Of a DNA stretch of 64,000 nucleotides, positions 1 through 64,000 are shown in pieces. The position numbers and the translations under genes are program-made. The stretch's first letter is position 1. The number at the start of each line of letters is the position of its first letter. The notes under the pieces were generated by a model. The model saw only the letters and a program-made list of their open reading frames with translations, did not search any database and was not told the DNA's origin. The DNA is from Asterias rubens (lineage: Eukaryota): assembly GCF_902459465.1 (NCBI RefSeq), contig NC_047079.1, positions 8,370,001 to 8,434,000 of the forward strand, given 5' to 3'.

Positions 1-106
1 TGTCTGAGGTAGAAAAGATTCAACTCACCTTTGTTATTAACAATCTTTTAATCATTGGGCATTCTTATAAAATGAAAAATAAAAATGAATTGTAGATGCC
101 CTTTAA

Positions 107-228
107 AGTTGAGTTATGTGAACCACATAAGTCCTATGTCTGAACCATTGACTACGTACTATCCCAGTTGAGTTATGTGAACCACATAAGTCCTATGTCT
201 GAACCATTGACTACGTACTATCCCAGTT
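107..228 (+). repeat. 59-bp direct duplication
   Basis: Copies start at 107 and 166. Confidence 0.9.
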
Positions 229-1331
229 CAAGGGCGATCCATGTTCTATTTTTAACCAACACAGTTTCAACTCAAGAGTTGTAATAACCTTCGAGGTAAC
301 GCCTAAAAGCCAGTGTTTGAAGGGTAAACCACATTATCAATAACTCACTAATATCGCTTCCCGATGCTCCCAAACAAGATCGAATCTGTGCATGTACACT
401 AGACGTAATGAACTTGAGTTTAACTTTCTAGCGTTCTAACAACTGAGACATCTATTAGCCCTACATAACATGGTGGTCCCCTCTCAAAATGGATTCGAAA
501 ATAATATTCTGAAGATCCCCGTTCCAAAACTTCTTTATTAATGTTTATGTTGATGAACCCTTTCGACAGGGTGGAAGCCTCCGCTGCACCTATATGACAG
601 GTTATAGACGACCTCAACGCCATCGGCCTACAAAACGATCAAGTTGTTAAAGCTGCCCATGATTGCCTGGATGGCACAAACAAATTTCTAACATAAAAAA
701 AAAAAAAAAAACATGATCGTAACGTCTTGAGCCCAAGTTCGGCATAATAGTTGGTTAAAAACTTCGACTTTATTATCTGTGTTTTACTTACATGACACAC
801 ACACTCTTTCTTTTTGTTTAATACAGTTTTGCCTACTTCCAACCTTGAATGGAGGTAAAGCCACTTCTCAGTAGGGAATGAATGTTTTGTCATGGTAGAC
901 ATTATCATAAAGTTATGTGTAGACATTGACTGAGGCAAACACGTCAATTACAACCCAGAACGCATAGTGACAGATGATGTGTGTAGGGATCATGGAAGGC
1001 TATGCAACCCAATACACTAGGGGGGTTATTACTGGCTAACTTGGATTTATGCTGGATGGAATTCAGATTAGACCTTTATTGATTAAACTACCATTTTGCT
1101 ACATAGTGCAATCCCCCCAAACAAAAGACAAATAATCACATAAATAAAATCAAATCAAATAAAATCAGATGGATAAATAGCTTCGTAATAAAATAATAAA
1201 TGCTATAAACTTTGCAAACTTGTGAATATTGTGACATAACCAATAAGTAACGTAACCTAATGTTGTTCTTTAAGGCACAGGACACTATTGGTTACTCAAA
1301 ACAGTTCGTTACATGTTTCAAACTGTTATAG

Positions 1332-4300
1332 GTATGGTCCTTGGGTATAGCAATCATTTTGACTACACGAGAAAGTCTTCAACTGCCCTTTACTTCAATG
1401 AAACACCCATGAAACATGTCAAGCGCTATTCTACTTTGCTGTACACCGAACGAGCAGAAGAGATCATAAAGTATCATCAAGGAAAATCAAAGGTAAATCA
1501 AGTTCCAATTGCTTTTTTCAAATTTTTATTCTATTTTGTTATGCACGGTCTGTATTTGATAGCATGTAAATCTTTTTTACGCAAATAATTGTTTACAGAA
1601 AGACACTCACAGGGATCTTACGTACGCCGATACATGCTTCTACACTCACAGGGATCTTACATACGCCAATACATGCTTCTACACTCACAGGGATCTTACG
1701 TACGCCAATACATGCTTCTTATACATCACCAAACGGAAAATGGCAATTTTAAAAGATGTTGATTCTCTTATATCTCCATGCAGCCACCGTTTTTCATATT
1801 CTTGTCATACCAAAGTCAACACTCACCCCTTCAAGTTCCAAGTGAATACATCCAGCAGTATTCAAACAGAATACACAACTCCAAGAGACAAAAGTATGCA
1901 GCGATGTTGAGTGCCGTCGATGAAGGAATCAATAACATAACTCAGACTCTGGTTAGCGCTGGACTTTGGCAGAATACTCTACTCATTTTCTCCACTGGTA
2001 AGATTATTTATTATAATTAATGATAACCCAGTAGACAGTACTGCTACTCTCAAAGTTTAAGACGATGTCTTGTTTCGCATTTTGTTACGTTTTCATACAG
2101 GTGTGTTATAATGCCTGTTATTGGGATACACCAAGTGAGAATACTGGTCTTTGACAGACTGGTCTTTGACAATTACCAATGCGTCCAGTGCATTTAGAGT
2201 ATATTACGTAGCCTGATCTAAAATGCTTCTTAATAAACTAAGAACGGGCATACTGCACTCATAATTACAGACAACGGGGGTCGACCAAAGTCAGGCGGGA
2301 TTAATTGGCCACTCCGTGGGGAAAAATCCACCCTCTGGGAAGGAGGTGTTCGTGGTGTTGCCTTCGTCACTGGTCCCGTGCTACCAACCAAAGTACGAGG
2401 TTCAGTTAACAAAGGGCTGTGTCACGTGAGCGACTGGTTACCAACGTTGGTGAGAGGCGTGGCTAAGCACAGCACGAAAGACCATCTCCCATTGGATGGA
2501 TTCAATTTATGGCGCATGATCAGGTGTGTTCATCCCGTTGTAATTAATCAATACAGTGCAAAATAATACAATGCAATACAAANNNNNNNNNNNNNNNNNN
2601 NNNNNNNNNNNNNNNNNNNNNNNNNNNNNNNNNNNNNNNNNNNNNNNNNNNNNNNNNNNNNNNNNNNNNNNNNNNNNNNNNNNNNNNNNNNNNNNNNNNN
2701 NNNNNNNNNNNNNNNNNNNNNNNNNNNNNNNNNNNNNNNNNNNNNNNNNNNNNNNNNNNNNNNNNNNNNNNNNNNNNNNNNNNNNNNNNNNNNNNNNNNN
2801 NNNNNNNNNNNNNNNNNNNNNNNNNNNNNNNNNNNNNNNNNNNNNNNNNNNNNNNNNNNNNNNNNNNNNNNNACACATCATTGTCCCTCCATGGAAATTT
2901 CTTTGGCCTTTTTGCTCACAAAAAAAAACACAGTCACCAATCACACACTAAGAAAAAACATGTCACCAATCACACACTTAAAGAAAACACAGTCACCAAT
3001 CACACACTTAAAGAAAACACAGTCACCAATCACACACTTAAAGAAAACACAGTCACCAATCACACACTTAAAGAAAACACAGTCACCAATCACACACTTA
3101 AAGAAAACACAGTCACCAATCACACACTTAAAAAAAACACAGTCACCAATCACACACTTAAAGAAAACACAGTCACCAATCACACACTTAAAGAAAACAC
3201 AGTCACCAATCACACACTTAAAGAAACACAGTCACCAATCACACACTTCAGAAAACACAGTCGTTAATCACACACTTAAAAAAAAACACAGTCACCAATC
3301 ACACACTAAGAAAAAACATGTCACCAATCACACACTTAAAGAAAACACAGTCACCAATCACACACTTAAAGAAAACACAGTCACCAATCACACACTTACA
3401 GAAAACACAGTCACCAATCACACACTTAAAAAAAACACAGGCACCAATCACACACTTAAAGAAAACACAGTCACCAATCACACACTTAAAGAAAACGCAG
3501 TCACCAATCACACACTTTAAAGAAACACAGTCACCAATCACACACTTAAGAAAACACAGTCGTTAATCACACACTTAAAAAAAAACACAGTCACCAATCA
3601 CACACTTAAGAAAACACAGTCGTTAATCACACACTTAAAGAAAACACAGTCACCAGTCACACACTTAAAAAAAACACAGTCACCAATCAGGGCCCATTCT
3701 TAAACAAAATAATTACGTCTCATTATTATTTCAGATTGACAGCATTGCTATTATTGTAATTATGGTGCAGCTTAGGTAAGCCATCCCCTCGGAAGGAGCT
3801 TCTTCATAACATAGACCCCTTAGAGGGACCAACATTCTGGACGTTTGCAGATGAGAAAATATGGGGAAGATTATCCGACCTTCCCTTTAACGTGACGATG
3901 AGGGCAGCAATCAGATACGGAGATTGGAAACTTGTCACAGGGCATGTTGGTAAGCCATTCTCAGGCCATCCGAATTTGCGGCTAAAGCTAGGGTTAAAGC
4001 TAGATTTCCGCGTCTTGAAGGGTCTATGTACTTTTTCCTAACAAAAAACACAATGTCCACAGATTTACATTAAACTTACACAGTTTGAAGATTATGATAG
4101 TAGAAAGCTTCCCTTGAAATTTTACTTACTGAGGTGCTGTAGTTTTTGAGAAATGAGTAAAACAAACAATATTGTCGTCTCAGTTTTAGCATGTAAAAAT
4201 GTATTAACCAGTTATCCTATGGTTTTAGTATAATATCATAACTGGTTATGGGATTTTACATGCTTAAATAATTTTCATCTTCCTGAGACGAACATTATTG

Positions 4301-5552
4301 TGTGACTTGTTTTACCCATTTTCTCAAAAACTACACAACCTCAGTTAGTAATATTTGAAGGGAAGCTTTCCACTATCATTATCTTCAAACCCTGTAAGTT
4401 TAATGTAGATCTGTGGACATTTTGAAAAAGTACCTGAATCCTTTACTGCGTTGAGATATAGCAACACGCTATAGCAAAAGCCGTAGCCCTTGCTGTATAC
4501 GCCAAGTCAGCCCCACTAGACATGCTGACTATTAAGCCAGTAATTCATTGTATGACGCAAACCTATCCCATGCTAACTTGTTAATCGTGAACCGATATTT
4601 GTGTTTTGCCGCAAAAAGAAAACAATAACTTCATAATTATTGCAGGGGCTCGGTAGGCCAAGTAAATAAGTTGCCTTGTTTCTCAGTCAACTGGCAAGCA
4701 GTGCAGAAAACATAAAACAAGTGGGGTTTGGAGTAATATTTTGTGTATAGCGACTGCGAGTGTCTACCCACTGAAATTTTCTCTTGCCCTTTTTTTGCCT
4801 TTCTTATTCATACTTTGTTAGACAAGTTTGTCAGCAGCCAAAATCCGTTTTAATACCGCGGTACAGTCGCCAACTGTACGAACATGGGAAGGCGTGAGTA
4901 TTGGCAAGGGGGGGGGGGTCTACTGCAGCGAAGGGTTAAACTACGTTAAGTTAAAATAATTAATGAAACAGAACGACACACGTAAACCAGTATGAAGCAA
5001 CCAACTTAGTCCCGGTAGTTCAAACACGCGAGGGACTTGTACACAGTCTACTGAAGACCGAACTAATTCCCGGATGAAGAGCCAGGCTGTTTTCAGCTCA
5101 CACAATTCAATACGGGAGAAAGTGACGACATTATATGCTAAAGTATTGTATTGGTATTGTCTTGACTTTATACAGGAAGTTCAAAATGGAGTCCACCTCC
5201 AGAGTCCTTAGAAGATATTTCCCAAGTCGTCCAGAAAGACCGAAGACTTTCCTCAATCCGACTCTTCAACATCAAACAAGATCCAACTGAGAATCATGAC
5301 GTAGCATCTCGTTACCATGACATCGTAATGAGGCTTCTGCGCAGGCTTGCTGAGCACCAGTCAACAGCAGTCAAGCCTTTAGATCATTCTTTAACTCTCA
5401 AACACCCTAAATGGAATGCCACGATGAAGAGCGCAGATCGCTATTGGTATGAGCTCCCTAATGCAATAGTAAAAACTGTTGGTGCGTGGGTGCCGTGGAG
5501 GAATACTACCTTAGATTATGGGGCTTATACAATTGGACCAGTTTCATATTAA
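1332..5552 (+). CDS. ARSB-like: Arylsulfatase B/I/J-family sulfatase, 3' part (5' exons not found in window)
   Basis: Exons 1332-1492, 1784-1997, 2271-2523, 3771-3949, 5176-5552(stop), GT-AG and phase-compatible. Peptides PPFFIFLSYQSQHSPLQVP, YAAMLSAVDEGINNI, FSTDNGG, NWPLRGEKSTLWEGGVRG, HVSDWLPTL, SPRKELLHNIDP, AAIRYGDWKL and LFNIKQDPTE match my recollection of ARSB. The catalytic CxPSR exon lies upstream. Confidence 0.9.
1603..1719 (+). repeat. 39-bp tandem triplication (arylsulfatase intron)
   Basis: acactcacagggatcttacgtacgccaatacatgcttct at 1603, 1642, 1681. Confidence 0.9.
2583..2872. other. Assembly gap (290 N)
   Basis: Run of n. Confidence 1.
2929..3690 (+). repeat. 30-bp intronic minisatellite (about 25 copies) in the arylsulfatase gene
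   Basis: Unit acagtcaccaatcacacacttaaagaaaac, just after the N gap at 2583-2872. Confidence 0.95.
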
Positions 5553-5807
5553 TTTTGATTAAACAAAATAGTTTTACAGTTAGTTGCGAAGGAGCTACAT
5601 AAAATCATGTATGTACGCATAGGCCTACCGTTTGTTTTCCTAGCCATACTATACTCTTTTTACAAACCAAAAAGTAACTGTTAAACTCCGTATTACACCC
5701 ACTCCAAGAGAAATATTGACAGTTTTCAAAATGTCTGCCATTGTAGAAATTGAACTACGTTGTGTAACTGTCTTGATTTCTAAACCTAGGACATTACGTT
5801 AATAAAA

Positions 5808-5925
5808 GCCCTTTTCGAATCCACGGCTTCGGCTTTGGATTTCAGAGCAATATTTCAGAGCAACCGCGGGGCCAAGCTAGCCTGAGCCGAATCTAGAACC
5901 AAAGCCGTGGTTTAGAAAAGGGCCA
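5808..5925. mobile_element. Short MITE with (g)gcccttttcgaa TIRs; related copy at 54486-54625
   Basis: gcccttttcgaatccacggctt ... aagccgtggtttagaaaagggcc. Confidence 0.6.
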
Positions 5926-6720
5926 AAGTCTTGCATGATTTCCTTAAACACTTAATGGTTAAATGACTTTGGTACGAACACGTGTAATTTGTAATCGAAA
6001 GCTCACTTATAATACACATGGTGTTGTAGTGTTAAGATCCTGCCTACCCATGTCAATATTAGAAATAAACAAACGTTTATCGACAAGCGACTCTTTAGCG
6101 AACGCCCCCACCAGGCAACTTGTGGAACTTTCAGTGGTGCCGTTTGATGGTTGCCGTCAATAAGGCGAGGGTTAGGTCCCCTGCTTTACCTCAGTAACCA
6201 AAATGTTTGTGATATTTTATCACCAAGTGCGCATCGTTTTCAACTGAAGTTTCACAAAGCTGACCTTTATTGTCTCTTTTCAACATTATTTGACAACAGT
6301 GAAAAAAACAATGAAAAAATAAACGGTTTAGTTTCACTCAACTCTATTGTATTGAGGTATTATTGTTCACTATTTGACCCAGTTTTTGTTCTGAATAATG
6401 TATAATACCTGCAGAGATTGCGATTTCATCTTAAATAGTTCTTGAGTTTGGTTTCATTATTTATTTGTTTGTGTTTATAATTATTATTTTTTGGTTACTA
6501 TAATAACACGTGATGTATGGCATTCCGATATAAATGGCGGTCTTTTCGAACAATAATATGATTGTTTTACATAAAAATTGAAAAGCATTGTGTCTAGTGT
6601 CTTTGTTTTGTAGAATCAAATATTTAAAAAATTAGGATTCTCGCAAAGCGGACGTTCAGCTCTCGTATTTCTGAGCGGCCATTTTGGATAGTGATTACAC
6701 TCGTTAAATATATTTACTCA

Positions 6721-6728
6721 TGACGTCA
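6721..6728. promoter_or_regulatory. Perfect CRE/ATF palindrome 264 bp upstream of the gene A start codon
   Basis: TGACGTCA. Position is suggestive only; no functional evidence. Confidence 0.3.
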
Positions 6729-6991
6729 CATGCGCAATCATTGTCAAAATGTTTTGCTTTGAATAAAAGAAGAACTTTGAACCCCGTGTAATCGCTTGGT
6801 GCAACAATACAACATGTTGTTCTCTATCATGTATGCCTACACACGATCATAAATAAACAAGGTAAACAGGTAAACAAACAAGACATAATCTTCTGAACCT
6901 AACATGAGGATAGCTTTCATTGTACTAAGTTCAACTAACCGCAGGTGCCATTTTGTAACTGAAATGCAGTAGGTCGGTGCCCAGTGCAGTC

Positions 6992-9900
6992 ATGGCTCGC
7001 ACATTGCATAGGTAAGTTACTCGTGCAAATAATTTTCACCATTTCAAAATATCTGTTTTTAGAAGCATTGGCCAATTAATTGAGGAGATTTTACTGAAGT
7101 TATACCATCAATACAATTATAAATGCATGGGTGTGTTTTCAACAGAATAAAATAGATCAACTAAAATGTGGTAGTTCGTAGAACTTATAGTGAAACAAAG
7201 AAGGCTGTAACCAATACTTACTAATGCTTGTTTTGAGAAGGCAAAGTTATATTTGAATCAGTCTTTGTCATTCAAATTAAGGTAAAGATTAGAGGGCTTT
7301 TGATAACAAACAAACATTTATTGTGACAACAGCTTTATTGAGAATCGTCACATGTATTGTTGGGGCACAGCCGCTTATTCTATTTTCACGTTTCATTGTC
7401 ATTTCTAAGTATAGTATCAAAATCTAATCCAATGTTTGACAAAATAATTTTTTTCTAAGGACGCGTTTTGTCGCTTTGGTGTGGATTTGCTTCCTTAGTT
7501 TCCCCGCTAAAACCACGTCTGAAACCGTGCACCGTAGCGCCCTCTATGGGCAGTTAGAGTCACCAGACTATCCTGAGCCATATGGAAATAACGTAGACAG
7601 AGTCTGGAACATAACCGTGCCTGGAGGTTTCACAATAGGCTTGTATTTCAGTCTCTTCGCGCTAGAAGCTTCATTCGACTGTGAATATGACTACGTCAAG
7701 GTAAGTTTGTAAATTTGCATATTTTATAAAAATTATATTAAACGAAAATCGTCTTCTATCACTATTCACAGTGCTCGATACATTTATGTAGAGCTATAGT
7801 ACAATAAGTTTAGAATAAGAGCTCATCAAACTTTGACATATCTTTTTCTTTTTTAAAGGTGTCCAATTCCAAAGACACGATAACCTTTTGTGGCAATGAA
7901 CAGTTCTTGCAGTTTAGAACCCCAGGCGACAGACACATAACCTCACCAGATAACACCATGGTTGTAGAGTTTCATTCGGACTTCTCTAATGAGGAACCTT
8001 TCTCTGGATTCGTTGGACATTACCGTGCAATCGGTATGTCGGTAAATCAATATAAACATAAACAACAACAACAAATCGGAAGTTAACACAAGTCTTCTCC
8101 TGAAGACGAGGAGAGTATAAGTGTTCGAAACGTCGATAACACACCGGCTCTTTTTAGAGCGATCACTCCCTCAAAAGAGATATAATACATGGTGGTAACC
8201 ACAAATCCCTCAAAAGAGATATAATACATGGTGGTAGCCACAAATTAACTCTTAGCATACTTCTTAGAAGTTAACAGTTTCTTTCAATCACACATTACAT
8301 GGTTAAGTTTGAATTCCAAGTCGTACATCCATAAAAAAGGGAAATAATGAATAGGCTTAGCGGGCATGCATTCTTAGTTGAAAAGACCAGCATTTTTTAT
8401 TGTGAAGACCTGAAAACAAAGTGAAAAACCATGTTTGTACGAAAATAATTATTGACATGCCAGAAATTATTCAGGAGGATGTGCTCTTTTAAAAAGAAAA
8501 GCGAAGAGTGTGATAAATGATAAAGGAGTGATCAACCTTGTTCCCGTGTTCAACCTTGTTCCCTTCAGATGTCAATGAGTGTTTGGTAAACAATGCCGGG
8601 TGTGAGCAAGTGTGTCATAACTTCGTGTCTGGATATTACTGTTCATGTCGACTGTATTACCAGCTACAACCAGATAATCACCACTGCAAAGGTAACCTGG
8701 TGTTTTACATATAATGCACACTAAAACAAATAACGTTCTCATCACTGTTCTTGTTAGCCGTTGAAAGTTTTCCATCAGTTTTTGTGTCAGTAATTCAAAC
8801 TTCCAACGGGGAAATAGTTGTATTTATTTCTCATCAAACATTATACATTTCAGACAGAAATATTTCAAGGGATGATTTCTACTATCATCATCATTAGACC
8901 ATGTAGGTTTTATGTAAATCTGTGATCTTCACGATTGTTTTTGATTGTTCTTACTTTACGTATAGTGTTCCTTTATTAAGCGTACCAGTTGTGTTTCAGA
9001 ACTACACAATTGCACAAAGGCTATGACATATTGCTTAGTTGTGTATTTCAGTTTCTTGCAGGGATATTGTTTATACTTCGGCACAAGATGAGTTCCAGAC
9101 TCCTGACTATCCTGACGATTATCCGCCGAATGCTGATTGTAACTGGCTGATAAATGTCGACATCGGATACTCCATTAACATCGTGTTTGAAACATTCCAG
9201 ATAGAATCGCATCCAACTGTACTCTGTCCTTACGACTTTATCAAAGTATGTTCCACTATAACTTGCAGCGTTGTTAGCCCCTGTAGTCTAAAAAGTCAGT
9301 CTTGAGAATTAACCAATGATCAAAGCAGATGTGTTGGTTGAAACTTACTACTTTACTACAAAGACAGCTAAAAGTATTTGCAATAATTTTCACCTATAGT
9401 GACAACAGTGTCGGATTACTTTGGTGGCACAAACTTTGCCGAGTTGAAGTACGTGAAGCATTTTTCAAAGATCTTTCCACAAAAAGAAATGGACAGACAG
9501 CTAGTATAATTGTATTGTTGTAAATTCTTGTTTAAAGATTGATTACGATAATGAGGTAGTAGGCCCGTTATGCGGCGAGTCACTAACTGAACTACCTGCA
9601 AGTATCACTACATCAGGAAACGTAGCTAATGTGACGTTTCATTCTGACGATACTGTTCAGCGAATGGGATTCCGTGCAAGGTATTACGTCACAGGTAAGG
9701 ATGGTACAACCTCGTTCTCATTGTTTTAAATCGATTCCATTATGACACGTTCTTCGTTCTTCATCATTCCCACGGTTAAATTTTATTTTCGCATAATTTT
9801 CAAGGAAAATGTCAGGTGACGCCACTTGGCTTGAATAAATGCAGCAAATACGCACTACTAAGCTATGCACACGGAACCATTTACCCCTTGGTGGAGAAGC

Positions 9901-12900
9901 AAGTATATATAGTAAAAGTGCCTTGCTCAGGGACACAAGTGTCACGACCGGGACTCGAACCCCGGCACACTGCTAAACAGAAACAACGGAGCTTGAGTCC
10001 GGTGCTCTTATCCGCTCAGCCCAGACACGCTACAAAATGTGTGCTGATTGCTTGATGCACTACCTGAGGTAATTGAACTCTCGGTTGTCAGGGGCGACTT
10101 TGTAAGGGGGTGACTTTGTCAGCGGGCGACTTTGTAAGGGGGTTGTAAAGTTGCCCCCCTTACAAAGTCACCCCTTTACAAAGTTACCCCCTTACAAAGC
10201 CACCCCTTACAAATTCGCCCCCGCTTGCTAACTCGGTTAAAGATTCGGAGGTGATTTCCTGAATTTTGACTCAGTGTGGACAACTCGGTTGGATGACTAC
10301 ATTTTTGTTGTGCAGATCATTAACCTAACTCCAGGTACGGAGAACAACGTGAAGGTTCAGTGTTTTAATGACCACCTTGTATTTGCTTTTTAAGGTCGAT
10401 CTTGTCCCGCCCTCTACCGGCCTACATATGGTATGATATCAGGAGGTAACTTTACCTTTAGAGACTCTGTTCGATTCAGCTGCAATGATGGCTACTATAT
10501 AAATGGCTCCACATCGAGATCATGTCAAGCTGATGGCACCTGGTCTGGTATCCAACCTACCTGTGAAAGTATGTATACTGGGTTTATTAAATGGAATGGT
10601 AATGAAGAAGAAATAGACATGTCTCGAGCCTTGACGAAATTATAAACATTGAAACACTGGAAGGCACTTGATACATTGAGTTCGATTGTCACATTTTTGG
10701 TGTGTCTTCCCAAATCGTTTGGTTGAAATTTTTGAGCCTATAGGTTGATAGCTGGTTTGTTTGATTGGTAAAATATTTCAGCTCTGTTTTTCTCCAAAAT
10801 GATGCCTTATCCTGAACCTGAATACAAATTATCATCTGGTTTTGCTTATGTTTTTGTTTTGGCTGGAATAAACAGCAAAATAATGTCACAACCTCACACC
10901 AATTTGAGGCGATTACTGGTGTGATAATAAACTATGCGATTTGTTTTTTCAGTTGTAAAATGCAACGTCCCACAGCCCATCAGTAACGGTGAGATCTTGT
11001 ACTACTCCGGTAGGAATTTCAGCTACTCCAACTCCATTGGTTTTGTGTGTAACGATTATTATGAAATGGAAGGCATAAGTTGGAGTCAATGTGGAGTGAA
11101 TGGAACATGGACACCAGAGCCACCAGTGTGTTTACCAAGTAAGTTATAATATACGTTGTTTGAGTAGTCCAAAGCCACCAGTGTGTGTACCAAGTAAGTT
11201 ATAATATACGTTGTTTGAGTAGTCCAGAGCCACCAGTGTGTGTACCAAGTAAGTTATAATATACGTTGTTTGAGTAGTCCAAAGCCACCAGTGTGTGTAC
11301 CAAGTAAGTTATAATATACGTTGTTTGAGTAGTCCAGAGCCACCAGTGTGTTTACCAAGTAAGTTATAATATACGTTGTTTGAGTAGTCCAGAGCCACCA
11401 GTGTGTGTACCAAGTAAGTTATAATATACGTTGTTTGAGTAGTCCAGAGCCACCAGTGTGTTTACCAAGTAAGTTATAATAACGTTGTTTGAGTAGTCCA
11501 GAGCCACCAGTGTGTGTACCAAGTAAGTTATAATATACGTTGTTTGAGTAGTCCAGAGCCACCAGTGTGTTTACCAAGTAAGTTATAATTACGTTGTTTG
11601 AGTAGTCCAGAGCCACCAGTGTGTGTACCAAGTAAGTTATAATATACGTTGTTTGAGTAGTCCAGAGCCACCAGTGTGTGTACCAAGTAAGTTATAATAT
11701 ACGTTGTTTGAGTAGTCCAAAGCCACCAGTGTGTTTACCAAGTAAGTTATAATATACGTTGTTTGAGTAGTCCAGAGCCACCAGTGTGTGTACCAAGTAA
11801 GTTATAATATACGTTGTTTGAGTAGTCCAGAGCCACCAGTGTGTGTACCAAGTAAGTTATAATATACGTTGTTTGAGTAGTCCAAAGCCACCAGTGTGTT
11901 TACCAAGTAAGTTATAATATACGTTGTTTGAGTAGTCCAGAGCCACCAGTGTACCAAGTAAGTTATAATATACGTTGTTTGAGTAGTCCAGAGCCACTAG
12001 TGTGTGTACCAAGTAAGTTATAATATACGTTGTTTGAGAATTCCATAGCCACCAGTGTGTGTACCAAGTAAGTTATAATATACGTTGTTTGAGTAGTCCA
12101 AAGCCACCAGTGTGTTTACCAAGTAAGTTATAATATACGTTGTTTGAGTAGTCCAGAGCCACCAGTGTACCAAGTAAGTTATAATATACGTTGTTTGAGT
12201 AGTCCAGAGCCACCAGTGTGTGTACCAAGTAAGTTATCATAATACGTTGTTTGAGTAGTCCAGAGCCACCAGTGTGTGTACCAAGTAAGTTATAATACGT
12301 TGTTTGAGTAGTCCAGAGCCACCAGTGTGTGTACCAAGTAAGTGACGTTGTGGGTAGCATTGTGGACCATCAGCTGTGCGGGTAGGGGCTGAGGGGTTGT
12401 CTGGGGCCCAGCAGTCATGACCGTACTGGATCAGTGCCATTTTGTGCATGGATAGCCCAACATGGATACAGGGGATGTTTAACATAAAAAGAAAACAAAT
12501 TCAAACGTTGTTTAGCGATTGGAAATGAAATGAATGACCGAATACTATTGAAATTACCTGGTGTGGCAACTGTTTGTCTGTTCACAGTATGTGGTGAGAG
12601 TTCTAACGCTCCCAGAGACCCTCTAACTGGACGCATTGTTGGTGGTAGGCAGGCCATACCAGGCTCTTGGCCATGGCAAGTCTTACTCGGTATCAATGCC
12701 CCTAAGTATGACATATTTGGTGACGCTATCTGTGGTGGCTCCATGCTGAATGAAGAATGGATTATGACTGCTGCCCATTGCGTAACGGGAGGATTTGAAG
12801 ATTCGGAAACGTATGGGGAGACTGTTCCTCCATACACCGTGGATGTATCATTGGGACTCCATAGGAGGAGTGTGCCGACTCAGCACACTATCAATGTAAG

Positions 12901-13899
12901 ATGTGTTATTTTGCTTAGCCATAACATTTCGTAAGTTTCTTTCTTGTGCTTCCTTTTTGTTTGGAAATCTTAAACAAAGAGCAGGCTTTTCTTTACAAGA
13001 ACATTTTCCTTCAAGAAGTTTCTCACTTTCCTCGTATTTATAGTCAAATTGAATACCAAAATTATTATAACATGTTCTGTCTTTAACTTTCCATATTTTA
13101 TACTTGTTTAACCTGCATGACAGAGAACCGTTCGTGAAATCATCAAACACCCTAATTATGACCCTTCGACGTTTGACTCCGATGTGGCATTGATACATCT
13201 CAATGAATCCATCAAATTCACTGACTTCATTCGACCAATCTGTCTCCCACCACAAAGCACCCACTTTAAGGAGGATGACGACGAACGCGTGTACATCCCT
13301 AACGTAGCCGACGAGGATATAACGGCGGTTGTGATTGGCTGGGGGAAGATCTCAGAACATGGACGGACCTCTGATACGCTTCGAGAGGTGCACGTTGGTG
13401 TCGATGTGTCACGAGTTGAATGTAACGTGAGGCAACATCTTGATGTCACGCGTAACATGGTATGTGCGGGATCAAGAGAAGGTAAGTCACGCTTCTTTTG
13501 ACTGGCATACCAAAAATAATGTAATACCAGTTTTTCCAAGTTCCTCAAAAGAGTCTTTGGTTTTTGTAACCCCAAATAATATTTTTCGCCATCGAAAACG
13601 TTTTGACGGAGATAGCAAACAGAATTTATGTCTCTCACCGGGCGAACAGGCCAAAAATCAAAACTGCTCAATTAACCATCGTTGATACTATTTTGTTTTT
13701 ACTACCAGGTGGGCGTGACGCTTGTAGAGGCGATAGTGGGGGTCCGTTGATGCTACAAGACGACGTCACCAATCGCTATTTTACATACGGAGTGGTATCA
13801 TGGGGTGATGGATGTGGACGTGAAGGCAACTTTGGCGTTTATGTGCGGATCGAAAACTTTGTAGATTGGATACAATCTAAAATAAGGTTGGAGCGTTAA
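6992..13899 (+). CDS. MASP-like: MASP/C1r/C1s-like serine protease A (SP-CUB1-EGF-CUB2-CCP1-CCP2-trypsin), 11 coding exons, 708 aa
   Basis: Exons 6992-7011, 7460-7700, 7859-8033, 8569-8691, 9052-9245, 9538-9694, 10395-10568, 10953-11138, 12588-12895, 13124-13481, 13709-13899; total 2127 nt, open. Signal [27 protein letters not shown]; CUB1 [13 protein letters not shown]; cbEGF DVNEC; activation site TGR|IVGG; triad TAAHC / DSDVAL / GDSGGP; S1 Asp (RDAC). Confidence 0.93.
9830..10030 (-). mobile_element. tRNA-headed SINE with a CORE-like motif
   Basis: The minus strand reads ggttcgagtcccggt (B box) then gtgtccctgagcaaggcactt, resembling the MIR/CORE consensus as I recall it. Confidence 0.55.
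10091..10223. repeat. Fold-back of 18-19-bp units in gene A intron 6
   Basis: Three ggggtgactttgtaaggg-like units followed by about four reverse-complement cccttacaaagtcacccc-like units. Confidence 0.85.
11114..12343 (+). repeat. 55-bp minisatellite built from the end of gene A exon 8 plus its 5' splice donor, 23 donor copies
   Basis: Unit ccagagccaccagtgtgtgtaccaa|gtaagttataatatacgttgtttgagtagt; counted GTAAGT from 11139 to 12338. Confidence 0.97.
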
Positions 13900-13944
13900 A
13901 CCAACGGAGTAGTGCCGACTAAAGTGGAGAAAAAACTGTTTAAC

Positions 13945-14016
13945 ACCCGATGATGTAATCATCAATGTTACGGAAGCCCAACCCGATGATGTAATCATCA
14001 ATGTTACGGAAGCCCA
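13945..14016 (+). repeat. 36-bp duplication just 3' of the gene A stop
   Basis: acccgatgatgtaatcatcaatgttacggaagccca x2. Confidence 0.9.
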
Positions 14017-15138
14017 ATGTGGATGGACACCAACCAAACTCTACACGTTGCTTTTTCTATTCTTACTTTTCGTATTGCTCAGGCAAATAAGAATACAAGT
14101 ATAACCGATGACTTTAAAGGGACACGTTGCCTTGAATCGGGAGAGTCTGTCTATATAAACTTAAAACTGCTTGTTATAAAATGTAAAATGGCTAGAATAG
14201 TATATTGATCCACACAAACATTTTGTTATTAAAGAAATATTCAAACAAATGAGTTTATAAAAGTTCCTTTAAAATCTGAAGAGAGTCAGCTTGGCGAATA
14301 TTAAATGGGAAGCAGTTCCTTAACGGAGATGCAATGAGTTGGAAGGCTATTTGACCATATAATTTAATGTTAAATGTAGTTTGAGTCTTAAGACTAAAAG
14401 AATACAGACATAAGAATATAAGCGTTGGGCTTAAACAGTTTCATTCATTATGGCAAAGCTCATAGCTCGTGCTCTTTTCAATGATGTAACATCATAGAGT
14501 TTGATTGGATAAACTTATGGCCTCTTACTTTCAGCATCGGTATTTTTTTTCTTCAAAGAGTCCGCTATTCAATGGCACCCAAATCCGCTAAATCTGTACA
14601 CTGACGACAGACATGCACGCAGGCTCTCTTTAAATCAGAAGATCACAACGGTCGTAGAGACCATTTCTCAAGGATATGAAGATACAACAACTATCTAGCA
14701 GTTTGGTGGTATTAGGTCATGATTTTTGGTGGGAAATGACAGAAGAAAATTCCAACCTTGGTGAAATTGTTTGTACTGAGTACCTCTGCTGACTCCAAGT
14801 GTGGGTCAGACCATTTTCTCATGGGGTTGATACAAGGCCATGTCTACAATCATGGCCCAAGATACAAGCAAATGTTTATCACAAGTAACGTGTTTTACCA
14901 TCAGTCTCCAACGTTTGTGATTAACTGTACTTGCATTGTCTGTGATGACGATGGACCTTACTTTGTAGCTCCAGAGTTAAAAATGGCAACACTTTTTATT
15001 CGCATCAACGCACAGTGTACCGAGCACCACCCCCCATTCTAAACAATGGTTTGATTTGCTAAGCTAGATTCTTATCTTACAAGAGATCTACACATATACT
15101 GTAGCACTGCCCACTGTAAGTACACACCCTACAGCAAT

Positions 15139-15517
15139 TTAAAGGCACTGTGTGATTGGTAATATTTACCAATCACACAGTGCCTTTATTGTTAGCATAA
15201 AAACTTACTTGGGTAGTAACAACCAATTGAGAGCTGTTCATAGTAGTGAGAAACGGCTCCCACTGAAGAAACACAATTTTGTAGAAATAGGTCATTTCTC
15301 ACTCAAATAATAAAATACTTCAGCTGAAGCCTTTTATGCATCTGAAAGCACACGAAGTTGTGTAACAAGATTTTTTCTTTCATTATTCTCTTGCAACTTC
15401 GATGACTAATTGAGCCCAAATCTTCACAGGTTGTAAATTAATGCATATTATGTTGGGCTACACCAAGTGAGAATACTGGTCTTTGACAATAATTACCAAA
15501 CATGTCAGTGCCTTTAA
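15139..15517. mobile_element. Kolobok-like MITE ending about 200 bp upstream of the gene B ATG
   Basis: ttaaaggcactg ... cagtgcctttaa; internal sequence shared with the other copies. Confidence 0.75.
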
Positions 15518-15719
15518 GCTGTGATTTCATGTTGACATTTTGCATGAAACAAATCCATGTTTGAGATGATCGGGCTTTGATTATGTACAGCCATGTAAAC
15601 ATGTAAACAAGCAGGACGGTAACAATCGACGAACTCTGCACCCAAATTTATATTTATGTGTTGAAACAGAATCGGATGTTGTTTGCGACTCCATTGCATC
15701 AGGCACCTAAAGGCAGATC

Positions 15720-18700
15720 ATGGCTCAAACACTGAATCGGTAAGTTTTGTCACGCAGAACTTCTTCTTATACAGTGGTTCTCTTAACTAGTAGTAGCAGA
15801 TTGCGTGTTTTTAAAACATTATTTGTAATTATGTCTACATTTGTGGTGACAAAAATGGTTAATGGTCGTTTTGAATCAGAATAATGTTAAAGGTAGTTTC
15901 ATAGATTGGAAAATACTAACACAAAATACGATGTCGGTCACTTCAAATCCAAGTGACTTCGTACCCAAAATATCTTACCCAAGTACCCAAGTCACTTCAT
16001 ACACAAGTAACCTCGTACCCCAGTCACTTCGTACCCGAGTCACTTCTGTTTTTAAACCCAAAGTTGAATACATGTGATTTTCATAAGGACGCGTGTCATC
16101 ATCGCTTCAATATTGATGTACCTCGTCCATTTTCCTGTCAACACAACATGCGAAACTGAGCAACGAAGCGCCCTCTACGGGCAGATAGAGTCACCAGACT
16201 ATCCTGAGCCGTATGGTGATAACGTAGATAGAGTCTGGAACATAACCGTGCCTGACGGATTCACAATAGTCTTGTACTTCAGTCTCTTCGAGCTAGAAGC
16301 TTCATTAGATTGTGCATATGACTATGTCAAGGTAATTTTTACGAAGTAAAGTATGGCCTGCCGTGATTCATACTTAACTCAAAAATAGCTGTTAAGCGTA
16401 CATAGCAAGTTTAAAATTTAAAGCTCTCACAATTTCAGCGAGAATAAAAGAAACACTATAAATTGCTACTTATTTATTTTCTAACTTGCAGCTCAGGAGT
16501 TTTAAAAATGCTGTTTGAAATAAATACAGAATTGTTTATTCTTCGGATATTTTAAACTCCTGGTTTGCCTCTAGATGTGCTACACATTTTTAACACAAGT
16601 TCCTGTCGACAGGTGTCAAGTTCCAAAGAGACAGCAACCTTCTGTGGCAATGGTCAGTTCTTGGAGTTTAGAACCCCACGTGACAGGAACATGACGTCAC
16701 CAAATAACAACATGGTGGTCGAGTTTCATTCGGACTATTCCAATGAAGAACAGTTCTCTGGATTTGTTGCACATTACCAAGCCAGGGGTACGTCATCACA
16801 ACAATAACAAACACCAAAAACCACGAGCTGACACAATCCAATGTAATGTAATGAAATCTAATTTGAATTGTGCAAATCTGCTTGCTCTGATCCGAAAGAC
16901 AATGAATGTGCTCAAACAGTCGACCAAATGAAAGAACCAGACCTTGTTTGGGGGTTACCAAAGAGCCTATTATTATAAAACAACCCACACAAAATAAATA
17001 CAACAAATGACATAATTCGTATCTGTCAATGATAGTTATTATTGAATTTTACGGATACACAATCCAGTATCTTAAATTCATTATGAATGACGTCATCAAT
17101 CCGCTACTTAGAGGTATACTGACACTGAAACAATGCAGACGCACAGATTTATGTGCGCGGCGGGCAGGGTGAGCCAATGAACGACCTCCTATTGACTTCT
17201 AGCTGAGGGCGCCACACTCAAATGACGTCATGTGTACACCGTTTAAATTGGGTCCTTTTTTAACGATCATTCGTTTATTATGTTTTTGGTTTGAGTCAAA
17301 CATGTTGCTTAGTAAACATACATAGAAACATATACATTTTAAATAAATAGTGTCTGCACGTCCACTACAATAGTAAGTTCTGTCCGTTTTTTTCTCTCAA
17401 AGTTGATGTCAAACTAATTTCTCCTATTCAGATGTCAATGAGTGTTTGGTAAACAATGGCGGGTGTGAGCAAGTTTGTCATAACTTCGTGTCTGGATATT
17501 ACTGTTCATGTCGACTGTATTACCAGCTGCAGCCAGATAATCACCACTGCAAAGGTAACACTTTTCTTCCTCATTTTATTGGGAACTAGCGACACCGACA
17601 ACATTCATTTTTGTTCGTCTTTGCAAGTCGAACAAGACACATGGGTTTTATCCGTTGACATTGGTCGACGCGGTGCCACTTTTTTTATATGTTTTTTTAA
17701 ATTAATTGTTTTATTATTTATTTTTTATTTTTATGTATGAAAGAAATAGAAGCGACGCTACTTTTAGGGGGGGGGGGGGGGGGGGCTTATAAGGGTCCGG
17801 CGACCTTTTTGTGATTTTCTTTTCATTGTTTCTTCAACAAATTTCGAAAGTTTTTCTACTTTTTCAATAATCAAAAATATTGGTTTGTAGATATTTCAAG
17901 GGAAGATGAATGTCTCGCTAAAACATTATGACTTGAGTGGACAGGATCTAGCCTACCACTAATCGGTTTCAGGTCGTACTACATAATGTCCTCTACATAC
18001 CGGTTCATCTCTTTCTTACCTCCTCTTTCATTAGAACCTAGTATCGAAACACTTTTCTCAGTACTTTTTTGTGTATTTCAGTTTCTTGCAGGGATATTGT
18101 TTATACCTCAGATGAAGATGACTTCCAGACTCCTGACTATCCTGACGATTATCCGCCGAATGCTGATTGTAACTGGCTGATAAATGTCGACATCGGATAC
18201 TCCATTAACATCGTGTTTGAAACATTCCAGATAGAATCGCATCCAACTATACTCTGTCCTTACGACTATGTCAAAGTAGGCGTAAACAGTGATTAAGAGT
18301 TACACCAAATAAACTAGTTGATTTACCTTTCAAAGTAACATTTTTTTAGTAACAGAAAGTTGGAGGAGAGTCATAACTATCAACATCCTACTGTGTTTTA
18401 TGTTGATGCATTAAGTAAGAACCAGGAATAATGTACTTGATATATCCTGAATAAAACTACTTATCAGGTGACGAGTTGTATAATGGGACATGTATTATTA
18501 TTAAAAGCTGTTGCCTTTTTGCACTTTGGCACATGGCTTAGAGATCGGTAACAAAATAAACTACAACATTGGTGCCCAATGACTTCAAGTACAGAACAAA
18601 GTCTGTCGTGTATATTTAAGTTGACATTGAGCCAGTGTAAACATCATCTAATGCCAAAACTTGTTTCCTTTTCTTGGCAGATTTATTACGATAACGAGGT

Positions 18701-21700
18701 TAGAGGGCCAATGTGTGGCGATTCACAAACTGATCTACCCGCAAGTTTCTCCACATCCGGGAACATTGCCAATGTGACGTTTCATTCCGATCAATCAGTA
18801 CAGAGAATGGGATTCCGGGCTCGGTATGACGTCACAGGTGAGAATAACAACCTTGTTGTCAGGTTCGGTCGGCCTAAGCGCATTGCCTTGATTGACCTGG
18901 GGTCGAGCGAGGTTGTCTGGGTGTTGCATGCTAGTCAGACGCCACCGTGGCCTATCGTTCGTATTAAGCGATAGATAAATAGTGTTCGATAAATACCACC
19001 GCGTCATTTCTAGTACTCAACAGACCCTGCTTAATTCGAAATAGTCCGTCCCCTCAAAACTCTTTCCTCGTTACGCAAAACAAAACGAAACTACCAATGA
19101 ACGAATATGGGCGGCAAAGTAAAGGGCAACGGAAAATGTTGGTATATTTCACTGCCATTCATCCGTGCAACATGTTCCCACTAAAACATGTCGTTCTTAT
19201 TTACAATCGTCCACTCCAAAATTGGCACATTAACGTTTTAATAAGGCAATGTCTTTTGCGGGTACAATAATGATCGGACGTTCAAACTTGGTGAATGTTT
19301 TACACGGATACCTAGCATCAAGTGATAAACCAAAAGGTAAACTGACTGGTTTGTATAAAATCAAACGGTTATAAACACTCACAAAGATACTTCCTTTCGA
19401 GTCTTGTCACTTTGAATGCCTCTCGTTTATTGGTTGTAGGTCGATCTTGTCCCGCCCTCTACCGGCCTACATATGGTATGATATCAGGAAGTAACTTTAC
19501 CTTTAGAGACTCTGTTCGATTCAGCTGCAATGATGGCTACGTTATAAATGGCTCCACATCGAGATCATGTCAAGCTAATGGCACCTGGTCTGGTATCCAA
19601 CCTACCTGTGAAAGTATGTATGCATCTATTAACTGAGTTTACAGTTTATACAAAAAAAATGAACAATTAAAACAAATGTATTTCAATTATATGCTCGTTC
19701 CTCAAAATATCCGCTCGTTTCCGAGAAATCCTTTCGTCCTATTCCCAAAAATCTCACGAAAAAACGAATGTTATTTGAAACGAGGTTTAAGTTTACACAA
19801 AAGGTTAGGTAATGACAATGCCTGCATCGCATCATTCCCTCAGCCATAGGTCAAAATGTTTTAGTGACGACTAAAATGGAAGGGCTTTGATACAAGTGAC
19901 TCAAACTTCATTTCTCTGAGAAAGAATTAACATCAAGATGTGATGATTCAAGAAGGTTCAACGGAGTATTAATATGCGATTTGTTTTTTCAGTTGTAAAA
20001 TGCAACATCCCACAGCCCATCAGTAACGGTGAGATCAAGTACTACTCCGGTATGAATTTCAGCTACTCCAATTCCATTGGTTTTGTGTGTAACGATTATT
20101 ATGAAATGGAAGGCATGAGTTCGAGTGAATGTGGAGTGAATGGAACATGGACACCAGAGCCACCAGTGTGTGTACCAAGTAAGTTATAATATACGTTGTT
20201 TGAGTAGTCCAGAGCCACCAGTGTGTGTACCAAGTAAGTTATAATATACGTTGTTTGAGTAGTCCAGAGCCACCAGTGTGTGTACCAAGTAAGTTAGAAT
20301 ATACGTTGTTTGAGTAGTCCAAAGCCACCAGTGTGTGTACCAAGTAAGTTATAATATACGTTGTTTGAGTAGTCCAGAGCCACCAGTGTGTGTACCAAGT
20401 AAGTTATAATATACGTTGTTTGAGTAGTCCAGAGCCACCAGTGTGTTTACCAAGTAAGTTATAATATACGTTGTTTGAGTAGTCCAGAGCCACCAGTGTG
20501 TGTACCAAGTAAGTTATAATATACGTTGTTTGAGTAGTCCAGAGCCACCAGTGTGTGTACCAAGTAAGTTATAATATACGTTGTTTGAGTAGTCCAGAGC
20601 CACCAGTGTGTGTACCAAGTAAGTTATAATATACGTTGTTTGAGTAGTCCAGAGCCACCAGTGTGTGTACCAAGTAAGTTAGAATATACGTTGTTTGAGT
20701 AGTCCAGAGCCACCAGTGTGTGTACCAAGTAAGTTATAATATACGTTGTTTGAGTAGTCCAAAGCCACCAGTGTGTGCACCAAGTAATTTATAATATACG
20801 TTGTTTGAGTAGTCCAGAGCCACCAGTGTGTGTACCAAGTAAGTTATAATAATACGTTGTTTGAGTAGTCCAACGCCACCAGTGTGTGTACCAAGTAAGT
20901 TATAATATACGTTGTTTGAGTAGTCCAAAGTCACCAGTGTGTGTACCAAGTAAGTTATAATATACGTTGTTTGAGTAGTCCAAAGCCACCAGTGTACCAA
21001 GTAAGTTATAATATACGTTGTTTGAGTAGTCCAGAGCCACCAGTGTGTGTACCAAGTAAGTTATAATATACGTTGTTTGAGTAGTCCAACGCCACCAGTG
21101 TACCAAGTAAGTTATATACGTCGTTTTAGTAGTACAACCTGAGCGAATAGCGTCATTGCCGTCATCTCTGTGTTGGTGTCTGAGACAACAGAGTACAGTA
21201 TTTGAAGAAAAAGTATCAAGTCAGAGGAAGTGGAAACTATGGCAATTGAACAAAGGCAATGACACAAAACTTCTGCCTGCCAGCCTGCCTGCCAGTCTGC
21301 CTGCCTGCCTGCCAGTCGGCCTGTCTGCCTGCCTGCCTGCCAGTCTGCCTGCCTGCCTGCCTGCCAGTCTGCCAGTCTGCCAGTCTGCCTGCCAGTCTGC
21401 CTGCCTGCCTGCCAGTCTGCCTGCCAGTCTTCATGTCTGTCTGCCGCCCGCTGCTGTCTGTATGCTTGCCTGCTAGTCTACATGCCATGCATGTCTACCA
21501 ATCTGCCAGCCTGCGGGGGTTGGGTGGGGCGTTCTTTGTTTTTCATTCAAGTTGATTTTTCTAAATTTACTTTATTCTACCTTTTTCAAATTTCAAAAGC
21601 GTATTGTGAATGTTCTTCTGCTGTATCACTTTCATTAATTAAAAAAAAATCAACATGATGAGTAGGATTTGAAACTTTGCATGGTGGAAATACGATATAG

Positions 21701-23787
21701 AAAGGTTTTGCGGTAACACCATTTAATGACTATCTCTAATGAGTTGGGGTGGTTCTGAAAAGAACCGTTGGTTTTAACTCGACGTTTCGATCAATATGCT
21801 CTGATCGTCTTCTGGAGAAAGCTTTCCCCAACTCATTAGAGATAGTCATTACATGGTGTTTCCGCAAAACCTTTCTATTTCAACATGATAGTTAATATTT
21901 TTGTATATCCCCAACTCATTAGAGATAGTCATTACATGGTGTTTCCGCAAAACCTTTCTATTTCAACATGATAGTTAATATTTTTGTATATCCCCAACTC
22001 ATTAGAGATAGTCATTACATGGTGTTTCCGCAAAACCTTTCTATTTCAACATGATAGTTAATATTTTTGTATATCAACATTTAAAGGAGTATTTTCAGGT
22101 CTGAGCGTGCGGAAACTTAAAAAAAGTTAAGGACCAATGGAATTATTTCGTCTTGTTCTTGTTGTCTGTTCAGTATGTGGTGAGAGTTCTATTATACCAA
22201 GAGGCCTTTCGACTGGACGCATTGTCGGTGGTCAAGAGTCTACACCGGGCTCATGGCCGTGGCAAGTACTGATCAATATCAACGCCCCTGGGTTTGGACT
22301 AAGAAACGTCATCTGCGGTGGCTCCGTGTTGAATGAAGAATGGATATTGACTGCAGCCCATTGCCTCACTGCAACCAAAAGCTACCTTACAACGTATGGC
22401 GAAGTTGTACCCAACCACACCGTGGTTGTATCATTGGGGATTCATAAGAGAGGCAGTCCGGCTGAACACACTATCGTCGTAAGTTAAGACCATTTTTGTT
22501 TTACTGTGCACTTTCCTGTAACAAAGACGTAAATGTCGGTCACAAAAAGGCCACAAAGACGTAAATGTAGGTCACAAAGACCAAAATGTCTCCAAAAACG
22601 TAAACGTAAGTCATTGCCACATGTTGTTTTTACCTGTTCAGCTTAAATCAACAACAGCATTGCTTAATAAGCGTTGGCCTATTTGAAATTCAAATTCGCA
22701 ACTTGGGTTTAGGTAACATCTCAGCTTATATATACATGTATGCAAAAAAAAAAAAACATGATAGTTTCTCTGTGACAATCGCCAACCACGTTCCAGGCGT
22801 ATTGTCGTGTGTGTGACAACTTTTGTTTCGTCATTAACTTCTGCAGTATAACATTTCTTCCTGACATGACAGAGATCTGCATTTGAAATCATCAAGCATG
22901 CTGAGTTTTACCCTGTAACCTACGATAACGATGTGGCGTTAATTCACCTCAATGAATCCATCCGATTCAATAACGTCATACGACCAATCTGTCTCCCACC
23001 ACAAAACACACACATTGAGCAGGATGACGACGAACGCGTGTACATCCCTAACGTAGCCGACGAGGATACAACGGCGGTTGTGATTGGCTGGGGGCAGAGG
23101 GGCCAGGGCCTGTCTACGTCAAACGTACTGCTAGAGGTTTACGTTGGTGTCAATGTGCCGAGGGACCTATGTAATATGAAGCTAAATGATCCTGTTACAA
23201 CTAACATGGTTTGCGCTGGATCAACAGAAGGTGAGTTATGTCATACGTTATGTATCTCCAATATGCCAATTACTTCCCATAACAATCCATAACGACTCGG
23301 TTTCTTAGACCAAAGACGATCCCTAGTCAAACAGTAAGAAAGAGTACAACAACACAATGAGATTATACGAGTAGGATCAAGTTTGACGCAGCCAAGCGTA
23401 AATGCAAGAATAGTGATAGGGGTCGAAATTGGAAAGAAAACTCATGGGTGAACAATAAATTAAATAAACAAAGGAGGGGTGGAGCTGGGACTGTTTTGGC
23501 CTTTTACAAATGCGACAGTTTATGATACCGCTCTTTTTCTCAAAATATCTATTTCTTTGCGTCACTTTTGTTCAACCTATGTTTTATTTTATGTAGGTGG
23601 TCTTGACAGTTGTCAGGGGGACAGCGGGGGACCGTTGATGCTACGAGATGACGTCACTAATCGCTATTTTACATATGGAATAGTATCTTGGGGCGAGGGA
23701 TGCGCAAAAGCAGGCAAGTTTGGTGTGTATGTGCGCATCGAGAACTTCGTGGATTGGATCCAATATGAGACATTTGTGGAGCGTTGA
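15720..23787 (+). CDS. MASP-like: MASP/C1r/C1s-like serine protease B, 11 coding exons, 708 aa
   Basis: Exons 15720-15739, 16088-16331, 16613-16787, 17432-17554, 18082-18275, 18681-18837, 19440-19613, 19993-20178, 22174-22478, 22873-23230, 23597-23787; 2127 nt, open. TGR|[26 protein letters not shown]. Confidence 0.93.
20154..21120 (+). repeat. Same 55-bp exon-end/donor minisatellite in gene B, 18 copies
   Basis: Donors counted from 20179 to 21107; one copy reads gtaatt. Confidence 0.97.
21262..21475 (+). repeat. Degenerate (CTGC)n/ctgccagt microsatellite in gene B intron 8
   Basis: Visible 4-bp periodicity. Confidence 0.9.
21697..22075. mobile_element. Penelope-like pseudo-LTR remnant (inverted copy plus three ~83-bp tandem tails)
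   Basis: 21700-21750 is the reverse complement of the unit repeated from 21826; degenerate hammerhead core CAGAAGA...GAAACGTC on the minus strand. Confidence 0.6.
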
Positions 23788-25355
23788 ACCAGAGGACGGA
23801 TGTAACGTCAAATCAAACCACTAGTGTCTAAAACGACTGCATAATGTAAGGTCATTAATGTTTACCCGATGAAAATATTTCCATCACTCTATTTAAAGTA
23901 TTATCATTATATTAAGCAGTAATTCCATGAAGATGGTCTCCAAATACCGGTGCAGCGTAATCATTTTATGTTCTTTTGTGTTTTAAAATCGCTCTTCTCA
24001 TTATCGCTTGTTATATCGCTTACATATTTTGAGAACGTGCAAGCATCCTGTAGACTAGGCAAAAAGCAAACCTCTTGGTAAAAAGTTGTAAATTCTGTAT
24101 GTTTTTTTTGTAATTTTTAAACAATTCTATTTTTTTTATTTTTTTTTATTTTTTAATCTCTGTATTTTAAACTCAATTCAGCTTGTAGCTGCGATGTTTG
24201 AATGTGTTTTAATAAACCAATAATAATAATTAAGTCTTATTGGACGAGAACCAATCACGTGATGTGATACAAAAGCGCTTGATACCTATCGGTGACGAAT
24301 TCTAAAGTTTTATTGGTCGAAAAGTAAAACCAATCACATGGTGTTAATTATACCGCAACTTTTTAACACAACAACTTATTGATTGAAGTAAAAGGTAATG
24401 CGATGGCTGAACAGTTAGCACGTGCATATATAGTCATTATGTCTTACGTATCAAATCTTGATGGCTTACAAGCGATATTTTATATGAAGGGCTGTGCTTA
24501 AACATCTCTTTGAATAATAACATTCTCTTGAAAGTAATTTGATTACAATTAAAACAAGGCTATATATATATGATTAAAAAAAAGAGACTTTTAGTAGAAA
24601 AAAAATTCAAATAAAACAAAATTAACAGTTTAAAGTGTTTGCATTGATTAAGGGTGATATTTCTTTTTTAGACCCCCACCCAATTGTCTTGTCTCATAAT
24701 TGTCTTGTAGTCTTAATCTCGGAGGTGCTCTACCTCCGAGATTATCAGTGCACTGATTTGTTTTTAGAGATCATTGATGTTTTACTGGGAGGTGTTTTTG
24801 AGATTAGTACAGCCGACAAAGATGTTGTTATGCCAGCACAAGACATTATAAGACACTTAACCCTGTTTCGCTATTTCACGGGAGGACTTAAAGATGGCAA
24901 TGGGAGAAAAGAACATCCTTGTCACACGAAGTTATGTGCCTTCAGATGCTTGAATTCGATACCTCAAAACCAAATTCCATGGTCTCGAACTAGTGAGAAA
25001 TGACTTCTTTCTCGAAAACTACTTCGCTTCAGAGGGATCCGTTTCTCACATTGGTTAATACATGTACTATCAACAGCTCCCCGTTACTCATTACCAAGTA
25101 AGGTCTTATGCTAATAATTATTGTGAGCAATTACCAATAGTATCCAGTGCCTTTACACATCACAAGAGGGGTGCAGCACAGAACTTATTGTTTTCGACTT
25201 TGGCTCTTGATTATCAAGGAAATCATCAAATGTAAATAAACAAAACGTGACAATCGAGGTACATTGTCCCCATTATTATCACTCATAGTGTACTTTAAGA
25301 GAATTCCGAGGCCATTTTGAACCTCATTGAACTGCAACGGGTAGTAAGCTCAACC

Positions 25356-28300
25356 ATGGGTGACACGCTGCAAAGGTAAGTATTAAACAAAAGCTTAGTA
25401 CAATGTTTTTTACTGGCATAAGCATGTTCTGTAGTTACAAGGTACCAAACACTTGCCGTTTAGAAATACTAGTAATTGTAAAGACATAATCAGCATGATT
25501 GATGAGTCTACAAGTTCCTCATGTTGATCAGTCAATTTAACGGATAAGCTGTAGTCACGTGGTAATCTTGTTTTGAAAATGCATTGCCAGTGTTAAAACC
25601 AGAAAATTTCTACCAATTGTGAGAGAATTTAAGGGGTTCTTTACATGTAAAGAGTTATAGGATTTAAAATAACGCACAGCGACACAAACATGGTCACTAG
25701 GTTATTTTAGGTCATGTTTTGTGGTTTAACCACCCATTGCCACAACTATACCTCACTGATAATATAATTATTTTTTATTTCAATGTTAAATTTGGATCAC
25801 ATAAGGAGCTGCAAGAGCTGATTTTACATTTTCAGTCTTCTCATTTTAAAAATCACAAATCCGTTTCCAAACTTAACCCAAGTAATTGATCTTATTTCTA
25901 AAAGGTTGCCTTTCGTTTCTTTGATATGGATAAGCCTCCTTTATTTGTCCGGAAAAACGACGTCAGAAACAGTGCTTCGAAGCGCCCTCTTCGGGCAGAT
26001 AGAGTCACCAGACTATCCCGAGCCCTATAGTGATAATGTACACCGAGTCTGGAACATAAGTGTGCCTGGGGGATTCACCCTAGACTTGTACTTCAGTCTC
26101 TTCCAGCTGGAACCCTCAAATAATTGTGAATATGATTATGTCAAGGTAACGTTTCTGCTACAAAATTAGAATAAAAACTGCGTTGTTCCTTAATTAGATC
26201 ACTAATAGTGTTATTTTGAACTCTTCGTAAAACAAACATGTAACATACTAGTGGGTTGTCCCCAAGGTATCAAGTTTGCAGGAGGCGGCAACCTTCTGTG
26301 GAAACGACCTGGTGTTGGAGAAAAGAACCCCACAAGACAGGCACATGACGTCACCAAACAGCAACATGGTGGTCGAGTTTCATTCAGACTTCTCAAATGG
26401 TGAACCTTTTCTTGGATTCGTTGCACATTACCAAGCTACAGGTACGTCAACAAAACAGCCGAAACAACTTAATCAATTAGGAACTACAACCTAGTGCTTT
26501 CCTTACACATCGCATTGATGACTACTAATAATTATTAAAGAATACTTAAAGACTCGTCTAAATGCGCTTTACATTACAAATGAGTGAAGTTAATTTTTAA
26601 TTAAGTGAATCGATTTTTTTTGTCTCATTGTTAGGATTTAATTTTGTTGTGTTTTGTTTTATACAGTGAAGTATTAATACAGTTTGGGTCAATGAGTTTA
26701 TGATATTTAATATACATATATATTTTTTTGCGACATCTTTCCTCGGTATGGCTTCTTCAGATGTCAATGAGTGTTTGGTAAACAATGGCGGGTGTGAGCA
26801 AGTGTGTCATAACTTCGAATCTGGATATTACTGTTCATGTCGACTGTATTACCAGCTACAGCCAGATAATCACCACTGCAAAGGTAATCTAAAACATCTG
26901 TAATTATTCCTTTCAGATCATGAATGCAAGACCCACAATAGTTGTATGTGATTATAATAAATTTAGTTACACTTACCCATTTCTGCGTCTAGGTGGGGAA
27001 ATTAGCCTCGTGTTGGTATGGCGCTAGTCCGTTGTCTTCCATCCACATAATTGATTTTTCACAATATATATATTTCAACTATTGATGTTTAATGCCTACG
27101 AGATATTACCTCAAATACTATGGTGTCCTCTAGCTGAAAGGTTGCTGGTCTAGGAGTGGTGTACGGCCAGTTCAGTTCCCATTCAGCCTTTGGACGACTA
27201 TAGTTATGCATTTTTACAATGCCGGGTTTAGGAGTCCATTGTTACCGTTTACAGGTGACATTCCCAGCATGGTCACACAAAAGAGGAAAGGCATATCTCT
27301 GAATGCAATCACTAAATGCGCTTGGTAGCTGTTACTGGAATTTCACTACTAACTGTTGTCATTATTACATCCCGATGTATGAACTTTAAGGATTATAAAG
27401 TTTTGGGGCCGGGTACTTCTTTCAAGAGGAAAAAGTACGGTGTCGCGAATTCCTAATAAAATGCGGCAATATTTCGTAGCGTTCTATTTTGTCAGGCCTA
27501 GTTCGGATACCCTATACTAGGGAGCGGTTTAATTATATAACAGATTAACAACATGGTCAACTAACAACTTATTCGGTTCTTTCGAAATAATGGTTCCATT
27601 CTTTCGAAACAACGTGTCATCCCCTGTCAGGTAGTTTCTAAACTTAAAGACAAAAAAGAGTTACCGCAACTATTCTAGTATGTTTTGTGCGAGTATTTAC
27701 TTCTTATTCTTTGTGTAATTCAGTTTCTTGCAGGGATATTGTTTATACCTCAGATGAAGATGAGTTCCAGACTCCTGACTATCCTGACGATTATCCGCCG
27801 AATGCTGATTGTAACTGGCTGATAAATGTCGACATCGGATACTCCATCAACATTGTGTTTTATACATTCCAGATAGAATCACATCCAACTGTACTCTGTC
27901 CTTACGACTATGTCAAGGTTCGTGTCAACAAATAAAAACACAAACTAATAAAGTTGGCCGAAACACAAACGAAGGACGCCTTATCTAAACATTAGCAAAT
28001 GGAAGAATCTTGTCAATAATAATTGATAATTCTGTTATTATTTGTTTAAGATTGTTTATGACAATGAGGTTAGAGGGCCACTCTGCGGCGAGTTGCCAAC
28101 TGATCTACCGTTAAGTATCACTACAATTGGGAACGTAGCCAATGTGACGTTTCATTCTGATGACTCGGAACAGCGAATGGGATTCCGTGCCCGGTATTAC
28201 GTCACAGGTCAGTATATCTCATCATCATATCTGTTGGTTTGATCTTTTGTTCTATCTATCCACACCATTGCTGGGTCAATGGTGACCCGGATCAAGGGTC

Positions 28301-31298
28301 AATGTTGACTCGGAATATGGTTCAATGTTGACCCGGATTATGGGTCATTGCTGATCCGGAATATAGGTCAATAATATGGTCAATGCTAACCCGGATCAAC
28401 GGTCAATGCTGACTCGGAGTATGGGTCAATATGATCAATGCTGACCCGGGATATGAGTCAATGCTGACTATACAGTTTTTAAAACTTATGTTTGGTAAGG
28501 TTTTGACCCAAACAATCTTACTTTCAACGAACCCCTTCAACTTAACCATTGTGCCTCTTGTTTATTGTTGCTGCAGGGCGATCTTGTTCACCACTACACC
28601 CTCCTACATATGGCTGGATATCAGGAAGTAACTTTACCATTCGATACACTGTAACATTCAGCTGTATGGATGGTTATTATATTCAAGGATCCAGGTCAAG
28701 GTCATGTAAATCAGATGGTTCATGGTCTGGTGTCCAACCTGTCTGTAATAGTAAGTAACGGGCTTTGGTTCCCGATACGTTTAAACGTGTTAAACGATCT
28801 TGATCATTGGAGATATAAGCAACACACAAACACACGAGTGCGTGGGTTTCAATCAGACAACTATGAGAATTGTGCGATTTTTAGTAAAAGTTTAATTTTT
28901 GTCTGAAAACTGATTAACCGTTAGTAGTGAAATGTGTAACTAACCCGACCTTGCAGATTATGCATCATTCACTGTGTACCTGAAATAGCTTCCACTCTGC
29001 ATCAAATACATCACCGTATTTTAAGATTTTAAATGTAAAAGTTGAAGACGTTGTCATATGATGCTATTTTGTATGTAAATACTATTGCGTTCATTGTTCG
29101 ATACATCACCCGAAGATCGACCCATTTTTATTTCTTTCCGTTGTTCATTTTTATCCAGTGGTAACTTGTGACGTCCCACAGCCCATCAGTAACGGTGAGA
29201 TCTTGTACTACTCCGGTAGGAATTTCAGCTACTCCAACTCCATTGGTTTTGTGTGTAACGATTATTATGAAATAGACGGACCGAGTTCGAGTCAATGTGG
29301 TATACACGGAACATGGACGCCGGAGCCGCCAGTGTGTGAACCAAGTAAGTTGATTTGTGTATTACTGGTAAAGAAAACGGATGTCACTTTATCAAAAGAA
29401 TGTCAAATCCGGTTTTGTTTGTTTGTACTTTGTTACTAGTGTTTGTGCAACATAATATGCTGTGCTTTGTGTCTTCATTTTAAAATTCTTCACATAAATG
29501 ATGATAAGAAGAAGAAGAAAACTTAACATGTGCCGGTATCTATCTTAAGTGAAGCTAATAGAGTAGAAAGAGAACTACACTTAAAACATGCCGGGACGAT
29601 GAGAACACTTAACATGTGCCGGTATCTATCACAAGTGAAGCTAATAGAGCAAGAAAGGGAACTACACTTAAAACATACCGGGACGATGACAACGGTTTAA
29701 CATACAGTATTTCATGCAAGATGTTGAACTACGTTTGAATTATGAGACCTAATCATTTTTAGCACCACAGTGTTGTGGTGCAATTTGCTTCCAATCAAAC
29801 CATGATCACCGTGGCAATTATTTTACGTGCGTTACCTAACACACGGGACCAACGGCTTTACGCCCCATCCGAAGGACGAAGCATCGTGGTGAAGTGACTG
29901 ATTCTGGTAACCTTTTCTGTATACAGTATGTGGTGAGAGTTCTATTCCTCCACGGAACCATCCTAACGGTGGACGTATTACCGGTGGTCGTGAGGCTACA
30001 CCAGGCTCATGGCCATGGCAAGTACTCCTTATGATCAACGCCCCTCGGTATGACATCTTTGATAACTCCATCTGTGGTGGCTCTGTTCTGAATGAGGAAT
30101 GGATTATGACTGCTGCTCACTGTGTCACAGGGAGCTACGAAGAAAGACCAAGATTCTACGGCCATGAAATACCCATAGATACCGTGGACATAGCACTGGG
30201 ACTTCACAAGAGAACAATGCCCACTGAAAACACTATTGTTGTAAGTTGCAGTTGTAATTAACAAAGTGATTGAACGTTCGCCATTTTGGAACCTCCATTT
30301 AAAAAAAAAAAATTGTGAAAACTTGATCAGAAGCTCCCTCTTGAATTGTTTATCTATGTTTGTCATTACAGAGATCTTGAATTGTTTATCTATGTTTGTC
30401 ATTACAGAGATCTTGAATTGTTTATCTATGTTTGTCATTACAGAGATCTTGAATTGTTTATCTATGTTTGTCATTACAGAGATCTTGAATTGTTTATATA
30501 TGTTTGTCTTTACAGAGATCTTGAATTGTTTATCTATGTTTGTCATTACAGAGATCTGTTCGTGAAATCATCAAGCATCCAAACTTTGATCGTTCAACCT
30601 ACGAGTCCGATATAGCATTAATTCATCTCAATGAATCCATCCAATTCAATGACGTCATACGACCAATCTGTCTCCCACCACAAAGCACACACTTTAAGGT
30701 GGATGACGACGAACGCGTTTACATCCCTAACGTAGCCGACGAGGATACAACGGCGGTTGTGATTGGCTGGGGACGGCTGGATCTGAACAGACCGACCTCT
30801 AATGTGTTGCGAGAGGTACACGTCGGTGTTGATGTACCGCGGGTATTATGTAACGCGAAACTACCTCAAACTGTGACTCGTAACATGGTTTGCGCAGGAC
30901 CCAGAGAAGGTAGGCTATGTGAAGCTTTAGGAATTTTCTTTTCAGAGTTGTTAAATTTTGCATCGGGGATAATAAAATTAATTAATATTTAATTTACCCT
31001 AAACACCAATGTGTGTTAGCACATCACCCGCTGTATCAACCATTGCAATGTTTATCTTTGTATAAAACTAGTTGGTAATTTTGCACTTTTTGTTGTTTTA
31101 TTATTAGGTGGGCGTGACGCTTGTAAGGGAGATAGTGGGGGCCCATTAATGCTTCGAGATGCTACTACCAATCGCTACTTTTCATATGGAATGGTATCGT
31201 GGGGAGACGGATGCGCAAATGAAGGCAAGTTTGGTGTGTATGTGCGCATGGAGAACTTTGTGAATTGGATCCAATCACAGATCGTTGTTGAGCGTTAA
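25356..31298 (+). CDS. MASP-like: MASP/C1r/C1s-like serine protease C, 11 coding exons, 710 aa
   Basis: Exons 25356-25375, 25905-26145, 26267-26441, 26761-26883, 27724-27917, 28051-28207, 28577-28750, 29159-29344, 29927-30240, 30552-30909, 31108-31298; 2133 nt, open. GGR|[26 protein letters not shown]. Confidence 0.93.
28270..28468 (+). repeat. Degenerate ~20-bp tandem repeat in gene C intron 6
   Basis: Recurring ggtcaatg(c/t)tgac(c/t)cgga. Confidence 0.8.
29521..29690 (+). repeat. ~86-bp imperfect duplication in gene C intron 8
   Basis: acttaacatgtgccggtatctatc... at 29521 and 29607. Confidence 0.8.
30341..30556 (+). repeat. 36-bp minisatellite built from the 3' splice acceptor of gene C exon 10, 6 copies
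   Basis: Unit ttgaattgtttatctatgtttgtcattacag|agatc starting at 30341, 30377, 30413, 30449, 30485, 30521. The last unit runs into the exon. Confidence 0.97.
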
Positions 31299-31630
31299 AG
31301 AAAGGATGTTGTGTCGATTACAATCTTTAAAAATCCTTTCTTTCTTCTCTACTTTCTTGTCTGGTGCTTTTTGTTCGTTTGTGGTTGTCTGCTTGTCTGC
31401 TTTATTTGTTGCTATTTTTTAGTATGTGCCTTTCTTTCTTTGTAATTTGCTATTAATATCTGTTGAAATTTCTGTCTGTGGACGTTCATTAATCATACAT
31501 ATTTATACGAGTAATTTATTAAAACATCCGACCAGCAAAGTAGTTTGTTTTAACGTCTTCCCTTTAATATTGAATCCGTTGCTTTTACTATTGGTTACAA
31601 AAAGATAACCTCAAAGCTACCATGAAATAT

Positions 31631-31890
31631 AAGTAGTATGATGATGCAAGATGTAATATAAGTACTATAACACATTCTAAAGTAAGTAGTATGATGATGC
31701 GAGATGTAATAGAAGTACTATAACACATTCTAAGTAAGTAGTATGATGATGCGAGATGTAATAGAAGTACTATAACACATTCTAAGTAAGTAGTATGATG
31801 ATGCGAGATGTAATAGAAGTACTATAACACATTCTAAGTAAGTAGTATGATGATGCGAGATGTAATATAAGTACTATAACACATTCTAAA
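31631..31890 (+). repeat. 52-bp tandem repeat (about 5 copies) between the 3' ends of genes C and D
   Basis: Unit aagtagtatgatgatgcgagatgtaatagaagtactataacacattctaagt. Confidence 0.92.
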
Positions 31891-32482
31891 GTACATCACA
31901 TTGTAAACGGAAAGAAATTGTGAGTTTAACACATAATTGGTCGTTCACTATTTCGTACACTGTTTTGGTTACTATAAAAGTGCCGTTACATAAAGCTTAC
32001 ATAATGTTTACTTTGTCTTACAATAAATGAACATGAATTATCATTATAAACCAATGATTTGGCTCTTAGTGTTATGTTGATGATTTGTTCCGTGCATATA
32101 AACGGATCCTCTTAATTAAGAGCCTCAAAACAAAGCCGAAATGAAGATTAAGGCACTGAACACCTTTGTTAATCATTTTTTGACAAAGTCAACAATTCTC
32201 ATGTGGTGTATCTCAGCATTACATGGATAAAATAACAAATTGGAACTAAGAAATTTGGCAAGCATTCTTGTTGCACATTTAATTTGTGTGCAATCAGCTG
32301 AATATATTAGAGTGAGATATTATTACCTCTTTACTTCAGAGGGAGCAGTTGTTTACAATGTTTTATTTTATCAACAGCTCTCCATTGCTAATTACCAAGT
32401 AAGGTTTTATGCTAACAATTATTTCGAGTTGTTCCCAATAGTGTCCAGATTTAAGAACGTGTTTCCATGAGTGGACGTCCGA

Positions 32483-35400
32483 TTAAATTTGAGTGACCTC
32501 CCGAATCCAGTCAGCAAAGTTGCCCACTCTGCTATAGACCCCGTATTTACCTTGCTGTGCACAATTACCTTCTCCCCATGATGTTATACCGTAGGCATAG
32601 TATCTCTCGTTGGAAGCCTTCAACATTAAAGGACCTCCACTGTCTCCGTAACACGTATCACGACCTCCTGAGAAAGGGTTATAAATACGTCAATATTAAT
32701 GTTCAATAGCCTCACTCAAGGTCGATCTTTTAGACATGAGCCCGATTTCTTGCTCCATTCACTGCGGACTTTGGTGCAATACGGACACTCTTAACATTGA
32801 GCACCAAGTTACTGTGCTACATACCACATAAGCAAAGTATTTCTCTTTTATCTCACAAATGCGTTTTCGTTTACCAAGGTGTGTGCTGTTCATGTAGCCT
32901 TAGCGCCGGTTTTCGTATCCTCGACCAACAGTTGTGGAAAATACTTTGTTCGTCAAAAATGGTCAAAAGACTTGACATAATATGCTTTTGCAGTGATAAA
33001 TGAAAGACGTTTATCAGAGCCCGTTTAACTTACCATCTGCAAGTCCCGCGCACAACATGTCCACTGTCACCGGACTATGCATGGCGTCGTTACACGTCTC
33101 AAGATTAACAAGAGGAAGATAAACTTGTTGCAACGTCTCTGATCTTGATGTCCTGCTAGTTGTACCTAGTTAAGTGGCAACAAAAACGAATCATCACAGT
33201 CTTGTTTAACCGTCGAAACGACTAAACATTGGGTAAGGTTATTTTATAGCGTTTATATACCAATGATGTTTACAAAATTAACCCCGTTGTAGTTATTATG
33301 ACCCATGTGATAAACATCTTGGTAGAGATCGCAATTATTTAAACCATAATCGCTTATTGGTATCCTGCGCATTTGCATTGAAAAGCAGCAGAAGTCGCCG
33401 GTTTGAAACGGCCGTTTAAGAACTCGTCATCCACTCACTTATTCCCTTAATTCACAATGGGAAATGATTGTACCGAATTAAGGTAAGGTCCAAAACTTAC
33501 CCCATCCAACTGCAATAGCTTCGGTGTCTTCAAGGGTAACAAACTCTGAATATTCATCATCACTGAATGTTTCATCATCCGGGATACAAAGTGGTCGGAT
33601 TTGTCTGGTCAAGACAACTGGGCTGTCCAGAAGCAATAAGGCAACGTCACCGTCATACAGAGCTGTGTCGTAAGAGGGCGCTCTGAAGACTTCGATAACT
33701 CCTCTCTGTTAGTTGGAGCAAAGTTTCGTCAGGCCTTTCACATTATTATTTTTCCAAAATCAAGATAAATTAAAATGATAAAACTGTCGTTCGTGTGGTG
33801 TTCATTGTCTATAGGTAGGAAGACCTTTTCGAAACGAATTGTTGTTTGGTTTTGATTGTGTTAATCTATTTCTAGAAACCCATTTCAAGATTATAGACCT
33901 TATCGCAAATACTAGGTACGCGCACGTTAACGTTAGGCGCTGATTGCGGTGCATGCTGGTCTAGCTTGCGATCAAAGTTGATCCATAGCTAGACCAGCAT
34001 GCACCTCATGCAACAGTTATAGCTTATGCAATGGGCATTTGCGAGAAGGTCTATGCACTGGTATCGGTTTGTGAAAACAATGTGACAATAAATCTTTATC
34101 ATGGTGCGGCCATCTTGATTTTCTCCCATTCAAATCAGTGTAACCAAACTGAGGCCGGAAGGAGAATTAGTCTGGTTCCTTTTTATACAACAACAATTAG
34201 CACACATTACTTTTGTTGGATCAGGGAACATGACCAAGATGGTAGCAGCGTGATAAAGGTCTATACAACTTTAACTCACCTCAATGTTGTTTCCATTAAA
34301 CGCATGAATCCCAAGTGAGATAGTTATCGAGTCCGCTGGTAACTTCTGTCCATAAAGTCCTTTTAGTTTGATCTTTCTTGCCGTGACGCAATGAGCAGCA
34401 GTCAGTACCCAGTTCTCACTAATCAGAGATCCACCACACAGATTATTCACTCTAAAGGTTTTGGATCTAGCTTCTATCTTCACAACCCATGGCCAAGAGC
34501 CCTCTCGTGCCTCTGTACCGCCAATGATGCGTGATTTAGGACGGGAGTCATGAGGTGTAATGCTGCTTTTCCCACATACTATAACAAAGTATTATGTCAA
34601 TTTGAGATATTATTGATTTGGAAAATTATTGATATTTATTTCATTTATCAGGAAAGATACAGCAATGAGCAATTCAAACACATAGGAAAGAAAAAGAAAC
34701 AGCTGGAGCTCGAAGGATTGCCTACAAGAAACTCAATTCCTGTCTAGAGGCTAGGCTCTCCTCTCGAGCTGTTAAAATGTAGTCATTTTGATATAGAGTC
34801 AAACTACCTACTTGGGATACATTTTGGTTCCTCTCCGGACCACGTCCCGTCACTTTGGCAAACTCTGACGACCTCGAGGCTGTTCAGTTCATAAAAGGAG
34901 TCACAAGAATAGCTTGCCGAGGAGTCATAAATTGGTGGATCTTGACTCATTGTTATCCTCCCGCGGTTGACTCTGGGTTGCAGACGAGGGCACCCGACCA
35001 CTTAAGACGACAGTAAAAAGTATTAACTCAATTCAACACATTATTTTTATACAGAGTGAGTCAAAAAGAAGTTGCTCGGGATTGGTGATTTTTTGTTTGT
35101 CAGAACAAACAAATGACACTCTAAGTAAAGCATGATTATGTTCACTACGAAATCTTTCTGCTTATTAGATAAAAAAGAATGAAAGACATTGATCATTCCT
35201 CAGAGGATTTATGTCTATTTTAATAAGTGTGCTCATTTTGCAAGCTTTCCACCAAAAAGAACAACAGTTTAGCTGTACATGGCGAGTCAAACTGAAGTTG
35301 ACCAAGATTTATGACTTAAGAACGGAATCGTATAGTAATTGTAATAAATCTGCATGGTTATAATACGCATTTAATCGTATCACTATGAACTAAATTGGGT

Positions 35401-38400
35401 TCAGGCCTGTTTATTCGAAGAAAAAGGTGGGGTAAACCGAGACCAGTGTTACGACATGGAGTTTCCAATTTAAAAATAAATCACAATCGAAATCGGTTCC
35501 GCAATTTAATCAGGAAATTGACAGTAAATCAAAAGCGATAAGATTGCAACTTTGACGCACTAATTTACAGCATTAATATAAAACTCTCAGTCTGCGGCTT
35601 TTTGTCTATAAGTTTGAGAGAAGCTGATGAAGGCACTGGAAACTTTGGGTGATTACCTCAACGTGTAAATTAGCATACAAACTTATTTTGTAACGAGAAA
35701 CGAGGAGCTGTTGACAGTATAAATAATTGTGAGAAACGACCACCTCTGATTATGAGAAAGACTTCAGGCTTTTCTCAGTCATCTGAAAGCACGTGCAGCA
35801 AGGTTAGTTTTTTTTATAATTATTTCGACGATAGAGCCCTAATTTTCGTTTTTTTTTTCTTTTGTGCATAATTTGGGAAACACCAAGAGAGAACACTGGT
35901 GGTCTTTGGCAATTACCAAACGTTTCCTTTTAAATCAAAAATGATTGACAACACATCAACATTGTCGAGTGACACACACAAGTATCCATATTGTATAGAA
36001 TGATTAAAATAAGACATACCTTCACACGTTGTTCCATTTCCTGACCATTTTCCCGATGTAAGGCAAGTTCTTGAAGCTTGACCAACTAGTCGATATCCTT
36101 CGTCACAGCTAAATAATGCTTGGTTGCCTACTGTGTTGTTAAGCAGAGACATGACGCCATTGGTGGGGCCTTCAATCTCCTCACATGGTTTACCTGTGCA
36201 AGAAGAAACCAGTGTTGTAACAATAATAACAATTCAAAGTAGAAGTTCAACTTTAAACTTGAACGACCAGCCAGAAGCTGTTCTACAATATGAGACGTCA
36301 TATGCCGTCATCAAGTTCTTTTGTTAAAGGCACTAGACACCTATGGTAATCGTGTCAAAGACCAGTATTCCCACTGTGTGTATCTCAAATTATGCATAAA
36401 TAACAATTTAATCTGTAATAAGTTTGACTCAACACCTTTTTTGCACAAGCTTGTGTGCTTTCAGATGCACTATAAAACGCTGTTTTAATATTTGAGCCAG
36501 AAATTATCACTTTCTCAAAACTATACGTTTACTTCAGAGGGAGCTGTTTCTCACAATGTTTTATACTATCAACAGCTCTCCATTGCTCGTTACCAAGTAA
36601 GTTTTTGTGTCAACAATTAGTATGAGTTATTACAGTGTCCTGTGCCTTTAAGTGATATGAGTTATTACAAACAGTGTCCTGTGCCTTTAAGTGATATGAG
36701 TTATTACAAACAGTGTCCTGTGCCTTTAAGTGATATGAGTTATTACAAACAGTGTCCTGTGCCTTTAAGTGATATGAGTTATTACAAACAGTGTCCTGTG
36801 CCTTTAAGTGATATGAGTTATTACAAACAGTGTCCTGTGCCTTTAAGTGATATGAGTTATTACAAACAGTGTCCTGTGCCTTTAAGTGATATGAGTTATT
36901 ACAAACAGTGTCCTGTGCCTTTAAGTGATATGAGTTATTACAAACAGTGTCCTGTGCCTTTAAGTGATATGAGTTATTACAAACAGTGTCCTGTGCCTTT
37001 AAGTGATATGAGTTATTACAAACAGTGTCCTGTGCCTTTAAGTGATATGAGTTATTACAAACGGTGTCCTGTGCCTTTAAGTGATATGAGTTATTACAAA
37101 CAGTGTCCTGTGCCTTTAAGTGATACTCTTTGTCCATTAAGTTGTAAATAGAAGGAAACGTAACTTACCCGAAGATCTAAACCTAGCTCTGAAACCACGG
37201 TTCAATCCACTCTCGTCAGATACGAAGAAAATCTTGATCAGTTCATCAGCTTGGATCTCTTGAGGCCAATCGGACGTCATGTTGCCACAGAAAGGACCAA
37301 GGGTTCGCTTGTCTTGCTTGATCTAAACAAGGATACAAAATCAATGAAGTTAAAAGTACCTGGTGGTACAGAAAGAACCAAGTGGACACAACTTCGTGTG
37401 ACATGTTTTTTTTCTTCCCATTATTATCTCGCAACTTTGACGATTATTGAGTTAAATTTTTCACAGGTTTGTTATTGTATGCACATTGTTGAGATAACTC
37501 GGTGAAAAGACACTTTGACACTTACCAAAGGTGTCCAGTGCCCTTAATTACATTTAAAAAAAAAGTGTGACTCACCCTCAGCGCATCGTACGGACATTTA
37601 GTATCCGAGTGGCTCTCCACGTCAAAATCTTCAAAGGTCAAACTTATGACGTAACCGGCCTCAGCTCGAATCAGCCAATCACATTCAGACTGACGAGGAT
37701 ACGCGTAGGGATATCCAGGTGACGTAATCACACCCGATGGAGACTCGATCACGTTTCCCGAACAATGAACTATTGCAAAAAACAAAAGTACAAATTAAAA
37801 ACGAGTAGTTCAAACATAAGCCTAAGACAACACTGACAACCAAATAACAATGAAGGCAAGCAAAGTGTACTACTCGAAACGTCGAGACCACACCGGCTCT
37901 TTCCAGAGGCAACACTCACACAAAAGAGATACTATATACATGGTACCCGCAAGTTGACTATTTAGTACTTGTTATTCTTCACAGCATGCGAAGCTTCAAA
38001 CACCATTTAAATAACATCGGTAGGAAACTTCTAAACCATGACTCTGTACCAAGTACGGGGTGGTTAAATACATCAAAATATCAAGTGGTCTTTTCTTTAA
38101 CAAAGTTTCCTACAAAAAGCTTTGCAGGACTGTGTTGTCGAAGAAGCATTGGTTTTTACAATAATTGTTTTTCCTTTTTGAAGGGGCTGCTGCTTTGTCT
38201 AATTATGCTAGCTGTAACTGTTTTGCAGGGGTTTCGTTTTGTTAATCTAGTTTTGTTGGAATGCTGTCATAATTGTTGCCTCTGCATTTCTTACTGTCAC
38301 TGTGGTAGAAGTCAATGGTTTAGCTTCTCATAATATGCTGCCTACCTGTGCATGTTTTCTGATCTTGAGACAATGTGTACCCAAACTGACATGAACAGTA

Positions 38401-39884
38401 GAAACTGCCAATGCCGTTATGGCAGAAATGTTGACATTCATCTGTCCCGTCCTTGCATTCATTGATATCTAAAAGCAACCAAATACAGATGATATAAAGG
38501 TCACCGTGGTCGAGTGTGGTTAGACTGCAGGACTTGCAATCACAGGGTTGTGAATCGAATATCCTACAAAGTTAACCGCTGATTCCACATTGACTAGAAT
38601 AATTAAGTATTGTCGTCTAGTTCTAGTTATACAGGATCATAATGTCTTGATTTGTGCAATTCATAATTATAGACGTTAAACCGATGTTTTTATGAGAGAG
38701 ATTGGCTATTGTCAGTTTTGATTGTATATCTCCTTTTGGGAATTACCTGGACGGGAAGCGCATTAAGACCACAAATCTAAAAGTCAAATAATGTATGAAA
38801 GTGAACAGCGCTTTAATTTTGAGAAATGAGTATAAACTGTTTCGTACTTTAAACTTGTAAAACAGATAGTTACAAATCCTTTTGAGTTTCTAGATAATTT
38901 TAGTTCACCTTCTGCAACGTAATGTGCATCAAAGCCGGTGTGTCTCTTAGGAGTAGAGTAATCCGAGTGAAACACAACCACCATATTGTTGGAGAGTGAC
39001 GTCAGGCTGACGTCAGGAGTCTCACGGCCGCAGAACTTCCCCAAAGTATTGTTACCTGACAAAACCTTAGAGAAAAAGAAACATAATCCGATTCCAGTTT
39101 CAGATAATGGAATGTGAAAACCAACTATCGTACTATGTTATCATGTTTGAGGCACTGTACATGCAGTAGGTACGCACTGTCATGTTTTCTGGGCAGAAGG
39201 TGAACAATAGGCCAGGACTGTCCTACTTTTTGCTCTGATAGATCGAAGGGCCTTCTCGATAATATAAACTTCACTACCGCATAGTGAGTTCTTAATTGGT
39301 CTCAACGTTTCGACTAGCTTGCTCTAGGTCATCATCAGGAGATATCACATACCGAAACATCATCACCATCTACATTATCAAGTGTTATTCACACGACAGC
39401 AAGTTAACAGGGGTCCCTGGCTTAACTTCAGCATGGTTGTAAGTAGCAGTTGTTTGACATGATTTTACAAGAGACCTTGAACAGTACAACATTTGTTGTC
39501 CTTTCACACGAGGTACATTTTGTAAAACAATACAACCATGCTACAACTTAGCAAGGGACCCTTGCTAAATTGCTGACGTGTGAAAAGGGCTTTAGCATCC
39601 AGCCACAGTACATTAAAGTCTGGCAACAATAATCAAACCGTACTAAGACATAGTCGGCATTGCATCCCTTGGTTCCAGGTTCCAGATCGAACTCAATAAA
39701 ATAGAGCTTAACACGGTGTCCTGCCTTGACATTGATCTCCCATCGTACATTGAGATTGTCCGGATAGGGTAATGGGTAATTAGTAGACTGGATTATACCG
39801 TGGGTGTCAGACAGCTGTGAGATGGATGATGCATGGTGAGCACACGCTAAAATCAACAGCAGTACACACCAAGAGGCGCAGCGT
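32483..39884 (-). CDS. MASP-like: MASP/C1r/C1s-like serine protease D (divergent; first coding exon not located), at least 684 aa
   Basis: Minus-strand exons 39884-39644 (signal+CUB1a), 39065-38909, 38468-38346 (EGF DINEC), 37769-37576, 37322-37169, 36193-36020 (CCP1), 35000-34812 (CCP2), 34578-34280 (KSR|IIGG, TAAHC), 33705-33501 (DGDVAL), 33165-33034, 32667-32483 ([11 protein letters not shown], stop). All phases are compatible. Several exons are too short to appear in the ORF track. Confidence 0.9.
36324..36651. mobile_element. Non-autonomous TIR element (MITE), TTAA-flanked, AG...CT termini (Kolobok-like)
   Basis: ttaa|aggcactagacac ... gtgtcctgtgcct|ttaa. The same family, full or partial, occurs near 1270, 2120, 15139-15517, 24880-25157, 32147-32460, 35629-35932, 37400-37549, 47270, 56445-56820, 60484-60859. 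Superfamily inferred from TTAA plus purine-purine ends. Confidence 0.75.
36635..37122 (+). repeat. 39-bp minisatellite (about 13 copies) derived from a MITE right terminus
   Basis: Unit gtgtcctgtgcctttaagtgatatgagttattacaaaca, contiguous with the end of the MITE at 36324-36651. Confidence 0.93.
39298..39345 (-). ncRNA. Minimal type I hammerhead-ribozyme-like motif (intron of gene D, sense)
   Basis: tctc-CTGATGA-t-gacctag agcaag ctagtc-GAAA-cgtt-gaga: intact core, 4-bp helix I, about 6-bp helix II, palindromic minimal helix III. Confidence 0.55.
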
Positions 39885-42049
39885 CTGATGAGGTAAACAC
39901 AAAACACAAACATAAAGTGTGTTCATTAAACAAAATATACGTGATGTTCAATAATTCATCACTGAGCTAACACAAAGTGTTCAAAAACACAACATTTTAA
40001 GTTTCAGTTGTTTACATATTTGAAAAGTTTAACGATGCAGGTCTTAAGTTTAAAGAGTTCCCCTTTTAACCACTGTTTAACTTTTGTACCGAAGGTACGG
40101 AACCCCAAAAGGGGCATGTACAAACAATTAAAGGTACATATTACAATAAAATCATTTCGTTACCTCGAAGTATTAATTTGTCGATATCTTTGTTGTTGGT
40201 GTGGCAGCCAGAACGTAGTATAATAAACATGAGTTTGAGTCCTGGCGTCACGGCAACGACATGGCTTAAGGGTAGCGCTCAATCATAAAATAATGTTAAT
40301 GACAAAATAGAGAGACCGGCAACATCATCTAGAAAGCTCAGTTGGTAGACCACCGGCCCGTTAATCCGGAGGTCGCTGAACCAAATCCCACCCTAGTCTC
40401 CTCGAGTACATCATGCAGAATATGAAACATGTTTCAATCGGCGATGTGTTTGGATTTGAAAGTAACGAACGTCAGGGACTCGGTTGCTAATTTAATTAAT
40501 TTCTGCCTACGATGCACGATAAGTAATCTCCTCAATTGATAACCATGACTTTGACATTTTAATCAGAAATAAAAATGATATGTCGACGAAAACAATACAT
40601 AAACTGAAAGCGAAGAATCAAACGTGACTAATAAATCACAAAACAATCTTCTTGAAAACCCTTCTTCTCCAGATGCCCTGGTCGTGTTGCCTCTAGATAA
40701 TATTGGATAAAAATAAAAGGTAATGTGAAGTGAATTTATGACAGACACTCAGATTGAAACATAAGACCTGATATCTGTCTTTATTACACTTCTAATAGAT
40801 GTTAAATTTGCATCGGGGATAGAGAATATTAATTTTGTTTTTTACCCATACACCGATGAGTGTTAGCACTGTATACTCAGTACTTTCCCGAGTCCTGTGA
40901 AAAAATATCACAGCCATGTTACTCGGGTGGGATTCGAACCCACGACCCTTGCAATTTAGATGTTAAATTTGCATCGGGATAAAGAATATTAATTTTGGTT
41001 TTTTACCCATTATGAAGTTCATTAACTCTCCTAGACATTGTTGCCAAATTACAGCCGTAAACTACAACACTCAATCGAAGCAATTTAATCTTAAAGAAGG
41101 CTAAACATCTATCATCTTCATTGGTGATGAGAAAATGAAGAATTGGAGATTTATAACTAATTGAGACAGTGTTAAAATCGAATTTATCAGACCGAGAAAG
41201 ATCCAGTCGGTTCAGGGCAGACATGACTAATACTTATAAGACTTAGATAAACTCAATAATAAGCTCAGAGCAATAAAAACTTACAAGGAAATACAGCCAG
41301 GTCAGAGCAGAATTGTGTCTTTTAAATTTATTCTGCTCCGACGCGAAGTCCATCTACATCTTATCTAACGTCACCATGCGCAGATGTGTCACTCACCATT
41401 TTAGATTGGGTAAGTAATACGTTTTCAAAGCATTCATTTGGTGCGCGTTAGTTGGTATTCAATTCTACAACCAATTCCAGAAGGGATTTAAAAACCATTT
41501 ACGATGATTTAAGATTCTGGTCACGTGATTAAGCTGCTTCAGCTGCGGGAACACACTGACTGTGTCGCTATAAAGTGATAACAGATGCTCATAATTTTCA
41601 TTTTATAACACACTTGGGTTGACGAGTTGGGCAAACAGTAACGAGTAGTTGAAGAATCATCGGATGTTGACTCTGTCTGTAAAGGTTTTATTGAAGAACC
41701 TGTTCTCGAGTAAGCCTAACACCAAAAACTAAAGGTAACTATATTTTCATTTAATACGTATTAAATTTGCATCATGGATAAAGAATATTCATTTAGTTTT
41801 TGACCCATTGTATACATGTACACCGATGTATGTTAGCACTATATACTCAGTACTCCGAGTTCGGTAGACAAAAATCACAGGCATATTACTCGGGTGGGAC
41901 TCGAGCCCACGACCTTTGCAATTCTAGACCAGTGCCTTAATTATGGGTAAAAACCAAAATGAATATATTATTTCCATTGTAATGTCTTAACCACTGCCTT
42001 ACGTACATATATTGGTTTTGTTTTTCTTATAGCCTAAGGTAAGGTTAAT

Positions 42050-42870
42050 ACTCCACAATAATGTAATTTCTCTCCGAATGCTACTACTTTGATGGTCTGG
42101 AGTAAACATCCTGAGGCACTCCTGAGGTTTCTCACTACAAATACGTAGATGATATGTCGTTGGTTCAAACATATCGTAATAATGACCAAACAAGTTTAAT
42201 GCAACAGCCGCTTGATTGTTTGCATTCCTGGTCATTAAAAAATCACATGCGACTCAACCCCAAAAAATGTCAAGTCATGATTTCTTGCTTCCAAAGACAC
42301 CAACCTGTTAAGCCGATTTTTCAAATTGGTAATAATGTCAGCAATCAAACGAACTGTGTTAAGCTTCTTGGCATTCATATACCAGAAAACCTTAAATGGG
42401 ATACTCAGGTTGATTACATGTGTAAAGCCTTCAACAAAAAACTGTACTTCTTACGTCAACTTAAACGATGTAACATTCCTGTTAATGACTTGAGAACAGT
42501 GTATTTGCAATATGTTCGACCAACTCTTGAATACGCCTCACCTGCTTGGTTTTGTGGTCTTACCAAAGTCCAAAGAGAGTGCCTCGAGAAAATGCAACGA
42601 AAGGCATTCTGTATCATACTTACTTGGAATTTTTGTAAATTTAAACCTTATGGTGATATTTGTGTGGTGCTTATGGCCCCTCACTGAAAGACTTGAACAG
42701 CTCTCATTGAACTTTGGTAATTCGCTACTGTCCTCAAGCAAGCATAGAGAGTGGCTGCCTCCTGCAAGGAATAATAACCTTAGGAATTCCGAATCTTTGT
42801 CTAGTATTAGGTGCAGAACCAACCGATACAGGTCTAGCCCCATTCCCTACCTCACCAGTATTTTGAACAT
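42050..42870 (+). mobile_element. 5'-truncated non-LTR retrotransposon (CR1/L2-group) RT C-terminus, frameshifted
   Basis: YVDD at 42142 in frame with LNPKKC, VKLLGIHI, LYFLRQLKR, VRPTLEYASPAW. After a frameshift near 42660 it continues to RTNRYRSSPIPYL. Boundaries approximate. Confidence 0.85.
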
Positions 42871-43049
42871 GTTACACATTTTGGCAGGCCTCAAATTTTT
42901 ACCATCGATTTTATTCCCAGTTTTTATTTTCTTGTTTGTGTGTTTGTTTTGTCTTTTTTACCTTTTTGCGCGTGCGTGTTTGGTTTGTTGTTTGTGTGTT
43001 TTTAATGTGTTTGTTTGTCTGGTGGAGTGTTTGTTTGTCTGGTGGAGTG

Positions 43050-43179
43050 NNNNNNNNNNNNNNNNNNNNNNNNNNNNNNNNNNNNNNNNNNNNNNNNNNN
43101 NNNNNNNNNNNNNNNNNNNNNNNNNNNNNNNNNNNNNNNNNNNNNNNNNNNNNNNNNNNNNNNNNNNNNNNNNNNNNNN
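43050..43179. other. Assembly gap (130 N) inside GT/GTTT-rich simple repeat (about 42935-43300)
   Basis: Run of n flanked by gttt-type repeats. Confidence 1.
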
Positions 43180-45967
43180 TGTTGGGGTGTTTAATTGGTT
43201 GTTTGTTCGTTTGTTTGTTTGTTTGTTGGGGTGTTTGTTGTGGTGTCTGTTGGCGGGGGGGGGGTATGTTTGTCGGGCTGCTGTTGGGTTTGTTAGTTAA
43301 GTGTGCTTGTTAAATATTTATTGTTTTTGTTTTATCTAATTTTAGTTCTCATAACGTCTCTTTTGACTTTGCTCTTAATTTTTAAATTTTTCTTGTGTAT
43401 GAATTTTCTCTCTGCTTTTTAATTTTTTTTATATAATAATGTAAATCTGTATTTTAATTCAGTCTCTGGACTGCGACAAGCAGATGTTTTTACAATAAAC
43501 CAGTAATAATAAAAATACATTTTAGTCTTTAAAAGAAACGTTTCTCCTCAGACTTCGTACGGCAGGTGTCCGTTCGTGAATATATAGATCGACATTTATT
43601 TCATTTACGGCTTGAGAATACGGTTGGTCCCAAAGTAAAGAGTCTATCCACTTGAAACTTTGACATGTGACTTATTGTATCTGTTCTGGGATAAATTTGT
43701 TTGCAAAAGAGCATTACATAAAAAAACGACAACCCCACCACTCAAAAAAGCCATGCTCATTTATTTTTGGTGGTATGACCTCGGGATGTGTAATTTGTAT
43801 CCGAAAGCCTTTTACTTATTGCTTGTGACAGCACCGAAACTATATAGGGAAAAATGTAGTGTTCAAATGGGTTAGGGTTAGGACCGAAACTAGGGAAAGA
43901 TGTAGTGTTCAAATGGGTTCACTAGAAAAGGGGAAATGGGAACTTCTGCCCAATATAAATTCAAAGCATAGTTTCCGTTTGACTTTTCCTATTTGCAAAC
44001 CCCTTTTACGCTTTTATTTATTCTGTATAAAACAAAATAACCCATTGGGACATGCAAAAGTTTGGAAAATGCAAAAGTTGATCCGGTGCGCAACGACAGG
44101 ATGGTCACTGGGGAGAACCAAATATTGCCCAAGAGGTTTAAATAATAATCAAAAAGGCAAATGGTTTACAACATTTTCCTTATTTTGTATTTGAACACTG
44201 TATTTCCATGGTGGAAATGTAAGGTTTGTAACGGGCAAATAGAGACCACACCGCGTCGGCTAGTTCACAATTATCGGAGCTTTCCGATTGTACAGTCTCA
44301 TGAGGCTAAAACCTCAAAGCCTCGAAGCATGAACCAAAGAAGCCGTGTTTTCTCATTCTTCTTCTGCCTTTTACTTAGTTTCACTTCCCTTTGAATCAAC
44401 AAAAGGGACACGACTATTCATCCTAAGGATGGGTTACTGGGCAGAACTAATAGCAATATCGGGACTAAGAGCATCATCTTAAGAATGGCGGCACTTTAAT
44501 CTATCGGACAAAGAAAGTACTTCCATTAAATACAAAACACTACTTTACCGCTGGTAGGTCAAGTATCTTTCACAAAAAGATGCTTAGTTCCCAAAGGAAC
44601 TGTCAGTCAATAATATTGTCCGTAAGGAATCATTGAAATGGGACTTTCAAATTCCACACTCTTCAGGCGGTTTGGGCAAACACAATAGGTTGGCTAAAAT
44701 ATAAACCAGCTATTCTTCGAGGTAGTCCAAGAAGTTTATTAAAGCTCAGGGAAAAAGTCTAGCAAAGTGGAATAGGATCGTTTTGAAAACAGAAACACAG
44801 GTCCGTTTCATAATATATCTGCATTTATCATGCGGCCTCCATCTTTGTCTATAGTCTTCGAATCGAATAACAGTAATGAATCATGATAACAATCGCTTAA
44901 CAATGTCCGCCAAATCATTCTTTCACAGAGCCTAATGGCGGACAACTCTTTTAAGAGTGAAAGGCGGATACTTTCAACTCGGTTCAAAGTGAAGTTCGTT
45001 CCACCAGTTTCACTAAATAAAAGTGACACAGATTGACTTTCACTCTCAAAAGAGCGAAAGTAACACCACTTGAAAAAAAGAGTGAACTTTCACCTTTTTT
45101 ACATTGAGAGAGTGTTTTGCTCTTACAGCCTCGGTTTGATAACATTTATATCAATGGGAAAAATTCAAGATGGCTGCACCATGATAAAGGTCTGTACTAT
45201 TTTAGGCCACCGGTTTCATTTATTATGTAACGTACAAAACAAGATTAGTTGGTGTGTCAGTCATTTCCTCGAACAAGTGCCAAGGCACACCCATCGTCTC
45301 TTCACAGAAACAAAAAGCTGGTGTGTTCCACTGTCCACTAGTCTCAAAATCAAGTCGGGAATAATTTTGCGGTCTTATTCCAGCCATACTCTATGTTCCA
45401 GCCCACCTGTCTGTGTATCGTTCCCATTTATGGGTGCGTTCGATTAGCTTCCCTGGGTCGAACCCGCGGTGCTCACTTGGGTGAGCCCCTGACAAGAGCT
45501 AATCGAACGATCACACTCGAGCTCGCCCTCTCGTGGTGACGGCATGCACCTCAGGTTCCCGAAGTGAAAGTGTGTTAATTGTTCTTTTATGGTCGATAGA
45601 CTGTCAATTTGCAGAAAGATTTGTTTACCATTTTGCAAAATTTGCTAAGGTTATTTGGCTTCAGAGCCTAAGCCCAGGAGGAAAGTGAAAGTCGTGATAA
45701 AAACAAGTGCAGGTGTCAACTGAATCTGGCAATTATGGGACAACCGTTTACAGTAAACCTCTCGACAAGCACATTTATTATTTCTCATGCTGTTAAAAAA
45801 AAAAATAGTATCTTAGTCTGGTGCTTCCCTCCTCTCCCAAAGTCAAGTAAGTTTTCGCCTTTTGTTTATTTATATATTTGCTCGCTCTGCGAGGACATTA
45901 TTCGCTCTGGATTGTCGGCGATATCTGTCTCTCTCTCTCTCTCAAAAAAAAAAAAAAAAAAAAAAAC

Positions 45968-46308
45968 CGCGACGCTTTTTCACGTGTTGCTTTTACTGTA
46001 AACATCCACAGTTTATGGTAAAAATGATCGGACAGTTTCTAAAACCAGATGTATACTTTAAAGGATCCTTTAAAGTATACCTCTGGTTTTACTTTAAAGG
46101 ATCCTTTAAAGTATACATCTGGTTTTACTTTAAAGGATCCTTTAAAGTATACATCTGATGTATACTTTAAAGGATCCTTTAAAGTATACATCTGGTTTTA
46201 CTTTAAAGGATCCTTTAAAGTATACATCTGGTTTTATAAACTGTCCGATCATTTTTACCATAAACTGTGGATGTTTACAGTAAAAGCAACACGTGAAAGG
46301 GCGTCGCG
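45968..46308. repeat. Long palindrome (about 98-bp arms) with a tandemly amplified palindromic centre
   Basis: Arms are reverse complements with 3 mismatches. Five tactttaaaggatcctttaaagta centres (GGATCC at 46063, 46099, 46135, 46172, 46208). Confidence 0.93.
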
Positions 46309-49058
46309 TTTTTGTTTGTTCTGAGCCTAAATAAAACCCAAAGGAAAAGGATGACACATTGTGTAAACAAACAACAGTTGCAGCTCGTAAACTGAAATAA
46401 AACAGAAACAAATTGTAGCAAGGAAAATGTCTCTAATCAGAAATGCCCTTTATAAGTTAGTTATATGATAATTGACTAGTTTTAACGTAGCCCCCTTTCC
46501 AGTCAAACACCTCGCCCCCTAATTCTTTTTAAATTTAGTTTTATAAGCTGTGACCTTAATTTCTTAGAGCTAGCTAAGTAGTTAACCATTCAATTTGTGG
46601 GTCAACTCTTTTAGATAAAACCACTAAGTGGTGTGACCTCCATGTTACCCGTAACCTCCGGGCTTTTCGTAACTAAATAAAAACTGTATTCAAGAAACAC
46701 AATTATTTCTTCATTGTATAGCATTGTATAGCGACCTATTTCAATAAAGTCTCGACACAGTTAATTAATGGCCACTTACAAGAGGATCCACTTAGTTATA
46801 GGAAAGGGGTACGAAAAACCCTGAATTGTTCGAATTGCTCACCCCCTCTTTCTCTCTCTGCGTTTCAAAAGTTTCTGGAGGGGATTGGTTTTTTTGCGGC
46901 ATAACTTGGTTTCATGGACATCCGTACATTAACGACAATGAAATGGAACGAGTGAAGTATATTGGGGTAAATTTTTTTACTTGAATAAAACTACTCAATC
47001 CCCAAGTAGTTTCCAAACGAACATGCATCATGCACCGATATGTCCTACATGGAAGATTGTGTGCGACGAAAATTGTGAACCATTGTTTCAAACAAACCAT
47101 TATATCTGACTCATTATTTCATACAAAGTGTCTGCTGTCCAACATCCAAATCTACATGTAACAGTGTGCAGATCACCAATGTGTCCTAATATTGGCAACC
47201 ATAAAACAGACCTGTGAAGAATTGGTTTAGTCCTGAAGTCTTTCCATATTCAAAATAGTTATAAAACCACGCTACTTCAGAGGGAGTCGTTTCTAATGTC
47301 ATACTATGGCCCATTACTATTGTAAGTTGTCACTTTGAGTAATTATCCAATGTGCGTTGCCTTTGAGCAATTTTAGACCGAAACATGGCGGAGAAAACAA
47401 CTAAGATTAGTGGCATACATAAGGGTAACCCTTCATGTCACAAACTGAAGATAATTGTTGGTAAAGAATAATAGGCAAAGTCCATTTCAATAAGTCCGAA
47501 ACATCAGATAAGAGCCTTTAACCCTTCGTTGGATTTCAACGTGGCCACTGGCTGTCCAGCCCATGGATGGATTTCACAAAGAGTTAAGACCACACTTATA
47601 TGGACTTAGGACGAGCTAACTCGTCTTAACTTAGGACTGTAGCCTTAAATATTTAATAACTCCTAGGACTAGTCCTAAGTTATGACTAGTACATGTATAG
47701 TGTATACAAATATATTCTTTGTTATGAATAATTTGATTACAAAGTCTGTGAAGTATTACCGCAGCTTCTCAAAAATTTGGGGCATAAAAACTGATATATT
47801 TGTCCATTACTTTGAGTGAAATGCTTAAGACATGCTTTATACTGTCGGAAGCTAACTGTAGGCTTCTAACCAGCAGTTTTGGTTGCCATTAATTTACAAA
47901 TGCTAATCATAAGCCTAACCTACCCTTTAAAGTCCGTTGGGCGAAGTGTCCCTAAAAAATCAAATGCAACGAAATATTGATTACAAACCCGTGTACAACT
48001 ACAGGGATGTGTTCTTATTTTTATTCACGACATCGCGAATCAATGCACGTGACCATGAAGTGGCTTACATAACCTCCTGTAACCAAACATTTAATTGACG
48101 AAACATCTCGACAGAACCACTATTTATATAATGGTTATTTTGTTGTCTCTGGGACAGTTTTTCAAATTCCATGGCCAATCACAAACTATGGGTCTAGGAA
48201 TCAATCAGTACGATCAAGATCGGTACGTGGGATTTGGCGAAATGGCCGCAATAACAAAAATGAAACAGGAAACGAACCCAGAGGGCACATCAAATTGATA
48301 CCACAGTGACATTGTGTTTTATTTTTGTCCTAGAAGTGGGGCACGTTTTAAAACTTATCAAGGTGTCAGTTTAAAGAACATGTTTAACCTGACATGAAAT
48401 AAAAAAATGTGAAAGCTCAATAGGTCATCCGAGTCATGAGAAAACAGTGAAAATAAAAAATTAAATGTTTCACTGTTTTCGAACATCGGGTATTGGCCGG
48501 ACGCGCGCAGTAAAATAACATATGGTGTTTTAATTTCCTACAAACTACCACTATTTCAACTATTTCAACGAAGGTTTTCTACCATGACAATATTTTCACA
48601 AATTTTAAAGTCTTGTCCAAATCTGTGAATATTAATATTTTCAATCTACCCAATGGTGTACACACACTGCAGCCTGATGGTTTTATATGAACATTATAAT
48701 AAAATCGTCAACTGATCATAATAGGCCATTATGCAGAATCTGCCAAACAAAATTTTCATTGTAAACAAAACAACCATTTTAAAGAATGTTGGTCGGTTCA
48801 AAAACAAATTAAAATGCGCACAAATTATCCACCTCGCTGGGTGTGTAATGCGCAGTAACAACCATCTTAGTATTACGCGGCAGAGAGTTCCAGATGCGTG
48901 ACGTAGCTGAAGAAGAAGACCTGTCGCCCCAGGAGTCTTGCTTTGTGTGAGTCAAGTGAAAAAGGTGAAGCATATTACTTTGGTGGGATTCGAACCAATG
49001 ACGATAATCTGGACTGAATGAGAATATTAATTTGATGTCAATGTGTTTGATTACAGCG

Positions 49059-50030
49059 ATGGGAGACGAGGAGGCATCCCCAGTTTGGTTTAACATCTTA
49101 AGATCGATCCTCTTAACCATCACAACCCTCCTTATCATAGGAGGAAACTCATTCTGCATCATTGTCCTCCGTCATGTCCAAGGCATCAGTGACATCACCA
49201 AGTTATTTATGGCATCTTTAGCAGTATCTGACTTAACTGCAGGTATCTTCATCGCCGTGCCAATGATCGCATCCACTGCTATGGATTGGTGGCCGTATGG
49301 CCAAGCCGTCTGCGGTATCTACGGTATAGGTAAATACGTCATTTATTACAGTGGACTACTGTCTCTCCTCATGGTAACGGTCGAGAGATACATCATGGTG
49401 GTATGGCCATTACGTTATCCGGATATCGTGACGTTGTTTCGTGCTCGGGTAACAGTGGTGTGCATCTGGTTGATTGCGTTCGGAATCGCCATGTTCTTTG
49501 GGTTCAGTGTGAATTTCAAAGTGGAAGTTGACGATGACGAAGACAACTGTAGCCTTGATACAAAGAAAACCGATTTCTGGCATTACCCTCTCAAGTACAT
49601 GGCTGTTGCATTTATCATTATCCCTTTAGTAACAGTGATGTTATTGTATACACACATATTGCTGATTGCACGTCAACAGATTCGCCAGATTGCATTAATC
49701 ACTACATCGATGCCCCTGACTGAGACTGATCGAATCAACGCCAATACCAGGCGATCCAACCGCAAAGCTGCCGGTACTTTCTTGATAGTGACCCTCGCCT
49801 TTGGGCTGGCGTGGATGCCCTCTGCAATCCGGAAACTCAACAAACTTGCCACGGGTAACTCTGACACTATGTACACAGAATTCCTAGCTCGATTGTGCAT
49901 GCTCACCAACAGTTGGCTCAATGTTTTCGTCTACTATTTCCGAAATGAGAGTTTCAAATCTACAGCAAGGCGATTTATTGACAAAACGCTTGGCCGAAGA
50001 GGTATGGACGATATCATGGTCAGTTATTAG
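49059..50030 (+). CDS. Intronless class A (rhodopsin-family) orphan GPCR, about 323 aa
   Basis: Single ORF with 7 hydrophobic segments: GGN (TM1), LAVSDL (TM2), C...ERY (TM3), YP in ICL2, IIPL (TM5), AWMP (TM6), NSWLNVFVYYFRN (TM7). The ATG at 49059 follows a likely 5'-UTR acceptor (ttacag). Confidence 0.9.
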   Translation: MGDEEASPVWFNILRSILLTITTLLIIGGNSFCIIVLRHVQGISDITKLFMASLAVSDLTAGIFIAVPMIASTAMDWWPYGQAVCGIYGIGKYVIYYSGLLSLLMVTVERYIMVVWPLRYPDIVTLFRARVTVVCIWLIAFGIAMFFGFSVNFKVEVDDDEDNCSLDTKKTDFWHYPLKYMAVAFIIIPLVTVMLLYTHILLIARQQIRQIALITTSMPLTETDRINANTRRSNRKAAGTFLIVTLAFGLAWMPSAIRKLNKLATGNSDTMYTEFLARLCMLTNSWLNVFVYYFRNESFKSTARRFIDKTLGRRGMDDIMVSY

Positions 50031-50587
50031 AATTAAAAGCTGTACACAACACCATTGGGTTTACACAGAGACGTTAATGCAAACCTGGTTATTTTTTATA
50101 GCATTGATGTTGTTGAACTATTTACGCCTTAAGCTCGGTTCATGACTTTTTGACGGTCCATTTTCTCAGTTCTCGACAGTAGTGTTCGTGCTCAGACATA
50201 TGCGTAAATACTGAGCATGACGCACGCTCACAGCTGCAAAACAGGACACTTGTGTCTGCTGCCACCAGCGTTTCAAAATTGAATTTTACAGTTTCTTTCT
50301 CTAAGTTTATATTTTGACCCAAACATCAGGGGAGTACGTTGTCAATAAAACAATAATATGGCCCTACTTTAAATAGCCACAAGCAGTTTGTGTGTTTGCT
50401 ATTCTAAAGTTATTACTTAGTATAGACACAAGATAAACAGCTGTGAACGAACTACTATCGCACTATCTATCCAACACCAAGTAGGCTACAGTATAGGCCC
50501 TTGTTGGGGGGGGGGGGGCGGGGTGGGGGCAAGAAACTACGAGCTGTAGTATTGTTTGAAGCATTGCATGGTGTGGGGAAATAGGAA

Positions 50588-50885
50588 GAAAGAATAAATA
50601 AATAGAAACTTGCGGGTACAACCATGTGTAAATCTCTTAGGAAGAAAGAATAAATAAATAGAAACTTGCGGGTACAACCATGTGTAAATCTCTTAGGGTG
50701 AATGATGGTTCTGAGAAGAGCCGATGTGGTCTCGACGTTTCGAACAATATACTCTACTCGTCTTCAGGAGAATGCTGGACTGCTGGTCGAGACCACACCG
50801 GCTCTTTTCAGAGCCAACACTCACACAAAAGAGGTTTACATGGTTGTACCCGCAAGTTTACTATTTATTTATAGTTTCTTCCTAT
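50588..50885. mobile_element. Penelope-like pseudo-LTR remnant, inverted and partly tandem, with a minimal hammerhead-like motif
   Basis: gagaccacaccggctcttttcagagcc...catggttgtacccgcaagttt is present in both orientations head-to-head, and the left tail is duplicated. The minus strand carries CTGAAGA-stem-GAAACGTC. The Penelope assignment is an inference from this architecture. Confidence 0.65.
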
Positions 50886-51239
50886 GTACGAGCTGTAATC
50901 AGTAAACTTTGGTCAAACCGCTATTAAAGAAAATATCAAAATGAGAAGCAAAAATATGGGCTAAGTGTTTGACAAGGCTACTATATATCCGATCAATCTG
51001 CACGTTTTAAATTTCAATCTGTTATTTCTTCGGATTAAATTTGTTTTAGTTCTGGATGATACTATATCCTCGACACAAAATGACTTTCTCGATTCTGTTT
51101 ATATGGCTGTCTTGAAGGACAAATTAGAGTCAGTCCAGCACAATTTCAATGGTGTTGGCTTTAGCCTGCAACAAAGTTATGAATAATTTAATATCCAACA
51201 TCTGTTAATACCCATGTAAAGATCGAGTGGTCAGAAATA

Positions 51240-52200
51240 GTGTCTGCCACGTTAAATAGATAGATATAAACGTTTATTCAATGTTGCAAATAGTGTATAA
51301 TACAGAGTAATATGGACAAAATAGCACAAAATATATTATAATTTGATTTGAGAACGTTTATACATAATTTATTTGCTAAAAGCCAAGAAGTGATTACCCT
51401 GAGCTCAATATTAAGGTTCTGCACAGCTAAGTCTACATTTTTATCTGAATACAACAAACTTGTGTCATCTGCAAACAAACAAAAAGTTTTTTTTTCTGAT
51501 GTATTGCAGATGTCATTAATGTACAAGATAAATAATAAGGGACCCAGAGTGGAGCCTTGAGGTACACCGCAAGTAATAGGCCGTTCAGTAGATTTTACAG
51601 AATTGTACAAAACATATTGGGATCTATTACATAAGTAACTTTAAAACAAGTCAAGCGCTATTCCTCGGACACCATAATGTTCTAATTTACACATCAAGAT
51701 AGCATGGTAAACTGTGTCAAAAAAAACTCCAGCTGTTATAGATTTATTAATTAAAGATGTCAGTTAGCGGCTTAGCCAGGGAGTACTTAGCCTGCTTAAT
51801 AACACAGGAGTTCAATTCATCAAATCCAGATGCCTTTCCAGACGGAAACTTGTTTAGAGTGTCTACAATTTCTCCTTGCGTAATGGGTGTCAAGAAGAGT
51901 GAATTCGAACATCTTGCACCAAGGAATGTTTCAACAGGGGTGTTACATAATGGTAGCTTGCTGGCAAGGTTACTCCCTATGTCAACAAAGTACTTGTTAA
52001 AGGCATCAGCAATGTCTTTGCTAGCAGTAATTTTGTTATTGTCATCAGTACAAAAATAAGTGGGATTCAAACTTTGTTTATGCTTATTGAGTAATGAATT
52101 TATAAATTTCCATATACCTTTGATGTTATTTTTTCCCTGATTAAATTTTGTGCACAAGTAATTCTTCTTAGCTAATTTTACAACAGTGTTCAATAACGTT
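51240..52200 (-). mobile_element. Degenerate LINE (CR1/L2-group) ORF2 fragment
   Basis: GVPQGSTLGPLLFILYIND and FADDT RT motifs (51278-51610). The upstream block IADAFNKYFVDIG...KASGFDEL...LAKPLTDIFN (51747-52193) is interrupted by stops and frameshifts. Confidence 0.85.
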
Positions 52201-55200
52201 GCGTGAAACCTCTTTATTTCCTATACAAGAATAATTAATGTTTGTTCAATCAAATCATCTGTGTGATGTTGTACCTGAGTCATTACGTACTCCAGCTTAG
52301 CTAAAGCTATAATGTTCGTGAAAAAGGTAGTCCTACGGGATTTGTCATCGTCGCGGTTGAGGAGCGAAGTGAAGTTTAAGATGATATAAGGCCATTCACC
52401 ATAAACATTTACCGTCTGAAATTATCAAACTTCAAACGTATGAAGAAAAACATTCTTGTTTCGTGAAACTGCATGCAGCGAGCGCCAACGAGCCGAAAGG
52501 ACGCATTTTGACATTGACCATGAAAGTAAAAGACGACCAAGATGGCACGCAATCTTCTGGAACATGTTTCAACGCCGGGGCACTATAGCACTTCAGGTGG
52601 TTGCGAAGTGTGGACAAACATGCTGGACTATTATGTTATTAGGCTACCACTTGTAAGCACTATCGCATCATAATTACTTAACAGGGGAGGTATGTTTACA
52701 GTCCATTACAGCTTGTAAGTTGTAAGTTCATTAGTAACAAATTATTGATAAATGGTTCACAAACATACCCAAAATGAGTCCGTTCTTCCCCCGCCATAGC
52801 TGTAAGAAGTTGTAGTGGCGTTACACTGCTACACCGTGACCTTCCCTTAAAATAGCGAAGTTGTTATTTATCGCTTGAATGTCCACAACAAAGTAATAGG
52901 TCAACCGTCTGTTTACAAAAAAGAAAGTTGAAACTTAGCCAACAACTTTCTTCCCCCAAGAAACCGGTAATAAATTCTCCAGGTGTCTTTCCTCACCTAT
53001 TGACAAATTTCACGGGTCAAAGATGGTGTTTGTCAAGCATGAACAGCTTGGTTTCCAATTAACATAACTCGATCTCTCCTTCAAACAAACAAACATAGAA
53101 TCTATGTGATACACATGTTATTGTGTTTTAGGATACGAGTGCTGTTTCCATAGAGCTAGGGTCCTAGCTCTATGCTGTTTCTAACAGGGAATGCAATGTG
53201 ACAGAAGTAATTTATTATGTTTCAATTGAACGATGTGCAAGATCTGAGCCCTTTATACAACTGTGTGTTGTATATAAGGATTAAAAGGAACAACTATTGG
53301 TTACTCAAAATAATTGTTAGCTCTAGGTCCTTTGATACATCTGAGATGATCTTAGTGATCTTTATACAAAAATATGATCTTAATAAATCCATCAATGAAA
53401 ATAACACGACAGAAGTTGAACTTACCATGGATAGCAGACCAAGCTAGTGGAAGAGGTTGAAAATAAGGAAAGTTGAAATAGAGAGAACAGAGTAAGGCGT
53501 ATGTTATGTCTTCTGATCTAGCGCCCTCTTTTGAATCCTCCTCCTACATCCCATGATGATTGAGAAACCGAATCTCCGGCGGACAGAATTCCCCGTGACA
53601 CCGGTCTCCAATCTGAAGAATAAGTCTGTCCATATGAAACAAACGAGTGGAGATTTGTCCCGTTTCTCACGGCAAATTCATAATGCAGAGCACAATCTGC
53701 AGTTCAAAGAATATCTCAAAATATCTCCATCTTTTACGTCAGATTTTATTTACAAAACAGACTATCTATCTATCTGGGTACTCCCCTCTCTGCATGACAC
53801 TGCTGTGACCGATAGTAAAGAATGCTAAGCATGTGCCCCGCCTTGCAAAGGGAAGCTCGCTCTTTTACCCAACAAGCCTTGCACGCAGCACATTATGACG
53901 CAATGCCCATTCAAAGCTCCCGCGACGAAAGAATACAAAACAAACAAACAAACAAACCTTCAACCTAGTGTGTTGATATGACTATTGTCAAACCTGAAAA
54001 TTAAACTCGTACTAGTCCACAGTTATAAATACAACAACAAAACACATCATGACCGGTGTCGCATGTAATAATAAGTCCTCTATGCAATGCTATCCGGAGG
54101 ACATTATTCAATAATATGCAATAATGTCCGCCGGACGGTTTTGCATATGCAATCGTGTCCGCACGGACGCTGCTGCATAATGCAATTGTGTACGCACGGA
54201 CACATTTGCATATGCAGTTGTGTCCGCCCCCGTGCAAAACCGTCCTTGCAGTAAATTGGGTATTCGCCGCAATCATAAAAATACGTGAATATTCATGCTG
54301 CATATGCACGCCCGCTTACGCGCGCACATACACGTATACAGTCATGTCGTCACCGGACACGATTGCGCATGCAAAAGTGTCCGGAGCGGACAGTATTGCA
54401 TGGCGGACCCAATTGCATCTGACACCGTTGACCCTACGTCAATGCCCCATTCATAATCAACTTTCACCTACATTCATTTGACATAAGCCCTTTTCGAAAC
54501 GACTGGATTTGGCTTTGGATTCGCAGGATAGCTTGGCTTTGGGCATTCGCGCTTAGGGCTTCAGACGAGAAAACGGAACCTCAAGCCGAATCCACAGCCG
54601 ATCGCCGTGGATTCGAAAAGGGCCATAGAGTCGTCCTGTAGTAATTATAGGAAACACATACACTCTGTAAACGATCCAAATCACCTCTACTCGGACCAAT
54701 CAAACATGCAAAGATATACACAATTAACGTCACTCGTTTCGTCATTGAAATTATTGTATCCAATGAAATCACTGCTCCTCATCACTGCGGCCTTCTCTTT
54801 CTTGTGAAGCTAGTTTTATTCGCCAGAAGAGGGCGCAACACCGGAATTGGGGTGCAGCACATTTAATAAATTTTAAAATCACTTTCAAGTCTCGGACCTC
54901 ATACCATTTTTCCACATGCTAAAACCAATCAAATAAATGCTCCGAAAAGTAAACTTCCAAAATGCACAGTTGCTAAGGGCGTCCTTTATTACGTTAAACC
55001 CACAATGACCTGTTTTTCTACTTCTTGAGTATTATTTATCTACATGTTTTCCTGAACCCCGAATAAATACCGACTGAACAAACACAAAAACCAAGAGGGC
55101 TGCTGGGTATGGCAGCCATTTTGAATTCCTAATTAACACCATCACAAGAGACATTATTTCCATTTCATAAATATGAAGAAAAAAGAAAGGAAAAAACCCC

Positions 55201-56189
55201 ACCCACTAGAGATTAGCCAAGCCGCTTGTCCCAAAGCTGTGCAAACGAATGCCATGGTAACAGCAGCCCGATGAAACTAACACTTTCACAATATTAATTA
55301 GTGATGATCTGATGCAAGTTAAATGTTACGGGCAACAATAATTATGGTAGGCGGGCTGCATAATGTCGCCCCTCCCCGGTCCCTGACAGGGTTCGTAAGA
55401 AGAGGACGCACCGACCCAGCATTAGAGTCACAATAATGACACGCGTCGGCCCCTGCTGCGCAGTTCGGCTAGTCCAAAGCTGTCCGTGCTTTATATCCAG
55501 CTCAGTTCCGATAAAATCCATGCATATTAAGTAGGACAATGTATTTGCTATCGAGGCTGCTCTTTAACGCCATTATGCCCATGCTGTTGTATAGCTGTAA
55601 GACAACAGAGCCCACATTCGTAAAGCTGCGAAGCACAACAATTGCTAAGCATGATTTGTCTTCCTTGATAAAAAACAAGATTACCAACCATTTCCATGTT
55701 GTTGCATATTGATTGTTACTGGTATTCAGCTGTTGTTCGCTTATCCTGAAAATCATGTGGAAATTTGGTTGGTATTCCTGTTTGTATCAAAGACAACCAG
55801 TTCATGTTAAGCAAATAGTTGTGCTTAGCAGCTCTATGATATTTGGCTTTTATTGCTTTTTGCGTCTTTCTTACTCATGACTGAATCATAGATCAGGGTC
55901 GACACTGTTACATTACTCTAAGCGTTGATGAAATAATGAACGAACAAACCAACCATTAACAAAAGGCAAAACCAACCAACCCCTTCAAGCAGAATGGCTT
56001 CTACCATTTATTATCTGCTTCCATATGGTAATAAAACTGTGTACAATTAGGCCTAAAAATTAATATTAATCACACAACAACCACATGTGAGTTCACTTTT
56101 TAGTCAAAGAGTAGTCTTTTATTTGGGAAACAACATAATTATAAGCACACCAGTTGTTTTCATTTTATTTATAGTTATCCTTCAGCAGA

Positions 56190-58241
56190 ATGACTTCCAT
56201 AAAAACGCCGGCAATTTATTCGAATTTGTTGAAATTTTTTCTCTTGAGTTTATTTTTGGAGTGTACGGTTAGTGAATGGGTTGAGCCATCCAGACACGCA
56301 TACGTTGACCCTATAGATCGAGAACAACCATGGATTAGCTTCCAGCTGACCTTCATCCTCGAGAGGGGGACGGAGCAATGTTTCTTCCAGAAGGTCAAGA
56401 CTGGATTCAAGTTCCAACTTCATTACCATGTAAGTAATCAATTAAATTTACTGGACACATTATTGGTAATTGTCAAAGACCAGTATTCTCACTTGGTGTA
56501 TCCCAACATATGCATAAAATAAAAACAAATCTTTGAAAATGTTGACTTAATATTTGTCATTGTAGTTGCAAGAGAATATAATTAAAAAAAAAACACCCTA
56601 GGTTGTACAAATTTGTGTGCTTTCAGATGTCTAATTAAAGTCTTCAGGCTTTAAGTTTTTTTTTATTTGAGAGAGGAATTACCTCTTTCAAAATTTATGT
56701 TACTTCAGATGTTACTTCAGAGTTTTTCACAATGTGTTGCACCACCAACAGCTCCCCATTGCTCATAACCGAGTAACTGTTTATGCTAAATATTGTTTTG
56801 AATAATTACCATGGGCAGACTTCTTAAAGATTTAGGACTAGTCTTATCTCGAGTTAGAACGAGTTTAGGACTACCTTTAAGTTTTTTTTTTAAATATCTC
56901 CAAGTTCTAAAATCGATACCCGTGCCTTTAACAAGTTGTATTATAATTGTACTTTCAGGCGAGTAGCAGGGACGTTGAGCACAACATGCGAGTCATTATT
57001 AAGACCGATCGTGGCGAACGACTTTACACATCTTTTAACAATATTGAAGATGAGTTCGAGAGAGACGTCGACAAAGACGGTAATTCCCAACTAATAGAAA
57101 CAACATTCAAATATAAATATAGGCCGATCCACACTCTGTTAACTTATCGTTAAAGTGGACTCTAGTTATTCACTTATAAAATATAGAAACTCATTTAGGC
57201 ACATTACATAGTTTTTTTCTAACAAAACAGTTGCTGACATGCAGTGTAAGCAATTTATGTTATCCACCGTATAAATTGCATCAACTGATAAACATGTGGA
57301 AGTTTGAGATCGATGGCCAACTGGGTCACGAGAAATAGTGAAAAACCGATTTAAAATTGTGCATGACATCGATTAAAAATACATGAATAGGCCTAAACAC
57401 TCACTGAACGAGAAATTACTTTGATTTATTTCTCATCAAAATATGACATTTCAGACATAAATCTGTAACACAATTTATAAGTTAAGCAAACGCATGTATA
57501 GGAACAGTGTATTGTTAATTTCTCTCATTTGTTTGTCTTTGTGTTTACATTCAAGTGAGAGCTTGTTGATTTTTCTCACACCGGTGTTTTGTCAATATTT
57601 GTGTCAATTTTTAGAAACCTACAATTTGTGCTTCGGAAACTTCGCTTCTCGATACCATGCTAAGAAAGTTTCCATGACGATCGATATGTTTGAAGAAAAT
57701 ACTTTACAAAAGTATTTCACGTTGAAGGCAGAAACGGAGCACAACTTGGCCAATGCATCAGTAAGTATCGATAGAGAAATTCAAGACAACTTTCAATTTA
57801 GAACATTTCTTAAGCTTGTCATCATTGAACAACTTCAATGTGATGCCCCCCTCACATTCCTGTTCAGATCAGTTTTTGTACTGTGTTTCAATTTATTTAT
57901 TGTTTGTGATGTTATTTACGATCCCTTCCTTTCTCTGTGTATTATTCTATCCTACAGTAGTAATTTTAACTAGTTATTTTACATTTCTCTTATTGTGTCT
58001 TTATCAGGATTCAATCCAGAGAACATGGCGGCAAATGTTTCGCGTCTCAAGACAGCAGTATATGCTACGTTTCAGTACTGAGCTAGACACAATGCTACAA
58101 TCAAGTAATGCTGATTATATCTTATACTGGTCCATTGCCCAGGCAACTATTATAATATTGGCTGGTTTCATTCAAGTATGGACACTCCGAAGTTTCTTTA
58201 ATGTGAAGACTGTAACTCCAACACAGAAACCAAGGTGTTAG
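56190..58241 (+). CDS. TMED6-like: p24/TMED-family cargo receptor (GOLD, coiled coil, TM), TMED6-like
   Basis: Exons 56190-56429, 56959-57079, 57615-57760, 58008-58241; frame-consistent. Signal peptide; GOLD cysteines (TEQCFFQ, YNLCFGN); TM YWSIAQATIIILAGFIQVWTL; tail FFNVKTVTPTQKPRC*, resembling the human TMED6 end (...KPRC) as I recall it. Confidence 0.85.
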
Positions 58242-59467
58242 CTAACTATCTTTCTGAATTTAATAATAGATGTTAAATTTACATCGGGGATAAAAAATAT
58301 AAGGGGAGGTCAATTCTTAAACGGGTTCATCAAAAATTCGTTTCAGTTATCAATAGTTGTTAACTTTAGCATTACTTTATTCGAATTGTGTCTGTTATTA
58401 TGGTTCACCAAAAGGTCAAAGTTTTGTTTTAACAATTAATTTTCGGAGTAATCCATTGTTTACGTCATGTTGGTGATTGTTTGTTTGTTTGTCCGCTGTT
58501 TTTATTCGTTCTTCTCTTCTATTTATTTACTTTTTCTTCTTCAAACGGGCAGCAACTATTGTGCTGTTTCTCAGTGATGTTAATGATAGAAACCTTAAAA
58601 TTAACCTTTCTACTGCTGAAACTACCTTTATAATATCACCAGAGTTCTATAACAGAAGCTAAAACTGAACAAAAATATCATGACTGCAGTTTTCCATCAG
58701 CCCGATGGCTGCCTTGATATTGAAAGAGAAAACAAAACGACGGCACAACATAATTAATTGAATGCCGTTAGACCTTACAAAAATAGTTTCATCTATTAAG
58801 CAAATACACTGTTGCTCTACAGAGCTCAAAGTCCAACCTAAATTATATCTTATCTCTAGCATTTCATATTCATATTTTGTGCACTTATGTTAAACTTTTA
58901 ACTTAAATTATTAATAATATAAATGTTTGTCTTTATTAAAGGGGAGGATGGGGTTACTTTCTCGTGTTTTTGTTTTGTTTTCAAAAAGGTACACAAAGCC
59001 AACTCAACAATCAATTATCTTGTAATTTTATTACTTAATCGCCACAAAGTACATTACATTTCTGCTAAGAATAAAGCAGCATTATGATAACTGTGAAAGA
59101 AGACCTGTGAAAGAAGACACTTATCTGAATTGTACATGGAGTGACATTAAGTATTCAGAAAATGCTTACTGATTTGATATACACTGTACATGGATATGAA
59201 GAATTGAAGAATGTGTTGCATAATAATTGTTTAGGCAGTTTCAAGCTGTAACTTGACCGCAGAACCTACGTCACGGTGGGCCACAGTTTTAGATAACGCA
59301 AGTGTTTCGATTTATGAATTCCATAGGAAAGGGAGCACGAAAACGCCTATAGTTTTACCTCCATTGTTATACATGTAGGTTGTGAAGCAATGCAACCAAT
59401 GGACTATAAGACACCTCTAGTGTATACAACCAAGTACTGCAGACAATTACCCGAAGGCAACCAGGCA

Positions 59468-59610
59468 TCGATTTCACAAACAGTTAGGACTAACTTGGGA
59501 CTAGTCCTAGGAGATAGTAAAAACTTAAGGCTAGTCCTAAAGTTGGGTCGAGTAACTCGTCATAATAACCCGAGATAAGACTAGTCCCTTTACTCTTTGT
59601 GAAATCCAAC
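59468..59610. mobile_element. MITE family rich in ggactagtcc palindromes (also about 47567-47700, 56815-56910)
   Basis: gatttcacaaa...gttaggacta ... tactctttgtgaaatc inverted ends; repeated three times in the window. Confidence 0.55.
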
Positions 59611-60483
59611 TCTGGAAACATAGCAATGGACAGTGACCTTTTCTAGATAGCAGAGTTATTTTGTGCTAAGCTGATTTTCTTCTAGCCTGTAAGCATTTCT
59701 TTGGAAATATGTCCAAACTTATTTAATCCTTTTGATTGATGTTGGATGTGACATAAATAAATAAATAAATTAATAAATAATGCATGATTTACTTTAATAA
59801 ACAATTGTGACAATTTAAATATATTTCTTGTGACAGACCTACAATTATTTATGCATCTTTTCCCTAGACATAAGTGCCTCTTAAAGAGTTTCCAAATTGC
59901 CTTCAAATGGAGATGGATGTCCTTCAAACAGTAATGATGTATTCCAGGCTTGCAGAGACAATTGTAAAATTCAAATATTCGTTCAAGTTCAAACTGACAC
60001 CACTCTTTTGATATGCACTTCGTATGTGACATAAGTATGCACTGTAACTGTTCACACTACAGTTGAGTCTACACTCGACTGTGTTTTTCACCTCTTGTTT
60101 TCGCCCTTCAAAACTGTACCCCTTTTTCGCTATTTACAATTTGTCTCCCGATACACAAGAAACATAATGGAATGTTTCACAGACTTCAGACCATAGGCCT
60201 GATGCTTCTGACATGGATGTGGTTGAGATGCAGGCACAATGTGTACAAAAACACCCTCTTTTGGAAGAAAATGTAAATTGTGTCAATCTTACAATTGTTC
60301 ACAATTTCCTCAGTATGAGGAGAGTCGGCCAATATCTCATTTAAAAAAAACAGCTGATGCATTTTCTCATCTGCTGTAATTGACATCTTGAGGAGACAAG
60401 AATGTACTTTGAGATGTATGAAATGTAGTTTTGTGATTGTATATCCAGTTTTGCATGGCAAGAGATGGTACCATACAAACGTC

Positions 60484-60859
60484 TTAAAGGAACTTGACAC
60501 TTTTAGTAATTGTCATAGACCAGTCTTCTCCCTTGGTGTATCTCAAGCATAGGACAACAAACCTTGCAAATTTGAACTCAATTGGTCGTTGAACTTGTGA
60601 GCAACAGAAGAAAAAACACCCTTGTCTCGCAAGTTGTGTGCTTTCAGATGCCTTGAATTAGAGACCTCAGCTGAGGTCTTAAAACCAAACGAAACATTTC
60701 AATGAGAAATTACTTTCTTTTTAAAACTACGTTACTTCAGAGGGAGCCATTTCTCACAATATTGTATACTATCAACAGCTCACCATTGCTCGTTACCAAG
60801 TAAGTTTTTTATGCTAAAAATTAATTTGAGTAATTACCATAAGTGTCCAGTGCCTTTAA
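60484..60859. mobile_element. Kolobok-like MITE (same family)
   Basis: ttaaaggaacttgacac ... gtgtccagtgcctttaa. Confidence 0.75.
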
Positions 60860-61925
60860 GCAAGGTCACTCCATCATGCATGTGTATACTGTACATAAAG
60901 TACAATCATAAATTTAAAAGCCTTTTAGACATGTTAGAAGAGCATTTCACATTTTATTATCAGACAATCATAGACGTAGCCCTAACAGGCTGATAGCTAA
61001 AACAATGGTAGTGGCAGCACTTATAGACTAATTCCAAAAACGTGCACAAGCTTTCACTGCAACAACTAATAAACATGTAATCAGTACTGTACAATGAAGG
61101 GCGCAATCATTTCCAGGTTGTACAATCTTAAAGGGAGACGTTGCCTTGGTCGGGCGAGTTTGAAAACCGTTTGTTATAAAATGCATATTGTTGGAAAGAT
61201 GTTTTAAAAGTAGAATATACTGATCCACACAAAAATGCCTTGAGATTGCACGGTTTTCCATGTGAACTAACACGGCATGCCATTTTATGAAGACAAACGT
61301 TTGACTCCAAAATATGGCAAAATAAAAGGAAAACCTTGCAATTTTGAGGCATATTTATTTTATGTTATCATTATTTTCTAACCATGTATGCATTTGATAA
61401 CAAACAGTTTTCAAACACTTTTCATAGACCAACTCGCCCAATCCAGGGCAATGTGTCCCTTTGATACAAACATTCCGCTACCTATAGGTTCTCGTTCTTG
61501 CCAATGGTGCATTTGGACCATAGAGAAAAGACTACCTGATTGAACCCAGCATGGTCCCTTGAAACCTTCTTAAATTTGGCAGACAGTAAGCTTAATAGAA
61601 TATGCCCTCCATTACAGCTGGTGATGAGGTTGTTGCATTAAAAGCCCCCACATGTTTTTGTAATTAGATAAAGTCTCTGATCATTACCCCTACCATTTAC
61701 GGTTATTTTTACAGACTGAATCTAAAGTTGTTTGGTTGATTGCTGCGCTCATTGTAAGGTCAACTCCATCCGTCTTAAGATCTCTAAATAAGATTCTGCG
61801 ATCTCCTGTGCCATAACAATCAACCAAATATGTACAACATCCCGACGACTTGTCTTCATTATTCTGGTTTACTGACTTGCACCCCGAACAAAAATATTGA
61901 CAAAATGGGGAGACCGGTAACATAA

Positions 61926-62020
61926 GGCTAGATAGCTCAGTTGATGGAGCGCCGGCAGGTTAATCTGGAGGTCATTGGTTTGAGTCCCACTCTAGTAGAT
62001 TTTTCTTTGTTCAACCCAAA
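61926..62020 (+). mobile_element. tRNA-derived SINE head (A/B boxes); second copy at 40328-40397
   Basis: tagctcagttgatggagcg (A box) ... ggtttgagtccc (degenerate B box), followed by a family-specific tail; imperfect cloverleaf. Confidence 0.6.
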
Positions 62021-62465
62021 TTATTTGTTTTTTCATGTATATGTTCTTGAAAGAAAGATATGATAATGCACGAGGTACGCGCTATTTGTGTGTAGGAATG
62101 GCCTGAGGGTCAAGCCCGAGTGCCATTCCTACCCACAAATGGTGCATACACCAAGCGCACATGTGATGTCATGCTATATCATACATTATTCTAGCGCTCC
62201 ATTATTTCCCACAAATGTCATGATATTGTTGAAAGTAGCTATTGCGCCATCATGATGGAACACCAGCATGGCATCACAGGTGGAGGTTTAGTATACAACA
62301 AATAATCACCAATGGTGATCCAAGATTTGTGGAAGATACTGAGGACTAATGTTTTTTGCACCACAATTGTATACAAATTACATTTTAAACAAACACGCCA
62401 CAAATATTTTTGGTTGTTTTGTTTCCTGTCCAATCACCCTGAGCTTGTTGAATCAGACGAGAACA

Positions 62466-63401
62466 TCAGCTCGTAGATGGCTGCATGCCATCCTCAGTCA
62501 TCTCAAATAAATAAGACAGACGACCGACTCTTTTTACGATGTCATACGGCTTCTCATTTGCTGCGTTTACGATGCTAGCATTTATATGACGATTCATTAA
62601 CAGTAATTCTAAACTCTCCTTGGCCTCGTTATTAGAAGCAGCTAAATGAAGCGCTGTTTGTCCTCCATTGGTCTGAGCATTGATATCGCTACCATTCTGT
62701 AAAAGAATCGATACTACAGATGCATTGTTCCATCGCGCAGCGCAATGCAATGGACACCATCCATCCTCAGTTTTAGCATTGACATTAGCTTTATGTTGTA
62801 GTAATAACTCTACCATTGTAGTATGTCCATTATATGCTGCGCGATGTAACGGTGTGTAATAATCTTCATCTTTGGAATCAATCAATGCTTCTTGATGACT
62901 AAGTAAATCCTTGACTATTTCAATCTCGTTATTCTCAGCAGCCCATAGAATCCTTTTATCGAGATCACTCTCGACATCTTCATCTATCTTATCTTCCTCT
63001 TCTTCACTCTCATCCCAATGCGACTTGGAACTTCCTCGTCTCTTACGTTGTTGTGATTCCATCACGCTAAGCAGGAAGTCTGTATGTTGACGGCAATCTT
63101 CTTCATCCTCAAAACCAGCATCACCCCCATACCCGTCCTTAAGTAAGACAGCTTCCACTGCATCAGCAAACACATTATCCTCAGCCTCTTGGGGTACTTC
63201 GGCCGTTGCTTCCAATCTCTGCGTCCCTACATCCTCTAAGAGTGATTTCTTGCCAGTAAGTCCCGTTGGCAGCAGAGTGGATGTGAAGGCAATTTGAGGG
63301 CAACTTAATCGTCTCTTTTGATGCTTCTCAAGTTTTTCGTGCATATCTAGTTGATTTAAGCTTTCTAAGCTTCCACTCAGCTCTTCTGTGTGCCTCAACA
63401 T
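62466..63401 (-). CDS. ANKRD49: Ankyrin repeat domain-containing protein 49 orthologue, single coding exon, 311 aa
   Basis: Uninterrupted ORF. ILWAAENN, DEDYYTPLHRAAYNGH, DGWCPLHCAARWNN, DINAQTNGGQTALHLAA and LELLLMNR align with ANKRD49 from memory. Confidence 0.88.
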   Translation of the reverse strand: MLRHTEELSGSLESLNQLDMHEKLEKHQKRRLSCPQIAFTSTLLPTGLTGKKSLLEDVGTQRLEATAEVPQEAEDNVFADAVEAVLLKDGYGGDAGFEDEEDCRQHTDFLLSVMESQQRKRRGSSKSHWDESEEEEDKIDEDVESDLDKRILWAAENNEIEIVKDLLSHQEALIDSKDEDYYTPLHRAAYNGHTTMVELLLQHKANVNAKTEDGWCPLHCAARWNNASVVSILLQNGSDINAQTNGGQTALHLAASNNEAKESLELLLMNRHINASIVNAANEKPYDIVKRVGRLSYLFEMTEDGMQPSTS

Positions 63402-63606
63402 TGTTTAAACACCTCGATAAATAACTTGAAAATTTGGATGGATTATAGAAGCATCAGTTGCCAGTCAGCACATCCTCAGATCCTTCAAAAGAGGAAGCTG
63501 TAATGCCTCAGGTCAAACTCTAATGCAAACGTGTGAAACCTGGAAATATAGAAAGAAGAAAAAAAAAAAACATCAGAGTACTCTTCAATACTGGACAAAA
63601 ATAAAC

Positions 63607-63880
63607 ACATCGGTGTATATGGGTAAAAACCAAATTTGGTTCTTTATCCCCGGTGCAAATTTTACATCGTTTGCAGTACCTGCTGCTAAACATGTGATTC
63701 GATCTGCATTTTGACACCGGGCACTTCTCTAGAATTGCAAAGGTCGTGGGTTCAAATCCCACCCAAGTAATCACAGGCATACTATGCCTGTGATTTTTTC
63801 ACAGAACTCGGGTAAGAACCAAGTATACAGTGCTTAACACACATCGGTGCATAAGGGTAAAAACCAAAATAAATAAAAAT
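63607..63880 (+). mobile_element. Interspersed SINE-like repeat family (also 30948-31035, 40797-41010, 41757-41975, 58265-58300)
   Basis: Shared ggtcgtgggttc(a/g)aatcccacc B-box and gggtaaaaaccaaa / gttaaatttgcatcgggat blocks in several copies. Confidence 0.6.
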
Positions 63881-64000
63881 AATCTACATATTGGAGACGA
63901 AGTTATCGCATTTTACTCCTATGTAACATTTTTGTTGAGGGTTTATTCATTCCTCTATTCATTGTTTGTATAGACAGGCAATGTGGTTCACATTTGGAAG

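What the first reader, a model, noticed from the sequence alone, without database searches (positions are those of the whole stretch)
12588..34578. Hybrid of the two MASP lineages: AGY serine, histidine loop and split protease exons
Seen: the active-site Ser codon is AGT (A), AGC (B), AGT (C), AGT (D). All four have the Cys42-Cys58 histidine loop (CGGS...TAAHC), and the SP domain is split over 3 exons (A-C) or 4 (D). Known: vertebrate MASP-1 has a TCN codon, histidine loop and split exons, while MASP-2/MASP-3/C1r/C1s have AGY, no loop and a single exon. Inference: this combination fits neither class. It could represent an ancestral or intermediate state, or an independently recruited protease domain, and bears on the retroposition model for the AGY lineage. 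Partial hybrids may already be described in invertebrate chordates.
Basis: partly seen in the sequence, partly recalled or inferred. Interest (0 to 1): 0.75.

Follow-up and report, generated by a model that had tools for sequence, protein, structure and literature searches.

The report
Sea-star MASP genes with mixed markers
Four neighbouring sea-star genes for complement-activating proteases (MASP-like) mix sequence hallmarks that separate two protease lineages in vertebrates, but every sea-star relative examined shows the same mix, so it is an old shared state and not a peculiarity of this locus.

Summary
The window, from an Asterias-type sea star, holds four intact CUB-EGF-CUB-CCP-CCP-protease genes: A, B and C on the + strand and D on the - strand. 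All four have an AGY active-site serine codon and the Cys42/Cys58 "histidine loop" cysteines. The protease domain is split into 3 exons in A-C and 4 in D. Spliced transcript contigs confirm the exon borders of D and part of C. A RefSeq Asterias rubens protein maps exactly onto C.

The combination fits neither vertebrate class, but it is not special to this locus. I mapped protein to genome in two other sea stars, a congener (Asterias amurensis), a brittle star, a feather star and two acorn worms. All show AGY, the loop and the same two protease introns. The sea anemone MASP has TCN, the loop and different introns. Only the last intron matches a vertebrate MASP-1 intron. A protease-only tree cannot say whether this AGY state is homologous to the chordate MASP-2/-3 lineage (AU p 0.077) or arose independently. 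AGY is also the majority codon among this genome's CxGDSGGP proteases (11 of 13).

The genes are already annotated as MASP1-like. I found no paper that types these markers in echinoderms or hemichordates.

The parts
7476..13899 (+). Gene A, MASP-like: CUB1, EGF, CUB2, CCP1 and CCP2 exons (7476-11139), then SP exons 12588-12895, 13124-13481 and 13709-13899. The signal-peptide exon was not located.
   Evidence: ORFs, colinear tblastn to sea-star MASP-like proteins, splice model
16074..23787 (+). Gene B, MASP-like: heavy-chain exons 16074-20179, then SP exons 22174-22478, 22873-23230 and 23597-23787.
   Evidence: 82-97% identical per exon to Asterias amurensis P0363
25906..31298 (+). Gene C, MASP-like: heavy-chain exons 25906-29344, then SP exons 29927-30240, 30552-30909 and 31108-31298. 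The 3' UTR runs to about 31678.
   Evidence: Pfam per exon gives CUB, EGF_CA, CUB, Sushi, Sushi, Trypsin; RefSeq A. rubens P0350 maps exactly; RNA contigs
32483..39913 (-). Gene D, MASP-like (second asteroid subfamily): SP exons 34578-34280, 33705-33501, 33165-33034 and 32667-32483; heavy-chain exons 34813-39913. A short first coding exon lies further upstream, within 52598-53106.
   Evidence: spliced contigs in 4 runs; orthologue P0162 at 73-100% identity per exon; first exon placed by blastn
13735..13737 (+). Ser195 codon AGT of gene A
23623..23625 (+). Ser195 codon AGC of gene B
31134..31136 (+). Ser195 codon AGT of gene C
32639..32641 (-). Ser195 codon AGT of gene D
12731..12781 (+). Histidine-loop region of A: Cys42 codon 12731-12733, His57-Cys58 in TAAHC ending at 12781. 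Equivalent regions: B 22314-22364, C 30073-30123, D 34438-34388 (minus).
12896..13123 (+). SP intron alpha of A: phase 0, before R-x-V-x-E-I-I, about chymotrypsin residues 82/83. Same position in B (22479-22872), C (30241-30551) and D (33706-34279, minus).
   Evidence: same position and phase in Ptychodera, Glandiceps, Acanthaster, Patiria, A. amurensis and Amphiura; same position in Anneissia, where the acceptor is not a canonical AG and the phase was not confirmed
13482..13708 (+). SP intron beta of A: phase 1 in the Gly codon before GRDAC (about Gly187). Same position in B (23231-23596), C (30910-31107) and D (32668-33033, minus).
   Evidence: shared with all ambulacrarian MASPs mapped and with the last intron of the deer MASP-1 SP
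33166..33500 (-). SP intron gamma: D-type only, phase 1 in Gly142 of GWG.
   Evidence: also in the Acanthaster and A. amurensis D-type genes

Best explanation
The window holds the complete MASP-like gene set of an Asterias-type sea star: three tandem paralogues (A-C) and one convergent, more divergent gene (D).

What the genes encode. Each encodes a secreted modular zymogen, CUB1-EGF(Ca)-CUB2-CCP1-CCP2-trypsin-like protease. By analogy with MASPs, the CUB-EGF-CUB part would bind collagen-stalked recognition lectins. The protease would be activated by cleavage at Arg|Ile and stay tethered by the linker Cys to Cys122. With Asp189 it would cut after Arg/Lys, most plausibly in C3/factor-B-like substrates. 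The architecture, catalytic residues, activation site and transcription are shown here. Partners and substrates are inferred.

What the marker mix means. AGY + histidine loop + split SP exons is the shared, inherited state of ambulacrarian (echinoderm + hemichordate) MASPs. The loop and the last SP intron are old features kept from the ancestral MASP; they are also seen in cnidarian and vertebrate MASP-1. The phase-0 intron alpha and an acidic insert before GWG are ambulacrarian traits. The TCN-to-AGY switch was fixed before crinoids, asterozoans and enteropneusts diverged. I judge it more likely an independent switch than the root of the chordate MASP-2/-3/C1r/C1s lineage. These are therefore ordinary MASP-family members. 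The vertebrate three-marker dichotomy simply does not hold outside chordates.
For: Architecture: Pfam per exon for C. Colinear matches of A-D to annotated sea-star MASP1-like proteins. Best PDB matches are the MASP-1/3 CUB1-EGF-CUB2 and CCP1-CCP2-SP fragments, ahead of MASP-2, C1s and C1r.
Intactness: open frames, His57/Asp102/Ser195, R|I(V/I/T)GG and Asp189 are all present.
Expression and exon borders.
Clade-wide markers by exact protein-to-genome mapping: Ptychodera AGT, Glandiceps AGC, Anneissia AGC, Amphiura AGT, Acanthaster AGC, Patiria AGT, A. amurensis AGT. All have the loop and introns alpha and beta. Nematostella has TCC, the loop and different introns. The deer MASP-1 SP has TCT, and only its last intron coincides with beta; the deer MASP-3 SP is AGC, single exon, no loop.
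Synteny: the order sulfatase / A-C type / D type with a nested GPCR / EMP24 / ankyrin is conserved in three other sea stars, so the cluster is old.
Genome context: the only genes with the full MASP architecture in this genome are these four. Among this genome's CxGDSGGP proteases AGY outnumbers TCN 11 to 2.
Tree: Ambulacraria forms one clade (88/96), separate from the starred MASP-2+MASP-3 clade. There is an ambulacrarian-specific insert and no indel shared with MASP-2/-3.
Against: The SP tree backbone is unresolved. A single AGY clade is not formally rejected (AU p 0.077), so a common origin of ambulacrarian and chordate AGY remains possible. Amphioxus, ascidian, lamprey, C1r and C1s sequences could not be retrieved, so the sampling lacks the taxa that matter most. 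The outgroups are unnamed proteases on long branches. No biochemical evidence exists for lectin binding or C3 cleavage by these proteins. The exon borders of A and B have no RNA support here.
Confidence: 0.8

Rival explanations
1. True intermediate. An AGY, loop-bearing, intron-containing MASP already existed in the deuterostome ancestor. Ambulacraria kept only this copy. In chordates a processed copy of it was retroposed behind the CCP2 exon of the TCN gene, giving the MASP-3-type exon and later MASP-2/C1r/C1s, and then lost the loop.
For: AGY is shared by all ambulacrarian MASPs and by the chordate MASP-2/-3 lineage. A TCN-to-AGY switch needs two substitutions or a non-serine intermediate, which is Brenner's argument as cited in bioRxiv 10.1101/2022.06.02.494303. 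The AU test does not reject an all-AGY clade at 0.05 (p 0.077). Reviews place the first AGY MASP in cephalochordates (PMC8359198), so an earlier origin is compatible with the known distribution.
Against: The ML tree does not join Ambulacraria to MASP-2+MASP-3, and forcing the join costs 4.6 lnL. No shared indel or other derived character was seen. SP identity to MASP-1, -2, -3 and the cnidarian MASP is equally low, 29-37%. AGY is the common codon among other S1 proteases of this genome, so the marker recurs readily.
Confidence: 0.17
2. Independently recruited protease domain. An ambulacrarian ancestor replaced the original MASP protease domain, by exon shuffling, with one from an unrelated AGY-type S1 protease.
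For: By sequence, the SP domain is no closer to other MASP SPs than to unrelated S1 proteases (34-41% to an unnamed outgroup protease against 29-37% to MASPs). In an SP-only database search, the top hits after the ambulacrarian MASPs are polyserase, factor-C-like and ovochymase proteins.
Against: The CCP2|SP boundary (phase-1 intron, P|[IV]CG linker, R|I activation site) is the same as in Nematostella, hemichordate and vertebrate MASPs. Intron beta is shared with vertebrate MASP-1. The other AGY protease genes of this genome that matched the query run uninterrupted across the beta position. In the rooted tree all MASP SPs fall on one side of the four outgroups, though only weakly (76/88).
Confidence: 0.03

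Closest known systems
Vertebrate MASP-1 (protease part of the MASP1 gene)
   Same: Same six-domain architecture. Histidine-loop cysteines, split SP exons, and the last SP intron at the identical position and phase (E|GGRDAC). R|I activation site and Asp189. The heavy chain gives the best PDB matches.
   Different: Ser195 is TCT in the deer locus, against AGY here. MASP-1 has five internal SP introns, four of them at other positions. There is no alternative MASP-3-type exon in the sea-star genes. SP identity is only 30-34%.
Vertebrate MASP-3 / MASP-2 (AGY lineage, with C1r and C1s)
   Same: AGY codon at Ser195 (MASP-3 verified in the deer locus) and the same domain architecture.
   Different: These lack Cys42/Cys58 (they read ...TAAHV). 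The MASP-3 SP is encoded by one exon; single-exon SPs in MASP-2, C1r and C1s were not checked here. In the SP tree they form their own starred clade, which does not include the sea-star genes.
Hemichordate, crinoid, ophiuroid and other asteroid 'mannan-binding lectin serine protease 1-like' genes (RefSeq models)
   Same: Same architecture, AGY, loop, introns alpha and beta, and acidic insert before GWG. One SP clade. Gene C is itself a RefSeq A. rubens model.
   Different: Lineage-specific introns: gamma in D-type asteroid genes, an extra phase-2 intron in Amphiura, and loss of the CCP1/CCP2/SP boundary introns in Anneissia. Copy number also differs.
Nematostella vectensis MASP (cnidarian)
   Same: Same architecture, histidine loop, split SP exons, and a phase-1 CCP2|SP junction.
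   Different: Ser195 is TCC. Its two internal SP introns lie at other positions (T|AAHC phase 1; CLPETD|DQ phase 2). Ser214 is AGC, against TCN here.
Oyster CgMASPL-1 (PMC8605247)
   Same: Described as AGY-type and as having the histidine-loop cysteines, so a partial 'hybrid' is already in print.
   Different: It has four CUB and three LDLa domains and no CCP modules, so it is not the classical MASP architecture. Its introns are not discussed.

Membership tests
MASP/C1r/C1s family | Domain order CUB1-EGF-CUB2-CCP1-CCP2-serine protease | tested here: met
   Pfam on gene C exons gives CUB, EGF_CA/FXa_inhibition, CUB, Sushi, Sushi, Trypsin. A, B and D are colinear with annotated sea-star MASP1-like proteins.
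MASP/C1r/C1s family | Zymogen with an Arg-Ile activation site, a linker Cys, and the catalytic triad His57/Asp102/Ser195 | tested here: met
   R|IVGG (A, B), R|ITGG (C), R|IIGG (D). TAAHC, D(V/I)AL and GDSGGP are present in all four. The linker reads CGESS or CGKSS and the Cys122 context reads PICLP or PLCIP.
MASP/C1r/C1s family | Ca2+-dependent binding to collagen stalks of MBL, ficolin or C1q through CUB1-EGF-CUB2 | not testable with these tools
   Only sequence hints: an EGF_CA match and the DVNEC motif (ORFs). The best PDB matches are MASP-1/3 CUB1-EGF-CUB2.
MASP/C1r/C1s family | Cleavage of complement substrates (C3, C4, C2, pro-factor D) | not testable with these tools
   Asp189 predicts Arg/Lys specificity. 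No substrate data exist.
TCN (MASP-1) lineage | Ser195 encoded by TCN | tested here: not met
   AGT, AGC, AGT, AGT
TCN (MASP-1) lineage | Histidine-loop cysteines Cys42 and Cys58 | tested here: met
   CGGS...TAAHC in all four genes
TCN (MASP-1) lineage | SP domain split by introns at the MASP-1 positions | tested here: inconclusive
   The SP domain is split, but only 1 of the 5 internal deer MASP-1 SP introns (the last, phase 1 before GRDAC) coincides.
AGY (MASP-2/MASP-3/C1r/C1s) lineage | Ser195 encoded by AGY | tested here: met
AGY (MASP-2/MASP-3/C1r/C1s) lineage | No histidine loop | tested here: not met
   Both cysteines are present. MASP-2 and MASP-3 proteins lack them.
AGY (MASP-2/MASP-3/C1r/C1s) lineage | SP domain encoded by a single exon | tested here: not met
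   3 or 4 exons, confirmed by RNA contigs and a RefSeq model
AGY (MASP-2/MASP-3/C1r/C1s) lineage | SP groups phylogenetically with MASP-2/MASP-3 | tested here: inconclusive
   Not joined in the ML tree. The constrained tree is 4.6 lnL worse, AU p 0.077.

The most novel reading that the evidence does not exclude
The ambulacrarian AGY / histidine-loop / intron-bearing MASP is the surviving, unprocessed form of the gene whose retroposed copy became the chordate MASP-3-type exon and, through it, MASP-2, C1r and C1s. In that case the order of events in the AGY lineage would be codon switch first, then intron loss by retroposition, then loop loss.
Probability: 0.17. Interest if true: 0.6.

Novelty: new member of a known kind. 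Interest (0 to 1): 0.35.

Why it matters
The TCN/AGY, histidine-loop and exon-structure triad has been used since the late 1990s to split the MASP/C1r/C1s family into two lineages. Published reviews date the AGY lineage to cephalochordates (PMC8359198, PMC6015906). This work shows that all echinoderm and hemichordate MASPs examined carry AGY together with the 'MASP-1-type' loop and introns. Two readings follow. Either the AGY codon is older than chordates, which would give the retroposition model a concrete intron-bearing parent. Or the marker is homoplastic and should not be used alone to assign invertebrate MASPs to 'MASP-1' or 'MASP-3' orthology, as has been done for the oyster protein. The point is modest and of interest to specialists. 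The genes themselves are ordinary, already annotated members of the family.

Tried and rejected
- Kimura et al. 2009 (Nematostella MASP) is not held in the library, so I mapped the Nematostella gene myself.
- Literature searches for MASP with AGY, TCN, histidine loop or echinoderm found no typing of ambulacrarian MASPs.
- A vertebrate MASP-1 locus was hard to obtain. The Stegostoma gene is too long and the Mus caroli isoform is not on record. A deer read-through model that contains both SP domains worked.
- Amphioxus, ascidian, lamprey, C1r and C1s sequences did not appear in either homologue search. Vertebrate MASP1 clusters filled the list and polyserases. They were also absent from the 150 nearest representatives, so they are missing from the tree.
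- My first junction finder, based on tblastn HSPs, failed on several junctions. I replaced it with an exact block-chaining mapper.
- The crinoid alpha junction has no canonical AG acceptor in the assembly. Its position is clear but its phase is unconfirmed.
- AU tests of four backbone groupings all gave p > 0.05, so none can be used.
- A pseudogene or annotation artefact is rejected by the open frames, the spliced contigs and the RefSeq mapping.
- No complex prediction or structure prediction was run, because neither would bear on the marker question.
Full report
**What is there**

The window is C19:8370001-8434000 of a 417.6-Mb assembly. The window carries four genes with the full MASP architecture.

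ORF lists and six-frame motif scans show CUB1, EGF, CUB2, CCP1, CCP2 and trypsin-like exons for:
- A (7476-13899, + strand)
- B (16074-23787, + strand)
- C (25906-31298, + strand)
- D (32483-39913, - strand, with a further short first exon near 52.6-53.1 kb)

Pfam on the single exons of C gives CUB, EGF_CA, CUB, Sushi, Sushi, Trypsin. The RefSeq Asterias rubens protein 'mannan-binding lectin serine protease 1-like' (P0350) maps at 100% onto gene C. D is 73-100% identical per exon to an Asterias amurensis protein of the same name. The window is therefore Asterias rubens or something indistinguishable from it, and the genes are already annotated. A six-frame search of the whole genome with the D orthologue finds heavy-chain matches only in this cluster, so these four genes are the species' full MASP-like complement.

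**Checking the observation**

- The Ser195 codons are AGT, AGC, AGT and AGT for A to D.
- All four genes have CGGS...TAAHC, the Cys42 and Cys58 of the histidine loop.
- With canonical GT-AG sites the protease (SP) domain of A-C assembles from three exons, and that of D from four, into uninterrupted frames.
- These frames carry an R|I activation site, His57, Asp102, Ser195 and Asp189.
- The intron before the first SP exon is phase 1 (P|ICG...).
- Intron alpha is phase 0 and lies before R-x-V-x-E-I-I, at about chymotrypsin residues 82/83.
- Intron beta is phase 1 and lies in the Gly codon before GRDAC, at about Gly187.
- D has an extra phase-1 intron, gamma, in Gly142 of GWG.

The exon borders have independent support. 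Spliced contigs from four public runs of three closely related organisms show all three D joints and C's beta joint, and end at C exon 1's borders. The RefSeq model has identical borders for C. A's and B's borders rest on homology and splice consensus alone.

**Are the 'known' classes as stated?**

I mapped a deer MASP1 read-through model onto its locus.
- The MASP-3 SP is one exon, with AGC and TAAHV (no loop).
- The MASP-1 SP has TCT, the loop and five internal introns.
- MASP-2 proteins also lack the loop cysteines.

**Is the combination special to this locus?**

No. I wrote an exact protein-to-genome mapper and applied it to annotated MASP1-like genes fetched with their DNA.

| Species (group) | Ser195 codon |
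|---|---|
| Ptychodera flava (hemichordate) | AGT |
| Glandiceps talaboti (hemichordate) | AGC |
| Anneissia japonica (crinoid) | AGC |
| Amphiura filiformis (brittle star) | AGT |
| Acanthaster planci (sea star) | AGC |
| Patiria miniata (sea star) | AGT |
| Asterias amurensis (sea star) | AGT |

All seven have the loop cysteines and both introns alpha and beta at the same positions. In six the phases also match those of the window's genes. In Anneissia the alpha junction lacks a canonical acceptor, so its phase is unconfirmed.

Lineage-specific differences are minor:
- Gamma occurs in the D-type genes of Acanthaster and A. amurensis.
- Amphiura has one extra phase-2 intron.
- The crinoid has lost the introns between CCP1, CCP2 and the first SP exon.

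Nematostella is different. It has TCC, the loop, and two SP introns at other positions. Of the deer MASP-1 introns only the last coincides with beta.

The cluster's synteny is conserved in A. amurensis, Acanthaster and Patiria. The order is sulfatase, A-C type genes, then the convergent D type with a GPCR nested in its first intron, then EMP24 and ankyrin.

The triad is thus the ancestral state of Ambulacraria.

**Intermediate state or independent switch?**

I built an SP-only maximum-likelihood tree of 39 sequences under LG+C20. It recovers vertebrate MASP-1, Cnidaria and MASP-2+MASP-3 as starred clades, and Ambulacraria as a clade at 88/96. The branches joining them are weak. AU tests gave:

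| Constrained grouping | lnL cost | AU p |
|---|---|---|
| All AGY sequences together | 4.6 | 0.077 |
| Ambulacraria + MASP-1 | 5.4 | 0.076 |
| Ambulacraria + Cnidaria | 3.3 | 0.24 |

None is rejected. Other points:
- SP identity of A-D to MASP-1, -2, -3 and the cnidarian MASP is uniformly 29-37%.
- The alignment shows an ambulacrarian-specific acidic insert before GWG but no indel shared with MASP-2/-3.
- In this genome the exact motif CxGDSGGP is encoded with AGY 11 times (4 of them here) and with TCN twice. AGY is therefore not a rare state among the animal's S1 proteases.
- From general knowledge, not tested here: Ser195 codon type varies across S1 subfamilies (Krem and Di Cera 2001), and an intron just upstream of the Ser195 exon is common in trypsin-like genes.

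On balance I favour an independent TCN-to-AGY change in the ambulacrarian stem. The 'AGY first, then retroposition and loop loss' scenario stays open at roughly one in six.

A wholesale swap of the protease domain is unlikely. The CCP2|SP junction and intron beta are shared with other MASPs. The other AGY protease genes of this genome that matched the query run uninterrupted across the beta position.

**Function**

From the architecture, the catalytic residues, the activation site and the best solved relatives (MASP-1/3 CUB1-EGF-CUB2 and CCP1-CCP2-SP), the genes most likely encode lectin-pathway-type zymogens with Arg/Lys specificity. D is represented by spliced contigs of about 2.1-2.4 kb in all four runs. 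C is represented by shorter contigs. Binding partners and substrates are inferred, not shown.

**Literature**

A 2024 survey already lists echinoderm MASPs with the classical domain set (PMC11312191). An oyster MASP-like protein has been called AGY-type with a histidine loop (PMC8605247). Reviews date AGY MASPs to cephalochordates (PMC8359198; PMC6015906). I found no paper that types the Ser codon, loop and introns of echinoderm or hemichordate MASPs. Subscription journals are largely outside the library.

**Verdict**

The genes are ordinary and already annotated. The marker mix is a clade-wide ambulacrarian state of modest evolutionary interest. Its bearing on the retroposition model remains untested for lack of amphioxus, ascidian, lamprey and C1r/C1s sequences.

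Noticed in passing
window 11114-12343 and 20154-21116: There is a 55-bp tandem array of 22.6 copies in gene A and 17.6 copies in gene B. Its unit starts in the last ~25 nt of the CCP2 exon and includes the 5' splice donor (..CCAAG|GTAAGT..), so the donor is repeated about 20 times in the CCP2-SP intron. C and D have one donor. The unit length is not a multiple of three and contains TAA, so only the first donor would keep the frame.
   Followed up: partly
window 30266-30565: A tandem repeat lies in SP intron alpha of gene C, directly upstream of the acceptor used at 30552. The RefSeq model uses 30552. No laid contig spanned this junction.
   Followed up: no
window 49032-50030 (+): An intronless 332-aa 7TM receptor ORF is nested, on the opposite strand, in the ~12.7-kb first intron of gene D. 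The same nesting is annotated in Asterias amurensis and Acanthaster planci.
   Followed up: partly
window 42154-42687 and 51278-52193: Reverse-transcriptase-like ORF fragments (retroelement remains) lie upstream of D's second exon, in the large first intron.
   Followed up: no
window 21272-21445 and 21825-22075: A (CTGC)n-rich 20/52-bp repeat and three perfect 83-bp copies lie inside B's CCP2-SP intron.
   Followed up: no
L003 (Anneissia japonica) 4439-5111: The crinoid MASP-like gene encodes CCP1, CCP2 and the first SP exon in one uninterrupted block (residues 293-516). The module-boundary introns present in all other species have been lost. Its alpha junction has no canonical AG in the assembly.
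   Followed up: partly
L001 (Nematostella) and all deuterostome loci: The Ser214 codon (S of SWG) is AGC in Nematostella MASP but TCN in every ambulacrarian MASP and in deer MASP-1 and MASP-3. For Nematostella and the ambulacrarians this is the reverse of the Ser195 pattern.
   Followed up: partly
one search hit list (no locus): An SP-domain search returned classical-architecture MASP1-like proteins from crinoids, sea stars, a brittle star and acorn worms. From sea cucumbers it returned only ovochymase and TMPRSS9-like proteins, and from sea urchins nothing. This may mean loss of MASP in Echinozoa, but a blank there proves nothing.
   Followed up: no
G000:C2:10014036-10014761: An intronless 279-aa open frame encodes a complete trypsin-like domain with an AGT Ser195 codon, 38% identical to D's SP. 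It may be a retroposed or single-exon protease gene.
   Followed up: no
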